DNA of 64,000 bases, taken from an uncultured Clostridium sp. GTDB lineage: Bacteria > Bacillota > Clostridia > TANB77 > CAG-508. Positions 1 to 64,000 of the stretch are shown here, one piece after another (within the stretch, counting starts at the first letter, position 1; every line of letters begins with the position of its first letter). The notes under the pieces were generated by a model. The model saw only the letters and a program-made list of their open reading frames with translations. It did no database searches and had not been told where the DNA came from. The stretch lies in NCBI GenBank assembly GCA_900554365.1, contig USGY01000002.1:54136-118135 (forward strand). The letters are read 5' to 3'. The translations under genes were made by a program, and so were the position numbers.

Positions 1-104
1 CAATAGATTTTATTATTTGCTTTTTTCAATTCGTCTTTAGCACCATCAACAGCACGTCTAACTCCATAACAAAATCCTGCATTTTTTCCTAATACTACTT
101 CCAT
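1..104 (-). CDS. ispH: 4-hydroxy-3-methylbut-2-enyl diphosphate reductase IspH, N-terminal fragment (gene runs off the left edge)
   Basis: Minus-strand translation from the ATG at complement 104 gives MEVVLGKNAGFCYGVRRAVDGAKDELKK, the typical IspH/LytB N-terminus (AGFCxGVxRA). An RBS-like AAGGAG lies upstream. The gene sits just downstream of ispG on the same strand. Confidence 0.6.
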   Translation of the reverse strand, partial: MEVVLGKNAGFCYGVRRAVDGAKDELKKANNKIY

Positions 105-131
105 TTTATTCTCCTTAATTTCGAGATATTT

Positions 132-1193
132 TTATTTGTTATTTACCATTTCTAAAATTTCTTTTTTTAATTCTTCTACAATATGTTCTTGAGGAATTTT
201 TCTTACAACTTCTCCCTTTTTAAATAAAAGTCCTTCTTTTATTCCCCCTGCAATTCCAATATCTGCTCCTCTAGCTTCTCCAGGTCCATTTACAGCACAA
301 CCCATAACAGCAACTGTAATATCAGATTCTATAGTTTGTAAAAATTCTTCTACTTTTTTTGCCATTGGAATTAAATCTATTTGAGTTCTTCCACAAGTTG
401 GGCAAGCAACTAATGTTGGAGATTTATGAAATAATTTACAATCTTTTAAAATTTCTTTTGCAACTTTTATCTCTTTTACAGGATCATCTGATAATGATAC
501 TCTTATTGTATCGCCTATTCCTTGTCTTAACATGTATCCTAATCCAATACTAGACTTAATTGTTCCACTAAACTCTGTTCCACTTTCTGTTATTCCTAAA
601 TGCAATGGACAATCAAAAGTTTTAGCTGCTTCTTCATATGCTTCTATACATAAATCCAAATCACTTGCTTTTAAAGATAGTAAATAATCATGAAAATCTA
701 ATTCTTCTAGTATATCTATATGTTTTTTTGCGCTTTCTACCATTGCTTTTGCAGTTGGCTTACCATATTTAACAAATAAATCTCTTTCTAATGAACCTGC
801 ATTTACTCCTATTCTAATTGGAATATGCTTTTCTTTACACTTATCTACTACAGCTTTTACTCTATCTTTACTACCTATATTTCCTGGATTTATGCGCACT
901 TTATCAACGCCAGATTTTATTGCCTCTAACGCAATTCTGTAATCAAAATGTATATCAGCAACAATTGGAATATGTATTTTTTCTTTTATTTCCTTTATTG
1001 CTCTTGCATCTTCCATATCTAAACATGCAACTCTTATTATTTCACAACCAGCTTTTTCTAAATCTAATATTTGATTTACTGTTGCTTGTATATCCTTAGT
1101 TTTTGTATTACACATTGATTGTATTACTACTTTATTTTGTCCCCCTATCTGTACATTTCCAACCATAACTTTTCTTGTTTTTGTTCGCTCCAT
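132..1193 (-). CDS. ispG: 4-hydroxy-3-methylbut-2-en-1-yl diphosphate synthase (flavodoxin), IspG/GcpE
   Basis: The 353-aa ORF carries the conserved GcpE block (VACPTCGRT ... [10 protein letters not shown]) and a TIM-barrel N-terminal region (RINPGNIG). Confidence 0.9.
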
Positions 1194-1257
1194 TTTTTAT
1201 TTCCTTTCTTATACAACAAAATGTCGCAAAAAGAACCCTTCCCTTTGCGACATTTTC

Positions 1258-1998
1258 CTATTTAGAAGCAATATAATAACCTACTCCTCTTTTGGTTATT
1301 AATATTTTAGGTACTGATGTATCTTTTTCTATTTTTTCTCTTATTCTTCTTACTGTTACATCTACAGTTCTTATGTCACCATAATACTCATATCCCCAAA
1401 CTTTTTCTAACAAAGTTTCCCTTGTTACTACTTGTTCAGGTTGAGATGCTAAGAATTTTAATACTTCAAATTCTCTTAAAGTTAAATCTATAATTTCTCC
1501 TCTAACTTTTACTTCGAATTTATCTAAATCTAACTCAAGTTCTCCCACTTCTATTTTATTATCTTTTTTCTTATCTTCTTTTTGCATATTTAGGTTGTTA
1601 TTATTTGAAACAACTTCAACCTTTCTTAAATTTGCTTTTACTCTTGCAATTAATTCTCTTACACTAAAAGGTTTTGTAATATAATCATCTGCTCCTAATT
1701 CAAGTCCTAATATTTTATCAATTTCACCATCTTTAGCTGTCAACATAATAATAGGTACATTAAATGAATTTTTTATTCTCTTGCAAACAGAAAGTCCATC
1801 TAATTTTGGAAGCATAATATCTAACAATATTAAATCTGGTCTTTTTTCTGTAGCTAATTCAACTGCTGTAAGCCCATCACCAGCTTCTATTGTTTTATAC
1901 CCTTCTTTTTGTAAATTATATACCAATATATCTACAATTGGTTGTTCGTCATCAACTATTAAGATAGTTTTTGCATCATTTTCCAATTCTTCTTCCAC
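1258..1998 (-). CDS. OmpR/PhoB-family two-component response regulator (WalR/YycF-like); no adjacent histidine kinase
   Basis: The receiver domain has the DDE...D...K pattern (ILIVDDE, LLDIMLP, TAK). The C-terminal winged helix has the RTVDVTVRRIREKIE motif. Confidence 0.85.
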   Translation of the reverse strand: MEEELENDAKTILIVDDEQPIVDILVYNLQKEGYKTIEAGDGLTAVELATEKRPDLILLDIMLPKLDGLSVCKRIKNSFNVPIIMLTAKDGEIDKILGLELGADDYITKPFSVRELIARVKANLRKVEVVSNNNNLNMQKEDKKKDNKIEVGELELDLDKFEVKVRGEIIDLTLREFEVLKFLASQPEQVVTRETLLEKVWGYEYYGDIRTVDVTVRRIREKIEKDTSVPKILITKRGVGYYIASK

Positions 1999-2095
1999 AA
2001 AAATTCCGCCTTTCTAATAGCATTATTATATCCTTATTTATATCATAAGTAGCTAAAATATACAAGTTTTTTTGTTAAAATAATTAATTGCATTA

Positions 2096-3835
2096 CTATA
2101 AGTCTACTTTAATATTTACATCTTTTAATTGTTGTTCTGAAACTTTTGAAGGTGCTCTCATTAATAAATCTCTTGCTCTTTTATTTTTAGGGAATGCAAT
2201 TATTTCTCTTATGTTTTGAGAATCAGCTATAAGCATAACCATTCTATCAACTCCAGGCGCAGCTCCAGCATGTGGTGGAGCTCCATATTGGAATGCATTA
2301 TATAATGCTCCAAATCTTTTCTTTACTTCTTCTTCCTCATATCCTGCTATTTCAAATGCTTTTACCATAACTTCTGGATTGTGATTTCTAACAGCTCCAG
2401 ATGCCATTTCATATCCGTTACATACTAAGTCAAATTGATATGCCAATATATCTAATGGATCTTGAGTTTCTAAAGCTTCTAATCCACCTTGTGGCATTGA
2501 AAATGGATTATGATTAAAATCTATTTTTCCTTCATCTGATAATTCATACATTGGGAAATCAACAATAAAGCAAAATCTGTATGTATCTTTTTGTAATAAA
2601 TCTAATCTCTTACCTAATTCGATTCTAACTAATCCTGCTATTTTTTGTGCATTTTTAAATTCGTCAGCTACAAAGAATATTGCACTTTTATCTTTAACAC
2701 CAAAATCATTTTCTAATTTTGCAATCATTTCTGGAGTAATAAATTTAGCAATTCCACCTTGTGCCTCGTTATTTTCTATTTTGGTCCAAGCTAATCCTTT
2801 TGCCCCAACTTCAGGACTTGTTGCAAATTCATTCATTTTATCAAAGAATTTTCTTCCTTGTTCTGCACCATTTGGAACAACTATTATTTTTACAGTTTTT
2901 CCAGCAAATGCTTTAAAATCAGAATCTTTAAAAATTTCTGTTGCATCTTGAATTATTAAAGGATTTCTTAAATCTGGTTTGTCAATTCCGTATTTTTCCA
3001 TAGCTTCTTTATATGGAATTCTTATAAATGGTCCTTCATCAACTTTCCAGTTTGTAAATTTCTTAAAAGTATATGGCACAACTTCTTCCATTACAGCTAA
3101 AACGTCATCTTGCTCTGCAAAACTCATTTCAAAATCTAATTGATAAAATTCTCCAGGTGCTCTATCAGCTCTTGGATCTTCATCTCTAAAGCATGGAGCT
3201 ATTTGAAAATATTTATTAAATCCTGCAAGCATAAGCAATTGTTTAAATTGTTGTGGTGCTTGTGGCAAAGCATAAAATTCTCCTGGATTTAACCTACTTG
3301 GAACTAAATAATCTCTTGCTCCTTCTGGTGATGAATTAGCAAGAATTGGTGTTTGAATTTCTGTAAATCCTAATTCATCCATCTTATCTCTTAATGTTTT
3401 TAAGATTTTAGAACGTAACAAAATATTATTATGTAATTTTTCATTTCTTAAATCTAAAAATCTATATTCTAATCTTAAATCTTCTCTTACTTCTTGTTCA
3501 GTATTAATTTCAAAAGGAAGTACATTTTTACATTTTCCAAGTACTTCAACTTTGCTTGCTAATACTTCAATTTCTCCTGTTTTTATTTTATTGTTTTTAC
3601 TACTTCTTTCTACAACTTTTCCTGTTACCATTATGCAACTTTCTGTAGTATAAGTTTTAACTTCATTTTCTAATTTTTCATCATTTATTACTATTTGAGT
3701 GATTCCAAATTCATCACGTAAGTCAATGAAAATCATTCCACCTAAGTTTCTTATTTTTTGTATCCATCCACTTAGTGTTACTTCTTCATTAACATTTGAA
3801 ATATTTAGTTCACCACAAGTTTTTGTTCTATACAT
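2096..3835 (-). CDS. aspS: aspartate--tRNA ligase
   Basis: The 579-aa ORF has an N-terminal OB anticodon-binding region and class II aaRS motifs (FRDED...R, GGAPPHAGAAPGVDRMVML). Confidence 0.95.
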   Translation of the reverse strand: MYRTKTCGELNISNVNEEVTLSGWIQKIRNLGGMIFIDLRDEFGITQIVINDEKLENEVKTYTTESCIMVTGKVVERSSKNNKIKTGEIEVLASKVEVLGKCKNVLPFEINTEQEVREDLRLEYRFLDLRNEKLHNNILLRSKILKTLRDKMDELGFTEIQTPILANSSPEGARDYLVPSRLNPGEFYALPQAPQQFKQLLMLAGFNKYFQIAPCFRDEDPRADRAPGEFYQLDFEMSFAEQDDVLAVMEEVVPYTFKKFTNWKVDEGPFIRIPYKEAMEKYGIDKPDLRNPLIIQDATEIFKDSDFKAFAGKTVKIIVVPNGAEQGRKFFDKMNEFATSPEVGAKGLAWTKIENNEAQGGIAKFITPEMIAKLENDFGVKDKSAIFFVADEFKNAQKIAGLVRIELGKRLDLLQKDTYRFCFIVDFPMYELSDEGKIDFNHNPFSMPQGGLEALETQDPLDILAYQFDLVCNGYEMASGAVRNHNPEVMVKAFEIAGYEEEEVKKRFGALYNAFQYGAPPHAGAAPGVDRMVMLIADSQNIREIIAFPKNKRARDLLMRAPSKVSEQQLKDVNIKVDL

Positions 3836-3997
3836 TTCTATCTCCTCTTTTTCATTAATTATGCTTTAATATAATATCACAATCTTTGCGAAATATCAAT
3901 GTTTCATCCATTTTTTGTGTTTTCATTTTATAAGACTTGAATTTTTATTATTTTAATGCTATTATTGTTCTATATTCCAAAGAGGAGAAAAAGAAAA

Positions 3998-4917
3998 TGA
4001 ATGGAGAAACCTTTGATTTCTATGATAGAACAAGTCTAAAATCATATAATTTAGATCAAAGCATGAGATATCAATTAAACATGTTAGATAGATTGGATGT
4101 TTTTACAAGAAAACATTCAGAAAATGTAGGAGATTTAACTAGTAGATTGTGCAAAAAATTACATTGTACATCTGGTTTTACTGAATATTGTACTATTTGT
4201 GGTTATTTACATGATATTGGAAAACAATTCATTCCACCAGAAATTTTACAAAAACCTGGGAAATTAACAGATGAAGAATTTGAAGTCATGAAAACACATA
4301 CAACTATTGGTTATAAAATGTGTATGGATGATCCAAAACTAAGACCATATGCAGCAGGTCCTTATTATCATCATGAAGCACTAGATGGTAGTGGTTATCC
4401 TCAAGGCTTAACTAAAAAAGATATACCATATGAAGCACAAATAATCAGAGTTGCTGATGAATATGATGCAATTGTTAGTAAAAGGCAATACAAATCTCAT
4501 ATTGGTATTTCTGATACATTAAAAATATTAATCGAAAATACAAAACCATCACAAAATTCTTCTAGCAAATTAAAAGTTGGTAAAAACAATCCTTTTATAG
4601 TTCGTCAACTATTAAAAGTTGTTATTGAAGATATTGAATACGAAATCTTTCTTACTCAAAGTTATACTAAAAATTTAGAAGAAGAATTAAAAAGACTTAG
4701 CCAAGTGAAAAAATATGAAGATGCTATGAATAAAGCACATACAGAAAAAAAGAAAAATTATTATCTTGAAGGAATGAAAGTATTATTAGTAAACAATGAA
4801 ACAGTAGAGAATTATCATTCTAGATATGATGAATATAAAAAAGCTTATGATACTAGAAAAGCAATTATTGAAAATTTATTTAAAGAAATTAAAATAATAA
4901 AAAAATTAAAAGTTTAA
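3998..4917 (+). CDS. HD-GYP domain protein (putative c-di-GMP phosphodiesterase)
   Basis: It contains the HDIGK and HHEALDGSGYP motifs. The start is trimmed to the ATG that follows the AGAGGAG RBS; the longer track ORF begins in the RBS region. Confidence 0.75.
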
Positions 4918-4918
4918 A

Positions 4919-4952
4919 ACAGAAGGGATTAAAAATCCTCTTCTGTTTTTTA
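4919..4952. terminator. bidirectional rho-independent terminator between the convergent HD-GYP and mazF genes
   Basis: Stem-loop CAGAAGGGATT-AAAA-ATCC(T)CTTCTG followed by a T6 run on the plus strand, with an A-run on the other side. Confidence 0.7.
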
Positions 4953-4960
4953 TTTTCAGA

Positions 4961-5314
4961 TTATAGTCCAAAACTTACTCCTAGCGCATTGTTGACCTTA
5001 TCTATTATATTTTCATCATCAATATGACCTATTCTTTCTTTTAATCTACTTTTATCTATAGTTCTAATTTGTTCTGCCAAAACAACTGAATTACTTTTTA
5101 AACCACATGAAGAAGAATTTATTTCTATGTGTGTAGGCAATTTTGTTTTTCCAGTTTGAGAAGTTATTGCAGCTGCTATGACTGTCGGACTATACTTATT
5201 TCCTAAATCATTTTGTATAATTAAAACCGGTCTTATCCCACCTTGTTCTGAACCAACAACTGGACTTAAATCCGCATAAAACATATCGCCTCTTTTTACT
5301 TGCATATCCTTCAC
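4961..5314 (-). CDS. ndoA: MazF/PemK-family endoribonuclease toxin (EndoA/NdoA-like)
   Basis: The 117-aa ORF is close to B. subtilis EndoA (VKRGD.FYADLSPVVGSEQGGIRPVLIIQND, QIRTIDKSRL). Confidence 0.85.
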   Translation of the reverse strand: MKDMQVKRGDMFYADLSPVVGSEQGGIRPVLIIQNDLGNKYSPTVIAAAITSQTGKTKLPTHIEINSSSCGLKSNSVVLAEQIRTIDKSRLKERIGHIDDENIIDKVNNALGVSFGL

Positions 5315-5372
5315 TCCTAATATTACTATATTGTCAAGTTCGGTTTTTTACTGGTTTGAAGTAAAGAAATAT

Positions 5373-5954
5373 TTATCTATTTACATCTACTTCCCTATAT
5401 AATATGTAAATAGAAACTTTTTTGTTAGTATCTCTAACTTCCATTTTTTCTGGTTTTCCGCTTTTTTTATTTATGTAAAGAGTTGAATTTTTAGTCTCTA
5501 ATATTATTGATTCCTTGTTATTTTTCATAGTTGATTTTTCGTTATTTTTATAATTATTAATAAATGTAATTAAATCAAGTTCATTTTCTGTTATTTCCTT
5601 ATAACCTTCAAAAATTGATTTTAAATTTAATTTTGTATTTTCTATTTTTAAATTTGTTCCTTGTTTTATCATTTTTACACCTGCTATATTACTTGGCTCA
5701 ATAACTTCTTGCTCTAAGTATTGATTTTTTTTGTATTTTTGCTTTATTATATACCTATTTTCATTTTTGTTACTTTTTATATTTACTTCTATTGTTGCTT
5801 TATATGAATTAAGATTTAAAATATTATTAACCTTTTCTTGACTAGTAATATTATTTCCAATTTTAATTTTTTTATTAACTAATACAAAAATAATTATTAA
5901 TATAATTACTACAATCGAAAAAATTATAAAAATTTTTTTATTCAAAAATTTCAC
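5373..5954 (-). CDS. N-terminally membrane-anchored hypothetical protein (N/K-rich ectodomain)
   Basis: The 193-aa ORF has a single N-terminal transmembrane helix and sits in the position where the mazF antitoxin would be expected. Confidence 0.4.
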   Translation of the reverse strand: MKFLNKKIFIIFSIVVIILIIIFVLVNKKIKIGNNITSQEKVNNILNLNSYKATIEVNIKSNKNENRYIIKQKYKKNQYLEQEVIEPSNIAGVKMIKQGTNLKIENTKLNLKSIFEGYKEITENELDLITFINNYKNNEKSTMKNNKESIILETKNSTLYINKKSGKPEKMEVRDTNKKVSIYILYREVDVNR

Positions 5955-6027
5955 CTTCTAAAATAAATGTTTATTAAACTTTATTCTAAAAAGTGAATTT
6001 TATTCATCATTATCTTATTCTAAAATA

Positions 6028-7047
6028 TTACTCATGTAAAGAATCAAAATACTCGTCTATTACTAATTTTAATTCTTTTTCATTTTCTATTTTATTTATT
6101 TTATCACGAAATGCACTGGAATTTTTTAAATTTTTAGTATACCATGAAATATGTTTTCTTAACTCTTTTATTGCAACATTTTCTCCCTTTTCCTCAATTG
6201 CCAAATTTATTTGCTTTTTCATTACATTTAATCTTTCTTCTATTGTTGGAGGATCTAGTTTTTTTCCAGTTTTTAAATAATATTCAATATTTCTAAAAAT
6301 CCACGGATTTCCTAAACTTCCTCTTCCTATCATTATTCCATCAACACCAGTTTGCTCAAACATATGAAGAGCTGACTCTTCATCAACTATATCTCCATTA
6401 CCTATAACAGGAATTTTTACACTTTCTTTTACTTTTTTTATAATATTCCAATCAGCTTTACCTGTATAAAATTCACTACGAGTTCTACCATGTATAGTAA
6501 CTGCAGAAGCTCCTGCTTCTTCAGCAATTTGTGCTATATCTGTTGCAACTATATTTTCCTTATCCCATCCTTTTCTAAACTTTACAGTAACAGGAACAGT
6601 AGCATTTTTTACAACAGTTTCAATAATGTTTTTAGCTTTAGGTAAATCTAATAATAATTTGCTTCCATCTCCATTTTTTACAACTTTAGGAGCTGGACAC
6701 CCCATATTTATATCAATAATATCTGCAAAATTACTCATATATTTAGCAGCATATGCAAGAGTTTCTTCATCACTGCCAAAAACTTGAAAACTTATTGGTC
6801 TTTTTTCTCCTTGAGTATTAAACAATCTTTTTGTTTTCTGATCATTGTGAAACATAGCTCTAGAGCTTGCCATTTCTGTACAAACCATGCCTGCTCCACA
6901 ATCTTTACATACTACTCTAAAAGGCAGGTTTGTAACACCTGCCATAGGAGCTAATATTAAATTATTTTTTAATTTTACATTTCCAATTTTTAATTCGTGT
7001 AAAAACATATCTTCTCCTTTATAATCAAAAACGGTACTTTTTATCAA
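6028..7047 (-). CDS. dusB: tRNA-dihydrouridine synthase (DusB family)
   Basis: The 339-aa ORF carries the Dus signature (LAPMAGVTN, CPAPKV, FMN-binding TIM barrel). Confidence 0.9.
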   Translation of the reverse strand: MIKSTVFDYKGEDMFLHELKIGNVKLKNNLILAPMAGVTNLPFRVVCKDCGAGMVCTEMASSRAMFHNDQKTKRLFNTQGEKRPISFQVFGSDEETLAYAAKYMSNFADIIDINMGCPAPKVVKNGDGSKLLLDLPKAKNIIETVVKNATVPVTVKFRKGWDKENIVATDIAQIAEEAGASAVTIHGRTRSEFYTGKADWNIIKKVKESVKIPVIGNGDIVDEESALHMFEQTGVDGIMIGRGSLGNPWIFRNIEYYLKTGKKLDPPTIEERLNVMKKQINLAIEEKGENVAIKELRKHISWYTKNLKNSSAFRDKINKIENEKELKLVIDEYFDSLHE

Positions 7048-7064
7048 AATACCGTTTGAAAATT

Positions 7065-8171
7065 TTATTTTACAAATATAGTTTTTTGTCTTTTACTACT
7101 TATACTTAACATTAAGCCTACACAAATAAAGTTTGTAATTAATGAACTTCCACCATAACTAATAAAAGGAAGAGGTACACCTGTTATTGGTAATAATCCC
7201 ATTACCATACCAATATTTTCTACCATATGGAATAAAAATATTCCAGTTATTCCTGTTGCAATTAATGATCCTGCTTCATCTTTGGCAGTCTTAGCAACAT
7301 ACATACATTTTGTAATAAGAAATATATATAAAATTATAACTGCACCTGCAACTATAAATCCCATTTCCTCACCAATTACTGCATATATAAAGTCAGTTGT
7401 TTTTGGATATAAAAATCCTAACTGTGTTTGATTTCCTTTTAATAATCCCATTCCAGTCAATCCACCAGCACCAATTGCTAATTTAGACTGAATGATATTA
7501 TATCCTGCACCTCTTGGATCAGATTCTGGATTTAAGAATATATCAATTCTTTTTTTTGCATGTTCTGGTAAAACAAATTGATATAACAATGGTGCTGCTA
7601 TACACATTAATAAAATTGTTACTATAATATATTTTTTATCTATACCTGCAGTTATTAACATTAATGCAGCTGCAACAATAAATGCCATAGCTGTTCCATA
7701 ATCTGGTTGTTTTATTATTAATAATATTGGAACACCTAATATTGCTAGTAATATTAATAATTTAGTTGGTCTATTTATTTCATATTTTCCTTTTGATTGT
7801 ATTCTTGTTATCGCTAATGCAAAAAACAAAATAACAAACACTTTAGCAAACTCTCCTGGTTGGAAAGAGAAAAATCCTATATCAAACCAGCTTGTTGCTC
7901 CATTTACTTCTGGTGTAAATAATACACCAATTAATAACAAAATAAACAGTCCATATAATATAGGCGATAATTTAACCAATACTTCATAATCGATTAACAT
8001 TATGCCTATCATTATTACTATACTTACAGCTAACCATATAGCTTGTTTATTAAATTCATCATGATCTGTACTTTGTGTTGCGGAAAATAGTGCAACCATT
8101 CCTATTATGCTTAAAATAATTGCAACTATTAATATACTCCATTCTACATTTTTTAATTCTCTTCTTCTCAT
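7065..8171 (-). CDS. rodA: SEDS-family peptidoglycan glycosyltransferase (RodA/FtsW/SpoVE family), probably RodA
   Basis: The 368-aa polytopic membrane protein has SEDS motifs (PEFAK, GSSL.T) and lies immediately downstream of minDE. Confidence 0.85.
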   Translation of the reverse strand: MRRRELKNVEWSILIVAIILSIIGMVALFSATQSTDHDEFNKQAIWLAVSIVIMIGIMLIDYEVLVKLSPILYGLFILLLIGVLFTPEVNGATSWFDIGFFSFQPGEFAKVFVILFFALAITRIQSKGKYEINRPTKLLILLAILGVPILLIIKQPDYGTAMAFIVAAALMLITAGIDKKYIIVTILLMCIAAPLLYQFVLPEHAKKRIDIFLNPESDPRGAGYNIIQSKLAIGAGGLTGMGLLKGNQTQLGFLYPKTTDFIYAVIGEEMGFIVAGAVIILYIFLITKCMYVAKTAKDEAGSLIATGITGIFLFHMVENIGMVMGLLPITGVPLPFISYGGSSLITNFICVGLMLSISSKRQKTIFVK

Positions 8172-8187
8172 TAAACCACTCTTTTTC

Positions 8188-8748
8188 CTATTTATTTTCT
8201 GATTTAACTTCCTTTTTTACTTCTGTTTTTTCATCTTGCTTAGTTACTTCTTTATCATCTTCAATTTTGGTAGTTTTTTCACTATTTGTTGTCTTTTTTT
8301 CTTTTTTAGCTTTTTTCTCTTTTGCTTGTCCTTCACTACTACTAGATTGAACTTCTTCTATTATGCCTTCTGCCTCTTCTACAGCTTCTTTTACTTCGCT
8401 ATTTTCGGCTCTTTTTGTTTCTTCTTTTTTTACATCAACTTTTCTTGCTTCATTTTTGATATTTAAAATTGGTATATTAGCATACAAAGCTGGTGCGCCA
8501 TTTGTACCATCGCTATTTTCTTTATTTGTTAATCTAACATCTATTGCACTTTCGTCAACATCAATATATTTTTTTATTACTTCTATTATTTCTTGCTTCA
8601 TTAACTCTAAGAAATCAGCTGATACATTTGCTCTATCTTGCATTAATACTAAATGTAATCTTTCTTTTGCGGCATCTTTTGAATTTGATAAAGCTTTATT
8701 TTCTTTTTTATTCCAGTTCTTAAAAAAATTCATTATGTTATCAAACAT
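8188..8748 (-). CDS. minE: cell-division topological specificity factor MinE with a long K/E-rich C-terminal extension
   Basis: The N-terminal ~90 aa match MinE (NFFKNWNKK...KERLHLVLMQDR). The remaining ~95 aa form a low-complexity K/E/T tail. It lies directly downstream of minD. Confidence 0.8.
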   Translation of the reverse strand: MFDNIMNFFKNWNKKENKALSNSKDAAKERLHLVLMQDRANVSADFLELMKQEIIEVIKKYIDVDESAIDVRLTNKENSDGTNGAPALYANIPILNIKNEARKVDVKKEETKRAENSEVKEAVEEAEGIIEEVQSSSSEGQAKEKKAKKEKKTTNSEKTTKIEDDKEVTKQDEKTEVKKEVKSENK

Positions 8749-8769
8749 TATTATTCCTACTCCTTTAAT

Positions 8770-9564
8770 TTATTGTTTTTTGAATAGTCTTTTTAACTTC
8801 GCAAAAAATCCTTTTTCTCTTCCTGGAATAGTTACTTCTATTTTTTCTCCTAATATTCTTTTGGCAATTTCTATATATGCTTTTCCTGAAGGAGCTTTTT
8901 TATTTTGAATAACTGGTTCTCCTTTATTTGTTTGTGTAATTATATATTCATCATCTGGCACAACACCAATTAAATCTATTGATAAAAGATCGACGATATC
9001 ATCAACGTCCATCATTTCACCTTTTCTTACCATATTAGGTCTAATTCTATTTATAACTAATTCTGGATTTTTAATCTCTGAAGATTCTAAAAGTCCTATA
9101 ATTCTATCTGCATCTCTTATTGCTGATATTTCTGCTGTTGTTACTACGATTGCACGATCAGCTCCTGCAATAGCATTTTTAAATCCTTGTTCTATTCCTG
9201 CTGGACAATCAATTAATATGTAGTCAAATTCTTCTTTTAGCTTTCCTACTAGTTCTCTCATTTGTTCTTCATTTACTGCGCTTTTATCTCTTGTTTGTGC
9301 GGCTGGTAGTAGATATAATTCTTTAAATCTTTTATCTTTTATTAAAGCTTGTCTTAATTTACATTTTCCTTCTACAACATCTACAATGTCATAAACTATT
9401 CTGTTTTCAAGTCCCATTACAACGTCTAAGTTACGCAAACCAATATCAGTATCAATTAATGCAACCTTTTTTCCTTCAACTGCTAAGCTTGATCCTAAAT
9501 TTGCTGTTGTTGTTGTTTTTCCTACTCCACCTTTGCCTGATGTGATAACTATTACTTCTCCCAT
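8770..9564 (-). CDS. minD: septum site-determining ATPase MinD
   Basis: The 264-aa ORF has the deviant Walker A motif GKGGVGKTT and the MinD C-terminal amphipathic helix. Confidence 0.95.
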   Translation of the reverse strand: MGEVIVITSGKGGVGKTTTTANLGSSLAVEGKKVALIDTDIGLRNLDVVMGLENRIVYDIVDVVEGKCKLRQALIKDKRFKELYLLPAAQTRDKSAVNEEQMRELVGKLKEEFDYILIDCPAGIEQGFKNAIAGADRAIVVTTAEISAIRDADRIIGLLESSEIKNPELVINRIRPNMVRKGEMMDVDDIVDLLSIDLIGVVPDDEYIITQTNKGEPVIQNKKAPSGKAYIEIAKRILGEKIEVTIPGREKGFFAKLKRLFKKQ

Positions 9565-9743
9565 AATTTTCCTCCTTAGGATTTTAAAAACACATTTTTA
9601 ATAGCTATATGATATAACGAAAACGCTAAAAAGTCAATTGATTTTGAACTAAAATAACAAAAATGTTTCTAAAATATTACAAAATGTTTACAAAGCGTAA
9701 TATAAGCAAAAAAATATAGGGAAATTCATATTTCCCCATATTT

Positions 9744-11816
9744 TTAATTATTAATATATAAAGCTAATCTAGTTCCAACATCAGCTGATGTTGTATTTGG
9801 ATCTACTAAATTTCTAGCAGATGGACCATTATCACTCTTCCATCCTCCACCTCTTTCAACACGATTTTTTACATCATTTGCTTCTAATGTTGCTTCATAC
9901 ATACTTCCATATAAATCATATATATTATTAATAACATCTATTTTTGAACTTCCTGTATTTTTATCACTATTTCTTTTAATCAAATTTTGTGAAGAAACAT
10001 CTTTTCCTTGTTTAGCAATCCAATTCATCATTGCATCATATTGACTGCCCCATATCATTGAACTTGTTGTCTTTTCAGCTGTATATTTTTTGCTCATATT
10101 ATATAATCCATACCAATTTTTACAATTTGAATTATTAGTTGAAGCCATAACTAAACCTGTATTTTCTTTAACATTTTTAGTTACTGGATTAGTTCCATCT
10201 AAGCCTAGTTCATATCTTCCAACATAAAATCCTTTATATTTTTCAACACTTGTAACCATTAAATCATATTGCTTTTGCAAATCGTCGCCAAAGCTTTTGG
10301 CACTGCTATAACTAAGTAGCCCATAATTTGAACTTACCGAATCATACATATTACCAGAAATATTATTTAAAACTGCTTTTAAATCATTAGCACTTCCAGT
10401 AATTAAACTTGGTTCCCTATATGATGTAGTACCTATTTTATAATCACTTTTATATATATTTTTAGTACCACTAAAATCATATAGAATTCCTTGATAATTA
10501 CTTTTTGAATCACTTTGAACTTCAGCCATTGGAGTGTAATTTGCTTTTATTGTATTTATATTGTTATAAATTACATCTGATACAGGTATCCACACAAATT
10601 CACTTCCATCTTTACCTTGAATAACCAAACCATTAGTAATTGTTCTCTCACTTACTTTTCTGCTTACTTTGTAACCTTGTGGAATAACTGCTGTATCTTT
10701 ATTAACATCAGTATATGTGGTAGTTTTATCATATTCTGCTGACCAATTATCTCTTGGAATTACATATAAAACAAAACGATATGAATTTCCGGTTGAATTT
10801 ATATCAATCATATTAGCACTTAAATCCCATTGAATACTTGAGGCTAAAGCACTTTTTACAGAATTATCATTTTTAAAAGATTTTGCTAAATTTTCTACAT
10901 TAGCCAAAGTCTCAGTACTTCCAATTGCTGTTCCACTTTTTTTACTTACAATTTTACCAGATATTTCGCTTGCTTCATATCTTGAAATAAAAAATCCTCC
11001 TGCACGCATTACTGCATTTTTTTCCGCTTCTGCATTATGTTCAGAATCATCTACTCCTTCAACTAAATCATTTGGTAAATATCCTTTTTCAGATGTTATT
11101 CCATCAGTAGTAACTTTATTATTTCTTACATAATTCCACTCTTTTTTAACAGGAATCCACACAAATTGATTTCCAAATTTAGAATTTAACAAATCGTCTC
11201 CTTGAACATCTGAAATAACAAGTCCTGTCTGTTTATTTCCCCCAACGTAATAAAATCCATCTGGAATTTCTACATCGTCATAATATCTTAAATTAACAGC
11301 AACTTTATCAACTTCATCTGGAGAATAATTTGTATAATATTGTTCATTATCTAATTTTATTCCTTCTACATAAAAAATATTATGGCTTGTTTCATTTATA
11401 ATATATATATCTTTTAAATTATTTATCTGTTCAGATGTTTGCGCTTCTCCAGTTCTTACTTTTTCATAATCTTTTCCATAATTTAAAGTAATATTTTCCA
11501 TAGCAGATAAATCTATAACATAAAATTTTCCTGTATCAACACTTGAGCTAATAACCCCAGCATTTTTAATATCATCTATATTTGTATATTCATTTGATGT
11601 AATAGCAGGAATTTTTCCATATTGAGCATAATAGCTAGCTACTTTATCTTGCAAGTTTACAATATCAGATTGTAAAGCACTAAGATTGCTAATTTTAACA
11701 TCATTAGAAGCATTATACAAAATAATACTTGTTAAAATTAAAATAACAACTACTGTAATAGTTAATGAAATTAAAGTTATACCCTTATTATTGAGGATTT
11801 TTTTCATCTTTTGCAT
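9744..11816 (-). CDS. exported or membrane-anchored protein with two FGE/SUMF1-like (formylglycine-generating-enzyme fold) repeats and a pilin-like N-terminal hydrophobic segment
   Basis: The 690-aa ORF begins KGITLISLTITVVVILIL (prepilin-like but lacking the conserved Glu). FVWIPV blocks appear twice, and the C-terminus has RGGGW...R, resembling the FGE-sulfatase domain. Confidence 0.4.
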   Translation of the reverse strand: MQKMKKILNNKGITLISLTITVVVILILTSIILYNASNDVKISNLSALQSDIVNLQDKVASYYAQYGKIPAITSNEYTNIDDIKNAGVISSSVDTGKFYVIDLSAMENITLNYGKDYEKVRTGEAQTSEQINNLKDIYIINETSHNIFYVEGIKLDNEQYYTNYSPDEVDKVAVNLRYYDDVEIPDGFYYVGGNKQTGLVISDVQGDDLLNSKFGNQFVWIPVKKEWNYVRNNKVTTDGITSEKGYLPNDLVEGVDDSEHNAEAEKNAVMRAGGFFISRYEASEISGKIVSKKSGTAIGSTETLANVENLAKSFKNDNSVKSALASSIQWDLSANMIDINSTGNSYRFVLYVIPRDNWSAEYDKTTTYTDVNKDTAVIPQGYKVSRKVSERTITNGLVIQGKDGSEFVWIPVSDVIYNNINTIKANYTPMAEVQSDSKSNYQGILYDFSGTKNIYKSDYKIGTTSYREPSLITGSANDLKAVLNNISGNMYDSVSSNYGLLSYSSAKSFGDDLQKQYDLMVTSVEKYKGFYVGRYELGLDGTNPVTKNVKENTGLVMASTNNSNCKNWYGLYNMSKKYTAEKTTSSMIWGSQYDAMMNWIAKQGKDVSSQNLIKRNSDKNTGSSKIDVINNIYDLYGSMYEATLEANDVKNRVERGGGWKSDNGPSARNLVDPNTTSADVGTRLALYINN

Positions 11817-11852
11817 TCTCCTTACTGTTTTATTATTAGTATTAGTTTACTA

Positions 11853-12524
11853 TTAATCACCACTATTTTCAAGAGTTTTTTCCACTAATTTATAAATTCT
11901 TGTTTTTCTTTTATATCTTTGTTCTTCTTTAATATAAATCACCCAAAGAAAAATTATTATAATAAATATCGCAATATTTTTTAAAGATATAATACTAATA
12001 CTTCCGACAAAAGTAAAAAAAATTAAAAATATAAATGATATGTAATTTGTATATTTTTCTGCTTTCTTTTTTCCAAATATAATATATAAAATTCCCTTTA
12101 AAATTCTGCCACCATCTAGCGGATATATAGGCATTAAATTAAAAATTATAAGCAAAATATTTGCATATACAATCATTAATCCCCAAAACAAATTCAAATT
12201 TAAGTTTAAATTCATTAAAACAATAATAATAACCAAATTGGTAAGAGGTCCTGCCAAAGCAACTATTATTTTCTTTAATTCAAGAACATTACCCTTTCCA
12301 ATTTTTTTATTATAATCATTCGGCAATAATTTAAATATAATGCTTACACCATATGGTTTTAATTGCATTTTACTTGGTTTCATCCCCAAAAGCAAACCAG
12401 ATACTAAATGTCCAAACTCATGGATTATTGCAAAACCTAATATCAATGCATAAATACCTATTTGTTTAGTAACATAAAATAAAACTATCAATATAAAAAT
12501 TTTCAAATCAATCTTAAATTGCAT
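11853..12524 (-). CDS. site-2 protease family (peptidase M50) membrane metalloprotease, SpoIVFB-like
   Basis: It has the HEFGH HExxH motif within a transmembrane helix, is polytopic, and is paired with an upstream M23 protein as in the spoIVFA-spoIVFB arrangement. Confidence 0.7.
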   Translation of the reverse strand: MQFKIDLKIFILIVLFYVTKQIGIYALILGFAIIHEFGHLVSGLLLGMKPSKMQLKPYGVSIIFKLLPNDYNKKIGKGNVLELKKIIVALAGPLTNLVIIIVLMNLNLNLNLFWGLMIVYANILLIIFNLMPIYPLDGGRILKGILYIIFGKKKAEKYTNYISFIFLIFFTFVGSISIISLKNIAIFIIIIFLWVIYIKEEQRYKRKTRIYKLVEKTLENSGD

Positions 12525-12540
12525 ATTAACTCCCTTGTCT

Positions 12541-13428
12541 CTATAATTCTAAAATACTTTGTGGATTCACAATTCTTTCTGAATACCTAATTTCAAAATG
12601 TAAATGAGGTCCCGTTGAATTTCCTGTTGATCCAACTTCTGCAATTTCTTGACCTTGCTTTACCTGATCACCCTGTTTTACATATAAACTATTACAATGA
12701 GCATAAATAATACTAACCTCACCAATTTGAACTTTAAGATGTTTTCCATAATCACCTTCTTCAGAAGCCAAAACTACCTCACCATCTGTAGCTGATTTTA
12801 TTTTAGTTCCTACATTAGCTGCAATATCAGTTCCAGTATGATTCTTAGGCACCCTTCCTGTCGCTGTATCTCTTTGTCCAAACTTTGAAGTTATCGTCCC
12901 TTCTATAGGTTTTACAAAACTAGTAGTATTTTTAGTATTTATAATATCTTGTTCTCCTTGAGAAAGTTGTTGTTCCTCGCCTTTATCCCCCTCGTTTGCA
13001 CCACCAATACCATTTGAATTATCTTCATTTGGAGTTTGATTTTCTTGATTACCTTGATTTTGAGTATCAGCATTATTTTTGTTATCTTCATTTGAATTTA
13101 TTAAAGCAATATTATTAAAGAAACTTTTAATGCCATCTTTTCCTTTATGATAGATATCAGCAAAATTGGTATCATATGATAAAACCTGATTTAACTTTTG
13201 AGTAAAATCTTTAGAAAAAATATATCCATTACTTTGAATTACATATACAACTATATATATTGATGCACATATTATAATTTGAATAATCATCTTTTTTAAA
13301 AGCTTTATATCTTTTTTATTTTTGTTCACGCTAACAGTAGCAATAGGCTTACTGCTTGACTGTCTGCGTCTTTCATATATTTCTTCAGCTCGTCTTATTT
13401 TTTCTTCTACTGACATCACTCTATCCAT
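12541..13428 (-). CDS. M23 (LytM) family peptidoglycan metalloendopeptidase, membrane-anchored (SpoIVFA-position)
   Basis: It has HTGTD and HLHFE active-site motifs, an N-terminal transmembrane segment and a low-complexity linker. Confidence 0.8.
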   Translation of the reverse strand: MDRVMSVEEKIRRAEEIYERRRQSSSKPIATVSVNKNKKDIKLLKKMIIQIIICASIYIVVYVIQSNGYIFSKDFTQKLNQVLSYDTNFADIYHKGKDGIKSFFNNIALINSNEDNKNNADTQNQGNQENQTPNEDNSNGIGGANEGDKGEEQQLSQGEQDIINTKNTTSFVKPIEGTITSKFGQRDTATGRVPKNHTGTDIAANVGTKIKSATDGEVVLASEEGDYGKHLKVQIGEVSIIYAHCNSLYVKQGDQVKQGQEIAEVGSTGNSTGPHLHFEIRYSERIVNPQSILEL

Positions 13429-13491
13429 AAAAAAAGCACCTCTTCCTTAGTTATCTTTTTAAACTATATGTTAGGATTCGGTGTTTTATTC

Positions 13492-13869
13492 TTATTTAAT
13501 TACTAAGAAAAAAATAGTTTCCACTATTAAAGCACATGTTGTGCAAATTGAATATAATTTTAACTTTTTATTATTCATATCAGCCTTTTTATTATACTTT
13601 AGCTTCTTTCTATTTTCTAAAGCTAAAATATAATTTTTAACCAACATTTCCGCCTCTTTTATTGCGTAATCTCTTTCAAATTTATTATGTCTTTTAGAAT
13701 TAGCTTTAGACATTTCAGCAATATTTCCACTTTCTTTTTCTATCTTTTCAATATCTTTTACAGTTTTCTTATTTTTAAATACCACAATTGCCTCTTCCAC
13801 CAAATTTGATGGCAAATTTTTTAAAACAACTGTATTCTTTGGATTAGCATGATCTTTATATTTTTCCAT
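13492..13869 (-). CDS. hypothetical protein with a C-terminal transmembrane helix
   Basis: A 125-aa ORF with no recognisable domain. Confidence 0.35.
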   Translation of the reverse strand: MEKYKDHANPKNTVVLKNLPSNLVEEAIVVFKNKKTVKDIEKIEKESGNIAEMSKANSKRHNKFERDYAIKEAEMLVKNYILALENRKKLKYNKKADMNNKKLKLYSICTTCALIVETIFFLVIK

Positions 13870-13955
13870 ATTATAAATACCTCCCTAATTTATAATTAGT
13901 AAATTATTCATTACTAATTATTTCCATAAATTAAAGAGGTTATACACAATATTAT

Positions 13956-14930
13956 TTAATTTTGATTTCTTATCTCACCATTTTCAATTAATTTATATCT
14001 AATAAGAGCTTTACCATCCAAATCTTCTTTATGCATATCAACAGCAGTAATTTGGTGGTTATTATATGCTGTATAATAATAAATTCCTTTACTAGCATTA
14101 CAGCAAGAAGTATAAATAGTAATTTCATACTTTCCATCACCTAAATCACAACAACCACGCTGTTGATCAACAGAATTAAGAATATGGAAAAATTGACTAA
14201 CACTCTCATTCTCGCTATTTTCAGAAACAGAATTCATCTTTACAAAACTAGCCCTTATAAACCTAGATTGAGATGACAAATCTCCTGGCAATCCAATTGC
14301 TCCCATACCTCTGCTATAATATTCCAAATTCAAATTTTTAGAAAAATTATTTTCTGGTGCTTTAGGTGACAAATGCATATATTTATTTAATTCAAATAAT
14401 TGCTTATCAAAAGGAGGATTATTAGTCAACACTCCAACAGGATTATCATATACTTTTAATCCATCTTTTACCGTTTCAACAGTTATTGCCTCATCCTTAT
14501 CTGCAACAATCCAATGTAGTTGTGCCAATGGTAATTGTGGATTAAAAGAAATATTTGTTAAATTCATCCTTGCTAGTAATTCTTTTGCTTCCTTTACCGT
14601 TGAACATTTGCTTAATATCCATGGAATAAATTCAAATTGAGCAATATTATCTTTGCGCTCTTGACTAGGATTATAGCATGCATTTCCAACAAAGTTTAAA
14701 CCTGCAATTCCAAGCCCTTTTTCATTTATAGCATCATAATATAATGGATAATCTTCTGCAACATATGCCATTCCTATTATTGCATAATGGCTTTTTATTT
14801 CTTCCTTTTCTCTAAATTTAAAAACATAATTTCTTGGTGTTATTGTTATTTCATCTCCATATGAAAATTCATAATCTAATGTTCTTCCAAAATAGAAGTC
14901 TTGTGTTTTATATGTTAATGCTGTACACAT
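13956..14930 (-). CDS. choloylglycine hydrolase / penicillin V acylase family (Ntn-hydrolase, linear amide C-N hydrolase)
   Basis: The 324-aa ORF begins MCTALTY, giving the catalytic N-terminal Cys2 typical of BSH/PVA enzymes. Confidence 0.8.
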   Translation of the reverse strand: MCTALTYKTQDFYFGRTLDYEFSYGDEITITPRNYVFKFREKEEIKSHYAIIGMAYVAEDYPLYYDAINEKGLGIAGLNFVGNACYNPSQERKDNIAQFEFIPWILSKCSTVKEAKELLARMNLTNISFNPQLPLAQLHWIVADKDEAITVETVKDGLKVYDNPVGVLTNNPPFDKQLFELNKYMHLSPKAPENNFSKNLNLEYYSRGMGAIGLPGDLSSQSRFIRASFVKMNSVSENSENESVSQFFHILNSVDQQRGCCDLGDGKYEITIYTSCCNASKGIYYYTAYNNHQITAVDMHKEDLDGKALIRYKLIENGEIRNQN

Positions 14931-14978
14931 AAAAATTCCTCCTTTTTATTGTAAATTTTTTGTTTAATTCATTATAAA

Positions 14979-15377
14979 TTATTTTTTAATTGCATCAATA
15001 TCATAATCCCATAAGCTTAATTTTCCTTTGGCTTCAATTGGTTCGTCAAATACTTCTACATTTTCTAGCTGCCACCCATAATTTTCTTTAAAAGTACTAT
15101 CTGTATATATATCTTTATTTTCTTTTAATAACATTTGCTTAAATTCTGGTGACATTTTTACGCAATCTACTATTGTTACTTTTCCTAATATTTTTCCTCT
15201 AGGCATGTTTTGTGGAATGTATCTTGCCAGCCTTTTCATTGCCTCTTTGTCTATTCCTTTTCCTGCGTGTATTAATAGCTCCCCTCTGTATTTGGTTTGC
15301 CAACTTCTGAATTCGAATCTTTTGTCTCCTTGCATTATCAGTGTTGCCCATGGTTGTTTTATTGTTAATACTTTCAT
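14979..15377 (-). CDS. ASCH domain protein
   Basis: The 132-aa ORF (MKVLTIKQPWATLIMQGDKRFEFR) matches the ASCH/PUA-like fold signature. Confidence 0.7.
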   Translation of the reverse strand: MKVLTIKQPWATLIMQGDKRFEFRSWQTKYRGELLIHAGKGIDKEAMKRLARYIPQNMPRGKILGKVTIVDCVKMSPEFKQMLLKENKDIYTDSTFKENYGWQLENVEVFDEPIEAKGKLSLWDYDIDAIKK

Positions 15378-15904
15378 GTTATTCCTTTCTTGGTTTGTGT
15401 GTTTTTTTAATGGTTTGGTGTGTTATGTGATTTTTTTGTTTTTTAATGTGATGTTTTACTATGTTATGCAATTTTTTTGTTTTTGCGTTTAAACGTTTTA
15501 TTGCATTATGCAAATTTTTATTGGTTTTGCTTTGAAATGTTTTTTTCGCACTCTTTTATTTTTGACTTTTTAATGTTCTATTATGTGATTTTTTATTTTT
15601 GGGTTTTTAAATATTTTTTACGCACCTTTTTATTTTTTCTGTAATGCTTTTTTATTATATCACTCACTTTGTATATTTCCAATATGTTATTTGTTAAAAT
15701 TTGTGGTGTTTTGTTTTTGTGAGATTTTAGTATAGAGGTGGGAGTTTATGTACTTGGCTTTGGTTAAGATGTTTTATAATTAGGATTATGTTTGGTCGTA
15801 CGGGGACTTTTTTACTTTGTGTTGTGTGTAATTGTTGTTGGTTTTTGCGTTGAGATTAAAATTGGCGTTGAAAATTTTTATGGTGTCTTTTAAATATGGC
15901 ATAG

Positions 15905-15936
15905 GTGAAACCTTCGGGTTATGAGCGAGGTTTGAC
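15905..15936 (-). repeat. degenerate att-core copy (decayed tRNA-fMet anticodon-loop fragment)
   Basis: The sequence GAAACCTTCGGGTTATGAGCGAGG matches the CCTTCGGGTTATGAG portion of the att cores at 34621 and 48898. The acceptor/T-arm part is not preserved. Confidence 0.4.
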
Positions 15937-16045
15937 CAGTTTTTGTAGTTTTGTGAAAATTAGAGTTTTTGTTGGTATTTCAGTATTTACAAGAGTTTCG
16001 GTTTATAGAACATTTGTGTCTTTTTATGACATTTTTTGAAGTTAT

Positions 16046-16068
16046 TTTACCCAATTTTTACCCAATTG
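16046..16068. repeat. tandem arm-type repeat TTTTACCCAATTTTTACCCAATT (left arm of element A)
   Basis: A direct tandem 10-mer. An identical copy lies at 34500-34522 near the right att of the same element. Confidence 0.6.
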
Positions 16069-16070
16069 CT

Positions 16071-16107
16071 TAGGCTGTAACAAACAAGTTTTAACAGCCT
16101 AAGTATG
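16071..16107. promoter_or_regulatory. perfect 11-bp-stem inverted repeat (CTTAGGCTGTT ... AACAGCCTAAG), a possible recombination-directionality or regulatory site
   Basis: Seen directly in the sequence, immediately after the arm repeats and upstream of the att-proximal small gene. Confidence 0.4.
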
Positions 16108-16223
16108 CAAAATTTTTACAAAAATTTTGTATTCCTTAGTTGGTACGTTTGTTCTTGGATTTTTGGCTCTTGTAAGAGATATTTTTATTGAGAAAAATTT
16201 TAATTTTTAGGAGGATTTAGATT

Positions 16224-16514
16224 ATGAATAATTTAAGAGAAGTTAATGATGATATTTTGAAGGATTGGTTAGAATTTAGAGAGGATGCTATTGCTTCGTT
16301 AGGTTGTGCAGAGGATAAAAAGCATTGGATTTATTTTGATGAGATTTCTGAGAGGATTTTGAAGAATGTTCCTGATCAGAATAGAAAGTATGTTGAGAAA
16401 CAACTAAAACAGCTTGATGATAATTTCTTTGATTATATTTGCTATTGGAATGAGAAGTATTATAGGAATGGATTTTGTGATGGGTTGCAACTGATTATGG
16501 GATGTTTTGAGTAA
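16224..16514 (+). CDS. conserved att-proximal hypothetical protein (paralog of 34828-35121)
   Basis: The 96-aa ORF follows a strong RBS (AGGAGG). It is about 60% identical to the first gene of element B (shared blocks NDDILK.WL.FRED, YFDEIS..IL.NVP, YWNEKYYRNGF.DG.QLI.GCF). Confidence 0.6.
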   Translation: MNNLREVNDDILKDWLEFREDAIASLGCAEDKKHWIYFDEISERILKNVPDQNRKYVEKQLKQLDDNFFDYICYWNEKYYRNGFCDGLQLIMGCFE

Positions 16515-16523
16515 ATTATAAAT

Positions 16524-16566
16524 AAAAGAATGTGAAGAATTATATTTATGGCTTTCACATTCTTTT
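16524..16566. terminator. bidirectional terminator hairpin between the small gene and the end of gajB
   Basis: AAAAGAATGTGAAG ... CTTTCACATTCTTTT stem-loop with flanking A and T runs. Confidence 0.6.
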
Positions 16567-16574
16567 ATTTAATA

Positions 16575-18365
16575 TTAACATCTTATCAAATTCTCTCTAC
16601 CTATTCCATTTAATTTTAAAAAACAACTTCCAATTTTAGTTGTTTCTCCCCATTTAGCAAGTCCCTTCTTGCTCATAGTAAAGTATACTTTCTCTTTTGC
16701 TCTTGTAAAACCTACATAAAAAACACTTAATTCCTCTAGGAACTGTTTTTCATTTTTGCTATTAAATGTATTTACACAATAATTATTTTTATTCTCTTGA
16801 TAACACTCTCTACATATATAATATGTCGGAAAAGTTTCTTTTTCATTATCTGTGAGAATTACATTATCATATTCCAGGCCTTTACTAGCATGTATTGTTG
16901 ATAAAATTATCTTTTCATCAACTTTATCCATATTTTGTCTTAAAGCAAAATTTTCAAAACTTTCTCTTATTAGTCTAATTTTTTCTTCTATACTAAATTG
17001 AGCATAATCGTCAAATATTCTATCACAAAAAATACTAAGAAGTTTAGTTAATGATCTAATTAAATTATCAGTCTCTTTGTAATAATTTTCTATAGCATTT
17101 ACTAATTGTTTTAATATTTTAGGAGTTACTACTTGTTTTTCTTTAATTAAAATATTAAATTTATTTAAGCATACTTCATGAAATTTTATATATTCTGGAT
17201 CTTCGTCTGTAAACAAAGCAAAAAAATACTGAATATTATTTTCATCTAATTTTTCTTTTATTTTTTGAACATTATAATCCTTTATGCCATTTCTTGACAA
17301 AATTGCTACTTTTCCCTCTTTGCTAATATCCAAAACTTTTGTACATATCCATTCGGCTTCTTTTTCTTGATTATCTGTAATAACTATATTAGGATTAGAT
17401 ATTTCTTCTATGGATGGATTATTTTTTTGTAATGCGTTTAATCTAATATTCTTATCTAATAGTAACATATCTTTATTTTCCTTAAATCTATAATTTGTTG
17501 ATAACTTAAATTTTCTCATATTAAATTCATTTTCAGCAATCTCCATTAAATTTGGAACTGCCCCAATAAATCCGTATATTCTTTGTAACGAATCACACAT
17601 TAATATTGCTTTTGTATTTTTTCCTATTATTTCTTTGATAAGCATCCATGCTATGCAATTGGTATCTTGAAATTCATCTATAAATACTATCGGGAAAAAT
17701 TTTTGATAAAAATTCTTTATTATTTTATTCTTTATTAATAATTCATATGTTAATAAAATAATAGCATTATATGTTATTTTTTGATTTACTAATAAATATT
17801 TTTTTACATATTCATTATATTTTAAATAATTATTTTGGATATATTCTTGGTCATTAATCTTTATTCTATCTTCAAAATCTTTAAAAAATTCTAGTTTTTC
17901 CCCGTCTATCCCATATTCTTTTAAGTTTTTGTCAGTTTCTTGAATAGCAGTAATAGTATTAAAATTTACATTCCCCTCTACAATAAAGAAACCATATTTT
18001 GCCAATATTTTTCTGCAAAATCCATGATAATTAGATACTACTATCTTATCAGTTTGTCTATAAGCTTCATTATGATCACATTTTATAATATTAGGCAATT
18101 GTTCCGATACATCTTTTTTTATTTTATATGATGCATTAACACTAAATGTTAATGCTAAAATTTTCTTTGTACTTTCTATATAGTTTGTGATAAGCATATA
18201 AGCTATTTTACTTATCATTGTTTTAGTTTTTCCACATCCTGCTGGAGCTTCGACAATTACTTTATCAGCTGTATCAAAAACAATTTCAATTTGATTCTGA
18301 TCCCCATTATGTATTTCAACTATTCTTTCCTTTATTTTTTCTAAATTATACATTTTTATTTGCAA
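16575..18365 (-). CDS. gajB: Gabija GajB, UvrD-like SF1 helicase
   Basis: The 596-aa ORF has Walker A APAGCGKT, the FIDEFQD block and helicase motif VI STIHASKGLEYDNVIL, matching B. cereus GajB. It overlaps the gajA stop by 20 nt. Confidence 0.85.
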   Translation of the reverse strand: MQIKMYNLEKIKERIVEIHNGDQNQIEIVFDTADKVIVEAPAGCGKTKTMISKIAYMLITNYIESTKKILALTFSVNASYKIKKDVSEQLPNIIKCDHNEAYRQTDKIVVSNYHGFCRKILAKYGFFIVEGNVNFNTITAIQETDKNLKEYGIDGEKLEFFKDFEDRIKINDQEYIQNNYLKYNEYVKKYLLVNQKITYNAIILLTYELLIKNKIIKNFYQKFFPIVFIDEFQDTNCIAWMLIKEIIGKNTKAILMCDSLQRIYGFIGAVPNLMEIAENEFNMRKFKLSTNYRFKENKDMLLLDKNIRLNALQKNNPSIEEISNPNIVITDNQEKEAEWICTKVLDISKEGKVAILSRNGIKDYNVQKIKEKLDENNIQYFFALFTDEDPEYIKFHEVCLNKFNILIKEKQVVTPKILKQLVNAIENYYKETDNLIRSLTKLLSIFCDRIFDDYAQFSIEEKIRLIRESFENFALRQNMDKVDEKIILSTIHASKGLEYDNVILTDNEKETFPTYYICRECYQENKNNYCVNTFNSKNEKQFLEELSVFYVGFTRAKEKVYFTMSKKGLAKWGETTKIGSCFLKLNGIGRENLIRC

Positions 18366-20076
18366 TCTCCTTTGCCTTATTCAAGGATTCTATATACACT
18401 TCTGGTATATTATTTTTACTTATTTGTTTTCCTAATAATCTCCCTCTAACCATGTCTTTTGTTTTCCATAGCCATGAAATTAGTATTAATTTAATCAATT
18501 CCGTATTACCTGTTGCTATAGCTTGGTTAATTGTATAATCTTTGCTAATAGTCACCTGTAGCCCTAATTTTTCATTATTTTTTTCCAGTTTTTTCTTTTG
18601 AAAATTTTTGTTTTTTCCATCTTTTTGATACAATTCAATTATTTCAACTACTTCATCTATAGCATCATTTAAAAATAATTTGTTAACAATATCACATTCA
18701 AAGTCTCTATCATTAGTATATATATATTCTTGCTTTATATCATCTCCATCATCTTTATCTAGTACACAAATAACATCTATTCCAAAATTTTTTATAACTC
18801 TCTCTATCAATGGAATAGAAGTCTTCCCTCCTGCCCCAATAATTGCTATTTTTAAATAATCTAAATCCATATTTAATTTTTGTGCAAAATATGGTATTGA
18901 GCCTATTTCTGATATTCCTTCATATATTAGCACTACACTTGAAAAGAAACTTTCCTTTATATCTTGCATATGTGCTAATAAATGTTTTTCCTCATCTATT
19001 TCGAAAGTAATATCCATTCCAGACTTTGCCAAAATCTGATTTTTTACTTTAAATAATCTAATATATTCCTTATAATTATCAGATAATATATTTGGGGAAT
19101 GTGTGCATACTATCATCTGCCCTATTAATCCGTCTAAGTTAAAACACGTTTTTAATAATTCTATGAATCCTTTATCTTCATTATTTATTATCTTTTTTAA
19201 ATTATTCATTAAATTTCTCTGCATATATGGGTGTAAATGTATTTCTGGTTCATCTAGAGCAATTATAAGTGGTAAAAACTTTTTACCTTCTTTATCTATA
19301 AATGCAATTTCTTTATCACTATCTATTTTTTTCATTATTGTATTTAATATTTCAAAAAATACATATGACATATATCTTATACCACTTCCCATATTATTGA
19401 TAGATATATTATCTTTATCACTTAGCCCAATTAATTGAGGTATAAGTTTAGTAGCATCATTTTCCAATTTAGCAGCAATGTCAAAGTTTTGTATCAAATT
19501 AATCTTATATAATAATTCATTTATACTATTTGCTACATCATTAATTTTACTTTCATCTACAACATCTTGAGATGCTATTTTATTTTCTTTTATATATTTT
19601 TCGATTATATTATTTAAAAATTTTCCAGCAGTTTTACTCTTACTAAAATTCAATTCCTCTGGTGCTTTAACTGAATTATAATACACAAAAGGTAAATTTC
19701 TAATTTTTGTATATGGTATAACTAAGTCTGTTTCTTTATGGAAAAATTCTACTCTCCCATTATTATTTTCTTGTAAAGCTACAATAGTTATTTCATTTTC
19801 TCGATTTGTATCAAATAGGTCATCAAAATACCCTATTTCCAAATCTGATAGTTCTAATTTCATATTAACTTCAATTTTCTCATTTAAGTTACAAAAGTCA
19901 TTTTCATTAAATGCTCCTCTATTAAAAATAGTATTTAATAAATCTAATATACTACTTTTCCCTATACCATTATCTCCTAATATATATGATTTTTTTGCAT
20001 TAAAATTTATATTTACATTATTTAATCCCCTATAATTTTTTATTTCTATATTTTTAATTATCATATTATTTCTCAC
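18346..20076 (-). CDS. gajA: Gabija GajA, OLD-family ABC ATPase plus Toprim nuclease
   Basis: The 576-aa ORF has an N-terminus matching GajA (IKNIEIKNYRGLNNVNINF...GDNGIGKSS), Walker B/H-loop LDEPEIHLHP, and Toprim residues (YEGISE, VLDKDDGDD). Confidence 0.9.
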   Translation of the reverse strand: MRNNMIIKNIEIKNYRGLNNVNINFNAKKSYILGDNGIGKSSILDLLNTIFNRGAFNENDFCNLNEKIEVNMKLELSDLEIGYFDDLFDTNRENEITIVALQENNNGRVEFFHKETDLVIPYTKIRNLPFVYYNSVKAPEELNFSKSKTAGKFLNNIIEKYIKENKIASQDVVDESKINDVANSINELLYKINLIQNFDIAAKLENDATKLIPQLIGLSDKDNISINNMGSGIRYMSYVFFEILNTIMKKIDSDKEIAFIDKEGKKFLPLIIALDEPEIHLHPYMQRNLMNNLKKIINNEDKGFIELLKTCFNLDGLIGQMIVCTHSPNILSDNYKEYIRLFKVKNQILAKSGMDITFEIDEEKHLLAHMQDIKESFFSSVVLIYEGISEIGSIPYFAQKLNMDLDYLKIAIIGAGGKTSIPLIERVIKNFGIDVICVLDKDDGDDIKQEYIYTNDRDFECDIVNKLFLNDAIDEVVEIIELYQKDGKNKNFQKKKLEKNNEKLGLQVTISKDYTINQAIATGNTELIKLILISWLWKTKDMVRGRLLGKQISKNNIPEVYIESLNKAKEIANKNV

Positions 20077-20084
20077 CTTTTAAT

Positions 20085-21413
20085 TTAATATTTTAAATTA
20101 TCTTCTTCTATTATTCTTATATCTGCACCTTTTTCATTTAACTCTTGAGCTTTTGCTTGTTTGCCACCTATCTTTCCAAATTTCCATGCATCGCTGCCAA
20201 CACCTCCAACTATTAAATAATCTAATTTTGATGATACTCCTGCCTTCTCTATTGCACCTAGTTCTTGTAATCTCTTAGATACTTCTTGCTTAGTAGCAGT
20301 CTTAAATTCACCTGTTAGACAAAATGTCTTCCCTTTAAAATCTATATTTTCATCATTATTAAAATCTGGATGTACTATTTCATTAAATATACTAAGAATA
20401 TAATTACTTTCTTCTTCAGTTAAAAATCCATCCTCTAGTACTTTACTTACTTCTAGAAGAACTTTGTCATAAGGATATACATCTTTTAAATAATCATTTT
20501 GCTTTAACCATATATTCAAATTATCTAACTCTTTTTGATTTACTTTTTGATTGCATACAATTCCATCTAATATTCCATTTAATATTTGTAAAGACAACGT
20601 TGATTCACTATACATTTTAGAATTATTTATACTTGTTACTAATTTTTCTAGTTCAATTCTTTCATATTCTGTAATTATATTATCCTCTAAAATTTCTTCT
20701 AATTTATTAATTATTCTATTAAATAATAAATATTGTTTATATAGTCTATTATCTTCCACCCAAGATTTAAGTTTCCCAATTTCTTTATCATCTATTATTC
20801 CATCATAATTAATTCCTTTAATTATTCCATATAATGTATTTATATTTGTTTCTAATTTTGAATCTAAGCTATCCAATACTTTACTTTCAAATTCAAATTT
20901 TTCACAACTTCCAATATCATTATTACAATTTAAATATTCAAATATTTTCTGACTTGCTTTAGCATCTTCTAATGCATTGTGATGATTTTCTAGATTAATA
21001 TTCAACAAATTACATAAATTATTTAAACTATAACTGTTAGTATTAATACAGTTTCTCGATAATTTAAGAGTACAATAATAATTAAATATAGGTACTTTTA
21101 TTTCGTAGCGTTCTAGTGCTTTTGCAATTACTGTTAAATCATAAATAACATTATGACCTATAATAATGTTATCTGATAATAAATCTTTTATATTCTCCCA
21201 ATATTCTTTAAAAGTTGGTGCATCTTTAACATCAGAATAATTTAAACCTGTTATATTACTATTATTTGTATCAAATCTATCCTCTGGATTTATTAATGAA
21301 TACTTTTCATCTACAATCTTATTATCTTTAACAATAATAATTCCTATTGAACATATTGAATTACCTCTTGCATTTGGGTTTTCTATATCAATGCTTATAT
21401 AATCTTTTATCAT
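20085..21413 (-). CDS. DEDDh (DnaQ-like) 3'-5' exonuclease fused to a C-terminal BRCT domain
   Basis: It has Exo I-III motifs (SIDIENPN, HNVIYDL, H..LEDA) and a BRCT fold signature at the C-terminus (FKGKTFCLTGEF...LDYLIVGG). Only 8 nt separate it from gajA. Confidence 0.7.
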   Translation of the reverse strand: MIKDYISIDIENPNARGNSICSIGIIIVKDNKIVDEKYSLINPEDRFDTNNSNITGLNYSDVKDAPTFKEYWENIKDLLSDNIIIGHNVIYDLTVIAKALERYEIKVPIFNYYCTLKLSRNCINTNSYSLNNLCNLLNINLENHHNALEDAKASQKIFEYLNCNNDIGSCEKFEFESKVLDSLDSKLETNINTLYGIIKGINYDGIIDDKEIGKLKSWVEDNRLYKQYLLFNRIINKLEEILEDNIITEYERIELEKLVTSINNSKMYSESTLSLQILNGILDGIVCNQKVNQKELDNLNIWLKQNDYLKDVYPYDKVLLEVSKVLEDGFLTEEESNYILSIFNEIVHPDFNNDENIDFKGKTFCLTGEFKTATKQEVSKRLQELGAIEKAGVSSKLDYLIVGGVGSDAWKFGKIGGKQAKAQELNEKGADIRIIEEDNLKY

Positions 21414-21435
21414 ATTTCATTTCTCCATTCTTTAA

Positions 21436-22254
21436 CTATAATACTTTATTTTCTATATCTTTTTCTTTTATAATCTCCTCTTTATTAACTTCATATCTCA
21501 CTATCCCAATATATTCTCCTTTTAATATGTTAGTAGCAGTATAGTGAACATTTAATATTTGCCTATACCAATTTGATAGTACATCTTCATAATATACAAT
21601 AATATCCATATCATATGGTTCTTTTGAACTTTTTAAAGAGAAGAATTTATTTATTGTTCTCTCTTCTCCTTTTTCAAAAACTTCTAAGGAATAATTTCCT
21701 AATATTCTATATGTTGAATTGTTTATCAGAGGAGATTTAAAATCTACTTTAATATTTTTAATATTATTAAGTCCTATATTTTTTATTGATATATTCAAAC
21801 TATATGCATGTCCATTATCGACATTTGTAATTATTAGTTCTTCAAGTTCGCCTTTTCCCTTATTTTCTGTATCTATAGAGTACTTTAATATTGGCATATT
21901 TTGAACTCGTAAATTTTCTTTATCTCTTTCAATATTGTCCTCATTATTCTTTTTTATCTGTAATATTGTTACAATTACAAGTACTACTGCACTTATTACT
22001 GCAGAAATAATTCCTGCCGAATAATTAGCTAAAAATCCTAACCAGTTTTGAGAATTAACATTAACACTCCAACCTAAGTATGTTGGTATATTATATCTAT
22101 CTAAATAATAAATTACAATTGGTACCATCGACACAAAAAATAACAATATGTATAAACTTTTTTCCAAATCATCTTTGCACTTTTTATAGTTAATATAACA
22201 AAAATTTGCTATAATCCCTAATATTATAATTGTTGTTAATATATTAATTACCAT
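21436..22254 (-). CDS. membrane protein (3 N-terminal transmembrane helices plus a ~170-aa soluble domain), first gene of the Gabija-containing operon
   Basis: A 272-aa ORF, 22 nt upstream of the exonuclease gene on the same strand, with no recognised domain. Confidence 0.4.
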   Translation of the reverse strand: MVINILTTIIILGIIANFCYINYKKCKDDLEKSLYILLFFVSMVPIVIYYLDRYNIPTYLGWSVNVNSQNWLGFLANYSAGIISAVISAVVLVIVTILQIKKNNEDNIERDKENLRVQNMPILKYSIDTENKGKGELEELIITNVDNGHAYSLNISIKNIGLNNIKNIKVDFKSPLINNSTYRILGNYSLEVFEKGEERTINKFFSLKSSKEPYDMDIIVYYEDVLSNWYRQILNVHYTATNILKGEYIGIVRYEVNKEEIIKEKDIENKVL

Positions 22255-22321
22255 ATTTTATACCCCTTATATATATATCTTATTTGTTATAAAAAATTTG
22301 TCGAAACTTGTCTCTTATTAT

Positions 22322-22372
22322 CAAAAAACAAAATAATTCTGTAATATATATTACTATTATTTGGCTTTTCTT
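22322..22372. repeat. AT-rich long-stem hairpin repeat (family member 1 of 3)
   Basis: AAAACAAAATAAT-[loop TCTGTAATATATATTACT]-ATTATTTGGCTTTT. Homologous copies lie at 24311-24364 and 37924-37972. Confidence 0.55.
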
Positions 22373-22443
22373 TTGTTATTTAATTAGTCATTATATTTAA
22401 CTTCTGTTCCATCATCTAAAGTCTTAACTATTTTACTAAAATC

Positions 22444-22569
22444 TTATGCACCTATATGTGCATAATAACTCCCACCATCAATATAACACGATTCACATTT
22501 ACAAGATACTAAATCATGTACACTTTTAGATTCTATTATATCTCCACAAATTAAGCATTTTATTTTCAT
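22444..22569 (-). CDS. small zinc-ribbon protein (41 aa), absent from the 60-aa ORF track
   Basis: The ORF encodes MKIKCLICGDIIESKSVHDLVSCKCESCYIDGGSYYAHIGA. It is preceded by a strong RBS (GAGGAGG, 7-nt spacing) and has a CxxC...CxC..C pattern. Confidence 0.4.
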   Translation of the reverse strand: MKIKCLICGDIIESKSVHDLVSCKCESCYIDGGSYYAHIGA

Positions 22570-22613
22570 AATTATCCTCCTCTCAATTTTTATATCATAA
22601 ATTTAAATTTTTA

Positions 22614-22859
22614 TTACCAGCCATAATATGATCCATATCTATCTAACTTATTATTTTTGTTTTCTAATGATTCTTGATGTTCTCTTTTTCCAAGTATTTC
22701 ATCTTCTTTATCTATTATTGGATCAAACCAATCTGCTTTTTTATTAGCCCATTTAATCCAATCTTTCATTTCGTTCGATAAATTATCTTGACTTGATATA
22801 GCATTAATGTAATTTCTAATTTCACATGCTATTCTATAATCTTCTGCTAAATTTAACAA
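22614..22859 (-). CDS. hypothetical protein
   Basis: An 81-aa ORF of unknown function. Confidence 0.3.
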   Translation of the reverse strand: MLNLAEDYRIACEIRNYINAISSQDNLSNEMKDWIKWANKKADWFDPIIDKEDEILGKREHQESLENKNNKLDRYGSYYGW

Positions 22860-22904
22860 TTTTTTAACTTTCTGTGCCTCATTTTTTTTTGCATTTCTTA
22901 TTTT

Positions 22905-23912
22905 TTATTTTTTTTCTTCTTCCTCTTGATACTTTCTTTCTCTTTCTTCTCTTGCTAACCTTTCAATTTTAACTTCTTCGGATTGTTCATATAGTTTTAT
23001 AATTATATCTCCTAATTTATCTTCTAACTTTACTTTATCTGTTTCTCTTATATATTTTCTATTTCCACAAGTTATTTTCAATTTACCATTATGAACATAA
23101 TCATATTTTCTTATATTAGGTTTAGATGCATATGTAAATACTTTTTTCCTATCTTCGTATTCTAATAGCTGCTTTGCTTCTTCCTTTGTCAATTCATGCT
23201 TAACTTGATCTTTTAATTCTTCTATTTCAAGTTCAACATGCTCATCTCTAATCGTTAATGAAAACTCTTTATTTACTTCTCCACCTAATTCTTCTATAGT
23301 ATAATAAATAGCGCTTAATATTTTCATACATCTATCCTTTTCAAATTTAGATATATTTTCAAAGTATCCTTTTTCTACATAATTATGAATATTATAATAT
23401 GGATTAAGATAGTTTGCTTTTCTTTCTTCTCGTCGTTCTTCTCTTTTCTTGTTTTTATATTCAGTAATTATTTTATGATTTTTCTTATAATTATCTATAT
23501 TTAAATCATAAATAACTTCGGCTACTTTTCTTTTTTCTTCATCTGATAAAAAACTTAAAAGATTAAATTCTGTAACAAATTTATCCTTGTCACTAACTTT
23601 GCTATCAATTAATACTCCACTTACTTTTAATGGTATCTCTACTTCTTTTACTTCAGACTTTGGTAATTCAATAATATCATTTGAAAAATCTAGTCCCATA
23701 TTCTTTTTTGTCCAATATGATGATGATGGATATGGAATGTCATTTTCTTTACATACTTGTACTAATTTTGTATAATTCAAGCCATACTTTTTAGCTACAC
23801 CTGTCAATGAAATTTTCCATATCTCATCATAAAGTCTATTTCTTTCAAATTTCATAGATAAACTATCCATAAAAATCTTCCTTTCCTTCATATTTCTTTT
23901 CTTTATCTTCAT
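22905..23912 (-). CDS. hypothetical protein with a highly charged C-terminal (E/K/R) coiled-coil-like region
   Basis: A 335-aa ORF with no recognisable catalytic motif. Confidence 0.35.
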   Translation of the reverse strand: MKIKKRNMKERKIFMDSLSMKFERNRLYDEIWKISLTGVAKKYGLNYTKLVQVCKENDIPYPSSSYWTKKNMGLDFSNDIIELPKSEVKEVEIPLKVSGVLIDSKVSDKDKFVTEFNLLSFLSDEEKRKVAEVIYDLNIDNYKKNHKIITEYKNKKREERREERKANYLNPYYNIHNYVEKGYFENISKFEKDRCMKILSAIYYTIEELGGEVNKEFSLTIRDEHVELEIEELKDQVKHELTKEEAKQLLEYEDRKKVFTYASKPNIRKYDYVHNGKLKITCGNRKYIRETDKVKLEDKLGDIIIKLYEQSEEVKIERLAREERERKYQEEEEKK

Positions 23913-23945
23913 ATTTTCCTAGCGAAAATGCGAACTCATATAATT

Positions 23946-24320
23946 CTAATTCTCTTGTTCTGCATTTTCGCTTAATATAAAAAGTAAGTCGTCTTTCATT
24001 GATTCAAATTCTTTTATAATAGTTTCTAGATTACTTTCAATATTTTGCACTCTGATTTCAGATATTTTTCCATATTTATAAGCAATTAATCTTTCAGCAA
24101 TTATATGATATGACCAACTTTCTGAAAATCCCCTATCATTTTCCTCATTATGTACTGCAAATCCTATAGGTAATAAATTATTTCTCATTCCTAAGGAAAC
24201 TGCATTAGAAGAAATTCCTAAATAATCTCCTGCAATCTGACATGTTATTTTTGACTTATTCCTTATATCGTCATCTGTATATTTGCTCATAAAAAATCCT
24301 CCTTTAATATAAAAAAGCAA
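23946..24320 (-). CDS. small hypothetical protein, possibly an HTH
   Basis: A 124-aa ORF whose likely true start is the internal MSKYTDDD. It has an HTH-like segment (ITCQIAGDYLGISSNAVSLGMRNN). Confidence 0.3.
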   Translation of the reverse strand: MLFYIKGGFFMSKYTDDDIRNKSKITCQIAGDYLGISSNAVSLGMRNNLLPIGFAVHNEENDRGFSESWSYHIIAERLIAYKYGKISEIRVQNIESNLETIIKEFESMKDDLLFILSENAEQEN

Positions 24321-24364
24321 AATAATATTGTAATATACTTAATTACTCTTTTATTTTGCTTTTC
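24311..24364. repeat. AT-rich long-stem hairpin repeat (family member 2 of 3)
   Basis: AAAAGCAAAATAAT-loop-TTATTTTGCTTTT, located between the R gene end and the upstream small gene. Confidence 0.55.
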
Positions 24365-24390
24365 TTATGTTTAATTCAATATATCTATTA

Positions 24391-26166
24391 TTAAGAAACT
24401 TCTTTTTCCTTCCATTCTTCTATGTATTTTTCTATATTTTTATCCCAAATTTCATAATTTTTACAATTTATTGCTCCTTTGTGAATATATTGTAATAAAT
24501 TATTAAATTGATCTATTTCTAAATTGTTTTGATATGTGTATTCTAATATCTTCATATATTGCCCTATAGTTAAAGGAATAACTGGTACAGGATTTCCCAT
24601 CCAACTTTCTTTATTTAAGATAAAAAATTGCCACATTGTCCTAACATTTATTCTACTTGATATAAACAATCCTGTTACCTTTGTAGTTTTATGTTTTTTT
24701 ATTATATTTAATACGTGATCTATTACTGATGATGCCTCATGTTCCCATTGTAAAACTCCAGTCATTAATGATACTTCTGGTACAATAATATATTTATCAT
24801 TATATAATTCCATATCTGGCGTGTTCCCTGTTCCAGGGGCAAAATTTCTAGGTGATAAATCTTCTTCAATAGTAAAGTTTCTTTTTACATCTTTTTCTCC
24901 ATCAATTGCGACTAGTGATTTCCATGTGTTGCACTCTAGCCATAAAGCAGCCATATCTTCATCACCACTAACAATATCTTCAAACTTCTCAATGATCTCA
25001 TTTCTAATGCTTTCAGTTTTTGAAGTATATTGAATAAATATTTTTTCATTTAAACTTGTAATTTGATCTACTAATTCATTTTCTATAACTTTAAGTTTAG
25101 TATCCTTATTTCTCTTATCAAGTTCTTTATAATATAAATTACTATCATACTTTAAATCAAGTCCATATTTGCTATTATATTCGTCAATTTTTTCTTCTAA
25201 TAATATTATTTTATCAACAATTAAATCTTTACGATTCTTTTCGTTTTCCCATGGAAGTTGAATATTATCATAATCACCAAACCAGTCCATATATTCATCA
25301 AGATTCTCGGTTTTTATATAATCGTAATTATAGAAATTTTTTAACATTTCTATTTTTTTCCTTGCGTATTCTGCTATTCTAACCTTGGTATAATTTCCTC
25401 TTCCTGATATATTAAATAAACCTGTAAATCTTAGCGCTCTATTAATTGCATCGCACATTGTAAAATAAGTTCCTTCTGATTTTCCCTCTAAAGAAAAATA
25501 TTTTTCTGCAATTTTTCTATATAATGCATTACATTTATTACCATCTCTCTTATTTTCAAGAGACAAGTATTCTTTTCTAAACTCTTTTACTGCCTTTAAT
25601 AATTTATCGTATTCTTTCATATCATTACATAGTAATGCAAGACTCATTTCGAAACGATTTATATACTCTAAATCATATACTAAATTTATTATCATCTTTA
25701 ATGGAAATACTGGATTTTCATTTGAACAATTTTTTCCATACCCAGTATTTATAGAAGGAAAATGCATATTTAATAATAATTTCAGAAATATCTCGCTATC
25801 GAAATTACCTTTCGCAATCATTTTCCCGGATTTAGTAACTCTAACTTTTCCATCAGCATCAATAAATCCTAAACCCAAAAATTTATATGTTGCTAAATCA
25901 TTTCTTGCATTACTTTCGCTATCAGCTTCCCCATCAAAATTCCCACTCAAATATTCGTCATATGATAAATTTTTTATGGGAGACTCTTCTATATCTATTT
26001 GCGTATTAAAATAATACTGCCTTCTAATTGGGTGAATAGGCTTCATATTTTTACTTAATTTTTTAAAAGAATAATCCCAATCTTCTCCCTCTAGTTTTTC
26101 AAATGATTTAAACCACTGTATAGTTTTTATAACACTTCTTGGCTTTGTCCTCCAACCCCATGCCAT
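24391..26166 (-). CDS. AlwI-family (N.BstNBI/PleI/MlyI-like) type IIS restriction endonuclease
   Basis: The 591-aa ORF shares blocks that I recall from N.BstNBI: the N-terminal TKSGKMIA block matches TEAGKMLA, and the C-terminal NFTIEEDL...APGTGNTPDMELYNDKYIIVPEV block matches NFVIDEEL...AAGNQPDMEIIYEDFIVLGEV. It sits next to a Dam/DpnM-like methyltransferase. The identification rests on remembered sequence and was not searched. Confidence 0.55.
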   Translation of the reverse strand: MAWGWRTKPRSVIKTIQWFKSFEKLEGEDWDYSFKKLSKNMKPIHPIRRQYYFNTQIDIEESPIKNLSYDEYLSGNFDGEADSESNARNDLATYKFLGLGFIDADGKVRVTKSGKMIAKGNFDSEIFLKLLLNMHFPSINTGYGKNCSNENPVFPLKMIINLVYDLEYINRFEMSLALLCNDMKEYDKLLKAVKEFRKEYLSLENKRDGNKCNALYRKIAEKYFSLEGKSEGTYFTMCDAINRALRFTGLFNISGRGNYTKVRIAEYARKKIEMLKNFYNYDYIKTENLDEYMDWFGDYDNIQLPWENEKNRKDLIVDKIILLEEKIDEYNSKYGLDLKYDSNLYYKELDKRNKDTKLKVIENELVDQITSLNEKIFIQYTSKTESIRNEIIEKFEDIVSGDEDMAALWLECNTWKSLVAIDGEKDVKRNFTIEEDLSPRNFAPGTGNTPDMELYNDKYIIVPEVSLMTGVLQWEHEASSVIDHVLNIIKKHKTTKVTGLFISSRINVRTMWQFFILNKESWMGNPVPVIPLTIGQYMKILEYTYQNNLEIDQFNNLLQYIHKGAINCKNYEIWDKNIEKYIEEWKEKEVS

Positions 26167-26178
26167 GGTTTTTCCTCC

Positions 26179-27310
26179 TTAATAATTTGTTATTAACAAA
26201 TGTTCAACATCTTTATCATTTCTATTTTGAAAACTTACAAGATATTTTTTATCAAATGTTTTTATCCTAAATTCTTTTGTATTATATAAATTATAAATAA
26301 AGTCAGTATTCTTTATAATCAACATTATATTTGCTTTTGTATTTTTTAAATATTCACATAATCTCACTTGATCATTCTTGGCAAACTCATTTTTTGCATA
26401 TGTCGAAAATTCAGTATCATATGGGGGATCTAGAAAAATAAAATCTCCTTTTTTAGGTTTTACCTCTTTAAGAAAGTTTTCAAAATCATCACAATATATT
26501 TTTGTATTTGTCATATATTCTTTTATTTTCTTTGAACTTATATAGTTAATCTTTTTTATAAATTCTTTTCTATTATAGCTTATCCCTCCATAAGGTACAT
26601 TAAACTTTCCACTTTTATTATATCTAAACATAGACGCATAGCAAAATTCTCTTATAAAATAAAATATTGCTGTATAAAATGGTATACTTATATTTAAATT
26701 TTCAGCTTCGTTATACAAATGTCTAAAATGCATATAAAATGCACTTTTAAATGCACATTCAATATTATCAAGAGTATCTTTTTCACTCATCTTTTTTCTT
26801 TGAATTTCTATTTTATACATTCTATTCATTTTAGAAATTAGGTTTTTTACAATTTCATTTATAAAATTATCTATTTCAATATTAAATTCTGCAGATAATA
26901 TTCCATTAAATTCTTTAGCATGTCTTATTACAAATGCATATATTCTATCATTAAATTGTTGCTTAATCTCTTTTGTATTTTTATTATCAAGCTGTTTACA
27001 ATACTCTCTATACATTTTTAATAGCTCATCTGCATTATTTTCAACAACGCCTTCTAATAATACCCAGTTTTTATAAATAGCTTTTAATTTAGTAAAAAAT
27101 TCTTTATCTTGATTTTTGATACATTTATATAAATTTATTAATTCTTCAGATTTGTCATTTATAACTGAATTTTCAATATTTATGTCAAAATAAACTGCTC
27201 CGACCTCCTACAAAAGGCTCTATATATCTATCTATTCTACGTGGCAAATTTCTTTTTATATATGGCAATTCCTTTTCTTTTCCACCAGCCCATTTTATTA
27301 TTGGATTCAT
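26179..27310 (-). pseudogene. DpnM/Dam-like N6-adenine DNA methyltransferase (GATC class, D12 family) disrupted by a +1 frameshift near 27200-27205
   Basis: The N-terminal 42 codons (MNPIIKWAGGKEKELPYIKRNLPRRIDRYIEPFVGGRSSLF*) match the DpnM/Dam motif I (KWAGGK...EPFVGGG) and then hit TGA. The next frame continues AVYFDINIENSV...NSVINDKSEELINLYKCIK... into the annotated 278-aa ORF, which has FNVPYG and FLDPPY (motif IV) and ends ITNY as DpnM does. Removing one C from GGTCGGAGC restores FVGGGAVYFD. Confidence 0.75.
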
Positions 27311-27457
27311 AAAATTACTCTCCTTTGTTCCAATTATTTATTTTATATCACAAAATACATTTTTTAACAACAAATTATCAATTATTTCGTAATTAATTTT
27401 TATTTATCATATATTATCAAACATTTGTTTTTATTGCAATAGTTTTTATGAGATTTT

Positions 27458-28081
27458 TTAATTTTTATGAAAAAAATTATCATAAGGATAACCAGATTCA
27501 ATATACAACTCTGTTAACTCCATCTTATATTTTTCTAATAATTCTAAATATTTTTGTTTAAATACATTTTTACATAGCCACTCTACACCTTCTTTAGAAA
27601 TCACAACTTTATTATTAACTAAAAGTTTACATTCACTAAATCCACTATCACACATTTTCTTAATTGCTTTTCTAACTGTAATGTCTTTTCTATTGAAATA
27701 CTCACATAGTTGTTTTATATCCATATCTTCATTCCACCATTTTCTATCTGGTTCTATTTTTAGTAATTCTTCATATTGTCTAACTCTGTCCTCAAAAAAA
27801 TCTACATCAGCATCTATTAAAGATTTTTCTTTTTGAAAATAAACTTGATTTAGCCATGCGTATCCTTCAATTAAAACAAAATATTTTCTACTTCTTACTT
27901 TTTCACTTCTCCATCTGCAAGTTGAATGTTTTTTTAGCATAACATCTATAGCTTTTCTTAAATCTACATGTGTTATTTCTTTACCATTTTTAGTAGTAAC
28001 CCCTATCAATTTAAAAGTCTTTAAGATTTTATTATATGATAAAAAAATACTATCTAAAGCTTGTTCTGAGCTTCTCCACAT
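27458..28081 (-). CDS. conserved phage/satellite-associated protein (paralog of 43797-44420), function unknown
   Basis: About 75% aa identity to the element-B paralog. The true start is probably MWRSSEQ (aligning with MRRDSEQ in B); the 17 codons upstream in the track ORF read through the conserved noncoding leader. Confidence 0.55.
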   Translation of the reverse strand: MWRSSEQALDSIFLSYNKILKTFKLIGVTTKNGKEITHVDLRKAIDVMLKKHSTCRWRSEKVRSRKYFVLIEGYAWLNQVYFQKEKSLIDADVDFFEDRVRQYEELLKIEPDRKWWNEDMDIKQLCEYFNRKDITVRKAIKKMCDSGFSECKLLVNNKVVISKEGVEWLCKNVFKQKYLELLEKYKMELTELYIESGYPYDNFFHKN

Positions 28082-28099
28082 TTTCGTCACTTCCTTGTT

Positions 28100-28275
28100 A
28101 TAAAAATTTATTAATGCTAGTCTACGAAGCATTAATAATTAGCAAAATTTATTTTGATCGAATTTAGGTAGTATTTTTTAGTACCTAATATTCGCCAGCC
28201 TGGTGTCTTGACACCTTTTTCGCTGTTTAGGGCAAAATGCCCTAATACCTTTTTTGCTCTCCGAGGGACTTTTTT
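28100..28275 (-). promoter_or_regulatory. conserved structured noncoding leader, copy 1 (possible ncRNA or cis-regulatory RNA)
   Basis: About 95% nt identity to 44441-44612, whereas the flanking genes are only ~75% identical. It contains perfect hairpins TTAGGGCAAAATGCCCTAA and GGTGTCTTGACACC and an AATGCT...AGCATT inverted repeat. Confidence 0.5.
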
Positions 28276-28415
28276 GATAAAAAACTTATTAATTTTTATC
28301 AAAATATTTTGAAAAAAGTTCAAATTTTGAGTTTAGAAATTTGAACTTTTTTCTTTACTTTTGTCTTTAAATATACTATAATAAATTTAGTTTTTGAATT
28401 AAGTTAGCATTTAGT

Positions 28416-29252
28416 TTAGTCGCTTATGCTAGCTTTTTCTTTTTGATTTTTATCATTTCCTTTTAGTTCAATTCCATAACACATTCTATACAACTTTTGA
28501 ATAATAGCATTGGATAATTCTTTATCATTACTTTGATAAAATCTATGTAATAAACTTTCCTTATTAAATCTAGTTGTTATTATAATTGGTAGTTTATTTT
28601 CATTTCTATTTTCTATAATTGTATATAATTTATCTAGAGCCCACTGGCTTATTTTTTCTGTTCCTAAATCATCTATTACAACCATATCTGTATTTGAAAA
28701 TAATTCTATTAATTCATTTTCTGACTTTGAATTATCTTTAAAAGTTTCTTTGATCATATCTAACAATGATGATAACCTCCCCATCAACACTAGTTTATCT
28801 TCTTTAATTAATTCATTTGAAATTGATGCTGCTAAATGTGTTTTTCCTACGCCTGTATTTCCAGTAATAATAAGTCCATTTTCTTGTTTGTTTTCGGTAC
28901 ATTTTTTAGTGTAATCTTTTGCTATTTCAACTTCATTTTTATTAGAATCTGTTACTTTAAAATTGTTAAAATTATAATCCTTTAGTCTTTTACTAATGTA
29001 ATTTTGCGAATAAAACTGATTGATAATTTCCCTATAATGTTCATTCTTTTTCTGCTCTTGAACTTCTAAATCAATTCCTTTCCAAAATTCAATAGATTCC
29101 TTACAAGTACATCTTTCATATTCAATGGAATCTGGAGATATATTAGTATATAAATAATCTAAGCCTATTGGTTTTAATTCTTTTCCACAAAATTTGCATT
29201 TATTGTGAAAATTCTTTTGATAATTATTACATTTTGTATTCTCTAAATCCAT
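28416..29252 (-). CDS. DnaC/IstB-like AAA+ helicase-loader ATPase (phage replication)
   Basis: It has Walker A GNTGVGKTHLA and Walker B VVIDDLG, plus an N-terminal Cys-rich zinc-binding region. It is a paralog of 44752-45621. Confidence 0.8.
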   Translation of the reverse strand: MDLENTKCNNYQKNFHNKCKFCGKELKPIGLDYLYTNISPDSIEYERCTCKESIEFWKGIDLEVQEQKKNEHYREIINQFYSQNYISKRLKDYNFNNFKVTDSNKNEVEIAKDYTKKCTENKQENGLIITGNTGVGKTHLAASISNELIKEDKLVLMGRLSSLLDMIKETFKDNSKSENELIELFSNTDMVVIDDLGTEKISQWALDKLYTIIENRNENKLPIIITTRFNKESLLHRFYQSNDKELSNAIIQKLYRMCYGIELKGNDKNQKEKASISD

Positions 29253-29742
29253 TTATATTCTCATTCTCCTTTCTGTTATTTTCCATAATTTCTTCTAATG
29301 TATTATCTTCTTGTGCGTTATTTTCCGTTATTGTAACGTTACTTTTTTCTTTTTCACTTTTCAATCTTTCACGATATTTTTGTTGTCTTATTCTATTTTG
29401 TTCTTTATATTTTTCGGATGATTCAATACTTTGGTATTCATCCCAATTCTTGATTTTGTATGCTCCTTCTTCTACAATTATCATATTTAATTCTTGAAAT
29501 TTTTTAATAATTTTCTCAATCTTTTTCTTAGACTTTCCCATAATCTTAAAAAAATCTTCTATTGTCATTGGTTTATTATCTCCTATTACTAATTTACCAT
29601 CGCAATTACATTCTATAGCAATAGTCAATAATTGAATCCATACTCTAAAATATGTATCTCCATCTTGTTCTTTTAGTAATATTTGAATTTTTCTGTTTGA
29701 AAATATTTTAATTTCAATTTTTAACCATTGTAAATTATACAT
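29227..29742 (-). CDS. phage replisome organizer N-terminal domain protein (replication initiator)
   Basis: The 171-aa ORF shares IFSNRKI.ILLKE..GDTYFR.WIQ.LTIA.ECN.DG with the paralog at 45593-46063, consistent with the Phage_rep_org_N family. Confidence 0.65.
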   Translation of the reverse strand: MYNLQWLKIEIKIFSNRKIQILLKEQDGDTYFRVWIQLLTIAIECNCDGKLVIGDNKPMTIEDFFKIMGKSKKKIEKIIKKFQELNMIIVEEGAYKIKNWDEYQSIESSEKYKEQNRIRQQKYRERLKSEKEKSNVTITENNAQEDNTLEEIMENNRKENENINGFREYKM

Positions 29743-29770
29743 ATCCTCCTTTCCTCACTTTCCTTACAAT

Positions 29771-29968
29771 CTAGCTAATAGATTGTTGTTCCATTTTTTC
29801 TAAATATTCATCTAGTGCTTGTACTCTAAATAAATATTTTCCACCAACTTTTGAGCATGGTATTTGCTTTCTTCTTACTAATTGATTAACTAACCAATAA
29901 GATATTCCTAAATACTCTGCTGCTTCTTTCATTGTTAGTGTAGTTCTTTGAACTTTTTGTAATTCCAT
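29771..29968 (-). CDS. xis: excisionase-family helix-turn-helix DNA-binding protein (Xis-like)
   Basis: The 65-aa ORF has the excisionase-type MerR-like HTH LTMKEAAEYLGISYWLVNQLVRRKQIPCSKVGGKYLF. Its paralog is at 46078-46293. Confidence 0.7.
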   Translation of the reverse strand: MELQKVQRTTLTMKEAAEYLGISYWLVNQLVRRKQIPCSKVGGKYLFRVQALDEYLEKMEQQSIS

Positions 29969-30117
29969 AGTATCACCTCCAATTTCTTTGTTATTATGTA
30001 TTGACTTTTGTTAGCAAATGTATTATATTGTGTGTAGTTAACTTTGTAAATACTTTATGGGTTATTTTGATAGCAAGTTAGCTTTATACATTTTTATTAA
30101 CTGTTAACGGAGGAATT

Positions 30118-31155
30118 ATGAATAAAATTAATAATGAAATACACATTTCTATTAATACTAGAGAAAATCTTAATCACATAACTTTATTATATGGAGATTT
30201 AAAGAAATTACATTACTATACTTTAGGTGAACTTTCTAATTATCATTTCTTTATTAAAGATCACTTATCATTTTATCGTACTGGAACAAATTTAATTGAC
30301 TTTTTAAATACAGATTTTTCTAATTTTGATGAGTATTTCGTTTGGTTTACTAAGTTTTTTACATCTTATGTTAAATACTTTGAAGAAGCTGATATTAAAA
30401 AATTAATAATTGACAAGTCCTATAGTTACAATGATATAGAAACACTGGCAAGAAAATATTTTGAAATAATAAAAAAAGATGCTGAAAAAGTTCAAGCAAT
30501 CTATTCTGAATTTGTTGACTATATTTTTAACAAGCATAGCATGGAAAATTCAAGAAAAATGACTAACCAGATGAGATTTTATATTTATTACACATCACAT
30601 TTTAAAACATTAAAACCATATGTTACTGATTTTCAAATAGATAATGCTTTCAATTATAAAATCTTTCCCGAATATCTAGAAAAGGGTGAAGATAAATTAT
30701 TAGAGTTTTTTACAACTGGACAACATTTTGCTGATGTATATTCTGATATTGGCGCAACTAGTTCTAATATTTATACCATATTATATATTACACTATTTCA
30801 ATTCGTGGAAGAAAACAATTTTATAATAAAAAAATGTAAGAATTGTGATAAATATTTTATAACAGATAATCTTAGAGTTAATTATTGTAATAATTTATTT
30901 AAAGGAACTCAAACTTGCAAAGATATTGGTAATCAAATCGCTCAAAGGATTAAGCAAGAAAATGATAAAGTTTATGGCAAATATCGTAAAATATATTCTA
31001 AAAAGGCTATGTTAGTTAAACGTAATCCTGATATAGAAGTTTATAAAAAGAATTACGAAAATTGGAAAAAAGAAGCTAAAAAATTTATGGATAATATAAG
31101 AAATGAAAAGAAAACTTATGAAGAATTTAATAAGTGGTTAGATAAAAATAAATAA
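30118..31155 (+). CDS. conserved hypothetical protein with a C-terminal Cys4 zinc-ribbon (paralog of 46475-47470)
   Basis: A 345-aa ORF with the KKCKNCDKYFI...YCNN...CKDIG pattern. It lies upstream of int on the same strand in both elements. Confidence 0.45.
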   Translation: MNKINNEIHISINTRENLNHITLLYGDLKKLHYYTLGELSNYHFFIKDHLSFYRTGTNLIDFLNTDFSNFDEYFVWFTKFFTSYVKYFEEADIKKLIIDKSYSYNDIETLARKYFEIIKKDAEKVQAIYSEFVDYIFNKHSMENSRKMTNQMRFYIYYTSHFKTLKPYVTDFQIDNAFNYKIFPEYLEKGEDKLLEFFTTGQHFADVYSDIGATSSNIYTILYITLFQFVEENNFIIKKCKNCDKYFITDNLRVNYCNNLFKGTQTCKDIGNQIAQRIKQENDKVYGKYRKIYSKKAMLVKRNPDIEVYKKNYENWKKEAKKFMDNIRNEKKTYEEFNKWLDKNK

Positions 31156-31241
31156 AGGAAAAGTTCAATTACTTTTCCTCTCTTTATATATAATTAATTT
31201 ATGACCATTTTCAACTTATTTATATTTCATATCTATGTCTA

Positions 31242-31928
31242 TTATATTTCTTTGCAAATATTATACTCATCAATATTGTCTAGTCTTTCATAAGATTCAT
31301 CTATATATTTGTCTATATTATTAATAAAATCTTTCCACTTAACGGCTTTTATATAGCTGCATTCTCCAGAATATATTTTTTTACTTGAATCATTTTGGCA
31401 TTCCGTTTGTAATTTATCCTTTTTATTAAATTTGTTTTCTCTTAAAATTTTAAATAATTTATTCGTATAATGAGTTCTACAAAAAGAAAAGCAACATGTA
31501 TGATCTTCCAAATAATAACTATATGAATCATTACTATCTGGTAATACAACAGCTAGCATTGCATTAGTTTTACTTGTTACATCTTGTCCAGATTCGTTTT
31601 TTCTTTTAGTTTCTTTAAGTGAATATGATATTTCCCATGGTATCCATTGATTCCTATCACTTTTTCCTTCTTCTTTCATTTTGGGAGAAATAAAAACTAT
31701 AGTTAGTGTACTATCATAAATCCTATCTTTTAATTTTTCCCATATGGTATCTTCGCTTAAATTAGATAAATCTTCTCCTTCACTTTCTCCTTTAAAAATA
31801 TGATTTGAACTATCTATTCTGTTTTCTAATTCGGTAACATAGTCTCTTACAGTAGAATTTTCCCAATAATTTAAATTTTTAACATCGTCATCTGCATATT
31901 TATATGATACAAATATTTTGTGTCCCAT
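31242..31928 (-). CDS. TIR-like domain protein (DUF1863/ThsB-like, second TIR of the operon) with a Cys-rich C-terminal extension
   Basis: It has KIFVSYKYADDD at the N-terminus and the TLTIVFISPKM...WIPWEISYSL pattern typical of bacterial TIR-like domains. A 13-nt gap separates it from the ThsB gene. Confidence 0.6.
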   Translation of the reverse strand: MGHKIFVSYKYADDDVKNLNYWENSTVRDYVTELENRIDSSNHIFKGESEGEDLSNLSEDTIWEKLKDRIYDSTLTIVFISPKMKEEGKSDRNQWIPWEISYSLKETKRKNESGQDVTSKTNAMLAVVLPDSNDSYSYYLEDHTCCFSFCRTHYTNKLFKILRENKFNKKDKLQTECQNDSSKKIYSGECSYIKAVKWKDFINNIDKYIDESYERLDNIDEYNICKEI

Positions 31929-31941
31929 TTTTTTCCCTTCC

Positions 31942-32409
31942 TTATTCTTCTATCCATTTTCCAAAGTTTTCATATCCATTGTCATTTATCCAATCATATG
32001 TCTTTGCTATCTGAAAGAAATATACATCTTCTCCATTTGAATTTTTTCCTAAACTTCCAAAAGTTGTATCACCTTTAGAAGATGTTAAACCAGTTCTCAT
32101 ATCTTTTATATTGTGTATATAAATTCCTATTATTTTATTTCCTCTTTTATAACTTTGTTGAAGTTCATATCTAACGAATTTTCTATTACTAGTTTCTGCA
32201 CCTATTAACACAGCTGTAACGCTTGTTCCAATTAATTGTTCATCTATCCAATCATATACTGCCTTATCTCCTTTTGCTTTTATTTTCTCAAATTCTGCTT
32301 TATCTATAAATCCAGCATCCTTATTACCTCTTATAACCCAACTATTTCTAACAACATTTGCTCTATTTACATCATTATCATAATGAAAACTAAAAAATAC
32401 ATTTTTCAT
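31942..32409 (-). CDS. thsB: Thoeris ThsB (TIR-domain signalling protein)
   Basis: The 155-aa ORF closely parallels B. cereus ThsB: VFFSFHYDNDVNRANVVRNSWV aligns with VFFSFHYQDVIDFRVNVVRNHWV, SVTAVLIGAETSNRKFVRYEL...GNKIIGIYIHN aligns with SVTCVLIGSQTFNRRWVRYEI...GNKIIGIHIN, and the C-terminal YDWINDNGYENFGKWI aligns with YDWVADDGYNKFSSWV. Confidence 0.85.
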   Translation of the reverse strand: MKNVFFSFHYDNDVNRANVVRNSWVIRGNKDAGFIDKAEFEKIKAKGDKAVYDWIDEQLIGTSVTAVLIGAETSNRKFVRYELQQSYKRGNKIIGIYIHNIKDMRTGLTSSKGDTTFGSLGKNSNGEDVYFFQIAKTYDWINDNGYENFGKWIEE

Positions 32410-32423
32410 TTAACTTCACCTCT

Positions 32424-32900
32424 CTAAATAAATTTTAGTAAAATTGTAATACAAATAAATAATATATAAAATCCTATTACAGAAAAAGACCTTACAGCCT
32501 CTAGCATAACAGCAAAAACTTCATATTTTAAATCTGTATTTTTAGGATTCATATTATATATTTCTTTCTCATCTATTTGATTTTCATTTAATTTTTTTAC
32601 AAAATTATTATATCTTTTTCTATACATTCTTTCAAAAGCCAAATAGTAAGTATCCATAATCATTCCTACCAAAGCTATAATTAGTCCTACCCACCAATAT
32701 CCTTTTAATTCTTTAACAGCTATTAGAATAGTAATGAATATTGTATATACCACTGCTATTAACGCTTTAATATTAGCACTATTTCCACCCATTCTGCTTA
32801 TAACATTTTGTAAAAATTCTAAATAAGCAACTACTGATGAACGATCTTTTAAATCAATTATTTTCTCTTTTGCATTTATCTTTGTATTATCTTTTTCCAT
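32424..32900 (-). CDS. small 3-TM membrane protein, first gene of the TIR operon (candidate non-canonical Thoeris effector)
   Basis: The 158-aa ORF has a ~45-aa soluble N-terminus followed by three predicted transmembrane helices. A 14-nt gap separates it from thsB. It is too short to hold SIR2/SLOG or Macro domains. Confidence 0.45.
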   Translation of the reverse strand: MEKDNTKINAKEKIIDLKDRSSVVAYLEFLQNVISRMGGNSANIKALIAVVYTIFITILIAVKELKGYWWVGLIIALVGMIMDTYYLAFERMYRKRYNNFVKKLNENQIDEKEIYNMNPKNTDLKYEVFAVMLEAVRSFSVIGFYILFICITILLKFI

Positions 32901-33143
32901 TTTTCTTCTCCTATTCTTTCGACAGATTATATCATATTTTCTGTAAATAATCCAGTATTTTCAAATAATTTTAGTCTTCAAATTTTCGACATTTTTTTAC
33001 ATTTTATTACATTTATAAATTTTTTAAGTTTCTTTTTGAAAACTATTGCATTTTGTTAACTATTATTATATAATACTTTTGTTAACGATTATATGAATAC
33101 TCCTCCCACCCATAGTTATACTTGAAAGGAGGTGAAATAAGTA

Positions 33144-34337
33144 ATGGCTGGGAGTATAGAAAAAAGAGGAAAAAATAGTTACAGGCTAACGGTATCTGAA
33201 GGATTTGACTTAAATGGAAATCCAATGATACACAGAAAGACAGTACATGGAACTAAAAAAGATGCAGAAGTTGAACTAGCAAAGTTTGTTACTGAAGTGC
33301 AAAATGGTTTAGTTGTTGATGGTAAATCTCTTAAATTTTCTGAATTTACTGAGATATGGAAACGAGATTATGGTTCAAAAGAACTTGCTCCTTCTACATA
33401 TAAACGTTATTGCAGAATGTTAGAAACAAGACTTTTACCATATTTCGGACATTTTTACATTAATAAAATTAGACCAACTGACATTATGAAGTTTTATGAT
33501 TTACTTGAAAAAGATACTCAGCTAACTAGAAAAAAAGGCAACAATGGAGAAAAAACTAAAAAGCCTTTGTCTGGTAAAACAATTTTAGAACATCATAGGT
33601 TACTTCGTGCAATGCTACACAGAGCAGTTTATTGGCAACTTATTGTTAGTAATCCTGCTGAACGTGTTCAAGCACCTAAGGCAAAAAAGCCTAAAAGAAA
33701 ATCTTATGATGATGAACAAACTAAAATATTACTAGAGAATTTAGAACAACTTTCTATAGAAGATACTAAGTACAAAGTTGCTATCATTCTTACTGTTTTT
33801 ACTGGTGTTCGTTTAGGTGAATTAATGGGATTGGAATGGCAAGACGTTGATTTCAAAAATGGAATAATCAGTATTAATCGTTCTAGTCAGTATCTATCAG
33901 ATATGGGAGTCTTTACAAAAGTTCCAAAAACAGAAAGTTCCATTAGAGAAATCGCAATACCCGAATTTATCATTTCTTTGCTTGAGGAATATAAGTTATG
34001 GTATGAAGAGCAAAAATTGATTTATAGCGAATTGTGGAACGATTCTAATAGGTTATTTGTACAAGCAGATGGCAAGCCAATGCATCCTTCTACAATCAGC
34101 AAATGGTTTGTTAGATATGTTGGACAAATTGGATTACCTGTAATTAATTTTCACGGATTAAGACATACAAATGCAAGTTTATTAGTTGCACAAAATGTTG
34201 ATATTGCAGTAATTTCTGCGAGATTAGGTCATGCACAAATAAGTACTACACTTGATTTTTATGTGCATCCACTACTTTCTCATAATAGAAAAGCTGGCTA
34301 TGCACTAGAAAACTTGTTATTACCAACAAGGTCTTAA
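33144..34337 (+). CDS. int: tyrosine-type site-specific integrase (phage integrase family), element A
   Basis: The 397-aa ORF has the catalytic motifs R...HGLRHT...LGHAQISTTLDFYVH, an N-terminal SAM-like domain, and an RBS GAAAGGAGGTG identical to that of the element-B integrase. Confidence 0.9.
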   Translation: MAGSIEKRGKNSYRLTVSEGFDLNGNPMIHRKTVHGTKKDAEVELAKFVTEVQNGLVVDGKSLKFSEFTEIWKRDYGSKELAPSTYKRYCRMLETRLLPYFGHFYINKIRPTDIMKFYDLLEKDTQLTRKKGNNGEKTKKPLSGKTILEHHRLLRAMLHRAVYWQLIVSNPAERVQAPKAKKPKRKSYDDEQTKILLENLEQLSIEDTKYKVAIILTVFTGVRLGELMGLEWQDVDFKNGIISINRSSQYLSDMGVFTKVPKTESSIREIAIPEFIISLLEEYKLWYEEQKLIYSELWNDSNRLFVQADGKPMHPSTISKWFVRYVGQIGLPVINFHGLRHTNASLLVAQNVDIAVISARLGHAQISTTLDFYVHPLLSHNRKAGYALENLLLPTRS

Positions 34338-34499
34338 TTTGAACTTTTTTCTGATTTTCACAAATTACAAATTTTCACGATAAAAAATAAAAGGCAACTA
34401 AATATATTTTTTTAGATTTCCCATTGCCTTTTGTAATGTATAAAAAGTATAAAATGATAATGAATTTTTATTGATATTTAAGGCGTTTGAGGTATTTAT

Positions 34500-34522
34500 T
34501 TTACCCAATTTTTACCCAATTC
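34500..34522. repeat. tandem arm-type repeat TTTTACCCAATTTTTACCCAATT (right arm of element A)
   Basis: Identical to the repeat at 16046-16068. Confidence 0.6.
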
Positions 34523-34620
34523 AACATAACATTGTCACTTTCAAACATTATTGCAACCAATTTAAAGGCATAAAAAAATACCCACAGTCATTGAAACTGT
34601 AAGTATTTATCCAATGGTTG

Positions 34621-34665
34621 CGGGAGTAAGACTCGAACTTACGACCTTCGGGTTATGAGAATTTG
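34621..34665 (-). repeat. att core: 3' half of the initiator tRNA-Met (anticodon loop to CCA) without the 5' half
   Basis: The reverse complement, CTCATAA-CCCGA-AGGTC-GTAAG-TTCGAGT-CTTAC-TCCCGCA-A-CCA, folds as anticodon loop (CAU) + 3' anticodon stem + variable loop + a perfect T-arm (TTCGAGT loop) + acceptor 3' strand ending CCCGCAACCA, as in tRNA-fMet. The upstream sequence does not supply the pairing 5' half. Confidence 0.7.
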
Positions 34666-34776
34666 ATTGTGATTTTTGAGGAATTTTGTTAACTTGAGTT
34701 TTTATTAGTTTAAATAGGGTTAGAGCAAATTGGTGAGATTATGAAATAGGTTAAAATTGGTTGTTTTTTGCAACGA

Positions 34777-34797
34777 TTGTCACCAATTTGTCACCAA
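34777..34797. repeat. tandem arm-type repeat TGTCACCAATTTGTCACCAAT (left arm of element B)
   Basis: A direct tandem repeat. The related variant GTCCCCAATTTGTCCCCAC lies at the right end, 48805-48823. Confidence 0.55.
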
Positions 34798-34827
34798 TAA
34801 TTTTTAATAAAAATGGAGGTTTTAACA

Positions 34828-35121
34828 ATGAATAATTTTAGAGAAGTTAATAATGATATTTTAAAAGAATGGTTAATTTTTAGAGAGGATGACTTAGCAT
34901 CACTAAAGTGTGATGAAGATAGAAAACATTTTGTTTATTTTGATGAGATTAGTGCAAACATTTTAAGAAATGTTCCTAAGGAGAATAAAAAATATGTACA
35001 GAAACAATTAAGTAAATTGGATGAGAATTTTATGGATTATATTTTTTATTGGAATGAGAAGTATTATAGAAATGGTTTTGTCGATGGTGTGCAGTTAATT
35101 GGTGGATGCTTCAGTGAATAA
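34828..35121 (+). CDS. conserved att-proximal hypothetical protein (paralog of 16224-16514)
   Basis: The start is set at the ATG that follows the GGAGG RBS; the track ORF starts 15 nt earlier inside the RBS. Confidence 0.6.
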   Translation: MNNFREVNNDILKEWLIFREDDLASLKCDEDRKHFVYFDEISANILRNVPKENKKYVQKQLSKLDENFMDYIFYWNEKYYRNGFVDGVQLIGGCFSE

Positions 35122-35127
35122 TATTAT

Positions 35128-35154
35128 AAAAGGCGAGAAAGTTCTCGCCTTTTA
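35128..35154. terminator. bidirectional rho-independent terminator
   Basis: AAAGGCGAGAA-AGTT-CTCGCCTTTT perfect hairpin with a T-run, between convergent genes. Confidence 0.7.
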
Positions 35155-37896
35155 TATTGAATTTATTTTATTTTTAATAAGATTAACATCTTTATTATCT
35201 TCAATATGTTTTATAGTAGATATGATTTTATTTTGGCATTCTGGAGACCAATAAATTTTTAATTTTTCTTTTGCTCTAGTTATTGAAGTATAAAAAATAC
35301 TATGCGTAATTAATTCATCAATTTCATTTGTTATTATAATTTTTACAGAATTATACTCTAAGCCTTGTGATTTATGAATAGAAACTGCATATGCAACTGA
35401 GAAAGGTACAATTGTTGCTAGATCAGAATCATTATCCTCATCAGCATTTCTATACTTATTGACATAGAATTTTACAATTGATTTATTATTTTCAGATTCT
35501 CCTACCAATTCTAAATCTAAAAATTGTATTTCTAATTCATTAATTACTTTATCTATTTCTACTGAAAACCAAAATCTAAACTCATCTTCTTCTATATCTA
35601 CAATTTTGCCTTTTAAGTTATTATATATTACTGGTGAAAATCTATTAGTATCTCCAAATATAATTGGGTCTCCCACTTTATAAGTACCTAAATCTAAAAC
35701 TATTGACTTGTTTTTATTCTCATTTTGCAAATAGTAATTTATGCTATTTATTCCATATAATCCATCATAATTTAGACAAAGTATAATTTCATCTTCATCC
35801 TGCTTTTTAAATATTTCTTCACTAATTTCTTCTGAAAATTCTTTCTTTACTAACATTTCATCCACTCTATCATCGCCATTTCTAACCAATTCCCATAAAT
35901 CTAGCAATTCTTGTTTTGTACTTCTCCATGTAAAGTTTAATTCAAATACCGATGTTGGATTTACTAATTTTTTTGATAATGTAAACCAGTTTCCAAATGT
36001 AATAGATTCAATCTGGTAAATATCTCCAGCAAGCAATATAGCACTAAAATTTGCCTTTTCTAAAATTTGTCTCATATCCAAATTACTAATTGTACTACAT
36101 TCATCAATAATTAAAATGTCACATTCAGTATTATTGTTGGATTCACTAATAAATTTATGTACTGTCATAAAATCAGAATTTTGATTATTTACATTACTTT
36201 TTAGGTTTTCAACAGCAGAATTTGTATTAGCTAAGCATATTTTTCTTTCATTACTATAAAAGTATGTCAAATGTTTAATTAGAGTAGTTTTTCCTGTTCC
36301 AGCAGCCCCATATATTAGAGCAACTGTACTATTTTCATACATATTTAATAATATATTTTCTTTTTCTGGGCAATTAATTAAGTAATTTCCTTGATTTATA
36401 AAACTTTGAAATGATGCTTTATAGCCTCTTATTCCATGATTTGTCAAGGAGTTCAACTTATTAATTATATTAATAGTGTCATCTTCATATCCATGAATAT
36501 ATAAATTATTATTTTCTATTACCAAACACCTATTAGGTTTATGTTTATAATAAATTTTATTATTATAAGAATTGACCAATGTAGGAATATCTCCAAATTT
36601 TCTAACCTCATCTATACTAGTATATAATTTATTATTTTGCTCTGTATTCTTTTTTATATAACCTGCTAATAATTCATCATTTCTACCTTCTATAGGGACT
36701 ATATCTATCAAATCATATATTGTTGGATTATGATTTATTAATGATGATGCATATGGCATTTCCTCAAATGGAATGCACCCAAATTGCAAGTATAAATTCG
36801 ATAGAATAGAACAACTATCTAATGCAAGTTGATCCTTTATAATCCTATTATTGCAATTATATAATAAATATCTTAGTACAACATGTCCTTTACTATTATT
36901 TTTTATATAATATCTACAGTTATCAATTAAATCCAATATTCCAGTTGTTGTTGAATTACTTTTTATTTTTTCTTTTATTTTATCATAATATATATCATTT
37001 ATTGTTGCTAAATCTAATAAACTATATTGTGCTTTTGTTAGTAAGCTCATAACTTCTGTATATTCTTTGTTGTTAGCTTTATATTTTTTATTAATTCCAA
37101 AAACCTTATAAAAATTATTTATTTCACATTCTCTTATAGCAACAGACCAGTTGTTTATTATATTTATTGCCATGTCTCTTCCAAGAATATTTACTTTTGC
37201 TTTAACAATAGACAACTTTATTGAATAATTTGGCATAATATGCATTCTAGTAAATGCTATAATTTTATCATACTTATTAACCTTATCTTTAGCTGGTGAC
37301 AAAGTAACTTCATAATATATTTTTCCATTAACAAAAAAAGTTTTTAATTTTTGTACATAATATTTATCTCCACTGAATTGATCAGATGTATTAGTTGGAA
37401 CCTTTTTTATTACATCAGCAACCTTTTTATAATAATCACTAAAAGTACTATCTAAATCAAGTGGAAAATCAGTTATATTATTTAGAATATCTATGTTATA
37501 CAATATCTTCATATAATCCTTCAATAATATTAGATATTTATAGTATTTAAGCATAAGTCTTTCTGCAGAATCATCGTTTTCTATATAGTGTGATCTTGAT
37601 ATCTGCAGATAATAATGGAATCTTTCAATAAATTTTATTTTTCCCCTACTTTTTATATAATCTAATGCAATTCTAACAGTTCCATTGTCGTAATTAATTG
37701 TTTCTGTCTTTCCAGTTAAATATATCTTAACAGCAATATATTCTACAAAAGTTCTTAATGCATTTAATAAGTTTTGAGATAAAAATCCGCGGTCATCATC
37801 AGAAAATTTTTTTATATTTCGTTCAATATTAGAATTAGCTTCCATTATTTTTTTATCTATACTATTAAAATCATATTTTTCTTCAATTTTTATCAT
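35152..37896 (-). CDS. large protein with a C-terminal SF1 (RecD/Dda/UvrD_C_2-like) helicase domain and a ~500-aa N-terminal region of unknown function
   Basis: It has Walker A GAAGTGKTT, Walker B ILIIDE, and the SF1 C-terminal motif SIHKSQGLEYNSVKII...FYTSITRAKEKL. The start is trimmed to MIKIEEKY, which has an RBS. Confidence 0.55.
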   Translation of the reverse strand: MIKIEEKYDFNSIDKKIMEANSNIERNIKKFSDDDRGFLSQNLLNALRTFVEYIAVKIYLTGKTETINYDNGTVRIALDYIKSRGKIKFIERFHYYLQISRSHYIENDDSAERLMLKYYKYLILLKDYMKILYNIDILNNITDFPLDLDSTFSDYYKKVADVIKKVPTNTSDQFSGDKYYVQKLKTFFVNGKIYYEVTLSPAKDKVNKYDKIIAFTRMHIMPNYSIKLSIVKAKVNILGRDMAINIINNWSVAIRECEINNFYKVFGINKKYKANNKEYTEVMSLLTKAQYSLLDLATINDIYYDKIKEKIKSNSTTTGILDLIDNCRYYIKNNSKGHVVLRYLLYNCNNRIIKDQLALDSCSILSNLYLQFGCIPFEEMPYASSLINHNPTIYDLIDIVPIEGRNDELLAGYIKKNTEQNNKLYTSIDEVRKFGDIPTLVNSYNNKIYYKHKPNRCLVIENNNLYIHGYEDDTINIINKLNSLTNHGIRGYKASFQSFINQGNYLINCPEKENILLNMYENSTVALIYGAAGTGKTTLIKHLTYFYSNERKICLANTNSAVENLKSNVNNQNSDFMTVHKFISESNNNTECDILIIDECSTISNLDMRQILEKANFSAILLAGDIYQIESITFGNWFTLSKKLVNPTSVFELNFTWRSTKQELLDLWELVRNGDDRVDEMLVKKEFSEEISEEIFKKQDEDEIILCLNYDGLYGINSINYYLQNENKNKSIVLDLGTYKVGDPIIFGDTNRFSPVIYNNLKGKIVDIEEDEFRFWFSVEIDKVINELEIQFLDLELVGESENNKSIVKFYVNKYRNADEDNDSDLATIVPFSVAYAVSIHKSQGLEYNSVKIIITNEIDELITHSIFYTSITRAKEKLKIYWSPECQNKIISTIKHIEDNKDVNLIKNKINSI

Positions 37897-37923
37897 ATTA
37901 ATTAGTCCCTTCTCATATAATGT

Positions 37924-37972
37924 AAAAAGCAAAATAATTCTGTAATATATAATTACTATTATTTTGCTTTTC
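37924..37972. repeat. AT-rich long-stem hairpin repeat (family member 3 of 3)
   Basis: AAAAAGCAAAATAAT-loop-ATTATTTTGCTTTTC, between the Fic and helicase genes. Confidence 0.55.
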
Positions 37973-37978
37973 TTTAGT

Positions 37979-38914
37979 TTATTTATTTCCAATATAATAT
38001 TTTATCATTTCTGTGTATTGATCTTGTGCATTTAAACAAGTATCTATTAAATAACCTTTTTCTTTATTAGTTTGATATTGATTTAATCCCCTATAGTAGA
38101 ATAATTTATCTTTATCTAAAATAATAAATGGTACAATATTATTTTTTAAACATTCTTTAAATGCGATTATTCTACCAACTCTTCCGTTGCCATCTTGAAA
38201 TGGATGTATCTTTTCAAATTTAGCATGAAATTCTATTATTTCATTTATTGTTTTTTGTTTTAAAGATTCATACCATTCTAATAATTTTTTCATATCTCTT
38301 TCAACATTTTTAGGCTCTGTAGTTTTTAGCCCTCCAACCTCATTCGGTAATTTTTTATAATCTCCAACTATAAACCAATCTTTCCTGCTATCTGACGTTC
38401 CCTCTTTTAATATTTTGTGAAATTCTTTTATCATTTTTTCTGTTAGTTTTTTATCTGCTATTTCTAACATATAATCAACTAATTTAAAATGATTAGCAGT
38501 TTCTAACACATCATCTAAATCTGTTACTGAGTCTTTTTCTGCTAATAATGTGTTAGTTTCATAAATATATCTAGTCTGATCTTCTGTAAGTTTACTTCCC
38601 TCAATATGATTAGTATTATATGCAAAAGTTATTTGAGTATTATGATATAAATTACCTTTTAGTTTCATTTTTTTTTGTTCTCTTAATACTTCTAAAATAT
38701 TTATTCTTGATATATCAAAAGTATCTTCTTTTATCAATTCATCTACTGATACTTCAAACAAGTCAGCTAATTTCTTTAATGATTCTATATTAGGTTCTAA
38801 AGTTCCAGCTTCATATTTGGAAATAGTTGCTGCTTTTACTCCTAATGTTTCTGCAACTTCATTTTGAGTCATTTTTTTATTTTCTCTATATAATTTTATC
38901 TTTTCTCCTAACAT
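37979..38914 (-). CDS. HTH (XRE-family) plus Fic/Doc-family protein (putative AMPylase or toxin-like)
   Basis: It has an N-terminal Cro/C1-type HTH (KMTQNEVAETLGVKAATISKYE) and the Fic motif HPFQDGNGRVGR. Confidence 0.8.
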   Translation of the reverse strand: MLGEKIKLYRENKKMTQNEVAETLGVKAATISKYEAGTLEPNIESLKKLADLFEVSVDELIKEDTFDISRINILEVLREQKKMKLKGNLYHNTQITFAYNTNHIEGSKLTEDQTRYIYETNTLLAEKDSVTDLDDVLETANHFKLVDYMLEIADKKLTEKMIKEFHKILKEGTSDSRKDWFIVGDYKKLPNEVGGLKTTEPKNVERDMKKLLEWYESLKQKTINEIIEFHAKFEKIHPFQDGNGRVGRIIAFKECLKNNIVPFIILDKDKLFYYRGLNQYQTNKEKGYLIDTCLNAQDQYTEMIKYYIGNK

Positions 38915-39023
38915 AATAAAAACTCTCCTTTTTGATTATAATAATATTATATCATATTATTTCCGAAAAAGAAAGTTTTTATTTATGTTTTGTGTAATTA
39001 TTTCCAAAAAGGAATTTGTTTTA

Positions 39024-39857
39024 TTATTCTTTATTCATATTTTCTTTTAAAGTTTTTCCATCTCTATTTTTCCATTGTGTTAATCCATTTGAATTTCTGC
39101 CTAATACCATAGCTGCTGCAGTAGATGGTGAAGAAAATATTATATCTTTTAGAAATACCCCTTGGTCTACTATTTTTTGATTTCTTAATTCATTCCATTT
39201 ATTTCTTAAAGACTGACTACTAGCTTTTTTAAACTCTTCACTACTTTGTGAACCTTTAAAAACTATAAATCCCTCTTCTGATTGAGCACCAGACGCTTTT
39301 AATCCAATAGAATTAATATAATAAATTTCTTCTTCTTTAACTTCTTGTTGCGTTAGAATCTTATCAAAAATACGATATCCATATACTGAAGTTAACAATA
39401 CTATTTTTTCATAAAATTTCACTGCTCTTATTTCATCTGCACCATCTAAAGAAGATTTTGTTGGTTCTGTATCATTATCAATAATAAATCTTTCAACTTC
39501 TTTTGCTTTTGTATATAGCATATTTTCAATAAATTTTATATGTGCTTTATTTAAAGAATTATTTTGACTAACAAATACTAAACAATCATTCCAAAAATCT
39601 TTTGTTTTATTATGTTGTAATAGTCTTTTATATATGTTTTCTGCCTCACCTATATATGCTCTATTTTCTCCTGTTTCTTCATCAACACCAAATAAAATAT
39701 ATACCCCTGTGTTTTCTATATTTTTAAGCTCTTTTGATTCGTTTAACCTATTTCTAGGAATCTTATAACTTACTCCTATCCATTCATCTAAATTGCACTG
39801 TACTATTCCAGTTGGCATTCCATTTCTTAATATCATTGTAATTACACTTGTTTCCAT
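39024..39857 (-). CDS. GIY-YIG nuclease family protein with a DUF4357-like C-terminal domain
   Basis: The GIY-YIG core is GVYILFG...RAYIGEAENIYKRL. It lies immediately downstream of the R-M-S gene. Confidence 0.6.
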   Translation of the reverse strand: METSVITMILRNGMPTGIVQCNLDEWIGVSYKIPRNRLNESKELKNIENTGVYILFGVDEETGENRAYIGEAENIYKRLLQHNKTKDFWNDCLVFVSQNNSLNKAHIKFIENMLYTKAKEVERFIIDNDTEPTKSSLDGADEIRAVKFYEKIVLLTSVYGYRIFDKILTQQEVKEEEIYYINSIGLKASGAQSEEGFIVFKGSQSSEEFKKASSQSLRNKWNELRNQKIVDQGVFLKDIIFSSPSTAAAMVLGRNSNGLTQWKNRDGKTLKENMNKE

Positions 39858-39872
39858 ATATTTTCCTCGCTT

Positions 39873-42800
39873 TTAATTGCATATTGTTTTTATATTTTCT
39901 TCCATATCTTCATCAAGTTTCAAGATTTCTTTTTCGCATCTTGATATTTTATCATTTATTATCGAAATATCTTTTACAAATTTTTCTTGTTCATCATAAT
40001 TAACAACAGGGATCTTAACTTCCTTAATTTTATTTAGATGAAGATTAGGAACACCCATACCAATAACTTTATTTAAAAATTCATTTCTAATCGTTTCTGA
40101 ATTTATCACTTCTAAAACATATTCTGGCAAAATATTATTTTTAGTTCTTAATACTGCTAAACTAACGTAAACATCAAATGGAATATCTCTATCAACTATT
40201 GCTGCATATCCTATTGTACCATTTTTAGCTATTAGAATATCATTTAATTTAGGCGAAATTCTTTTAGAAAGCTTCTCATGTAACTGATTTGATACATATT
40301 TTATATTATCCCAATCTATTTTTTTATTTATTACATTTGTCGCTGATAAAAAAGGAATTCCATTTTTAGTATATTCAGGAGTATTATGTGTTCCGTCAGT
40401 AATTAATTCGCATATTTCATCTAATGTATTATATGTCTTTGTATTAAATGTTGAATTTATCAATTTATTCTTTTCATTAAAATAATCTTTTATTTTTTCT
40501 TCTATATTTTTCTTTTGCTCTTGGATTTCATTAGCTCTTTTAGTAAATTTATCTTGTATGTTGGTAGGAGGTACAGGAATTAATATATTCTTTAAGTTTT
40601 CTTGATTTATCCCTCCTATTCCAGCACCATTTACGTTTGCTTTTAATATTTCTTGTCCTTTCTTTGATCCAAGTATATAAAATAAATAGTCCTGAGAAAC
40701 ATTTTGATTAGTTCTTATAATATAAACATGTTCATTTGCTAACATTTCCTCATTAATTTTATTTGGTATTTTACAAATCTTCCCTGACAAAGCACCATCC
40801 TTACATATTAGTATATCTCCACCATTAATTTTACCTGTATTTGCTTTGTCATAAAAATCCTTTGGTACATATTTTTTATTTTTTAAATCAAGTTTTTGAT
40901 TTAATCCAATATGTTCCCCACCAATAGATATAATCCCTGTTTTATATTTTGACACTCCGCCTCTTGGTCTATCTCCAACTTCTATTGTATCTAATAAATT
41001 TCCTAGTTTCATATTTGAATAGTTACTGTTAAATTTTATTTTTTTTTTGTTTATTAAAGAAATGCTTTTATCAAAAATAACTTTTGTAAAATCCAATAAA
41101 TCAGTGGTTTTTACTATTTTTATATTTTTACTAATTTCTTCTTTAATATCAATTTGCTTATTTAATAATGCATTTTTTACATAATAATTTGCTTTTAAAC
41201 TATTATCATCACAATTATCATCGTATAAACTTGTTACATGATTACCTTTTTCGTCTCTATATATCTTTATTCCTTCTGATCCTCTTCTATTGCTAAACTC
41301 ATATCCTAGAAAATCTTTCTCATCTTGTTTTTGTTTAGATTTTACTTTTATGATAGTAGTCATATCGTTGCACATCAAAATGTAATTAAATAATTTTTCT
41401 CTCTCAGTAGATATAATTGTATTTACAATAAGTTCATCAATATCAATTCTATCTAGACTTTTCTTTGATTTTAGTATAGTATTTATTACATGATTTTTAT
41501 ATTCTTTATAAAAATTATGTTTTAAAATATTTTTATTTGGAATTTTTCTGAATATTGATAAATAATCTGTAATATCAATATTTTCATAAACATCCTCTAA
41601 ATACTTGCTAACAATACTTGTTATTCCGTTAATAGTAAAATCTTGTGGATTATCAATAAAATTATTTAATGCATATTCTATATTTTTGTGAAAAATATCT
41701 TCCCTTCGTTCTAAAAATAAAGTCACTGTATTAGTTCCTGTAGCCATAAATGTATTTGAACCAAATTCAGTAATAGCTGCTACTCTAAAATACTTAAATA
41801 GTAATTCTCTAGTTGGAATATATATTCCAGAATTTGTCAGAATTGAAATAGGCAATATAATTCCAGCAATTCCCCCTGGTTTTAATAATTGTTTTGTTCT
41901 TTCTATAAATAAACATTCTATTTCAGAACTATCATCTGTTAAATATTTATATAGTTCAAAACTATCTTTTCCATTCTCTAGAGTATTTTTGAATGAAGAT
42001 ACCGAATAAGGTGGATTAGCTATTACAATATCAAATTGTTTATTATCTTGGTGGTTTTCTTTACTATATTCTTTAAGTATTCCCTTATAATCTTTTGATT
42101 TTTCAAAATTATCTAATCCATTTGCCCTTATAATATTAGCATCACCATCTCCATTTAAAAATGAACTTACTTTTGTTGTTTTTACTAATCTATAATCTGC
42201 TTCTATTCCATATACACAATCATTAGCCCACTTAAACTCTCCTTGTTTCCATAGGTTAATATTATCTTTTGCTTCTCTTCTAATGTTAGTTGAATCATAC
42301 TTTGAAATAACTTTTTGTAACTCGTCCATATATTCTGTTAGGAAATGTCCACTGCCAGAAGCATAATCAATAGCAATCGGTAAAATATTATTTTCATCAT
42401 TATTAATTTTTTTGTCTATTATTTCTTTTATAGGAATTGATGAAATAATAAATTTTGCAATGGGTACAGGTGTAAAAAACTGACCAGCTTCCTGTTTTAT
42501 ACTTGTATTCAATAATAGTTCAAAAAAATCTCCAAGAAATTGTTGTTTATGTGAATATCTAAATTGATATGGTTGCAATAATTCTACAATTTCTTTAACT
42601 ACAATTCCATTCATTTTAAAAGACTGTTCATTATATACTTCTTTAAATGCAAATTCTGGATTTTTTTGTAGTCTCAATTTTTGAAACATCTCTTCAATTT
42701 GATTTTTAGTGTTTTCCTCATGAATATTTGCTAATTTATTTTTTAAATCCTCTTCTGAATAATCTGTAACTTCTATTTCAAGAAATTTTTTCATTCCTCG

Positions 42801-43682
42801 TTTATATAAATTATTAAGCCTTCCTTGTAATTTTTCATCTGTATCATCTTCACGCCATTGAAAATCAACTTCTTCTTCATCTCTTTTATCTTCATCTATT
42901 ATTTTGCATATAAATAAATTTAATATCTTATTAAATGCATTTGGCTTGTCTGAAACCGCATTATGCCTTAAAATTTCTGCAAATTGGTTAAAAATTCTTC
43001 CACTATCATCTTGACTTAGTTCTTTTAGCTGTCCTCTTCTTAAGGATTTATTCTCAAAATCATAACAATTTACCCATTCCTCAAAAATACCATTATCGTA
43101 AAAATTTTTATTCCAATAATCATAAATTTCTTTTTGATTATTAAGTTCATTCCATATCTTATCTACTTTAACAATTGCATTTTTGTATTCTATTTTCTCA
43201 TTTATTAATTTAGAAGTATATAGGCATAAATATTCAGCTGATTTATCTTGAATATAATAAGAAAAAAGTTGTCCCCCGTAATTTAACATTCTTTTCTGTT
43301 CTTTTTTATATTCTTCGCCCCATGTTTTACATTCAATCATTATATATGCTTTATTATCTTTAAAAATTAGAATATCTAATTTTCCTTTTTCTTTTCTTCC
43401 AAGTGGAAATTTGTGTTCTAAAGATAAATCTTCAGGATTATATCCCTTTTCCAATATTCTATCTATACACTCTAAAACAACAAAATTTTCTGAATTTTCA
43501 AAATTACTAGTAGTTAGATCTCCTATTTTGATCAAATTTCCATAATTTATTTTTTGTTCTTCGAAATTAATATTTATAATATATCCATTATAGTTTTTTT
43601 CAAAAATGTCTTTAACCCCATCTTTAGGATAATAATTTAATTTTAATAACAATTTTTTTATTTGTTCATTAGATATCTTCAT
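39873..43682 (-). CDS. Type IIB-like single-chain restriction-modification-specificity enzyme (PD-(D/E)xK nuclease + gamma-class N6-adenine MTase + two TRDs)
   Basis: The 1269-aa ORF has an N-terminal PD...D/ExK pattern (GKLDILIFKD...IMIECK), MTase motifs FFTPVPIAKFI (X/I region) and VIANPPYS (IV), and a C-terminal HsdS-like duplicated TRD (GDILICKDGALSGKI; ILIAKNGTIGYAAIV). The size and architecture resemble AloI/PpiI/CjeI. Confidence 0.8.
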   Translation of the reverse strand: MKISNEQIKKLLLKLNYYPKDGVKDIFEKNYNGYIININFEEQKINYGNLIKIGDLTTSNFENSENFVVLECIDRILEKGYNPEDLSLEHKFPLGRKEKGKLDILIFKDNKAYIMIECKTWGEEYKKEQKRMLNYGGQLFSYYIQDKSAEYLCLYTSKLINEKIEYKNAIVKVDKIWNELNNQKEIYDYWNKNFYDNGIFEEWVNCYDFENKSLRRGQLKELSQDDSGRIFNQFAEILRHNAVSDKPNAFNKILNLFICKIIDEDKRDEEEVDFQWREDDTDEKLQGRLNNLYKRGMKKFLEIEVTDYSEEDLKNKLANIHEENTKNQIEEMFQKLRLQKNPEFAFKEVYNEQSFKMNGIVVKEIVELLQPYQFRYSHKQQFLGDFFELLLNTSIKQEAGQFFTPVPIAKFIISSIPIKEIIDKKINNDENNILPIAIDYASGSGHFLTEYMDELQKVISKYDSTNIRREAKDNINLWKQGEFKWANDCVYGIEADYRLVKTTKVSSFLNGDGDANIIRANGLDNFEKSKDYKGILKEYSKENHQDNKQFDIVIANPPYSVSSFKNTLENGKDSFELYKYLTDDSSEIECLFIERTKQLLKPGGIAGIILPISILTNSGIYIPTRELLFKYFRVAAITEFGSNTFMATGTNTVTLFLERREDIFHKNIEYALNNFIDNPQDFTINGITSIVSKYLEDVYENIDITDYLSIFRKIPNKNILKHNFYKEYKNHVINTILKSKKSLDRIDIDELIVNTIISTEREKLFNYILMCNDMTTIIKVKSKQKQDEKDFLGYEFSNRRGSEGIKIYRDEKGNHVTSLYDDNCDDNSLKANYYVKNALLNKQIDIKEEISKNIKIVKTTDLLDFTKVIFDKSISLINKKKIKFNSNYSNMKLGNLLDTIEVGDRPRGGVSKYKTGIISIGGEHIGLNQKLDLKNKKYVPKDFYDKANTGKINGGDILICKDGALSGKICKIPNKINEEMLANEHVYIIRTNQNVSQDYLFYILGSKKGQEILKANVNGAGIGGINQENLKNILIPVPPTNIQDKFTKRANEIQEQKKNIEEKIKDYFNEKNKLINSTFNTKTYNTLDEICELITDGTHNTPEYTKNGIPFLSATNVINKKIDWDNIKYVSNQLHEKLSKRISPKLNDILIAKNGTIGYAAIVDRDIPFDVYVSLAVLRTKNNILPEYVLEVINSETIRNEFLNKVIGMGVPNLHLNKIKEVKIPVVNYDEQEKFVKDISIINDKISRCEKEILKLDEDMEENIKTICN

Positions 43683-43796
43683 TTTATTTCCCCCATGGCA
43701 TTATATCATAAAAATTTTTTTTTGCATAGCCCTTTTCGACATTTTTTTCAATCCTATAAATTACTTATCTCAAGCATATTTTCGCCATTTTAGTGC

Positions 43797-44420
43797 TTAA
43801 TTTCTTCCAAAAAATTCATCATATATGTAACCGTCTTTTATATACTTCTCTGTCAATTCCATTTTGTATTTTACTAATAGTTCTAAATACTTTTGTTTAA
43901 ATACATTTTTACAAAGCCATTCCACTCCTCCTTTTGAAATTATCACTTTATTATTTATTAAAAATTTATATTCACTCAATCCACAGTCACACAGTTTCTT
44001 AATTGCTTTTCTAACAGTAATATCTTTTCTATTAAAATACTTACATAATTGTTTTATATTCATATCTTCATTCCACCAATTTTCATCGTGATCCACCTTC
44101 AGAAATTCTTCATATAATTTAATTCTTGTTTCAAAAAAATCTACATCAGCATCAATTAATGATTTTTCTTTTTGAAAATATACTCGCTTTAACCATTCAT
44201 ATCCCTCTATTAAAATAAAATATTTTCTACTTCTAATTTTCTCACTTCTCCATCTACATGTTGGATGTTTTTTTACCATAACATCTACAGCTTTTCTTAA
44301 ATCCATATGAGTTATTTCTTTTCCATGTTTAGTTGTTATTCCTAATGAATGTAGTCTCTTTAAAATTTTGTTATAAGATAAGAAAATACTATCTAAAACT
44401 TGCTCTGAATCTCTTCTCAT
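43797..44420 (-). CDS. conserved phage/satellite-associated protein (paralog of 27458-28081)
   Basis: A 207-aa ORF about 75% identical to the element-A copy. Confidence 0.55.
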   Translation of the reverse strand: MRRDSEQVLDSIFLSYNKILKRLHSLGITTKHGKEITHMDLRKAVDVMVKKHPTCRWRSEKIRSRKYFILIEGYEWLKRVYFQKEKSLIDADVDFFETRIKLYEEFLKVDHDENWWNEDMNIKQLCKYFNRKDITVRKAIKKLCDCGLSEYKFLINNKVIISKGGVEWLCKNVFKQKYLELLVKYKMELTEKYIKDGYIYDEFFGRN

Positions 44421-44440
44421 TTTTTCATCACTTCCTTAAT

Positions 44441-44612
44441 ATAAAATTTATTAATGCTAGTTTACAAAGCATTAATAATTAGCAAAATTTATTTTGCTCG
44501 AATTTTAGGTAGTATTTTTTAGTACCTAATATTCGCCAGCCTGGTGTCTTGACACCTTTTTTGCTGTTTAGGGCAAAATGCCCTAAAACCTTTTTAGCTC
44601 TCCGAGGGATAT
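44441..44612 (-). promoter_or_regulatory. conserved structured noncoding leader, copy 2
   Basis: See copy 1. The same hairpins are preserved (TTAGGGCAAAATGCCCTAA, GGTGTCTTGACACC, AATGCT...AGCATT). Confidence 0.5.
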
Positions 44613-44751
44613 TTTTATTATAAAAATTAGGACAAATATGTACAAAAATTTATACTTTCTTGTCCTAATTTTTTCATTCATTTCTATTTACTTTTTTGAA
44701 AAAATCAATTATAATTTTTATATAAAATATTTAAAAAAGTTATCTTTTTAG

Positions 44752-45621
44752 TTAGTTATTGTTACCGCAATTACTAACTTTTTTCTTTTGAATTCTATGA
44801 TCTATATCATCAATCTTTACTAAATAGCACATCTCATATAGTCGAGAAATGATTGACTTTGCTGTTTCAATTTCTTCATTAATACTTAACCTTTTTACTA
44901 GAGAATTTTGATTATAATTTGTTGTTATAATTACTGGTAAATTATTTTCATATCTACTATTTATGATAGTAAATAATTTTTCTAATCCCCATTCACTTGG
45001 CTTTTCTTTCCCTAAATCATCTATAATTAATAGATCAACATTTTCATATAGTTTGATGATTTCCATCTCAGAAATACTATTATCTATTTCATATGAATTT
45101 CGTAATTCTGCTAATAAATTAATTAATGTTCCGTATATTACTGGTATTCCGTTTTCTATAAATTTATTTGCAATACTACATGCTAAATGTGTTTTACCCA
45201 CTCCATTATTTCCAACTAAAATGAGTCCTTTTTTCTCTATGTTATTTACTAATTTTTCACTATAATTTTTTAAATTATTAAATGCTTTCTTATTGCTATT
45301 ATTAATTTCAAAATTGTCAAATTTATAGATCAAGTTTCTTTTACTCATCTTACTGTTTTTTATAATTTTTTCAACTTTTCTCGAAAACTCTTGCATTAAT
45401 TCTAGCTTTTTTTCTTCTTCAATTATCCTTAACTTTTTCAGATCATATTCATTCCAATATTTCTGTGCATCCTTACATTTGCATCTTTCATAATCCAAAG
45501 TTATTACTCTCTTAGTACCATATAGTTCCCATTCTATTATTTTTCTGTGTAATTTATTTTTGCAATATTCACATTCAATGTAATCCCTTTTGTTAATCGA
45601 GGGTTTCAAAATTTGATTCAT
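44752..45621 (-). CDS. DnaC/IstB-like AAA+ helicase-loader ATPase (element B)
   Basis: Walker A GNNGVGKTHLA, Walker B LLIIDDLG, and an N-terminal CxxC. Confidence 0.8.
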   Translation of the reverse strand: MNQILKPSINKRDYIECEYCKNKLHRKIIEWELYGTKRVITLDYERCKCKDAQKYWNEYDLKKLRIIEEEKKLELMQEFSRKVEKIIKNSKMSKRNLIYKFDNFEINNSNKKAFNNLKNYSEKLVNNIEKKGLILVGNNGVGKTHLACSIANKFIENGIPVIYGTLINLLAELRNSYEIDNSISEMEIIKLYENVDLLIIDDLGKEKPSEWGLEKLFTIINSRYENNLPVIITTNYNQNSLVKRLSINEEIETAKSIISRLYEMCYLVKIDDIDHRIQKKKVSNCGNNN

Positions 45622-46063
45622 CTATTCTGCTCTCCTTTCTATTTTCTTCTTTTCTTGTCTTTTCTTCTGTAACTTTATTCAAACTTTTTTCAATTAAATT
45701 TTCTTCAACTACTTTATTTGATTTTCCAATTTTCTTTAGCTTTTCAGCACTTTGATACTTGCTCCAATTCTTTACGAAGTATGTATCATTTTTATAAATT
45801 AGCATTCCTAAATCGATAAATTTTTGTAAAATTTTCGTAAATGTTTTCGAAGATTTTCCAATAATATTTGTAAAATCTTTGATTTTAAATGGTGTATTAT
45901 CGCTAATATATAGTCCACCATCTCTGTTACATTCTCCAGCAATAGTTAAAATCTGAATCCATATTCTAAAATAGGTGTCCCCTTCCCTTTCTTTTAGTAG
46001 GATTTTAATTTTTCTATTTGAAAATATACTTGTATTTACTTTTATCCATCCAACTTGTCCCAT
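45593..46063 (-). CDS. phage replisome organizer N-terminal domain protein (element B)
   Basis: Paralog of 29227-29742. The start is trimmed to MGQVGWIKV to avoid overlapping xis. Confidence 0.6.
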   Translation of the reverse strand: MGQVGWIKVNTSIFSNRKIKILLKEREGDTYFRIWIQILTIAGECNRDGGLYISDNTPFKIKDFTNIIGKSSKTFTKILQKFIDLGMLIYKNDTYFVKNWSKYQSAEKLKKIGKSNKVVEENLIEKSLNKVTEEKTRKEENRKESRIDESNFETLD

Positions 46064-46077
46064 ATCCTCCCTTCTTT

Positions 46078-46293
46078 CTAGCAAGATTCTTCAATAGAAT
46101 CATTTTCTTTTTTGCTTAGATAAATATCTAAGGCTTCTTTTCTGAATAAAATTCTTTTCCCAACTCTAGAGCAAGGAATTTGTTTTCTTTTAACTAATTG
46201 CGTAATTAACCAATATGAAATTCCTAAATATTCTGCTGCTTCTTTTGCAGTTAGAGTTGTTCTTTTAATGTTATCTAGTGCCATTTCTTTCAC
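46078..46293 (-). CDS. xis: excisionase-family HTH DNA-binding protein (Xis-like, element B)
   Basis: The 71-aa ORF has LTAKEAAEYLGISYWLITQLVKRKQIPCSRVGKRILF. Confidence 0.7.
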   Translation of the reverse strand: MKEMALDNIKRTTLTAKEAAEYLGISYWLITQLVKRKQIPCSRVGKRILFRKEALDIYLSKKENDSIEESC

Positions 46294-46474
46294 CTCCTAA
46301 TATTTTTATAATTGTAGTTGACATATATAAATTATTATGGTATTATTTTGTCATACAATTATTATTTTTGTTTTTGATTGTATGGCTCTTTTATATAATA
46401 TTTTTCTGATATATGTAACCTTACAATTGAAAAAAGTTCAAAAATTTTTAATTTGTAGATATTAGGAGGTAAAG

Positions 46475-47470
46475 ATGTCACTATATAATATTGCTTTCGA
46501 TACTAATAATAAAACAGAATGTTTAAATCACTTTTCTATTAAGAAAAAGAAAGGATTTATATTCAAATCTGTAAATCGTTGTGAAATAAGACCTCTTGGT
46601 AGCATTCTTTTAGATTTTCTCAATATAGATATTGAAAACGGTGAAGATATGGTTAACTTTATAGCTAATTACTGTTTAGAGGATTTATTATTCAAATTGG
46701 CTAAAAAATCCAAATTAAATATATCTAAATATTATAAAAATGATAACTTTTACATAACAGAACAGGCATTATCAGACTTATTCTTTACCTTACAATCTGA
46801 ATATGAAGATGACTTTGAATTTTATCAAGATATATTTATTAATCTTATAACAAGTGAAAAAGAAAATATAAGCCCTAAAGAATTCGATAAAATCGAGGCT
46901 GATTTTAGAGCAGAATTTCCTGATTTATTTGAAGATGAATCTGCTAATTTTGATTTAATAAACTTAAGTTATAGGATAAATGATTTAACATTAGATTTTA
47001 CTATGGATGACTTTTACTATTTTCATAAAGAACTTAATCTGCCTAAAAGTATTCCATATTCTTTTAGAACTGATGATTATCTTAATGTGTTATTTATCTC
47101 ATATAAACAGTTATTGTCTTTAGATAGTAATATTAAGATAAAAAAATGTGCTAATTGTGGTAAATACTTTATTCCAAAAACTATGCATGATACTAAATAT
47201 TGCGATGAAATATTTAAAGATAATAAAACATGTAAAGAATTTGGTAGAGAACTAGCCTATAAAGAAAGTTTAGCGCAGAAGCCTATTCTTAAAGCTTATA
47301 GAAGTAGATATCAAACTCTTTCAAAGCAAGCATCTGAAAGAGAAAAACATGAAATGTATGAATATTTCAAAAAAGAAGGTCCTACAATTAGGAAAAAATT
47401 TATTGATGGAGAAATTACAGCAAAAGAATTTCAAGACTGGATTAATAGTACTAAAGTTAGGAAAAAATAA
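46475..47470 (+). CDS. conserved hypothetical protein with a C-terminal Cys4 zinc-ribbon (element B paralog)
   Basis: KKCANCGKYFI...YCDE...CKEFG. It lies immediately upstream of int. Confidence 0.45.
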   Translation: MSLYNIAFDTNNKTECLNHFSIKKKKGFIFKSVNRCEIRPLGSILLDFLNIDIENGEDMVNFIANYCLEDLLFKLAKKSKLNISKYYKNDNFYITEQALSDLFFTLQSEYEDDFEFYQDIFINLITSEKENISPKEFDKIEADFRAEFPDLFEDESANFDLINLSYRINDLTLDFTMDDFYYFHKELNLPKSIPYSFRTDDYLNVLFISYKQLLSLDSNIKIKKCANCGKYFIPKTMHDTKYCDEIFKDNKTCKEFGRELAYKESLAQKPILKAYRSRYQTLSKQASEREKHEMYEYFKKEGPTIRKKFIDGEITAKEFQDWINSTKVRKK

Positions 47471-47522
47471 TTTAATATATAAAATCCTTGCCATAGGTAT
47501 GCTGAAAGGAGGTGAAAAAGTA

Positions 47523-48698
47523 ATGGCAGGGTATCTTGAAAAGAGAGGCAAACGCTCTTGGAGATTAATTGTATCACATGGTTATGACAGCTATGGTAAC
47601 AGAATTAGATATACCAAAAGTATTAAAGCAAATAGTAGACGTGAGGCAGACAAAGAACTTGTAAACTTTGTTTACGAGATAGAAAATGGTATTGTTTTGC
47701 AAAACTCTTCAATGACATTTAAGGAATTTACAGATTTATGGGCTAAAAATTATGGTGAAAAAGAATTAGCACCTAAAACTTATGAAAGATATAAAGGAAT
47801 GCTAAAATCACGAATTATCCCCTACTTCGGTCATTATAAGTTATGCAATATAAAACCAACTCACATTATGAGTTTTTACGATTATCTTTCAAAAGATCAT
47901 CAACTTAAAAGATGTAAAAATCATAATGGAAAAACTGTAATGAAGGGCTTATCCTCTAAAACAATACTAGAACACCATCGTTTACTACATGCTATGTTAC
48001 AAAATGCTGTATATTGGCAAATACTACCTTATAATCCAGCAGACAGAGTAAAACCACCTAAGCATGAAAGACCTCAAATTAAATACTATGATGATGTTCA
48101 ATGTAAACAACTACTAGAGGCATTAGAAAATGAAGAAATTAAATTTCAAACTATTGTTATATTAACATTGTTTACTGGTATGCGTAGAGGCGAAGTATTG
48201 GGCTTAGAATGGTCAGATATCGATTTTAAAGAAGGTTTTGTTAATATTACTAAGTCAAGTCAATATATTGCAGATAAAGGCATTTTCGTAAAAGACCCAA
48301 AGACTCGTAGTTCAATTAGGAAAGTCGGAATACCTGATATTGTAATAAATATGCTAAATAAGTATAAAACTTGGTATGAACAAGAAAAAGAAAATTGTGG
48401 CAACTTATGGGTTAACTCAAATAGACTATTCGTTACTTGGAATGGTAAGCCAATGCATCCTGATACTGTTACAGATTGGTTTCGTTCTTTTATTGAAAAG
48501 AACAATTTACCGAAAATTACTTTCCATGGTTTGCGACACACAAATGCTACTTTGCTTATATCTAAAAATGTAGATGTAGCTGTTGTAGCGTCAAGATTAG
48601 GGCATGCTCAAATAACTACTACCTTAAACTTTTATGTGCATCCAGTAGAAGCTCATAATAAAGAGGCTGGTAATGTTTTAGAGAAAATGCTCGTATAA
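47523..48698 (+). CDS. int: tyrosine-type site-specific integrase, element B
   Basis: The start is trimmed to MAGYLEKRGK, which aligns with the element-A integrase MAGSIEKRGK and has the same GAAAGGAGGTG RBS. Catalytic motifs: HGLRHT...LGHAQITTTLNFYVH. Confidence 0.9.
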   Translation: MAGYLEKRGKRSWRLIVSHGYDSYGNRIRYTKSIKANSRREADKELVNFVYEIENGIVLQNSSMTFKEFTDLWAKNYGEKELAPKTYERYKGMLKSRIIPYFGHYKLCNIKPTHIMSFYDYLSKDHQLKRCKNHNGKTVMKGLSSKTILEHHRLLHAMLQNAVYWQILPYNPADRVKPPKHERPQIKYYDDVQCKQLLEALENEEIKFQTIVILTLFTGMRRGEVLGLEWSDIDFKEGFVNITKSSQYIADKGIFVKDPKTRSSIRKVGIPDIVINMLNKYKTWYEQEKENCGNLWVNSNRLFVTWNGKPMHPDTVTDWFRSFIEKNNLPKITFHGLRHTNATLLISKNVDVAVVASRLGHAQITTTLNFYVHPVEAHNKEAGNVLEKMLV

Positions 48699-48804
48699 AA
48701 ACTCTTTTCAAAATTTCTCGAAAATTACTTTTTTTGATTTTCAAAGTTTAATATAAATTAGCAAGGCTAAAGTATGCTATTTAATACATAAAAATGTAGG
48801 GACT

Positions 48805-48823
48805 GTCCCCAATTTGTCCCCAC
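48805..48823. repeat. arm-type repeat GTCCCCAATTTGTCCCCAC (right arm of element B)
   Basis: A direct tandem repeat of the xCCCCAxT type. It mirrors the left-arm GTCACCAATTTGTCACCAAT. Confidence 0.5.
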
Positions 48824-48897
48824 TTCTGTGAAAATAGATTTTTAGTCAAAAAAATAAGAGTCCACAATCTCTTGCGACTCTAATAAAATTTTTGGTT

Positions 48898-48942
48898 GCG
48901 GAGGTAAGACTCGAACTTACAACCTTCGGGTTATGAGAAATG
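48898..48942 (-). repeat. att core: tRNA-fMet 3' half, copy 3
   Basis: TGGTTGCGGAGGTAAGACTCGAACTTACAACCTTCGGGTTATGAG differs from the 34621 copy at two or three positions. Again no pairing 5' half follows. Confidence 0.7.
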
Positions 48943-49076
48943 GAATGTATTTTTCGTTTTTTCTATTATGTTTTAAAGAGTGCTATTCTGTACAGTTACA
49001 GCATAACACTCTTTTTATTATTTACTAATAATTCTATTATTTTTTAGGTCGGTAGGGGTATTTTTAGGGGTAAAAT

Positions 49077-49709
49077 CTATTTTTTCAAATAATTCTTTGA
49101 ATCATATCCATTACAGATAATATCAGACACATAATCCATTGTTTTTATAATAGTATCAATAAATTCCATCAAAAGATTTTCATCTACTCTATAACTATTT
49201 TCTCCATGTGCAATACCATTTCGGTATTGCAATAATTTATTTAATCCATCTTTAATTTTTCTATCTTCTATTTCTTTAAAATTAAGTTCTCTTAATAATT
49301 TATTTAGTCTATCGCTATTTATATTTTGGATTGCTTTGTCATTAAAATTAATCGTTTTATCATTATTATTAATATCTTGCAATAATTGTTCAACCAATTT
49401 TTCTTTATTTTGTATTGATTTTATATTTTCTTTAAAGCAATTATATTTTTTTTCAATTTTATGAACCAATAATCTAATTGATATATCATTAAAAGTTAAA
49501 TCTAATTGATTTACAAATTTCATATATATCCTTATAGCATTTTTTACAAATCCCTCTAAGTAAGCATAAATCATTGGCACCATGCTCTTGTAATATATGT
49601 CTTTTTCCTCTTCTATAAATTCATATCTATGTGGCAGTAATTTTATTCTTGTTGTTTCCCTTATAACCCAATCTATTTCTAAATCAATTTCATCTTTTAT
49701 TGTTATCAT
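49077..49709 (-). CDS. HEPN-domain protein (Abi-like / MAE_28990-type, Rx4H motif)
   Basis: The 210-aa ORF has the C-terminal LLQYRNGIAHGE R-x4-H HEPN signature. A 2-nt gap separates it from the upstream DUF262 gene. Confidence 0.6.
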   Translation of the reverse strand: MITIKDEIDLEIDWVIRETTRIKLLPHRYEFIEEEKDIYYKSMVPMIYAYLEGFVKNAIRIYMKFVNQLDLTFNDISIRLLVHKIEKKYNCFKENIKSIQNKEKLVEQLLQDINNNDKTINFNDKAIQNINSDRLNKLLRELNFKEIEDRKIKDGLNKLLQYRNGIAHGENSYRVDENLLMEFIDTIIKTMDYVSDIICNGYDSKNYLKK

Positions 49710-49711
49710 TA

Positions 49712-50776
49712 TTATTCTTCCTTTGGCTCAAATACTTTTAAAGCAATATTTACCTTTTTCTGTAATCTACTCTTACTTCCTGAATTACTTCCCATATTAT
49801 ATGAAAAATCTTTATTCGACTTTAATTCTTCTATCTTTTGCTTCATTATTTCGATATTTTCTTCATAATATTCTATATTTCTCGAAACTCCTATCATAAC
49901 ACCATCAAAATAACTACTTGAAAACTGTTGGTTAGAAGATAAGAAAACTTTATCCCCAACATTATTGTATAATAATGTTATAACTCTTATAAATATTTGT
50001 TTCATAAATTCAAAGTCTAGCACTTTTTCTCCACTTGTAACTTCCTTCATATATTTCGTTAAGAATTGTGACACATTTCCATCTATATTTTCATATGAAT
50101 TATATAATGCTGTAAATCTCAATACTAATTCTTGCAAATATAATTCATCTTTCTTATTTTTGCTTAAATTAGTTATTGTTTCAAATTCACTATTATTAGA
50201 AAGTTCACTTAAATAATCATTAAAATCACTACTATTCCCTCTAAATATACAATTTCTAATTTCTTGTTCTGTTAGTGCAGAACCACCAGTATTAAGTCTA
50301 TTGAATAATTCATATCTCATATCAAGTTTACTATCCCACTTTATGATTTCGACTCTGCAATATGCTCTTTTTATATTTCTTTGAAATATTTGTGGAAGTT
50401 TATCTTTGTTGTACCCATCTAACTCTGGTACTAAATCTCCAGCATCCATTATCCAATTATTTTTATCACCGTCTTTAAGTAATCCAAAAAATGATAATAC
50501 AGTTGATAATCTTTGCAATCCATCTACTAATTCCCATTTACCTTCTTTGTCTTCTGCAACAAATATTGGTGGGATTGGTATCCCTAATAAAATTGATTCA
50601 ATAAATCTGGTTTTTTGAAAATTTTTCCATCTAAATAATCTTTGAAACTCTGGAGATATTATTAAATCGCCACTTTGATACATATTTATAATTTCTCCAT
50701 AAGACATATCTAGCCTATCCGTTGTTAAATTATTTCTTAAATCTTTTATTCTTTGTTCTAATTTTTCATCATCCAT
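49712..50776 (-). CDS. DUF262 (ParB/Srx-fold, GmrS-like N-terminal domain) protein
   Basis: SPEFQR.FRW and VDGLQRL (DGQQR-type) motifs. A 354-aa ORF. Confidence 0.7.
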   Translation of the reverse strand: MDDEKLEQRIKDLRNNLTTDRLDMSYGEIINMYQSGDLIISPEFQRLFRWKNFQKTRFIESILLGIPIPPIFVAEDKEGKWELVDGLQRLSTVLSFFGLLKDGDKNNWIMDAGDLVPELDGYNKDKLPQIFQRNIKRAYCRVEIIKWDSKLDMRYELFNRLNTGGSALTEQEIRNCIFRGNSSDFNDYLSELSNNSEFETITNLSKNKKDELYLQELVLRFTALYNSYENIDGNVSQFLTKYMKEVTSGEKVLDFEFMKQIFIRVITLLYNNVGDKVFLSSNQQFSSSYFDGVMIGVSRNIEYYEENIEIMKQKIEELKSNKDFSYNMGSNSGSKSRLQKKVNIALKVFEPKEE

Positions 50777-50797
50777 TATAACAATTCCTCCTATATT

Positions 50798-51814
50798 TTA
50801 TTCTTCATTTTCTCTTAAAACTTTTTCAACTTCTTTTATTAATTGTTCTTTATCAGGAATGCAATATGTATATTCTGAAGCAAATATATTGTTATTTAAA
50901 CCTTCTAATGAGTACTCTGCAACAATCTCGTCTTTTTCTGCACATAATACAATTCCAATTGGCTTATTATCTTCTTCTGTATTTACCTCCTTTTCGTAAT
51001 AATTCAAGTACATATTCATTTGTCCCATGTTTTCTGGTTTTAGATGTCCTATCTTCAAATCAATTAAAACATAACATTTTAATATTTTATTATAAAATAC
51101 CATATCTACATAGTAATGTGTATTGCCTAATGTTACTCTTTGTTGTGAACCAACAAACATAAACCCTTTTCCCAATTCAAGTAAAAAATCTTCAATATGT
51201 TTAATCAATTTATACTCTAAATCTTTTTCTAATATAGGTTTATTTTCTGGTATTCCTAAAAATTCAAACACATATGGATCTTTTAATATATCCTCAGGCT
51301 TTTCTATTACTTGTCCTTCCTTAGCCAATTTTAAAACTTTTTCTTTATTTGCTTTTCCATCAGATAATAATAATCTTTCATAAAGTGATGATTCTACTTG
51401 TCTTTTTAATTCTCTAACTGCCCATTTAGAATTTATACATTCTTTTTCATAAAAGTCTCTTTTTTCTTTATCTTTAATAATTACCAATTCACAATAATGT
51501 GACCATGATAATTTGCCAGATGTCTGGCATTTTGGATAATATTGATAAAATAGTCTCATATTTTGTAAATTCGTTCGAGAAAAGCCTTTTCCTAATTCAT
51601 TTTTTAATTTTTTAGATAGATTTATCAATAATCCTTTTCCATATTCTGCTTTGCTTTTCCCTTTTTGTTCTTCCTCTATAATTTTTCTTCCTATATCCCA
51701 ATAGCACTTTATTTGTTCATTATTCATTTCATCTTTTAATTTTTCTCTAGACTTTATCACTAATTCTGTAATCTCTTTTGATAAATTATCTACAATTAAT
51801 TCATTATTATCCAT
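50798..51814 (-). CDS. YhcG-like PD-(D/E)xK nuclease (DUF1016 family)
   Basis: The C-terminal PDDEXK core is YYVDMVFYN...YVLIDLK. The start is trimmed to MDNNELIVDNL, typical of the YhcG N-terminal helix. It overlaps the stop of the upstream exonuclease gene by 8 nt. Confidence 0.65.
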   Translation of the reverse strand: MDNNELIVDNLSKEITELVIKSREKLKDEMNNEQIKCYWDIGRKIIEEEQKGKSKAEYGKGLLINLSKKLKNELGKGFSRTNLQNMRLFYQYYPKCQTSGKLSWSHYCELVIIKDKEKRDFYEKECINSKWAVRELKRQVESSLYERLLLSDGKANKEKVLKLAKEGQVIEKPEDILKDPYVFEFLGIPENKPILEKDLEYKLIKHIEDFLLELGKGFMFVGSQQRVTLGNTHYYVDMVFYNKILKCYVLIDLKIGHLKPENMGQMNMYLNYYEKEVNTEEDNKPIGIVLCAEKDEIVAEYSLEGLNNNIFASEYTYCIPDKEQLIKEVEKVLRENEE

Positions 51815-52781
51815 CAGATTTCCTCCATTTCGTAAATATTTTATCATGTTTTTCCAATTTTGTATATATTTTCCACAAATTTGCCAGACGTCTGTCAAAT
51901 TCAATTTTCATTTTTAAATTTTCTGCTTTTAATAATTTTGAACTTTTCTTTCCTCTCAAAATAGGATTATAATCATTATTTCCTAATATTAAATAATTCG
52001 TTTCTTTATTTACGCCATCTTGACAATGTCCACCCAAATCAGTAATAAGCTGCATTGCTTCCTTTCTCAACATTTTTTCTAATGTTCCAGTAATAGCAAC
52101 ATACTTATCATAAAATAAATTTTCTTTGTCAAATTCTGTATTATTAGCAGTAACATCACTTGCTTTAAATCCAGAATGATTTTGGGTTTTACATGCATTT
52201 TTAAAATTATCTATGTTATGATATTTTTCTGTGGCAAGTTTCTCTAAATTATTATACACTTCAATTGTCATTCTAACATCTTTCAAAGATCTATGACTTC
52301 CTACTGCATTAATATTATAATAATCTGCTAAATCGCTTAATCTGTGATGCTTAAGTTCGGGCAAAAGCCTTCTGCTTAATCTTAATGTATCAATAAAATC
52401 ATTAGTAATAGGCTTCATGTTAAATTTCACCAAATTATCATATATAAAATTGATATCAAAATTCACATTGTGTCCCAGAATAATTGAATCACCTATAAAT
52501 TCTATAAATTTAGATAATACTTCATCTATGGATGGTGATTTTTTTACCACTTCATTAGTAATACCTGTTAATTTAGAAATAAACTCATTTATTTCATACT
52601 CTGGTTTTACCAAAGTGTTAAATACTTGAACTTCTCTTCCATTTTCAATTTTTATGGCTCCTATTTCTATTATTTCATCATACATAGGGTCTAAGCCTGT
52701 TGTTTCAATATCAAAGGCAATATATTTATTAGGAAATTCTATTAAACTTTTTCCTTTTTTTTTCCTTAAAGACATCAACAT
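51807..52781 (-). CDS. DEDDh (DnaQ-like) 3'-5' exonuclease fused to a C-terminal BRCT domain (second copy of this architecture)
   Basis: FDIETTGLD (Exo I), HNVNFD (Exo II), H..LKD (Exo III), and a C-terminal BRCT (VAITGTLEKMLRKEAMQLITDLGG...NYLILG). Confidence 0.7.
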   Translation of the reverse strand: MLMSLRKKKGKSLIEFPNKYIAFDIETTGLDPMYDEIIEIGAIKIENGREVQVFNTLVKPEYEINEFISKLTGITNEVVKKSPSIDEVLSKFIEFIGDSIILGHNVNFDINFIYDNLVKFNMKPITNDFIDTLRLSRRLLPELKHHRLSDLADYYNINAVGSHRSLKDVRMTIEVYNNLEKLATEKYHNIDNFKNACKTQNHSGFKASDVTANNTEFDKENLFYDKYVAITGTLEKMLRKEAMQLITDLGGHCQDGVNKETNYLILGNNDYNPILRGKKSSKLLKAENLKMKIEFDRRLANLWKIYTKLEKHDKIFTKWRKSDG

Positions 52782-53104
52782 TTACCTCTTTTCCAATTTC
52801 TAAAATAGATTATACCATAAAATTAACATTTTGTAACACTCCTTAATTTTTTGTACTTTTCTTATTTTAGTTATTACCATTTTTTTTTCTTACCACCTTA
52901 AAATAGATTTATAAGTCTTTTATGCTTCAAATTTCAAGCCGATAAGATTCATTATTAGTTAGAACAATAATGCTCTCTTTTTTATATCAAATATACTCAA
53001 TATTTTAAAAAACGTAGACTTTTGTTTTACAATCTAAGCACTTTTTCGTTCTTTAAATTTTACTATAGAAAATCAATACTGAAAAAAAGATTATAAAAGA
53101 TTAA

Positions 53105-53131
53105 AAGAACCTGAACTGTTTTCAGGTTCTT
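53105..53131. terminator. rho-independent terminator (perfect 11-bp palindromic hairpin)
   Basis: AAGAACCTGAA-CTGTT-TTCAGGTTCTT with a T-rich tract on the minus strand after the 53140-53826 gene. Confidence 0.6.
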
Positions 53132-53139
53132 AATATATT

Positions 53140-53826
53140 TTACTTCCCAATTGGCAATAATGTTGACAATCTGTCATAAGCATTTAATCCATTTTGGATT
53201 TTTTCATTTTTATTTTTAGTATATTCATTATAACTTCCTGTAGGATTTGTTGCAATCTTAACTAATTCTTGATAATTATTATAAAAATCAAGTAATGCAT
53301 TATATAAATCTTTTTCTCCCAAAGGCATATTTTTCAATTCTTTTACTTGTCTTTTTATATCTTCTGACTCTTTATTTATATCATCTATTTCTTTTCTTTT
53401 ATCTGTAAATAAATTATTTAAAGATATATTAAAATCAGAATTAAATTCATATTTTTTATAAATTGTTTTATATTCATTATAGAAGTCTTGCCTAATTGTA
53501 TACTTATTTGTCTCTTTATCACTTTTTTCATATATGGTATTATACCAAACATTAGCCGTTAAATTTGCCAAAGATTCACAATCTGCACTTGATCCCAGCA
53601 TTTGAATTGATAACAAATTAATTTTATTGCTATACTTATTTTCACTGTAAATATAGAAACTAATTAAACCAATTATAATAATTATAAGAACCAAAATTGC
53701 TACAATTATAACTTTTTTATGTTTTTTAAAATTTAATCCATATCTTTTTAGTGAATATGCACAATTAGGACATTTTTTTGCTTTATCTGATACTTCTTTT
53801 CCACATTCTGGACATTTTACTAGCAT
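53140..53826 (-). CDS. zinc-ribbon membrane protein
   Basis: An N-terminal CPECG...CPNC zinc ribbon, one transmembrane helix and an extracellular domain. Confidence 0.4.
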   Translation of the reverse strand: MLVKCPECGKEVSDKAKKCPNCAYSLKRYGLNFKKHKKVIIVAILVLIIIIIGLISFYIYSENKYSNKINLLSIQMLGSSADCESLANLTANVWYNTIYEKSDKETNKYTIRQDFYNEYKTIYKKYEFNSDFNISLNNLFTDKRKEIDDINKESEDIKRQVKELKNMPLGEKDLYNALLDFYNNYQELVKIATNPTGSYNEYTKNKNEKIQNGLNAYDRLSTLLPIGK

Positions 53827-53845
53827 GTTATTCTCCTTATTTTAA

Positions 53846-54451
53846 TTATTTTTCAAATTTTAGATTTGTTATTTTTATTTCATTTCTAGTAGGATCTATA
53901 TTATCAGATAAATTTTTTAATTCATAATAATGATCTTTTTCACTTGACCATTCATAATTTGGCTTTAATGCTGATACAGTATTATATATATCAGAAATTC
54001 CTATATTTATATTGTTTTCTCCAATTGTGTTTCCACTTTCATCTTTAAAATAAACTGTAATTGTCAATTGACTAATAGATTTATCTCCATTATTCTTTAC
54101 TTTTATTTCAGATAATCCCCAAACTTTATCATTATAATATGTATCAAATTCATCAACAACTGCACTTTCTAATACCAAATTATCATTAATATAATTTACT
54201 GTTTCTTGTGTGGTTGAATTATTTCCATTATTACTTATGCCTCCATTCAAAGTATTTTGTAAATTTGCTACTGTTTCATTTACATTCTTTTTAGCTTGCG
54301 TAATTCTTATTTGCCTTACAATGAAATATCCAGCAACTATTATAATAATAGCTAATATCACTCCTATAATAATAAATTTTTGTTTTGAATTGTTACTTTG
54401 TCTTTTTCCCATAACACTACCCCCCTCTTTTATTTTTTTATAGTATAACAT
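53846..54451 (-). CDS. membrane-anchored hypothetical protein
   Basis: A 201-aa ORF with a single transmembrane helix and N/T-rich linkers. Confidence 0.35.
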   Translation of the reverse strand: MLYYKKIKEGGSVMGKRQSNNSKQKFIIIGVILAIIIIVAGYFIVRQIRITQAKKNVNETVANLQNTLNGGISNNGNNSTTQETVNYINDNLVLESAVVDEFDTYYNDKVWGLSEIKVKNNGDKSISQLTITVYFKDESGNTIGENNINIGISDIYNTVSALKPNYEWSSEKDHYYELKNLSDNIDPTRNEIKITNLKFEK

Positions 54452-54528
54452 AACTTTTTATTTTTGTACACGTTTTTGTACACTTATTTAAAATTATTTT
54501 TTGTACATAATAATAATAGGTGATAAAA

Positions 54529-54708
54529 ATGAAAAAATTAAGAATTGAAAAAGCTAAAAAAAGTAATGATACTATTACAAGAACAATAAGAATAAGTGGA
54601 AAAACATTCGATAAAATTAATGAATTAGCAGAAAAAAATGAATTAAGTTTTAATAGCGTTATAAACCAAATTATTGAATATGGTTTAGGCAATTTAGAAG
54701 AAAATTAA
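54529..54708 (+). CDS. small ribbon-helix-helix-like protein (putative)
   Basis: MKKLRIEKAK...TIRISGKTFDKINELAEKNELSFNSVINQIIEYGL has a beta-strand followed by two helices, as in CopG/Arc RHH proteins. A GGTG RBS lies upstream. Confidence 0.3.
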   Translation: MKKLRIEKAKKSNDTITRTIRISGKTFDKINELAEKNELSFNSVINQIIEYGLGNLEEN

Positions 54709-54927
54709 TTATTTTTATTGACATTGTGTATACATTTATGATCAAATATAATATCTTTAGAGCTAACAAAATTAAAAACGATTATAAAAAAATGCAAAAA
54801 AAGAAACAACTTTTATGAATTTTTCATAAAAGTTGTTTCTTTACTTGCAAATAGGAAAAAATTATTCGAAAAATATTGTAATCACATATTAGAAATTATT
54901 TTAAAATTATTTTTAATGTTTTAATCC

Positions 54928-55746
54928 CTACGCACTCTTTAATTCCAATCTCAATTTATCAGCAATCATTGCAATAAATTCTGAATTTGTTGGCTTTCCT
55001 TTTGCAGCTGAAATTGTATAGCCAAAGATTTTTTCAACCATTTGTTGGTCTCCACGTCCCCAGGCAACTTCTATTGCATGACGAATTGCACGTTCTACTC
55101 GGCTTGGAGTCGTATTATATTTATATGCTATTTGTGGATATAGACTTTTGGTTATTTGATTTATTACTTCAATATCATTTACTACCATTATTATTGCTTC
55201 TCTTAAATATTGATATCCTTTTATGTGAGCTGGAACTCCTACTTCGTGTATTAAATTAGTTACTAATGCTTCTAAACCATCTTTTTTATTTACTTGATTT
55301 TGGTCAATATCAATATATGATTTACTGCTTTCTTTGGATATGAATGTGTTGTTTTTTGGTGATGGTTTGAAAAATTCTATTTCTTTTATTCTTTTCATTA
55401 ATAATTCTATATCGAATGGCTTTACTACGTAATATTCTGCTCCTAATGTTATTGCTCTTTGAGTTATTTTGTCTTGCCCAACTGCTGATAACATTATAAA
55501 TGTGGGCTTGTTTACATTTGGCATACTTGCCATTTTTTCTAATACTCCTAACCCATCAAGATGTGGCATTATTACATCTAATAATACTAAATCTGGCTTT
55601 ACTGTTGATATTAATTCTAATGCCTCATTTCCATCTCTAGCTATTCCAACAACGTCCATGTCCTCTTGTGAATTTATGTATGTTGATAATGTGTGTGTAA
55701 AGTCTTGATTATCATCAGCAATTAATATAGAAATCTTTTCTTTCAT
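54928..55746 (-). CDS. spo0A: stage 0 sporulation protein A (master sporulation response regulator)
   Basis: The receiver domain plus the Spo0A-specific C-terminal DNA-binding domain ([16 protein letters not shown] ... [15 protein letters not shown]). Confidence 0.9.
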
Positions 55747-55857
55747 TTCTGCCTCCTAAAAAATATAATTTGCTGTAAATATTTTACATTTAAGATTATA
55801 TTACTTTAGTCAGACTTTTTCAATTGTTTTTGCATTTTGTTTATGAAACCGCCATTT

Positions 55858-56505
55858 TCATTTACATTTCGTTATATATTTTTTATTTAGTTCTTTTATT
55901 TTTGATATTTTTATCTTTTTTGTGTTATAATCTTCCATTAATTTTTCTTTTTGAGCTTGTTCCGTTTCTATTTTACATGTAATATTTTCTTGATATTCTA
56001 GGTTTGTTATGTTTATTTGATTTTTTTTACAATAATATTTAAAACTTTCCAATTCGTTATATTCTAATGTCGCTTCTAGTTCTTCTCCTATACATTTTTG
56101 TACTTTTTTGCTTTTTTCTATTGCTAACATTAAACTTGTTGTATAAGCTCTTACTAATCCACCTGTTCCTAATAATATTCCTCCAAAATATCTTGTTACC
56201 ATTATTAATACATTTAAGAAATTATTTTTTTGCAATACATTTAACATTGGACTTCCTGCAGTTCCTGATGGCTCCCCATCATCACTAAATCTTTCTACTA
56301 TTTGCCCTTTTTCTATAACTCTATATGCTATACAATTATGTCTTGCATCAAAATATTTCTTTTTTGTTGCTTTTATTATTTTTTCCGCTTCTTCTACATT
56401 TTCTATATAAAAGAAATTCGCGATAAATTTTGACTTTTTTTCAATAAATTCTGCTTGTACATTTTCTTCTATTGTTGTAAATTCACAAATTTTATTTTGA
56501 ATCAT
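55858..56505 (-). CDS. YigZ/IMPACT-family (UPF0029) protein
   Basis: DDGEP.GTAG and GG..LG.GGLVRAY motifs. Confidence 0.75.
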   Translation of the reverse strand: MIQNKICEFTTIEENVQAEFIEKKSKFIANFFYIENVEEAEKIIKATKKKYFDARHNCIAYRVIEKGQIVERFSDDGEPSGTAGSPMLNVLQKNNFLNVLIMVTRYFGGILLGTGGLVRAYTTSLMLAIEKSKKVQKCIGEELEATLEYNELESFKYYCKKNQINITNLEYQENITCKIETEQAQKEKLMEDYNTKKIKISKIKELNKKYITKCK

Positions 56506-56617
56506 TTTATTTTTCCTTTTCTTTTATTTATAAAAAGGACTGATTTTTACATCAATCCCTTTTTATTCTGCTGAATTTTTTCCTGCTACATATCCTGTTG
56601 AATATGCTATTTGTAGG

Positions 56618-57829
56618 TTAAATCCGTCCAGTGTAACTATCTACATCAATTATTTCTCCTGCAAAGTATAAGTTTTTTATTATTTTGGATTCCATTGTTT
56701 TTGGATTAATTTCTCCTATTTTTATTCCACCACTTGTTATTATGGCTTCATCTATTGGTCTAAATCCTTTTATTTCTATTTCAAATTTTTTTAATATTTT
56801 TACTAAAGTTCTTCTTTCTTCTTTAGTTATTTCATTTACTTTTTTTGTTGGATTTATTTTACTTATTTCTATTACAACTGGAATTAATTTTTGTGGTAGT
56901 AATTTATCTAAACTATTTCTAAATTGTTTATTTTTTTCTGCTTCAAAATCTCTTAATATTCTCGCTTCCAATTTTTGCTCTGATAATGCTGGTTTGAAAT
57001 CTATATATAATTTGATTTTTTTGTTTTTATATTTTTCTTCTATATTTTTGTATCTAACTAAGTGTGCAGAGCTACTTAATATTGTTGGCCCTGATACTCC
57101 AAAATGTGTAAATAACATTTCACCAAAGTCCTCATATATTGTTTTGTTTTTCTCTTCATCTACTAATTTTATTGCAACATTTCTTAAGCTTAATCCTTGT
57201 AACTCTTTACACATTCTAGTTTGATATGTTTCTAATGGTACTAATGATGGCTTTATTGGTGTTATTTTGTGTCCTAATTCTTCTACTATTTTATAGCCAT
57301 CTCCTGTTGATCCTGTAAGAGGATAACTTTTTCCACCTGTTGCTAATATTATTTTATCTGCCAATATTTTTCCTTTGTGGGTTTGTACTCCAACTACACA
57401 TGGTTCATCATTTTTATTTTCTATTATTATAGATTCAAGCCTTGTTTCATATTTTACTTCTACTTGTTTTTGTTTTAGCTTTTTAGTAAAACATTTTAAT
57501 ACATCTTGAGAATGATCTGTTATTGGAAATATTCTATTTCCTCTTTCTTCTTTTACTTCAAGTCCTTCTTCTTTTAAAAATTTTATAATATCTTTATTTG
57601 TGTATTGCTGATAACAGCTATATAAGAATTTTCCATTACCTGGTGTGTTTTTTATAAAATCTTCTATAGGTAAAGAGGAGGTTATATTACACCTCCCTTT
57701 TCCTGTTATTAATAGTTTTCGACCTAATGATTTCATCTTTTCTATTAATATTACTTGATTATCTTTGGTTTTTGCTGCTATTGCAGCCATCATTCCTGCT
57801 GGTCCTCCACCAATTACTAATATTTTCAT
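56618..57829 (-). CDS. HI0933/BaiN-family NAD(P)/FAD-dependent flavoprotein
   Basis: The GGGPAG dinucleotide fold at the N-terminus, and 403 aa of family-typical length. Confidence 0.8.
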   Translation of the reverse strand: MKILVIGGGPAGMMAAIAAKTKDNQVILIEKMKSLGRKLLITGKGRCNITSSLPIEDFIKNTPGNGKFLYSCYQQYTNKDIIKFLKEEGLEVKEERGNRIFPITDHSQDVLKCFTKKLKQKQVEVKYETRLESIIIENKNDEPCVVGVQTHKGKILADKIILATGGKSYPLTGSTGDGYKIVEELGHKITPIKPSLVPLETYQTRMCKELQGLSLRNVAIKLVDEEKNKTIYEDFGEMLFTHFGVSGPTILSSSAHLVRYKNIEEKYKNKKIKLYIDFKPALSEQKLEARILRDFEAEKNKQFRNSLDKLLPQKLIPVVIEISKINPTKKVNEITKEERRTLVKILKKFEIEIKGFRPIDEAIITSGGIKIGEINPKTMESKIIKNLYFAGEIIDVDSYTGRI

Positions 57830-57832
57830 TTT

Positions 57833-58693
57833 TTAGTCCTTTTCTACTTTTTCTTCTTTTTTATTTGATGTTTTTGAGGCTGTCTTTTTTGTTGTTGATT
57901 TCTTTGCTGTTGTTTTAGTTGCCATAGTTTTTGTAGCTGTTTTGGTTGTTTTTGATTTTGTTGAAGCTTTTTTTGTTGTTCCTTTAACACTTGTTCCTGT
58001 TTTACTTGAAGCCTTTTTAGTTGTTGCTTTTTTAGTAGTTGATTTTTTTGCTGGCTTTTCTTCACTTTTTCTAGGTTCTTCAATGATAACTTCTTCTTTG
58101 TCGTCTTCTTCAGGTTCATCGTCATTTAAATAACCTCTTCTATTTGATTTTGCTTCTTCCATATATTTATTTAATTCATCATTGATATCTACTTCAGGTG
58201 CTTCAGGCATTAGCCATTCTATTCCACTATCTTCTTTTTCTTCTTTCTTTTTCTCAACTTTGTTTTCAACCTTTTCTTCTTTTGGACTTTCTTCTTGTTG
58301 AGGTTCTTCATCTGGTTCATCATCATCTGCATTTAAATCTATTAAATGTTTATGACTTTCTTCTTCATATAATGAAAGTTCATCTACTTTATCTGTTTTT
58401 TCTGATTCTTCTGGTGTTTCAGATATTTCAGGTGTTTCTATTTTATTTTCTTCTTGAACTTCATTTTTAACTGTTTCATTTTCATCATCTACCATTTTAA
58501 ATAAATCTACATATTCTGAATTTGATTTTTTTATTTCTTCATTTTTTTGTTTTATTTCTTTTTTTGCTTGCTTTTGTGCAAGTTTCTTTTCTTTTTCTTC
58601 CATTCTTGTTTCTTTTCTTTCGTTCATTCCTCCGAATATTAAGATTGCTGTTATTAAAATAATTAATATTAATAAAATAACTACTACGACCAT
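57833..58693 (-). CDS. membrane-anchored low-complexity K/E/T-rich protein
   Basis: An N-terminal transmembrane helix followed by E/K and (TKKA/STK)n repeats. The alternate-frame track ORF 57844-58125 is a repeat artefact. Confidence 0.4.
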   Translation of the reverse strand: MVVVVILLILIILITAILIFGGMNERKETRMEEKEKKLAQKQAKKEIKQKNEEIKKSNSEYVDLFKMVDDENETVKNEVQEENKIETPEISETPEESEKTDKVDELSLYEEESHKHLIDLNADDDEPDEEPQQEESPKEEKVENKVEKKKEEKEDSGIEWLMPEAPEVDINDELNKYMEEAKSNRRGYLNDDEPEEDDKEEVIIEEPRKSEEKPAKKSTTKKATTKKASSKTGTSVKGTTKKASTKSKTTKTATKTMATKTTAKKSTTKKTASKTSNKKEEKVEKD

Positions 58694-58710
58694 TTTATCC
58701 TCCTTAATTT

Positions 58711-59946
58711 TTACTTTTGCATAAATTCTATTGCCTTTAATATTCCCAATTTTCCATATTCATATGTAAGTCCTCCTTGCATATATGCTATATATGGTGG
58801 TCTTATTGGTCCATCACAACTTAATTCTATTGTTGAGCCTTGAGTAAATGTTCCTGCTGCCATTATTACTTTATCTTCATATCCACCCATGTCTCCTGGG
58901 TATGGCAATACGTCTGAATCTATTGGTGAACCTTTTTGAATACCCTGGCAAAATTTTACTAATTTTTCTTCTGTTCCTAATACTAATGTTTGAACTATAT
59001 CAGCTCTTTTTGTATTATATTTAGGTTCTACATCATATCCTAATTCTTCTAATATTTTACTAGCAAATATTGCGGTTTTTAAACTACTTTTTACTACTGA
59101 TGGTGCAAAAAATAATCCTTTTATTAATAATGGATTTTGATTTAATGATGGCCCTATTTCTTTTCCTATTCCTGGTGCTGTTAGCCTTTCTGCACATAAA
59201 TTTATTAGGTCTTTTCTTCCTACTATATATGCTCCTGATGTTGCTATACCAGCTCCTAAATTTTTCATTAAAGAACCTACTGCTATATCAGCTCCTACTT
59301 CTATTGGTTCTTTTTCTTCTACAAATTCTCCATAGCAATTGTCAACCATTATTATTACTTCATTATTTACTTCTCTTATTACTTTTATTACTTTTTCTAT
59401 TTTATCTATATTTATACTTTCTCTTGTTGAATATCCTCTTGATTTTTGAATTTCTACCACTTTTACATCTTTTTTTGCTAATCTTTTTTGAATTTCTGGA
59501 ATATTAAAATCATTGTTTACTAATTCTATTTGTTCATATTTTACATCATATGCTTTTAATGAACTTTGACTTTCTTCACCACTTATTCCTATTACTGTTT
59601 GTAAAGTGTCATATGGTGCACCTGAAATACTTATAAGTGTATCACCAGGTCTTAATAACCCAAATAATGTTACTGTTAATGCATGTGTACCTGATATTAA
59701 TTGTGTTCTTACTAATGCATCTTCTGCTTTAAATATTTTTGCATATATTTCTTCTATTTTATTTCTTCCTGGTTCATCTATTCCATATCCTGTTGATGAA
59801 TTTAAATGAGCTTCTTGCAAATTACATTCTTGAAATGCTTCTAATACTTTTTGACTGTTTTTTTCACATATTTTGTCTAATTCTTTAAATTGTGGTTCTA
59901 ATGATTTTTCTACTTCTTCTGCTAATTGTTTTAAATCTTGTTGCAT
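58711..59946 (-). CDS. PLP-dependent Cys/Met-metabolism family enzyme (YnbB / aluminium-resistance-like, methionine gamma-lyase fold)
   Basis: A 411-aa ORF with a family-typical N-terminus and SGTHALT motifs. Confidence 0.65.
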   Translation of the reverse strand: MQQDLKQLAEEVEKSLEPQFKELDKICEKNSQKVLEAFQECNLQEAHLNSSTGYGIDEPGRNKIEEIYAKIFKAEDALVRTQLISGTHALTVTLFGLLRPGDTLISISGAPYDTLQTVIGISGEESQSSLKAYDVKYEQIELVNNDFNIPEIQKRLAKKDVKVVEIQKSRGYSTRESINIDKIEKVIKVIREVNNEVIIMVDNCYGEFVEEKEPIEVGADIAVGSLMKNLGAGIATSGAYIVGRKDLINLCAERLTAPGIGKEIGPSLNQNPLLIKGLFFAPSVVKSSLKTAIFASKILEELGYDVEPKYNTKRADIVQTLVLGTEEKLVKFCQGIQKGSPIDSDVLPYPGDMGGYEDKVIMAAGTFTQGSTIELSCDGPIRPPYIAYMQGGLTYEYGKLGILKAIEFMQK

Positions 59947-60154
59947 TATTTTTCCCCCTCAAATTTATATTTAGCACCTATATTTTACTATAAAATAACT
60001 ATTTTATCAATGTTTATACTGTAAAAAATAAGGTGAACTTTTAATGGCTCACCTTATTTTCTCTTTATTATGTATTATAATACATATTTCTTAATTAGTA
60101 ATATTCCACCTGCAATTGTTATTAAAACTATACCCGTTAATGTGAAAATACATA

Positions 60155-63100
60155 CTATAAAATATATTTTTTAATTAACATTATTCCACCGGCAAATGTT
60201 ATTAATACTAATCCGCCTAATGCAAAATATGTTTTTACAGTACCTGTGCTTACTGATAACATAACTGGTGCATCATCTATATCGTCTTCTCCAGCTTTTT
60301 TGTTATCTGGTGTTGAGTCTTTATCTGGTATACCAAATTCATTGTAATCTTTTGATATTTCTGCTGTATTTACTTTTAATCCCATGTTGTCTGCATTATT
60401 TATCCATGTTAATACAACTTCTACATCTGCATATTCACCTGGTTGTAATAATTTATTTTCTAATGCTTTTGTTGTTATTATATTATCTCCTGCTTGTGTC
60501 CATTGTGGGTTATCTGCTGCTACAAATTTTAATCCTTCTGGTATATAATCTTTTACTTCTTTTGCATATCCTGCAATTTGACCTTCGTTTATTACACGAA
60601 TTGAATATCTAAATTTAACAGTTACATCATTAATATGTTTTCTGTTTAAATCAACTTTTACAATTGCTTCTGGATCATCATATGGTTGGTGACCTGTTTC
60701 TGTAACTTTAGTTCCACTTTTATCTGTTACTATTGCTTGAGTTACCCATTTTCTTAATGCTAAGTCAAAGTTTGATAATTTTACATATTCTCTATCTTGA
60801 TCATCTTCGCCTTCGTTCCATTTGTCTGGTATTGAATCTTTATCATCTACGGGTTTTCCATTTTCATCTGTATCATCAGAAATTTGTGCTGAGTTTACCA
60901 ATACTTTTGATGATCCATTTGGTTCAATTACTTTAAATGCAACTTGAACATCTTTGTGATCAGGGTTTGTATCACTTATTTCTTGATCAGGATTAAATGC
61001 TTTTAATAAGTTAGATCCTTCTGTCTTTTCTTGTGCTTTTGATAAGTAATCTGTTTGGATTTTTACTGCATTACTTGCATCTGTTGTTACTTTTCCATCT
61101 TTATCATACATTACCCATCTATATTCTTTATTTGTATCATTATCTGGTATGAATTGTAGTCCTTCTGGTATATCATCAGTTACTAATGATGCATATCCAT
61201 TTATATCTCCTTCGTTAAATACTCTTATTGTATATGTTACTACATTTCCATTTACAACTTGTACTGGATCTTTTTTATGATTATATGTTATTTGATTTTT
61301 GTCTTTATCATAACTTACTTGAGGTATTCTTGTTGTAACTTCTTTGTCATCTACTTTTGTTATGAATTTTCTTAAAGCTAAGTCGAATTCTTTTACAACT
61401 ACTTTTTCAAAATCATCATCATCTTGTTGTCCTGGAATGTAATCTTCTTTTTCATTGTCTTTATATCCAGGTAATTCTTCATCTTTTGGAAGTTGTACAT
61501 TATTTGCTTGTGAATCTCTATCTACAACATCCTTATTATCTTCGTCTTTATATTCTGTAATATCAGCAATATTAGTTATATTTTCTCCAGCTTTTGCATT
61601 ATCTGTTACTTTACACATGATTGGAACTTCAACATAAGATAATACGTACTTTCCTGAAGAATTTTTTTCAGCTTTTTTAACTAAATGATTTACTAAATAA
61701 TTAGTTGTTACTGTTCTTCCATCTTCTGAAACTGTCCATCCATATTTTTTATTGTAGTCATTATCAACGAATTGTAAGTTTGATGGTAAGTGATCTTTTA
61801 TTTCTGATGCATATCCATTTATTTCACCTTCGTTGTATACTCTTAACATGTAAACAACCATGTCATTTCTTTTAACTACTACTGGTGTTTTTGGATGTTT
61901 ATATATTGCTGTTGTATTTCTAATTAAACCTGTCGTAGCTCCACTTATATCCAATGCACTTTTGGCTGTATTTAAATAAGATGTATCAACTATTGGTGCT
62001 CTTTGATATGAACCATCTGCATTTTTTAGATAATCTGAATTATCTAATGTTTCATCATCACTAACAGCTATTATGAATTTTCTTAAAGCTAAGTCAAATT
62101 CTTGTAAAATAATATTATCATAATCTTCATCATCTTCGTATTTTACCCATTTGTCTGTACTAGAATCTCTATCATCTACTGAATTACCATTTTCATCAGA
62201 ATCATCTGTTATTGCAGCTTCATTTCTTATTGCTGTTCCAACACTATCAGAAGTTACTTTGAATTTTACAGATAATTCTTTGTAATGTATATCTTCTTCT
62301 GTTTTTGATCCATCATTACTTCCAAATGCTTTTATTAAGTTTTCACCTACTGTTGTTTCATTATCTTTTGATAGATAGTTTGATGAAATTTGTGTTATTT
62401 TATCTTTACTATCATTATATTTGAATTTACTCCATAAATATTTTTGGTTGAATGCGATTGCTTGTTTTTCACTGTCTGTTAATGATGTGTCACTATTTAA
62501 CTCATCGCCTTCTTTTTCTGACCATAAGAATTCTAGTCCATCTGGTACATCTTCTGTTATTTCTGAAGCATATCCATCAATTGTTCCTTCATTATAAATT
62601 CTAAATGTATATGTTACAATGTCACCTTTTTTAACTTGAACAGGATCTTTATTTAATTTATAATCACCTGTTGTTATTAATTTTCCATTTTCATCTAAAG
62701 TATTTAATTTGCTAACATCAACTTTTTGAATTCTTTCAGGTACTTGTTGGTCATTTACTGAAACAATTCTTTTTATTAATTTTAAGTCAAAAGATTCTGG
62801 CATTAAAACTAATTTTTCAAAGTCATCATCATCTTGTTGTCCTTTATAATAATAATTTTTATCTGTTAAATCCTCTTTATTATCATTTCCATTATAATTT
62901 TCCATGTTGTCTTTATTTACGTTTGGTGTTGTTGCTGGCTCTGAATCTCTATCAAGTCCATTTTGATTTGTTATTGTTACATTTGTTTCTGCATTAACTT
63001 CTTCTGCTATCCAAGCAACATTTGTTAATACTTTTTTATTTGAATTATCTGGTTTTGCTTCTACAATGCATTCAATTTCAATTGTCTCTGATTCTAAATT

Positions 63101-63970
63101 TCCTTGTGTATATGCATTTAAGTTATCATTATTTCCAGATTTTCTTTCTAAGTTTAATTTATTTGTTGATTCATCATATGAACTTTCTACAAAGTTTCCA
63201 CTAACTACTTTACTAAATTTAAGTCCTGTTGGTAATTGGTCTACAACTTTAGTTGCTCTACCACTTGCTTGACCTTCATTATATATTGTAATTTTATATG
63301 TAACAACATCACCTGTTTTTACCATTACTGGATCTTTTTTATGTTTATATGTTGCTGTTGTTCCACTTGCCAATGTAGATTCATCAACATTTGGAACTCT
63401 TGAATTATTTCCTGATAAAGCTGTTCCATTTACTTTAGTAATATATTTTCTTAATGCTAAGTCAAAAGGTTTTTCATTTGGCTTAACTGTTAAGTCTAAT
63501 GAAACAGACTTAGGTGTTTTTTCAGGTATCATAACTGGTTGTTCTTGGTTATTTGTTGTTGATGCCCATAAAGTAAGTTTTGTATCACTATAATTTATAT
63601 TAATTGAAACAGAAATTGTTGAAACATTTTCTTTAGGTAATGAAATATAAAAATCTTGTCCAACTAATTTTTCTACTGTTGTACCTTGTGCTACTTCTTG
63701 TTTATTACTATTTAATAATTTATAATTTGATATTGTATTTTGTCCATTTTTAACAACAAAATCAATTGTATATGGTAATGAACTTCCTGTTGATGTCATA
63801 TTGATTGGTCCTACAATATAGTTTGAACCATCTTCTTGATAATTTAATGTCTTAGTATTTATTTGAACCGGTGCTCCTGAAGTATTTGTAGAATTAGAAT
63901 ATTTATCAGCATTAGCTTTTGCAGTTTTTATTAAATAATTATATAAAATTTCAGCTTGCTCTTGTCTCAT
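60155..63970 (-). CDS. large cell-surface repeat protein (tandem ~200-aa isopeptide/DUF11-like domains) with a C-terminal hydrophobic anchor; N-terminus probably runs off the right edge
   Basis: At least 1271 aa. The repeated blocks are FDLALRK.ITKV and YKHKKDPV.VK.GDVVTY.I.IYNEG. It ends GGLVLITFAGGIMLIKKYIL without a canonical LPxTG. Confidence 0.7.
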   Translation of the reverse strand: MRQEQAEILYNYLIKTAKANADKYSNSTNTSGAPVQINTKTLNYQEDGSNYIVGPINMTSTGSSLPYTIDFVVKNGQNTISNYKLLNSNKQEVAQGTTVEKLVGQDFYISLPKENVSTISVSININYSDTKLTLWASTTNNQEQPVMIPEKTPKSVSLDLTVKPNEKPFDLALRKYITKVNGTALSGNNSRVPNVDESTLASGTTATYKHKKDPVMVKTGDVVTYKITIYNEGQASGRATKVVDQLPTGLKFSKVVSGNFVESSYDESTNKLNLERKSGNNDNLNAYTQGNLESETIEIECIVEAKPDNSNKKVLTNVAWIAEEVNAETNVTITNQNGLDRDSEPATTPNVNKDNMENYNGNDNKEDLTDKNYYYKGQQDDDDFEKLVLMPESFDLKLIKRIVSVNDQQVPERIQKVDVSKLNTLDENGKLITTGDYKLNKDPVQVKKGDIVTYTFRIYNEGTIDGYASEITEDVPDGLEFLWSEKEGDELNSDTSLTDSEKQAIAFNQKYLWSKFKYNDSKDKITQISSNYLSKDNETTVGENLIKAFGSNDGSKTEEDIHYKELSVKFKVTSDSVGTAIRNEAAITDDSDENGNSVDDRDSSTDKWVKYEDDEDYDNIILQEFDLALRKFIIAVSDDETLDNSDYLKNADGSYQRAPIVDTSYLNTAKSALDISGATTGLIRNTTAIYKHPKTPVVVKRNDMVVYMLRVYNEGEINGYASEIKDHLPSNLQFVDNDYNKKYGWTVSEDGRTVTTNYLVNHLVKKAEKNSSGKYVLSYVEVPIMCKVTDNAKAGENITNIADITEYKDEDNKDVVDRDSQANNVQLPKDEELPGYKDNEKEDYIPGQQDDDDFEKVVVKEFDLALRKFITKVDDKEVTTRIPQVSYDKDKNQITYNHKKDPVQVVNGNVVTYTIRVFNEGDINGYASLVTDDIPEGLQFIPDNDTNKEYRWVMYDKDGKVTTDASNAVKIQTDYLSKAQEKTEGSNLLKAFNPDQEISDTNPDHKDVQVAFKVIEPNGSSKVLVNSAQISDDTDENGKPVDDKDSIPDKWNEGEDDQDREYVKLSNFDLALRKWVTQAIVTDKSGTKVTETGHQPYDDPEAIVKVDLNRKHINDVTVKFRYSIRVINEGQIAGYAKEVKDYIPEGLKFVAADNPQWTQAGDNIITTKALENKLLQPGEYADVEVVLTWINNADNMGLKVNTAEISKDYNEFGIPDKDSTPDNKKAGEDDIDDAPVMLSVSTGTVKTYFALGGLVLITFAGGIMLIKKYIL

Positions 63971-64000
63971 TCTACCTTCATTTGTACTTAAGTTATAATC

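Follow-up and report, generated by a model that had tools for sequence, protein, structure and literature searches.

The locus raises the question of how pieces of an initiator tRNA gene came to punctuate a chromosomal region from which the gene itself is missing. The window, i.e., the whole stretch of 64,000 nucleotides analysed from an uncultured Clostridium sp., contains no tRNA gene according to ARAGORN and no Rfam match at gathering score, as the preliminary description had claimed from the letters alone. No trace of a tRNA-fMet 5' half was detected in the window either, the best matches being chance ones of at most 9 nt, and the host's own tRNA-fMet genes lie outside it. The locus is probably a tandem array of integrative islands for anti-phage defence, orphaned from their natural target, the anticodon loop of tRNA-fMet. 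As such, it is a further case of tandem tRNA-targeting islands, a known kind, and a clear but ordinary instance of island stacking. The accreted region extends from about 13870 to 53139, and is thus wider than the interval 15905-48942 initially delimited.

The att core and the tRNA-fMet halves

A 16-nt core, CTCATAACCCGAAGGT on the minus strand and ACCTTCGGGTTATGAG on the plus strand, occurs exactly three times in the window (15910-15925, 34644-34659 and 48922-48937) and never in shuffled sequence. Copies 2 and 3 run on to 45 nt (34615-34659 and 48893-48937, minus strand), so that the near-identical repeats first reported at 34621-34665 and 48898-48942 are real, with positions given about 5 nt too high. 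Once reverse-complemented and compared with positions 32-76 of the genuine initiator tRNA adjoining sister elements, copy 2 (the core plus 29 nt) matches this canonical half at 44/45 nucleotides, with C66 changed to T, and copy 3 at 43/45, with a C changed to T in the variable loop and C67 changed to T. The reference tRNA presents the hallmarks of an initiator (C1 opposite A72, A11:U24, G29-31:C39-41 and anticodon CAU), and both copies display those of a tRNA-fMet 3' half, with CAU in a 7-nt loop, C39-C41, a T-arm, A72 and an ACCA end.

Copy 1 (15910-15925, minus strand) consists of the core only, which spans the anticodon loop, the 3' anticodon stem and part of the variable loop, and it fits a tRNA-fMet 3' half only up to position 47. 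The sharp 16-nt match is followed by unrelated DNA, with 10/30 identical nucleotides over positions 16-45, which is chance level except for an ACCA at the exact 3' offset; T-arm or acceptor sequence was sought in copy 1 and none was recognisable. It is thus not the decayed 45-nt half that had been placed at 15905. Its junction (the core, then ttcacctatgcc...) recurs in sister strains with three different element ends, those of A, B and X. We regard copy 1 as an attR relic, worn down at the far end of the array, and as the sole displaced copy.

Two integrase-bearing elements

Element A (15926-34659) measures 18,734 bp including one core. According to Pfam, PADLOC and PHROGs, its cargo includes Gabija (GajB 16575-18365, GajA 18346-20076), a PDC-S48 exonuclease-BRCT (20085-21413), three unknown ORFs and an AlwI-like REase (24391-26166) with a D12 MTase (26179-27015). 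The backbone follows, with a 224-aa protein, a DnaC-like loader (28416-29252), a replisome organiser (29227-29742), an excisionase-like HTH_17 (29771-29968) and DUF6076 (30118-31155), then a second cargo slot with ThsB and PDC-M50 (31242-32900), and finally the tyrosine integrase IntA (33144-34337, plus strand; 397 aa; Pfam PF00589 and PF14659). The P arm (16045-16067) bears the tandem arm-type repeat TTTTACCCAATT twice, 120-142 nt from the core, and the P' arm (34499-34521), between the integrase gene and the tRNA half, bears it twice again; these four exact copies are the only ones in the window.

Sister strains delimit A sharply. The B-only contig L008 aligns to window positions 44111-34644 at 100% and to 15925-4979 at 99.99%, the two alignments overlapping by exactly the 16-nt core, and differs from the window by exactly the 18,734 bp between cores. 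Contigs L009, L010 and L012, as well as the junction sequences of L014 and L015, agree with L008, and a third element end is found at the same junction in L013. These alignments clearly indicate that A is a discrete unit, absent to the nucleotide from a sister strain. Since A was gained or lost precisely at the far-end junction of B, they also support the suggestion, raised initially as a third alternative, that att copies within resident islands serve as targets.

Element B (34660-48937; 14,278 bp including one core) begins with a P arm (34777-34798) carrying TTGTCACCAAT twice, 118-139 nt from the core, and a 102-aa ORF at the P-arm end (34813-35121). As assigned by Pfam and PADLOC, its cargo comprises a PDC-S53 helicase (35152-37992), HTH-Fic PDC-S04 (37979-38914), GIY-YIG PDC-S14 (39024-39857) and a type IIG R-M protein (39873-43682), and its backbone a 207-aa protein (43797-44420), a DnaC-like loader (44752-45621), a replisome organiser (45593-46084), HTH_17 (46078-46293) and DUF6076 (46475-47470). 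The gene calls place the tyrosine integrase IntB at 47523-48698 (plus strand; 391 aa; PF00589 and PF14659), 54% identical to IntA, and the P' arm (48803-48822) bears (C/T)TGTCCCCA twice with 11-nt spacing. Each integrase gene does adjoin one copy of the repeat, as first noticed: IntA ends 278 nt before copy 2 and IntB 195 nt before copy 3.

A and B share backbone segments that are 74-95% identical. The comparisons clearly indicate independent units. In L060, element B (37747-46299 at 97.9%, 47458-48937 at 99.5%) sits at an intact tRNA-fMet beside comEA, its half fused to a 5' half. Both elements appear to be intact and to have been active recently; no circular forms from excision were seen. 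Site-specific tandem integration at the anticodon-loop position of tRNA-fMet by two integrase-bearing elements, as initially proposed, is thus supported.

Remnant C and the flanks

To the right of copy 3 lies a junction of 139 bp (48938-49076) with two tandem copies of TAGGGGTA at 49053-49072 (116-135 nt away from the core) and a hairpin resembling a terminator. It shares 78% identity with the stretch that immediately precedes the core on its 5' side in L029, and is conserved in L029 and L062 beside different neighbouring genes. It borders an operon on the minus strand (49077-52781) in which Pfam and PADLOC identify HEPN (49077-49709), GmrSD_N (NsnA/PD-T4-2-like; 49712-50776), YhcG PDDEXK (PDC-S02; 50798-51904) and DEDDh exonuclease-BRCT (51807-52781), with neither backbone genes nor an integrase. 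The operon is present in 20/20 contigs of this species and absent from the relatives L034-L036. Both arms of A and B carry arm-type repeats at matching distances, and so does the C junction. Because this recombination arm has the same geometry as those of A and B, and given the defence cargo, C appears to be the stump of a third, truncated element. A complete copy of element C was looked for and none was found, and no further core (up to 2 mismatches) occurs between 48922-48937 and spo0A.

On the right, the conserved chromosomal flank is formed by spo0A (54928-55746, minus strand) together with genes for a 59-aa protein (54520-54708), a 201-aa protein (53846-54451) and a 228-aa Zn-ribbon protein (53140-53826). 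On the other side, the first conserved chromosomal gene encodes a 125-aa protein (13492-13869, minus strand), in synteny with L034, L035 and L036, and beyond it lie M23, M50, MinD, MinE and RodA. Between this gene and copy 1 is a block (13956-15909, minus strand) formed by CBAH (13956-14930), ASCH (14979-15377) and 530 bp of non-coding spacer. The core relic immediately precedes homologues of ASCH or CBAH in other species (L069, L071, L073, L074-L083), and this block appears to be linked to the att relic and not ancestral to the locus.

Natural target and erosion of the far end

At seven other loci (L019, L026, L027, L030, L056, L058 and L060), a complete tRNA-fMet called by ARAGORN lies about 200-310 nt from an integrase that is 95-97% identical to IntA or is IntB itself, as an identical protein. 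There, the tDNA fragment of attP regenerates the target, since a 5' half fused to B (in L060) or to a sister element gives a complete tRNA-fMet; the sequence right after CCA is element-specific. These loci clearly point to tRNA-fMet as the canonical target of the family.

Far ends of other members range from a full half (L066) through a decayed one with 18/30 matching (L068), one cut at 31 nt (L072) and others with 15/30 matching and TAAGTTC kept in register (L074-L083), to 15-17 nt only (L064, L065, L067, L069, L071 and L073). L065 and L068 both lie upstream of homologous GNAT genes and thus represent the same site at two stages of decay. The far ends of the family hence clearly appear as an erosion series, from intact to 15-17 nt, and by analogy copy 1 may be regarded as descended from a real tRNA half. 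TehB is found 3' of the relic in L074, and in L057 a TehB 78% identical to it immediately follows the 3' end of an intact tRNA-fMet.

Proposed history of the array and its alternatives

Each element brings together an integrase of the tyrosine type, an excisionase-like HTH_17, replication genes of phage type (the replisome organiser and the DnaC-like loader) and DUF6076. In its attP, the 15-16-nt core is flanked on one side by a P arm, whose tandem arm repeat lies about 120-140 nt away, and on the other by the remainder of the tRNA 3' half (29-30 nt), after which comes a P' arm that carries this repeat as well and adjoins int. We infer the position of the crossover, the order of events and the manner in which the tRNA end was lost, as follows. 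With a crossover inside the core, the element's own 3' half would always become joined to the sequence on the 5' side of the target core. Integration at a real tRNA-fMet gene would rebuild a working tRNA, and integration beside another element would leave an orphan half; copies 2 and 3 are such halves, borne by A (copy 2) and B (copy 3). Copy 1, at the far end of the array, would be the half that was displaced originally, eroded to the core under no selection and still working as an att site. C would have been reduced to its cargo and P arm, the tRNA 5' half, the reconstituted tRNA and the integrase module of C being gone. The likeliest cause would be a single deletion or rearrangement that broke within C, and the same event would also have put C, B, A, the spacer, ASCH and CBAH between spo0A and the M23/M50 genes.

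All comparison loci are metagenome assemblies. In the closest relatives with the same flanks (L034, L035 and L036), the interval from spo0A to the 125-aa gene contains no tRNA, core, ASCH or CBAH, and a tRNA within 10 kb of spo0A was found in 0/17 related species. These data thus give no support for a tRNA at this very locus, and either translocation or loss in the relatives must be assumed. The suggestion that the target tRNA was deleted is thus incomplete as an explanation; since relatives with identical flanks have no tRNA, the tRNA-proximal end of the array was lost or left behind. The same relatives favour a history in which no tRNA-fMet was ever linked to the locus, the first element having entered a chance tRNA-like sequence near spo0A and later ones having used its att copies. 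The lack of recognisable T-arm or acceptor sequence in copy 1 agrees with this, and SGI1 is a documented case of secondary att sites with tandem arrays (PMC2297512). However, we estimate the expected number of exact 16-nt matches at about 0.001 for a genome of about 3 Mb, and a relic of 15-17 nt is present at different loci in at least six other contigs, with intermediates of decay in L068, L072 and L074. The linkage of the relic with ASCH/CBAH across species and the TehB gene adjoining an intact tRNA-fMet in L057 also argue against a de novo site, which we regard as unlikely.

Far less probable is the main model of the preliminary description, in which all three copies are chromosomal halves displaced by serial integrations into a tRNA-fMet to the right of 48942, the gene having later been deleted and unrelated nuclease genes standing in its place. 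The direct repeats, the one integrase per repeat and the absent tRNA would agree with it, but the 45-nt copies are attP segments on the integrase side that travel with the element, B taking its half to complete an intact tRNA in L060. A canonical displaced half is expected at the integrase-distal end, where only 16 nt remain, and the nuclease operon is not unrelated DNA, since it ends in a family-type P arm. Finally, a mis-joining of similar elements in a metagenome-assembled genome, the real one having a tRNA at the junction, is highly improbable: the shared backbone segments could confuse assemblers and some low-coverage contigs (L006, L007) look chimeric, but every junction recurs in independent assemblies, i.e., A integrase side/core/B end in L053, C junction/core/B half in L001, L003, L004, L054 and L063, A end/core/spacer in L011, and B end/core/spacer in L008-L010, L012, L014 and L015.

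Comparison with known integrative elements

PICI-like and P4-like phage satellites are small integrase-bearing islands that carry defence hotspots; PICI-like ones also have genes to hijack the packaging of a helper (small terminase, capsid-size redirection) and are induced in a helper-dependent manner. The orphaned array described here resembles them by the size of its elements (14-19 kb), their integrase, phage-type replication module and excisionase-like gene, and variable defence cargo in fixed slots. Among the genes of A and B, in which several small or unknown ORFs remain, Pfam and PHROGs revealed none for packaging, morphogenesis, capsid remodelling or helper interference, and an IMG/VR search with the B end plus core gave no match. 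In streptococci, accretion of ICEs involves integrase-less cis-mobilisable remnants (CIMEs), and a CIME has att sites on both sides. Unlike a CIME, remnant C has an att site on one side only (48922-48937); no conjugation genes were found at this locus. Composite arrays arising by site-specific accretion are also reported for phage-ICE tandems (PMC13651849). As in CIMEs and these composite arrays, some members here have no recombination module, as seen for remnant C.

Islands of the Islander type carry a tDNA fragment in attP, include a class of anticodon-centred sites, and form tandem arrays with one fragment and one integrase per island (PMC4383910). Similarly, here a tyrosine integrase lies beside att, the 3' tDNA fragment in attP restores the target, the block of identity begins at the anticodon loop, and every member of the tandem has an integrase and a tDNA fragment of its own. 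Unlike in that type, the signature formed by an intact tDNA and, at the opposite end, a cognate displaced fragment is absent, because the array head has no intact tDNA and the terminal displaced fragment, at the far end, is a 16-nt relic. SGI1 is a site-specific island that forms tandem arrays and has a secondary attachment site (PMC2297512), and the present elements likewise stack in tandem and can use a site other than their primary target. Unlike SGI1, which targets the 3' end of a protein gene and forms arrays of one element, they are different elements with integrases 54% identical, and their non-tRNA site has the look of a remnant of the primary target rather than of a secondary site unrelated to it.

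Implications

Current understanding of site-specific recombination is unchanged by these findings. Island finders that require an intact tRNA and a cognate fragment will miss such arrays, and tRNA halves borne by elements are open to misreading as scars of a lost gene. For this integrase family the population data define the att site naturally, as the roughly 15 nt that survive wherever the rest has decayed. The family is common in human-gut Clostridia, its two fixed slots housing numerous defence systems, both known and candidate, and is as such a practical hunting ground for new defence genes. We put forward tentatively, and with somewhat less than even confidence, that it may represent an undescribed family of self-replicating defence islands, very abundant among the Clostridia of the human gut (the "Clostridium sp. 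CAG:343" group), with an int/DUF6076/excisionase-like/replisome-organiser/DnaC-like backbone and two cargo slots. Its arrays would have become independent of their tRNA target and would persist, with members still being exchanged at a relic core of 15 nt, once neither the tRNA nor the displaced half is left; in that case, the minimal chromosomal att site would be given by the natural erosion series. IntA homologues at 95-98% identity are found in hundreds of gut contigs, and the near identity of a 14-kb defence island at two chromosomal loci indicates recent movement.

Att repeats and tRNA content of the window

The window DNA is clostridial, with a low GC content of about 26%. The 16-mer ACCTTCGGGTTATGAG (plus strand), the core common to the three tRNA-fMet repeats, occurs in it exactly three times, at 15910-15925, 34644-34659 and 48922-48937, and is found 0 times in shuffled sequence. 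The tRNA-like sequences are oriented 5' to 3' on the minus strand: copies 2 (34615-34659) and 3 (48893-48937) are tRNA halves of 45 nt each, and in copy 1 the match ends at 16 nt, with unrelated sequence beyond and chance-level identity (10/30) over positions 16-45. The preliminary description had rightly recognized copies 2 and 3 but placed them about 5 nt too high, and what it took for a decayed copy is a sharp 16-nt core instead. Counted from copy 1, a TGGT at 15881-15884 (ACCA on the minus strand) occupies precisely tRNA positions 42-45, which may be a final trace of the displaced half or a coincidence.

No tRNA gene was detected in the whole window by ARAGORN, no match to Rfam was obtained for it at gathering score, and a degenerate pattern and blastn-short gave only chance matches to a tRNA-fMet 5' half in the window. 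Compared with the canonical half, those of A and B, the two integrase-bearing defence islands, carry one or two transitions each, expected to give G·U pairs; these small changes fit relaxed constraint in a tRNA-less array, in numbers too few for proof.

Anatomy of elements A and B

According to Pfam, PADLOC and PHROGs, A (15926-34659) and B (34660-48937) are two complete elements with the same backbone, in the order cargo slot 1, a 207- or 224-aa protein, a DnaC-like loader, a replisome organiser, an HTH_17 excisionase-like protein, a (divergent) DUF6076 gene, cargo slot 2, a tyrosine integrase and the tRNA half. The cargo of A comprises Gabija, a PDC-S48 exonuclease, an AlwI-like R-M system and ThsB/PDC-M50; that of B comprises a PDC-S53 helicase, HTH-Fic (PDC-S04), GIY-YIG (PDC-S14) and a type IIG R-M enzyme. 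Searches of both elements found no relaxase, capsid or packaging gene. Their integrases, IntA and IntB, share 54% identity. The longest ORF of IntB (start 47349, 449 aa) overlaps DUF6076; the start at 47523 (391 aa) is used in the gene calls of ten independent contigs and also aligns with the IntA N-terminus. Tandem arm repeats with 11-nt spacing lie at matching distances on either side of the core in both elements, at 16045-16067 and 34499-34521 in A (TTTTACCCAATT twice) and at 34777-34798 and 48803-48822 in B. This is the classic attP layout.

Cargo slot 2, between DUF6076 and the integrase, holds ThsB/PDC-M50 in A (31242-32900) and is empty in B. In elements carrying the comparison proteins P0010 and P0102 it is occupied, respectively, by a Pycsar-like cyclase with PycTM plus a transposase, and by an S8 peptidase with an AAA ATPase; in contig L062 it encodes an SH3_3 protein. 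Three ORFs of A without Pfam or PADLOC match (21436-22254, 22905-23912 and 23946-24320), situated between the PDC-S48 exonuclease and the R-M system, are candidate unknown defence genes.

An intact tRNA-fMet as canonical target

Homologues of IntA number in the thousands, and those 95-98% identical to it occur in hundreds of human-gut contigs, one named 'Clostridium sp. CAG:343'; an exact look-up of IntA returned just one further short contig. Genomic contexts were inspected for two integrases 95-98% identical to IntA and for the exact IntB protein. In every one, the integrase is followed by CTCATAACCCGAAGG and the remaining 3' half, and in the metagenomic contigs L019, L026, L027, L030, L056, L058 and L060 cgcggggtggagcagttggcagctcgtcggg stands before the half, and ARAGORN calls the whole as a complete tRNA-Met(CAT). 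The tRNA restored at these sister-element loci bears the initiator hallmarks. The bases immediately past CCA vary with the element and, being element-specific, place the boundary between chromosome and element inside the tRNA gene. Element B itself is present in L060 (97.9% and 99.5% nucleotide identity), at an intact tRNA beside comEA. From this locus and the sister-element contexts it follows that the 45-nt copies of the window are element-borne, tRNA-restoring segments. Their initial interpretation as displaced chromosomal halves is contradicted by such element-borne halves at intact tRNAs, including that of B in L060.

A crossover located at the core's 3' edge, which would ease the finding of short secondary sites, was set aside because CTCATAA is kept at every integrase-side junction examined (about 27 loci). 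The halves of some IntB elements (L055, L057, L059 and L062) show a compensatory T-stem variant, GATAG...CTATC versus GTAAG...CTTAC, a covariation that keeps the tRNA structure intact in an element-borne fragment and implies selection for tRNA function where the tRNA is rebuilt. On the strand opposite to the array, and 3.4-4.6 kb away from it, L029 (9001-9076) and L061 (16018-16093) have a sequence-variant tRNA-fMet with core CCCAAAGG and a differing T-arm; in L061, an integrase of another family adjoins this tRNA.

Probable erosion of the displaced half at copy 1

A metagenome scan with the far end of B plus the core as query yielded ten junctions. The far end shows a full canonical half in one (L066), a decayed half with 18/30 matching positions in another (L068), a half cut at 31 nt in a third (L072) and a tandem neighbour in a fourth (L070). 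In the other six (L064, L065, L067, L069, L071 and L073), identity ends after 15-17 nt and the flanks are mutually unrelated and chromosomal-looking. Homologous GNAT genes are found downstream of both the L065 and L068 junctions, which are hence read as one site at two stages of decay. The junctions of L069, L071 and L073 adjoin homologues (70-75% identity) of ASCH or CBAH, the genes on the copy-1 side, oriented as in the window. The same query gave 0 matches in IMG/VR, and the species encoding the CBAH homologue P0149 has both CBAH and ASCH with no core nearby.

One widespread species has the same junction, upstream of TehB, CBAH, YgjP and mfd, in ten strains whose element ends differ. The sequence after the core is cattaagttcaatag in these strains, and in it TAAGTTC is in register with the T-arm (15/30 matching overall). 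In L057, an intact tRNA-fMet is immediately followed on its 3' side by the TehB orthologue (78% identity). Between L057 and L074, the intergenic DNA from tRNA or relic to TehB does not align and only the TehB gene does, so the orthology of the relic is positional only. By analogy with these junctions, copy 1 would thus be an eroded displaced half, short copies being normal for the family and left once only the recombination core is maintained.

The spacer between this att relic and ASCH (15378-15909) consists of 530 bp of non-coding DNA, G/T-rich on the plus strand, where the local GC skew flips to +0.12, and contains 20-21-nt tandem repeats at 15394-15475; the far-end flanks of other species are likewise A/C-rich in tRNA orientation. 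The window ASCH (14979-15377) is 79-90% identical to that of a TehB, ASCH, NUDIX and His_Phos block (L018, L021, L022, L061 and L062) lying directly 5' of the core beside sister elements, and both ASCH and TehB turn up repeatedly, in different species, flanking these att sites on one side or the other. A scan of JGI metagenomes with the ASCH-side flank GAAGGTTTCACCTATGCCATATTT gave 0 matches, and no empty site was found that way.

Independent presence of A and B in sister strains

Sister-strain contigs were taken as those encoding exactly the Spo0A or ASCH protein of the window. One 104-kb contig (L001/L008/L054) lacks A and reads spo0A, the integrase-less region C, B, ASCH side. It aligns to the window in two stretches (100% and 99.99%) whose overlap is exactly the 16-nt core; what distinguishes the strains is therefore precisely the 18,734 bp from core to core. 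The B-only junction recurs in L009, L010 and L012 and at the L014 and L015 junctions, the window's own junctions recur in L011 and L053, and in L013 the chromosomal junction is the same but carries the end of a third element (X). Different element ends thus meet one junction, so that element end, core and spacer are predicted to form a working att site without T-arm or acceptor sequence.

Two contigs considered as alternative states beside spo0A, L006 (3212-3598) and L007 (1-146 and 2918-3383), depart from the window sequence within the 201-aa and Zn-ribbon genes, and L007 runs on into an Ile-tRNA-synthetase-like gene; they are of low coverage and probably chimeric, and were left out.

The spo0A locus, region C and the missing tRNA

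A genome scan with Spo0A recovered 17 related species (67-82% identity), none of which has a tRNA or core within 10 kb of spo0A. Both window flanks (Impact-Spo0A on one side; 125aa, M23, M50, MinD, MinE and RodA on the other) are kept in L034, L035 and L036, only 0.9-2.8 kb apart. The 59-aa, 201-aa and Zn-ribbon genes beside spo0A are chromosomal. Given how close the flanks are in these relatives, about 39 kb (13870-53139), comprising CBAH, ASCH, the 530-bp spacer, A, B and region C, is accreted DNA.

Region C bears defence cargo (HEPN, GmrSD_N, YhcG and an exonuclease) and ends in a 139-bp segment with two copies of TAGGGGTA, whose distance from the core equals that of the arm repeats in A and B. 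The 139-bp segment recurs in conserved form on the 5' side of the core in L029 and L062, beside different genes. Because of this arm geometry and conservation, C is best read as an element whose backbone and integrase have been lost. An exact-protein look-up of its exonuclease returned this species only, and no complete element containing C was recovered. The simplest account would be one event, a deletion or a rearrangement, having a breakpoint within C; the integrase module of C and the tRNA 5' half would both have been removed, or left elsewhere, and a block linked to the CBAH-side relic would now stand at the spo0A locus. Whether the block was translocated there or lost in the relatives, the data are compatible with either.

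Relation to known arrays

The array consists of tandem tDNA-targeting tyrosine-integrase islands, a well-known kind of which such arrays have already been described (PMC4383910). The locus departs from the strict Islander signature solely through the missing intact tDNA, but it works alike and its members demonstrably belong to that family at other loci. It also has features of known accretion arrays and of secondary-site use (PMC2297512). The biology of the array is ordinary. The element family is abundant and rich in defence cargo, and may be undescribed, because a literature search on DUF6076 found no paper; a search combining tRNA-fMet, integrase and genomic island returned Sinorhizobium prophage papers only.

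Elsewhere in the window, a 1271-aa ORF (60155-63970, minus strand) contains four internal DNA repeats of about 620-760 bp (families D1, D4 and D6) and has a weak match to the CLIPPER Pfam family; its product is probably a repetitive surface protein.

Follow-up and report, generated by a model that had tools for sequence, protein, structure and literature searches.

Two genes in the window, the 64,000-nucleotide stretch of DNA analysed here, combine a DEDDh exonuclease with a BRCT domain, and each is followed on the minus strand by a different set of defence genes. This raises the question of why one kind of gene is present twice and what it does. A first-pass annotation had judged the architecture unusual and read its double occurrence as the sign of a shared role in two defence operons. 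The two genes, which we call A and B, and their parts are:

20085-21413, minus strand: gene A, 442 aa, DEDDh exonuclease, two TerB-like repeats and BRCT
20919-21413, minus strand: gene A exonuclease domain, residues 1-165 (Pfam RNase_T, conserved catalytic residues, Foldseek)
20373-20867, minus strand: gene A middle region, residues 183-347, two helical TerB-like repeats of ~80 aa each
20088-20342, minus strand: gene A BRCT, residues 358-442, RFC1/LigA class (Pfam, profile matches, model)
51807-52781, minus strand: gene B, 324 aa, DEDDh exonuclease and BRCT with a replaced C-terminal end
52212-52727, minus strand: gene B exonuclease domain, residues 19-190, PolC-exonuclease-like
51906-52127, minus strand: portion of the gene B BRCT that is still homologous, residues 219-292 (Pfam BRCT, locus alignments)
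51810-51905, minus strand: non-homologous 32-residue tail of gene B (alignment, tblastn end point, sequence, L024 gene call)

An open reading frame check found both genes with the coordinates, strand and length given, and their combination of an intact DEDDh exonuclease with a BRCT was borne out by Pfam, family profiles and conserved catalytic residues. The RNase_T match in gene A covers residues 14-158 (E 6.9e-22), and the DEDDh residues D9, E11, D92, H145 and D150 are conserved across an alignment of 50 diverse family members. Foldseek matched this domain to the exonuclease domains of PolC, DnaQ, DinG and ExoX. For gene B the match spans residues 21-176 (E 1.3e-44), with D24, E26, D109, H163 and D168 conserved in the family, and the top match of the B-type family profile is the PolC exonuclease domain (2p1j, 2.8e-40). 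Approximately 180 additional residues, holding the two TerB-like repeats, separate the exonuclease of gene A from its BRCT. The repeat motif is apparent in the family consensus, with weak Pfam matches to TerB in 5 and to DUF533 in 3 of 21 family members; a PDB sequence search found no relative of this region, which is all-helical in the AlphaFold2 model (pLDDT mostly 83-95).

The C-terminal domains were confirmed as BRCT by profile search for both families and, for gene A, by structure prediction. Pfam places the BRCT at residues 358-413 of gene A (24.3 bits; gathering score 21.3) and at residues 219-293 of gene B (E 4.4e-10). The AlphaFold2 model of gene A, made from a diverse alignment and with a mean pLDDT of 85.6, has a canonical beta-alpha-beta-beta-alpha-beta-alpha BRCT at residues 363-441. 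LigA and RFC1 supply the best solved relatives of both BRCTs in the profile searches: the C-terminal profile of the gene A family matches the RFC1 BRCT (2k6g) at 3e-9 and the LigA BRCTs (1l7b, 2owo) at ~2e-8, and the BRCT of gene A matches the LigA C-terminus at 1e-8. Both domains contain a T-G motif with a basic residue seven positions on (T367, G368 and K375 in gene A; T231, G232 and R239 in gene B); in RFC1 these residues bind the 5'-phosphate. The two BRCTs are of the RFC1/LigA class, known to bind DNA ends and nicks, and this fits the earlier idea that the domain senses DNA ends or phosphates. The genes are clearly divergent, as had been noted, pairwise alignment giving 28% identity between the exonuclease domains and 29% between the BRCTs, and most likely represent two diverged subfamilies of one gene kind.

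The surroundings of the two genes were compared with loci of a census (L numbers) gathered via the exonuclease gene itself. The features concerned are:

16575-20076, minus strand: Gabija downstream of gene A, GajA 18346-20076 (likely ATG 20064) and GajB 16575-18365
21436-22254, minus strand: 272-aa gene, often but not always a neighbour of gene A, here ~20 nt upstream of it
20070-21433, minus strand: conserved gene A cassette, DNA 85-88% identical to L009, L014 and L016 (blastn), with unrelated flanks
51906-52832, minus strand: conserved gene B cassette (blastn against L001, L005 and L019), includes a promoter-like site
49077-51814, minus strand: cassette downstream of gene B, with YhcG/DUF1016 nuclease, DUF262 protein and RiboL-PSP HEPN protein

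The gene order that had suggested two operons is physically correct. It runs 272-aa gene, A, GajA, GajB at one site and B, YhcG, DUF262, HEPN at the other, with short or overlapping gaps, and PADLOC recognises the Gabija genes of the window (GajA 7e-176, GajB 1e-192). However, with such variable neighbours neither gene is integral to the adjoining operon. Gene A loci diverge right after the stop codon, and gene A is found at 83-88% identity with five other downstream arrangements, one of them nothing. GajAB follows in the window, a Gabija with HEPN in L014, a Drt8 reverse transcriptase with PDC-S06 in L009, AAA_15 with Mrr-nSTAND3 in L113 and a 735-aa gene with Mrr-nSTAND3 in L118, and no gene separates gene A from a p96 remnant in L112. 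Between the window and L014 gene A is 85% identical, whereas the Gabija proteins are only 24-26% identical; gene A and Gabija have therefore not co-evolved. The 272-aa gene, with no match in Pfam or PADLOC, recurs with gene A in L112-L123 (81-90% identity), and in L001 a 56%-identical relative comes after a DpnII RM system. For gene B, DNA identity of 79-86% is restricted to 52832-51906 and both flanks are unrelated to those of its relatives (blastn). What comes downstream of B-type genes is most commonly a recombinase, otherwise DpnII RM, Drt8 or OLD-like genes. Going by these boundaries, A and B are sharply bounded cassettes at a spot where downstream defence modules get exchanged.

Gene B had also been presented as a working partner of its downstream operon, a view contradicted by its 3' end, which is truncated by that very cassette. 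Homology to relatives ends at residue 292, window position 51906, in the alignment and as the tblastn end point, and 80 of 80 genome loci align to gene B no further than residue 289-294, mostly 291-292. The final BRCT strand and helix are replaced by 32 unrelated residues, a tail encoded by the 5' leader of the incoming cassette, in which lie a TTGACA hexamer (-35-like), a ribosome-binding site (GGAGG) and, at 51814, the start codon of YhcG. The last ~20 BRCT residues of gene B were lost to this YhcG cassette, and the truncated BRCT may be non-functional. A promoter-like site precedes gene B at 52837-52809, with a terminator further upstream at 53105-53131. Within the cassette, the YhcG/DUF1016 nuclease is PDC-S02 of PADLOC and the DUF262 protein resembles NsnA and PD-T4-2_A.

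The double occurrence itself is explained by the larger structure of the locus, an array of tandem integrative elements downstream of spo0A:

15910-15925, plus strand: att core ACCTTCGGGTTATGAG, left end of the tandem array
15926-34614: integrative element 1, carries gene A, backbone genes match L001 and L005
34615-34676, plus strand: att repeat with tRNA-Met(CAT) 3' half, junction of elements 1 and 2
34677-48892: integrative element 2, backbone as element 1, other cargo
48893-48954, plus strand: att repeat with tRNA-Met 3' half, junction of element 2 and the gene B block

The att core occurs in three exact copies in the window against 0 expected by chance, and both integrases are adjoined by tRNA-Met 3' halves. 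The elements share a backbone of integrase, DUF6076, HTH_17, replisome organiser, DnaC-like and p96 genes, which also matches L001 and L005. In window order, element 1 reads p96, GajB, GajA, gene A, the 272-aa gene, two unknown genes, AlwI RM, p224, DnaC-like, replisome organiser, HTH_17, DUF6076, two ThsB genes with a membrane protein, and integrase, placing gene A in its cargo. The cargo of element 2 comprises a type IIG RM, GIY-YIG, HTH-Fic and an SF1 helicase, and no exonuclease-BRCT gene is among its genes. Just beyond element 2 comes the four-gene block that contains gene B, by our inference what is left of an older element. The gene kind is thus present twice because related tRNA-Met-half elements piled up in tandem at one att site, and no shared role in two operons is needed to explain it.

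Nor is the architecture unusual. NCBIfam PRK06195 has an equal exonuclease-BRCT layout, at least 417 species genomes, besides plasmids and annotated phages, have B-type genes, and the A-type is represented by 502 cluster representatives at E <= 1e-30. A site-specific recombinase lies within the locus sequence in 40 of 79 species-level B-type loci and within 5 kb in 35 of the 79, usually 20-2200 bp downstream on the same strand; adjoining genes include ImmA/IrrE, S24 repressors, AbiEii, PDC-S06, OLD-like genes and relaxases. In phi2958PVL (S. aureus) and IPP62 (S. pneumoniae) the gene sits between repressor and integrase. A repressor-integrase (lysogeny) module is the usual B-type setting across species; a Methanosphaera homologue and two loci beside ligA are without defence or mobile-element context. 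That the family recurs beside defence genes was upheld, and the PADLOC candidate PDC-S48 covers the gene A family. The exonuclease-BRCT gene is a widespread mobile-element accessory gene, already flagged as a defence candidate, although a literature search found no experiment on any family member.

The explanation we favour blends an autonomous cassette with defence by resection, and as a whole we give it a probability of roughly 0.55. Its first part, that the A/B kind is a stand-alone, horizontally shuffled accessory gene of integrative elements duplicated by tandem accretion, we hold with considerable confidence. Its second part, which casts the function as defence through nick- or end-directed resection, is tentative, at slightly short of even odds, the defence role being based on genomic context. 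The most likely, if unproven, role would be that of an autonomous nick- or end-directed 3'-5' exonuclease restricting foreign DNA. Like its counterparts in LigA and RFC1, the BRCT would dock where a nick, gap or recessed end presents a 5'-phosphate, the exonuclease would resect the facing 3'-OH strand, and foreign DNA with free ends or unsealed nicks, whether incoming or replicating, would be damaged. Annealed cohesive ends, rolling-circle intermediates and strands just transferred are candidate targets, and the integrated element itself would be spared. Expression from a prophage repressor-integrase operon would then protect the lysogen, as superinfection defence. Since a nick-directed exonuclease would endanger the Okazaki fragments of the host, some control must exist.

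It is unlikely, but deserves some weight, that the gene serves the life cycle of the mobile element and not defence, through replication proofreading, processing of the nicked or transferred strand after the relaxase, help in integration or excision, or a ssDNA signal for repressor cleavage and induction. The gene lies directly 3' of a relaxase gene in L001-L008 and L029/L030, the PolC proofreading domain is closest to the exonuclease domain, replisome organiser and DnaC-like loader genes are part of the elements, and prophage copies adjoin ImmA/IrrE, S24 repressors and integrases. A mycobacterial DnaQ homologue with equal exonuclease-BRCT layout acts in replication fidelity. However, element 2 has the same backbone without such a gene, and in gene A elements the gene sits amid defence cargo at a great distance from the replication genes. 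The whole window is without a relaxase of the L001/L005 type, a gene placed with the repressor in a lysogenic operon is expressed when the element is quiescent rather than replicating, and K139-type relatives wholly lack the nuclease.

We also consider it unlikely that the gene is a functional accessory of the downstream system, either widening the nicks of TOPRIM nickases (GajA, other OLD-family) into lethal gaps, or trimming or policing DNA made by Drt8 reverse transcriptases, in the manner of host SbcB for DRT10. The same-strand gap to the next gene is 9-27 nt in the window, L009, L014, L019, L113 and L118; OLD/ABC-ATPase genes come next in the window, L014, L113 and L037/L038; and A- and B-type genes both precede Drt8 reverse transcriptases, which are 51% identical to each other. 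This tight spacing and these recurring neighbours leave room for functional coupling. PADLOC models of reverse-transcriptase-associated SbcB and helicase match gene B weakly, and DRT10 and DRT4 products are controlled by host exonucleases. Against such a role, copies of gene A at 83-88% identity adjoin five unrelated systems or none, without co-evolution with Gabija, which by definition consists of two genes and works as such. No exonuclease lies upstream in two more distant Drt8 loci, one of them with only ~1 kb of upstream sequence, and across species the commonest downstream neighbour is a recombinase. The most likely reading is that neither gene A nor gene B is a subunit of its adjoining system, Gabija or YhcG-DUF262-HEPN.

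A counter-defence factor shielding the mobile element in a new host, for example by degrading host-made DNA or signalling intermediates, is very improbable. The carriers are mobile elements, phages and plasmids, and anti-defence genes often sit next to the defence cargo of mobile elements, but in established lysogens the gene shares a transcript with repressor and integrase and, going by gene order, would be distal to the expected leading region in relaxase-bearing elements. A DNA-binding BRCT suits DNA ends better than small-molecule signals, and we saw no similarity to any known anti-defence family. That the genes are host housekeeping DnaQ/PolC paralogues near defence genes by chance, as names such as 'DNA polymerase III subunit epsilon' given to relatives, weak NCBIfam matches to epsilon and PolC families and the ligA beside two species loci might suggest, was checked and is scarcely credible, given equivalog scores far under all cut-offs (PRK06195 174 and 103 against 373, dnaQ_proteo 57 and 96 against 223), carriage by phages and plasmids, and variable locations inside or beside att-repeat-bounded elements among recombinases, repressors and defence genes.

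Among known systems, the single-gene PADLOC candidate PDC-S48 is matched by gene A end to end (HMM PDLC05027, E 3.6e-34, residues 17-440 to profile 21-401 of 411), whereas its match to gene B is confined to the exonuclease domain. PDC candidates were chosen for lying within BREX, DISARM or type I RM loci, and the main text describing them contains none of the terms 'S48', 'PDC-S', 'exonuclease' and 'BRCT' (Payne et al., bioRxiv 10.1101/2024.01.29.577857). Gene A is similarly embedded among defence systems. The phage genes phi2958PVL gp05, IPP62_00002 and Campylobacter CJIE4 'dnaQ' have the same two-domain layout, cover 91-97% of the B-type query and lie on integrative elements near an integrase, but they are only 27-47% identical, and the phage gene sits between repressor and integrase whereas the window genes sit in defence cargo. 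Their annotations conflict (DNA ligase, exonuclease, Pol III epsilon), and no functional study of these three was found in the literature. Orf2 of Vibrio phage K139, annotated as BRCT domain-containing, has homology to residues 188-437 of gene A (26% identity, E 4e-19) and so represents its TerB-like and BRCT half, without the exonuclease domain. A second relative lacking that domain comes after an HTH repressor. Orf2 is part of a mapped lysogenic operon, PL (cI-orf2-glo-int), and shares its transcript with the repressor and the exclusion gene glo; the K139-family paper checked describes no function for it, and, unlike gene A, it comes from a P2-like phage of a Gram-negative host.

The PolC exonuclease domain and DnaQ/epsilon have the DEDDh fold and motifs in common with A and B, and PRK06063/PRK06195 are proofreading-type layouts that include the mycobacterial DnaQ with BRCT, that of PRK06195 equalling the exonuclease-BRCT of A and B. 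Unlike proofreading exonucleases, A and B fall below every equivalog cut-off, are borne by mobile elements at variable positions and have no polymerase partner encoded nearby. Gabija, a GajA OLD-family nickase with a GajB UvrD-like helicase, is complete, on the same strand and directly 3' of gene A in the window and L014, yet it is a two-gene system, and gene A also turns up alone or ahead of four other sets of downstream genes. The BRCTs of LigA and RFC1 recruit a ligase or clamp loader to nicks and ends, whereas in A and B the domain is joined to a degradative exonuclease, and the predicted outcome is therefore the opposite.

The first-pass annotation had described two genes in the window, here called A and B, as fusions of a DEDDh exonuclease to a C-terminal BRCT domain:

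20085-21413, minus strand, gene A, 442 aa
51807-52781, minus strand, gene B, 324 aa

The domain assignments held for both genes. An RNase_T/DnaQ-like exonuclease domain (Pfam RNase_T, 7e-22 for gene A and 1e-44 for gene B) and a BRCT domain (24.3 bits for gene A against a gathering score of 21.3; 40.1 bits for gene B) score above the Pfam thresholds in each protein. Both proteins also carry the residues that define the DEDDh superfamily, an Exo I D-x-E, an Exo II D and an Exo III H-x4-D within an RNase_T/DnaQ fold, and the catalytic positions (D9, E11, D92, H145 and D150 in gene A; D24, E26, D109, H163 and D168 in gene B) are kept across their respective families. Foldseek returned matches to the exonuclease domains of PolC, DnaQ and ExoX. 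The two proteins share 28% identity over their exonuclease domains and 29% over their BRCTs. A housekeeping PolC/DnaQ paralogue, uniformly present and unlinked to defence, is not what we found, because all NCBIfam epsilon and PolC equivalog scores fall far under their cut-offs (PRK06195, 174.4 for A and 103.5 for B against 373; TIGR01406 dnaQ_proteo, 57.5 and 96.4 against 222.7). The exonuclease-BRCT family is neither housekeeping nor uniformly placed.

The AlphaFold2 model of gene A built from a diverse alignment has a mean pLDDT of 85.6 and shows the full, canonical beta-alpha-beta-beta-alpha-beta-alpha BRCT topology at residues 363-441, with pLDDT mostly 81-94, bearing out the predicted C-terminal fold. 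This model supersedes an earlier one made from a shallow alignment (83-92% identity), which had a pLDDT of 63.8 and an unreliable BRCT. A profile of the A-family C-terminus matched the BRCT domains of RFC1 (2k6g, 3e-9) and LigA (1l7b, 2e-8; 2owo, 3e-8). The B-family profile matched the exonuclease domain of PolC (2p1j, 2.8e-40) and the RFC1 BRCT (2ebu/2k6g, 3e-6), and it is this profile match, together with the Pfam score, that supports a BRCT in gene B. From these sequence matches both domains are assigned to the RFC1/LigA, DNA-binding class of BRCTs, with those of RFC1 and LigA as the closest apparent relatives. A T-G motif with a basic residue at +7 is conserved in both (T367-G368-K375 in A, T231-G232-R239 in B), which we take to be involved in binding phosphate.

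Roughly 180 residues, overlooked in the first-pass annotation, separate the two domains of gene A and consist of two helical repeats of about 80 aa each that share a common motif. Among 21 diverse members of the A family, five matched Pfam TerB (PF05099; best E 4.9e-4) and three matched DUF533 (best E 2.1e-5), all weakly. Gene A itself gave no match to TerB-clan models, and the PDB held no sequence relative of this region. With weak hits in part of the family, the repeats may be TerB-like.

The window is AT-rich, with a G+C content of about 25-29%, and the spo0A gene that it carries places it on a chromosome of Clostridia type. It holds an array of mobile elements, and the following features locate the boundaries of these and the neighbours of gene B:

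15910-15925, att site
34615-34676, att site
48893-48954, att site
54928-55746, spo0A
First of three genes after gene B, YhcG/DUF1016 nuclease, PADLOC candidate PDC-S02
After gene B, DUF262 protein resembling NsnA and PD-T4-2_A
After gene B, RiboL-PSP HEPN protein

A 16-nt core, ACCTTCGGGTTATGAG, occurs in three exact copies in the window, at 15910, 34644 and 48922, where none would be expected by chance. Tyrosine integrases, DUF6076 genes, replisome-organiser/DnaC-like pairs and the small backbone gene p96 are each present twice in the window; p96 had no matches in a viral contig collection. Together, the core repeats and the duplicated backbone genes define two tandem integrative elements, at approximately 15.9-34.6 kb (element 1) and 34.7-48.9 kb (element 2). 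The two core copies that lie beside integrases extend into the 3' half of tRNA-Met(CAT), and no intact tRNA gene was found at the array ends or in the window; it is the elements themselves that bring the tRNA-Met halves, and the att site downstream of spo0A at which the array sits is therefore apparently a secondary or degraded one. Element 1 carries gene A as cargo, between the att repeats and together with the backbone (integrase, DUF6076, HTH_17, Phage_rep_org_N, DnaC-like and p96). No exonuclease-BRCT gene is present in element 2. Gene B and its three downstream genes sit just outside the att site of element 2, beside host-side genes and spo0A and with no backbone genes of their own, and this block is probably the remnant of an older, third element.

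Beside the integrase of element 1, the cargo slot at 31242-32900 is occupied by a pair of ThsB-type TIR genes and a gene for a 158-aa membrane protein; no ThsA could be recognised there, and the same slot in a related element, L005, holds ThsB and a ThsA_Macro gene. In element 2 the cargo (35152-43682) comprises a 1269-aa type IIG restriction-modification enzyme with N6_Mtase, Eco57I and Methylase_S domains, a GIY-YIG/DUF4357 protein, an HTH-Fic protein and a 946-aa SF1 helicase. In this element family the integrase is constantly accompanied in the backbone by a DUF6076 gene (30118-31155 and 46475-47470 in the window); our literature search found no paper mentioning DUF6076.

Downstream of gene A lies a complete Gabija system (PADLOC, GajA 7e-176 and GajB 1e-192); upstream come a 272-aa gene, two further genes with no assigned function, an AlwI restriction-modification pair and then the replisome organiser and DnaC-like loader. 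Homologues of gene A are numerous at 83-92% identity. DNA identity with these loci does not extend beyond 21433-20070; it starts 20 nt ahead of the start codon and ends 15 nt past the stop codon. What lies downstream of gene A and of its homologues at 83-88% identity takes six different forms.

Genes downstream of gene A in the window and of its homologues at five other loci
Window: Gabija (GajA, GajB)
L014: Gabija only 24-26% identical, and a HEPN protein
L009: Drt8 reverse transcriptase and PDC-S06
L113: AAA_15 ATPase and Mrr-nSTAND3
L118: 735-aa protein and Mrr-nSTAND3
L112: nothing before a p96 remnant

The upstream side is variable too, with the 272-aa gene at some loci and an AbiL pair at others. 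Since the downstream systems differ and the Gabija partners are only about 25% identical, gene A is not a conserved, co-inherited component of Gabija. A crossover inside gajA, suggested by blastn extension into the 5' end of gajA at L014, was dropped because the N-terminal proteins are dissimilar. The 272-aa protein (21436-22254) has no Pfam or PADLOC match and lies about 20 nt upstream of gene A in the window and at A-type loci L112-L123 (81-90% identical); a 56%-identical relative in the B-type locus L001 follows a DpnII restriction-modification system. We also observed an AT-rich stretch of some 110 nt, with a T-run after a hairpin, that recurs between defence cassettes in the window (22273-22385, 24300-24386 and 37924-37984) and in related elements (L001 13617-13685 and 14624-14683; L005 14088-14188; L009 9858-9974; L014 9868-9976). 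It looks like a shared terminator/promoter junction and could supply homology for cassette swapping.

More distantly, 502 A-type representatives were recovered at E <= 1e-30 from a library clustered at 50% identity, many of them full length at 30-47% identity and others shorter, one-repeat forms. A gut siphovirus protein is a full-length match. Orf2 of Vibrio phage K139 is homologous to residues 188-437 of gene A, which cover the repeats and BRCT; in the phage record, orf2 is mapped as part of the PL lysogenic operon (cI-orf2-glo-int). Proteins consisting solely of TerB-like repeats and a BRCT, with no exonuclease, occupy the same post-repressor slot of lysogeny operons at L111 (4926-5831, K139 orf2) and L131 (6001-6903, after an HTH repressor). 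A full-length homologue in a Methanosphaera (archaeal) assembly (L124, 8001-9347) lies amid housekeeping genes with no obvious defence or mobile neighbours.

For gene B, homology with every relative ends at residue 289-294, mostly 291-292, corresponding to window position 51906, a feature that the first-pass annotation had overlooked. The last strand and helix of the BRCT (GQDIEIISENVFYDII in relatives) are swapped for 32 unrelated residues, which are the leader of the next gene, with a TTGACA hexamer, a GGAGG ribosome-binding site and the YhcG start codon, the latter at 51814 and overlapping the gene B stop codon. Insertion of the YhcG cassette therefore took place within the 3' end of gene B. 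Promoter scans of the AT-rich window DNA gave no excess over shuffled controls, and we used them solely for one promoter-like site, at 52837-52809, on the edge of the gene B cassette. Gene B is a truncated member of a widespread mobile-element exonuclease-BRCT family. The idea that it is a core chromosomal gene serving as an integration target was rejected, because its homologues lie inside mobile elements after a relaxase and the window holds no displaced 3' fragment elsewhere.

Homologues of gene B at 74-83% identity occur in the same integrative element family, in the order integrase, variable cargo, DUF6076, HTH_17, replisome organiser, DnaC-like, small gene, relaxase, exonuclease-BRCT, DpnII restriction-modification, variable cargo, p98 and TnpV, and DNA identity between the window and the B-type loci is confined to 52832-51906. 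Neither a relaxase of the type in L001 and L005 nor TnpV is present in the window, so following a relaxase is not a general rule for this gene. In another lineage, a Drt8-type reverse transcriptase and an ABC ATPase come after a 65%-identical homologue. Scanning one genome per species placed B-type relatives in at least 417 species. At the 79 best loci with a callable gene, a serine or tyrosine recombinase was found within the examined stretch at 40 and within 5 kb at 35, typically 20-2200 bp downstream on the same strand. The immediate neighbours, counted at 150 aa or more among 104 proteins, included serine recombinases (7), tyrosine integrases (6), ImmA/IrrE proteases (5), AbiEii (4), and S24 repressors, AAA_13/PDC-S06, OLD/GajA-like proteins and relaxases (3 each). 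In the annotated phages phi2958PVL of S. aureus and IPP62 of S. pneumoniae the full architecture lies between repressor and integrase, and it is also found in Campylobacter CJIE4 prophages, streptococcal satellites and plasmids. The link of the B-type family to recombinases and immunity modules, at prophage and element ends, is stronger than its link to defence genes.

Gene A belongs to a kind of gene already flagged by a defence-candidate screen. It matches the PADLOC model for PDC-S48 (HMM PDLC05027, E 3.6e-34) over residues 17-440, against profile positions 21-401 of 411. The match of gene B is limited to residues 19-192 (profile 5-179), the exonuclease part only, and gene B is therefore not a full-length member. 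The PDC systems are 145 candidates picked for their embedding within BREX, DISARM or type I restriction-modification loci (Payne et al., bioRxiv 10.1101/2024.01.29.577857). Our literature search found PDC-S48 mentioned in no paper, and searches on PDC-S48, DUF6076, exonuclease with BRCT in anti-phage contexts, K139 orf2 and TerB with BRCT returned no functional study of any family member; gene A is a new member of this candidate group.

We conclude that genes A and B are autonomous single-gene cassettes of integrative mobile elements, and that they do not belong to the Gabija and YhcG operons. The link to defence genes proposed in the first-pass annotation is real; membership of those two operons is not. 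The architecture occurs twice in the window because related elements accreted in tandem at one att site.

How such a cassette might work is suggested by its parts: an intact DEDDh site, an RFC1/LigA-class BRCT with its T-G motif and +7 basic residue, carriage on mobile elements and placement in lysogeny-expressed operons. The BRCT would dock at 5'-phosphorylated nicks or recessed ends and the exonuclease would resect the opposing 3' strand, such that unsealed or linear foreign DNA would be destroyed and the integrated element would be safe. A broader proposal, to which we give roughly one chance in five, is that the exonuclease-BRCT proteins and their repeat/BRCT-only relatives form a wide class of lysogen and mobile-element immunity factors acting as an "anti-ligase": on incoming DNA the BRCT would compete with LigA, either for 5'-phosphorylated nicks or for cohesive-end junctions, and the exonuclease would widen these nicks to gaps. 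In defence islands the protein would also amplify damage by nickases such as GajA, making it a shared helper module and not a mere bystander.

Of the competing explanations, a role as an accessory of neighbouring nickases or of Drt8 keeps some weight, given the short gaps to the next gene, the recurrence of OLD/ABC-ATPase neighbours and the position of both subfamilies ahead of related Drt8 reverse transcriptases. Host exonucleases gate the products of DRT10 and DRT4. The Drt8-type enzymes in question are 51% identical to each other and begin 25-27 nt downstream of the exonuclease gene (L009 10001-12979, A-type; L019 10001-12615, B-type; also L126-L128). The more distant Drt8 loci L129 and L130 show no exonuclease upstream, in one of them over about 1 kb of available sequence, and a metagenome scan for conserved pairing gave five loci only; the pairing may be functional or merely reflect a shared hotspot. 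The other two rivals are that the protein serves the element's own replication, transfer or induction, or that it is a counter-defence factor.

Taken as stated, the earlier claim would have implied a new multi-nuclease defence design. What the evidence indicates is simpler and still useful. The gene is very widespread and is a marker of cargo and lysogeny regions in prophages and integrative elements, from Firmicutes phages and Campylobacter prophages to elements of gut Clostridia, with a nuclease-less form in Vibrio K139-type phages. Related elements accreted in tandem can give the appearance of one module recurring in different operons, which calls for caution in guilt-by-association assignments. 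The exonuclease-BRCT candidate family would be a sensible subject for experiments. Should it restrict DNA by recognising nicks or 5'-phosphates, it would provide cheap single-gene immunity and would tell self from non-self by DNA topology instead of by sequence or modification.

Follow-up and report, generated by a model that had tools for sequence, protein, structure and literature searches.

The 64,000-nucleotide stretch of DNA analyzed here (the window) carries on its minus strand a restriction-modification (R-M) pair in which the coding frame of the DNA methyltransferase (MTase) is broken by a single extra C, and we consider it probable, at roughly four chances in five, that this MTase gene is a functional recoded gene that ribosomes would express by shifting to the +1 frame at a hungry CGG codon. 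The frameshift itself is real, old and recurrent, and purifying selection acts on both sides of it. The features on which the analysis bears are as follows, in the order of transcription.

27319..27325, minus strand: Shine-Dalgarno (SD)-like AAGGAGA, 5' of the MTase start codon (read from the sequence)
27203..27310, minus strand: MTase part 1, zero frame, codons 1-36, MNPIIKWAGGK...EPFVGG, the last codon being the P-site GGT at 27205-27203
27199..27205, minus strand: proposed +1 shift site GGU_CGG_A (from codon usage and the ORF junction)
27185..27187, minus strand: zero-frame stop TGA, which closes the 41-aa non-shifted product
26179..27201, minus strand: MTase part 2, +1 frame, GAVYFDIN...FNVPYG...DPPY...LLITNY, with the TAA at 26181-26179
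26167..26178, minus strand: 12-nt M-R spacer GGAGGAAAAACC, which holds the ribosome-binding site of the R gene
24391..26166, minus strand: intact gene for a putative AlwI-family (N.BspD6I-like) type IIS endonuclease or nickase, 591 aa (from profile and homology)

The first ORF (27310..27185, minus strand) encodes 41 aa, MNPIIKWAGGK...EPFVGGRSSLF, and then reaches the TGA. As the first-pass annotation of this DNA had recognized, the break results from one extra C in GGTCGGAGC (27202), outside any homopolymer, with the rest of the gene continuing in the +1 frame. The GGT codon at 27205-27203 is followed by this C, and the next codon is CGG (Arg, 27202-27200) in the zero frame and GGA (Gly, 27201-27199) in the +1 frame, so that the insertion, GGT[C]GGA, falls inside AdoMet motif I (FxGxG). 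In silico deletion of C 27202 yields a protein of 376 aa and 43 kDa, join(27310..27203, 27201..26179) on the minus strand, in which motif I reads EPFVGGGAVYF (residues 32-42); in the zero frame alone, motif I reads FVGGR and the peptide stops shortly after. Motif IV (DPPY) starts at 26430, and the order X-I...IV is present in one polypeptide only after the +1 correction. The predicted tryptic peptides across the site are YIEPFVGGGAVYFDINIENSVINDK for the +1 product versus YIEPFVGGR for the zero frame.

The repaired 376-aa protein matches the profiles PF02086 (MethyltransfD12; 6.5e-36, 124.8 bits with a cut-off of 22) and TIGR00571 (dam; 186.4 bits, cut-off 114.85), and DpnM (2DPM) matches it at 4e-29; by profile and motif content, it is predicted to be a D12-class (Dam/DpnM, alpha group) N6-adenine DNA methyltransferase. 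The insertion of about 100 aa relative to DpnM that had been noticed at first pass is present as well: about 100-130 aa between motif I and FNVPYG are absent from DpnM, query residues 78-208 lying opposite DpnM 88-114, and this insertion is common to the whole 377-aa MTase family. The AAGGAGA upstream of the start codon also precedes intact MTase alleles, for example, in locus L068.

The 591-aa protein encoded next to the MTase matches PF09491 (RE_AlwI) at 1.4e-37 over positions 3-441 of the 441-position model. Among solved structures, the nearest relative is the large subunit of N.BspD6I (PDB 6qnz/2ewf; 1e-22, residues 71-586), with which the catalytic PD...E stretch (GN.PDME...EV...E) is aligned, and the PADLOC model 'Type II nicking endonuclease' matches it at 5.7e-26. 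The full-length profile match and the characterized homolog argue for its membership in the AlwI family. Thus, the pair previously described from the sequence alone, a D12/Dam-like MTase followed by an AlwI-family endonuclease with an intact ORF (26166..24391), is borne out by the PF02086, TIGR00571 and full-length PF09491 matches. The exact R protein has no record in the assembly index.

The extra C is found in three types of frameshifted alleles, which we denote FS1, FS2 and FS3; MAGs with such alleles include CAPYID01, CAOKHL01, CAOJCG01, CANOYI01 and CATLUC01. The FS1 type, that of the window, comprises at least 8 distinct alleles from at least 5 species-level MAGs and many samples; the insertion GGAGG[T/G]CGGAGC occurs in the diverged alleles of the species-representative MAGs L010, L012, L014, L019 and L026, and also in the Logan contigs L001 and L002. 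FS2 (loci L090-L093; 2 alleles) has GGT GGA [C] GG[A/T], and FS3 (L094, L096 and L097; 3 alleles) has GTA GG[G/T] [C] GG[A/T], with the C one Gly codon earlier. In every lineage, the C lies inside the Gly-Gly-Gly tract and gives a zero-frame GGN_CGG, and diverged homologs conserve the same frame change. FS1, FS2 and FS3 belong to separate clades, each with intact sister alleles, which suggests that the C insertion arose at least twice and more likely three times. Some transfer of the site through recombination, or reversion, is likely as well: the L019 allele clusters with intact alleles and the MTase genes are mosaic, which weakens, for L019, the argument that all divergence post-dates the insertion.

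The site has the codon usage expected of +1 shifting at a hungry codon. In the window, CGG occurs less often than any other sense codon (1 of the 18,217 codons, or 0.05 per 1000), and most related loci have none at all. GGA, which overlaps it in the +1 frame, is the most frequent of the Gly codons (31 per 1000, with GGT at 12 per 1000 and GGC rarer than GGA), and AGA is the most frequent Arg codon; the CGG at the site is the sole CGG in the window located at a junction between zero-frame and +1-frame ORFs. By codon usage only, this is a slow A-site codon overlapped by a codon of an abundant tRNA, that is, a shift-prone arrangement. Neither an SD-like element at a fixed spacing nor an RNA structure accompanies the site: the SD-like AGGAGG upstream of it is confined to the FS1 clade, where it overlaps the P-site codon, and is missing from FS2 and FS3, the local RNA fold is unremarkable (z = -0.75), and Rfam produced no match at the site. 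A stimulator is not obligatory at hungry-codon sites. The tRNA scan detected no tRNA genes in the window, and no information on tRNA-Arg came from scans of the window or of 50 loci.

Under the mechanism that we propose, the ribosome would remain in the zero frame through codon 36 and would then pause, because CGG is the rarest codon of these Clostridia of ~25% GC, with peptidyl-tRNA-Gly on GGU (GGG or GGA in other alleles) and CGG in the A site. An abundant Gly-tRNA would then read GGA (in some alleles GGU), which overlaps CGG in the +1 frame, and this would skip the C and restore motif I as FVGGGAVYF and, with it, the full 376-aa D12 adenine methyltransferase; the product of non-shifting ribosomes would end after 41 residues. 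The MTase made in this way would shield the host from the co-transcribed AlwI-family endonuclease. The rarity of CGG would also explain why the inserted base must be a C. We infer that the event is ribosomal and consists either in Ty3-type out-of-frame decoding in the A site or, where the codon is GGG_C, in P-site slippage. Given that GGU_C and GGA_C allow no +1 re-pairing of the peptidyl-tRNA, the efficiency of the shift may be low.

Two other candidate routes were rejected. The UUU_UGA_C located five codons downstream would be a prfB-like slip site, but L001 has TTTGGA instead, and a slip at this position would yield FVGGRSSLF, with motif I broken; the +1 frame is also already conserved from GCN on. 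A +4 hop between Gly codons is incompatible with the presence of three Gly codons, not four, in every lineage once the C is skipped.

Recoding could, in principle, be achieved by other means, namely, by a tRNA-Gly with an enlarged anticodon loop that reads GGNC or by correction of the mRNA, through slippage during transcription or through editing. In favor of this, a Gly codon always precedes the skipped base, which is a C in every case, and a mitochondrial tRNA-Gly with a 9-nt anticodon loop is known from glass sponges that possess comparable sites (PMC5009743). Nevertheless, we regard this explanation as improbable: the special tRNA would be needed in many host species, the tRNA-Gly(UCC) genes detected near related loci encode ordinary tRNAs according to ARAGORN, and the site offers no homopolymer on which RNA polymerase could slip.

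The nucleotide variation around the site bears directly on the frame in which it is read. The variable base that follows the C (AGC-A/T/G) is synonymous in the +1 frame (GCA/GCT/GCG) but changes the zero-frame codon between Ser, Cys and Gly, and because the next variable base is synonymous only in the +1 frame, this frame appears to be read directly past the C. In the +1 frame, the C is directly followed by codons (GCN GTN TAY TTY) that conserve the residues Ala-Val-Tyr-Phe. The zero-frame tail is free to vary (RSSLF, RSGLF, RSCLF, RCCVF, RRVCIF), and so is the position of its stop codon (RSSLF*, RSGLF*, RSCLF*, RSSLFGYKY*). This pattern makes it very improbable that the gene encodes a two-piece enzyme, consisting of the 41-aa peptide and a separately initiated C-terminal protein of ~32-39 kDa, or that the C-terminal part has some other function, with no frameshifting involved. 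Purifying selection on both parts would be compatible with such an arrangement, and gene callers do place a start of the second ORF in some alleles, such as a TTG in L001 that gives the 337-aa protein P0086. However, there is no conserved start near the junction, the first ATG, GTG or TTG of the +1 frame in the window being 62 codons downstream, at 27015; the break inside FxGxG would leave motif I in neither piece; Ala-Val-Tyr-Phe is conserved in the +1 frame straight after the C while the zero-frame tail varies; and, whichever of the three insertion types is considered, repair leaves exactly three Gly codons.

Removal of the C turned all the alleles checked into clean ORFs of 376 or 377 aa, including the full-length L090, L092 and L096, which are 377 aa long when repaired. 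Pairwise comparison of 6 frameshifted FS1 alleles gave dN/dS of 0.06-0.12 at dS of 0.15-0.50, the mean for intact alleles being 0.08; the FS2 value was 0.15, and the FS3 alleles showed dN/dS of 0.04-0.07 at dS of 0.7-1.5. Within codons 1-38 of the frameshifted alleles, the changes are mainly synonymous. When random substitutions were simulated at the observed divergence, the ORF stayed stop-free in at most 0.3% of the trials (P <= 0.003), and no second lesion was found in the full-length frameshifted copies checked (the 6 FS1 alleles and L090, L092 and L096). These values are the signature of purifying selection on either side of the shift in genes with no other lesion.

The first-pass annotation had treated the MTase as broken and had offered several ways in which the host might survive next to an intact endonuclease gene. 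Decay of the gene, recent or otherwise, with survival through an inactive R protein or another methylase, is still less probable than a two-piece enzyme, even if a frameshift in the middle of motif I normally kills a D12 MTase. Genuine decay is seen among these MTases, as in L095, where insertion of an A is accompanied by a second lesion, and in L053, which has a different frame break; some of the R copies are shortened, as in L068 (509 + 69 aa) and L085; and a type IIG RM-methylase is encoded elsewhere in the window. None of this accounts for the retention of the same C under purifying selection in diverged alleles, with dN/dS of 0.06-0.12 on either side up to a dS of 0.5, or for its origin in separate lineages and its persistence through changes of R partner and genomic context; recent inactivation, in particular, is excluded by this divergence and by the lack of a second lesion. 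An inactive R is unlikely because the R ORF is full length and is under equal constraint (dN/dS 0.07-0.13). As to a compensating Dam-type methylase, no second D12 MTase was found within the 64-kb window, and its presence would leave the purifying selection unexplained; a weak tblastn match at 18066-18257 proved to lie in a UvrD/GajB helicase and was discarded as a chance match.

Exact copies of the window's 41-aa and 278-aa ORFs were found on 12 contigs, and those of the downstream 278-aa ORF are indexed in 116 blocks of independent assemblies, most of them from the human gut; the frameshift site was identical in all 16 of the independent contigs that were read, which come from different studies and assemblers, and was also present in the metagenome contig L067. 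Although a single-base indel is the commonest assembly artifact and the window alone could not settle the matter, a sequencing or assembly error, which the first-pass annotation had listed among its explanations, is refuted by this recurrence, by the lack of a homopolymer and by the fact that the C tracks the phylogeny, being present in particular clades and missing from their sisters. The frameshifted alleles adjoin R genes of three kinds: two AlwI types, A and B, which are 57% identical to each other, and an HNH enzyme. The cassette has swapped its R partner and its genomic context with the C retained. The intact MTase allele nearest to that of the window is 94% identical, and none with a higher identity was found among 5.8 billion clustered proteins, from which it follows that the frameshifted state is stable rather than switching. 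Megablast searches of the M-R region against phage and plasmid collections produced no match, and in IMG/VR neither pattern scans for the FS1, FS2-type and FS3-type sites nor a protein-based scan for any relative returned a match, so that the element is not a recognized virus. One metagenome match to the site pattern (L066) lies in high-GC DNA and was rejected as due to chance.

To our knowledge, obligatory +1 frameshifting in bacteria is essentially limited to prfB and a handful of candidates, and corrective shifts at hungry codons are textbook material for yeast retroelements and animal mitochondria only. With prfB, the site described here shares its bacterial setting and an early, obligatory +1 shift (at codon 26 in prfB and codon ~37 here) that would yield the sole functional product; in the window clade, there is also an SD-like sequence upstream. 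In prfB, the site CUU_UGA_C places a stop codon in the A site, the P-site tRNA re-pairs perfectly, an SD sequence lies exactly 3 nt upstream, and the shift is autoregulated by RF2. All these defining features are missing here: FS2 and FS3 lack the SD-like sequence, and in the window clade it overlaps the P-site codon. Sites of the Ty3 type resemble the present one in that a slow A-site codon is overlapped by a +1 codon of an abundant tRNA and re-pairing of the peptidyl-tRNA is unnecessary, but these are eukaryotic and Ty3 requires a 3' stimulator, whereas none is evident here from RNA folding or Rfam. R-M systems are also known to change their output by phase variation, through frameshifts in mod or MTase genes. 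Phase variation depends on a repeat tract and acts as a switch in the DNA itself. Here, in contrast, GGTCGGAGC holds no repeat, and intact alleles nearly identical to that of the window, which would form pairs of on and off alleles, are lacking.

Close parallels come from organelles. In the mitochondria of glass sponges (hexactinellids), +1 shifts occur at rare CGG_(A) codons with the insert 5' of GGA (PMC5009743), and related corrective +1 shifts have been described in nad3 of birds and turtles and in Polyrhachis ants (Atkins et al. 2016, PMC5009743). Both in the sponge-type cases and here, one inserted base (a T, rarely a C, in the sponges) directly 5' of GGA is skipped to restore the protein, the insertion creates an extremely rare zero-frame codon, UGG_(A) or CGG_(A) there and CGG here, no RNA stimulator is obvious, and the site has long been maintained in evolution; in the ants, the peptidyl-tRNA is tRNA-Gly, as we propose for the MTase. 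The organellar cases, however, involve respiratory-chain genes in genomes under relaxed selection, whereas here the site resides in a gene of a toxin-antidote-like R-M pair on bacterial chromosomal mobile elements, occurs alongside intact alleles and has originated more than once at a single motif. Among bacteria, the GGT CGG C cassette of Escherichia coli yehP shows elevated +1 frameshifting in reporters (2009, PMC2790909) and shares with the window clade the GGU_CGG pair in the P and A sites and an upstream SD-like GGAG; its shifted product, though, is a truncated by-product of an intact gene, whereas the shifted product of the MTase gene would be the only functional protein. In the EcoVIII system, in-frame AGA/AGG rare Arg codons slow the synthesis of the endonuclease (Mruk et al. 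2019, PMC6456624), so that there, as would be the case here, the level of an R-M component is set in translation via rare Arg codons, but with no change of frame.

We found no report of a frameshift-dependent R-M methylase in the literature, nor any relevant report of CGG as an unassigned codon in Clostridia. If the gene is indeed recoded by frameshifting at the CGG codon, it would add a bacterial case to the hungry-codon shifts, one that is frequent in human gut metagenomes and that had at least two origins, and more probably three, at a single motif; the gene concerned is also one whose dosage determines whether the host survives its own restriction enzyme. Today such genes are annotated as pseudogenes or split ORFs, so inventories of the R-M systems and methylomes of gut Clostridia would miss active methylases, and GGN_CGG_N could serve as a simple, searchable recoding signal for low-GC bacteria. 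The most likely purpose of the shift, in our interpretation, is a low, tRNA-dependent level of the MTase relative to the endonuclease; alternatively, it could be a tolerated corrective shift. That a live R-M pair should reduce the dose of its MTase runs against intuition.

A more far-reaching possibility, on which we would place rather little confidence, is that GGN_CGG_N, more than a tolerated indel, has been selected in mobile R-M cassettes as a regulatory device that couples MTase output to the supply of tRNA-Arg(CCG), the scarcest tRNA. In that event, tRNA-Arg(CCG) might even be absent from the hosts, making CGG a near-unassigned codon dedicated to shifting, and the M:R ratio would respond to host identity, growth state or tRNAs delivered or destroyed by phages; an ordinary type II R-M pair would become a conditional, more aggressive or abortive form of defense, and the repeated origin at one Gly tract would reflect selection for tRNA coupling. 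These cassettes would offer a tractable system in which to study the translational setting of the M:R ratio and whether the supply of rare tRNAs feeds into defense.

With respect to the target of the pair, a GATC or GGATC specificity is an assumption: the R protein is most similar to N.BspD6I, a nickase specific for GAGTC, and the partners of the MTase in its other allelic forms include PF09520 (TdeIII/HinfI-type) and HNH enzymes. In the window, GATC is under-represented (ratio 0.58), whereas GAGTC is not (0.96).

The methyltransferase (MTase) gene of the window is almost certainly neither a sequencing error nor a decaying pseudogene and, judging from sequence, is probably (at roughly 0.8) expressed by +1 ribosomal recoding at a GGN_CGG site. 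The MTase gene and its endonuclease partner (R) are laid out as follows:

27310 (start) to TGA 27187-27185, minus strand: first MTase ORF, preceded by a good ribosome-binding site; product MNPIIKWAGGKEKELPYIKRNLPRRIDRYIEPFVGGRSSLF
just upstream of TGA 27187-27185 to TAA 26181-26179, minus strand: +1-frame ORF, the rest of the D12 methyltransferase
GGT 27205-27203, extra C 27202, GGA 27201-27199, minus strand: shift site
26166..24391, minus strand: intact R gene, 591 aa, PF09491 RE_AlwI (1.4e-37)

The +1-frame product reads GAVYFDINIEN...FNVPYG...DPPY...LLITNY. The frame break had been attributed in the first-pass annotation to one extra C, which is C 27202: its deletion in silico yields a 376-aa MTase with motif I EPFVGGGAVYF that matches PF02086 (6.5e-36), TIGR00571 dam (186 bits, cut-off 115) and DpnM (2DPM, 4e-29). 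A spacer of 12 nt, GGAGGAAAAACC, separates the MTase stop from the start of R, and a search with the 591-aa protein bore out the proposed AlwI-family affinity, yielding, besides PF09491, the large subunit of N.BspD6I (1e-22) with the PD...E catalytic stretch in the alignment. The insertion of about 100 aa relative to DpnM, also reported there, places MTase residues 78-208 opposite DpnM 88-114 and is a trait of the whole MTase family because lengths of 376-377 aa prevail almost without exception among the best 120 of 7,887 homologues. All the descriptive claims of that annotation thus proved accurate.

An allele survey based on one genome per GTDB species recovered 63 loci with relatives of the window MTase. 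The same one-base insertion is present in five species-level gut Clostridia MAGs (L010, L012, L014, L019, L026) and two Logan contigs (L001, L002), in the context GGAGG[T/G]CGGAGC[A/T/G]GT, and these alleles share only 90-96% DNA identity. Two further lineages were discovered through short N-terminal ORFs in the protein database, the DNA of which was then read.

MTase allele lineages with one inserted C, [C], in the Gly tract of motif I
FS1 (window clade): window, L001, L002, L010, L012, L014, L019, L026, L067; GTA GGA GG[T/G] [C] GGA GCN; C follows the second Gly codon
FS2: L090/L091 and L092/L093, two alleles in two samples each; GTT GGT GGA [C] GG[A/T] GC[A/T]
FS3: L094, L096, L097; GTA GG[G/T] [C] GG[A/T] GG[G/T/A] TC[T/G]; C one Gly codon earlier

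The N-terminal peptides of FS2 are 68-80% identical to that of the window, and the full-length genes of L090, L092 and L096 encode 377 aa after repair. In the protein tree, each of the three lineages lies in a different clade and has intact sister alleles (those without the inserted C), and FS3 is necessarily an independent event because its C lies at a different codon junction. In every lineage, skipping the C leaves exactly three Gly codons, as in the native FxGxG motif, and the zero-frame codon created by the insertion is CGG after a Gly codon. We also observed two database ORFs, P0146 (46 aa, 36 contigs) and P0139 (50 aa), which are distant D12 MTase N-termini ending just past motif I (EPFVGGAFFACRKML; EPFVGCKSTRIGLKSRI) and may be additional examples, from other families, of a frame broken at this motif.

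Inactivation, raised in the first-pass annotation as a possible recent event, does occur in this MTase family: L095 (L095:56-1191) has gained an A ahead of the first Gly codon (zero-frame AGG) together with a second frame break, and L053 (L053:5698-5729) is broken elsewhere, near residue 235. These truly decayed copies are useful negative controls for the appearance of a pseudogene. The frameshifted alleles argue against such decay: removal of the C gives a clean 376/377-aa ORF in every full-length FS1 allele, and six frameshifted alleles compared in pairs by the Nei-Gojobori method give dN/dS of 0.06-0.12 (mean 0.09) at dS 0.15-0.50, indistinguishable from the mean of 0.08 for intact alleles. 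The corresponding dN/dS values are 0.15 for the two FS2 alleles (dS 0.86) and 0.04-0.07 for FS3 (dS 0.7-1.5). Changes in the 38 codons 5' of the shift are likewise mostly synonymous, and simulated random substitution at the observed divergence (65-113 differences) left a stop-free ORF in at most 0.3% of trials. Furthermore, the variants of the first variable base 3' of the shift (AGC-A/T/G) all encode Ala in the +1 frame (GCA/GCT/GCG) and would give Ser, Cys or Gly in the zero frame, the tail of which varies without constraint (RSSLF, RSGLF, RSCLF, RSSLFGYKY); therefore, it is the +1 frame that is read immediately after the C.

The R genes are full length, with dN/dS of 0.07-0.13, and the frameshifted MTase occurs in differing flanking contexts with three kinds of partner, namely AlwI type A (about 97% identical to the window R), AlwI type B (57%) and an HNH enzyme. 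Such partner swaps alongside live toxin genes would not be expected of a dead antidote gene. Shortened R genes adjoin an intact MTase in L068 (L068:6146-7915; 509 + 69 aa) and a frameshifted one in L085 (L085:3970-5625; 551 aa), so R is occasionally lost irrespective of the MTase state. The MTase family as a whole has endonuclease partners of at least four unrelated types, namely two AlwI-family subtypes, PF09520 (TdeIII/HinfI-type), HNH, and HNH + Mrr_cat (ORFs at L008:6143-6949, L090:1727-2545, L092:1288-2106 and downstream in L007/L014). This variety points to a modular methylase whose short target its partners share and which may be GANTC rather than GATC.

The sequencing error that had also been considered is contradicted by the string CCTTTTGTAGGAGGTCGGAGCAGTTTATTTTGA, unchanged in 16 of the 16 independent contigs examined, and by exact recurrence of the flanking ORFs, the 41-aa ORF in 12 contigs and the 278-aa downstream ORF in 116 index blocks of independent assemblies, mainly human-gut metagenomes, with both ORFs at each place read; the metagenome contig L067 also has the shift-site string of the window.

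Codon usage favors recoding at the inserted C. Across about 18,200 codons from 49 long window ORFs, there is a single CGG, one of 620 Arg codons, and no other of the 61 sense codons is as rare; most related loci have none, and those with intact alleles have 9 in 33,331 codons. The sole in-frame CGG is codon 401 of 403 in the ORF at 56618-57829 (minus strand), two codons before the stop, which fits with CGG being almost unusable in the host organism. Among Gly codons, GGA, which overlaps CGG in the +1 frame, is used most (31 per 1000). The window contains 106 CGG trinucleotides, and of these the MTase site alone links a zero-frame ORF on its upstream side with a long +1 ORF. [quoted passage not shown] The ribosome would pause at CGG in the A site while peptidyl-tRNA-Gly occupies GGN, and Gly-tRNA would then decode GGA/GGU in the +1 frame. 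In L010, L012 and L094, which have GGG as the P-site codon, the tRNA could additionally re-pair on GGC; P-site GGU/GGA cannot re-pair, and therefore Ty3-like out-of-frame A-site decoding would be the common denominator.

Precedents are available for this mechanism. In E. coli, yehP reporters with GGT CGG C showed raised +1 frameshifting, ascribed to CGG being poorly supplied with tRNA in comparison with the +1 Gly codon (PMC2790909); +1 sites at rare CGG in glass-sponge mitochondria were interpreted as Ty3-like, and in Polyrhachis ants peptidyl-tRNA-Gly is at the shift (PMC5009743). No stimulator is evident at the shift site: the upstream AGGAGG of FS1 shares bases with the P-site codon and is absent from FS2 and FS3, the RNA fold at the window site is unremarkable (z = -0.75), and an Rfam search of this site gave no match. 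Two other routes were rejected, namely slippage at the downstream UUU_UGA_C, which is not conserved and would break motif I, and a Gly-to-Gly +4 hop, which requires four Gly codons. The literature searched, including the 2013 GeneTack survey and a 2016 recoding review, contained no R-M methylase made via ribosomal frameshifting. Known frame changes in R-M systems are repeat-mediated phase variation, the defining features of which are absent from the window MTase; we class the GGN_CGG case as hungry-codon +1 frameshifting.

Because intact and frameshifted alleles share the element backbone and ribosome-binding site (L068-L072 compared with the window), the insertion putatively acts as a heritable dimmer that scales MTase translation by the shift efficiency. 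It is not a switch, given that the nearest intact allele is only 94% identical to the window MTase. The MTase genes are mosaic and the frameshifted L019 clusters with intact alleles, so recombination or reversion probably moves the frameshift state between backgrounds. The shift could be a selected tuning of the M:R ratio, for which rare-Arg-codon control of the EcoVIII endonuclease is the nearest R-M precedent (PMC6456624), or could be a tolerated corrective shift.

The M-R cassette occupies the cargo slot of an integrative element in the order tyrosine integrase, HTH_17, phage replisome organiser, DnaC-like ATPase, 224-aa protein, M-R; PDC-S48 and Gabija defense genes come next in the same element. 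Searches of phage, plasmid and IMG/VR collections detected no relatives. The neighboring features are:

13956-14930, minus strand: choloylglycine (bile-salt) hydrolase, PF02275 (5e-104)
16575-20076, minus strand: complete Gabija pair, GajA (576 aa; AAA_15 and OLD-type TOPRIM, PADLOC 7e-176) overlapping GajB (596 aa; UvrD helicase, PADLOC 1e-192)
20085-21413, minus strand: 442-aa DEDDh (RNase T-type) exonuclease with C-terminal BRCT domain, candidate defense family PDC-S48 (3.6e-34)
31242-32900, minus strand: two ThsB-like TIR proteins (228 and 155 aa) and a PDC-M50A protein, adjoining the integrase
33144-34337, plus strand: tyrosine integrase
35152-46084, minus strand: second, related integrative element, upstream

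No ThsA was seen beside the ThsB-like proteins, and this locus may be a PDC-M50 system rather than Thoeris. The second element resembles the first in its replisome organiser/DnaC-like module (40% identity), and the 207-aa protein that it encodes shares 77% identity with the 224-aa protein encoded upstream of the MTase. The same cargo slot, after the 207-aa gene, holds a 1269-aa type IIG RM enzyme (PADLOC 4e-225) along with a GIY-YIG/DUF4357 protein, an HTH-Fic protein and a PDC-S53 helicase of 946 aa. A defense-cargo hotspot seems to be marked by the conserved 207/224-aa gene. The bile-salt hydrolase is consistent with a gut Clostridium host.
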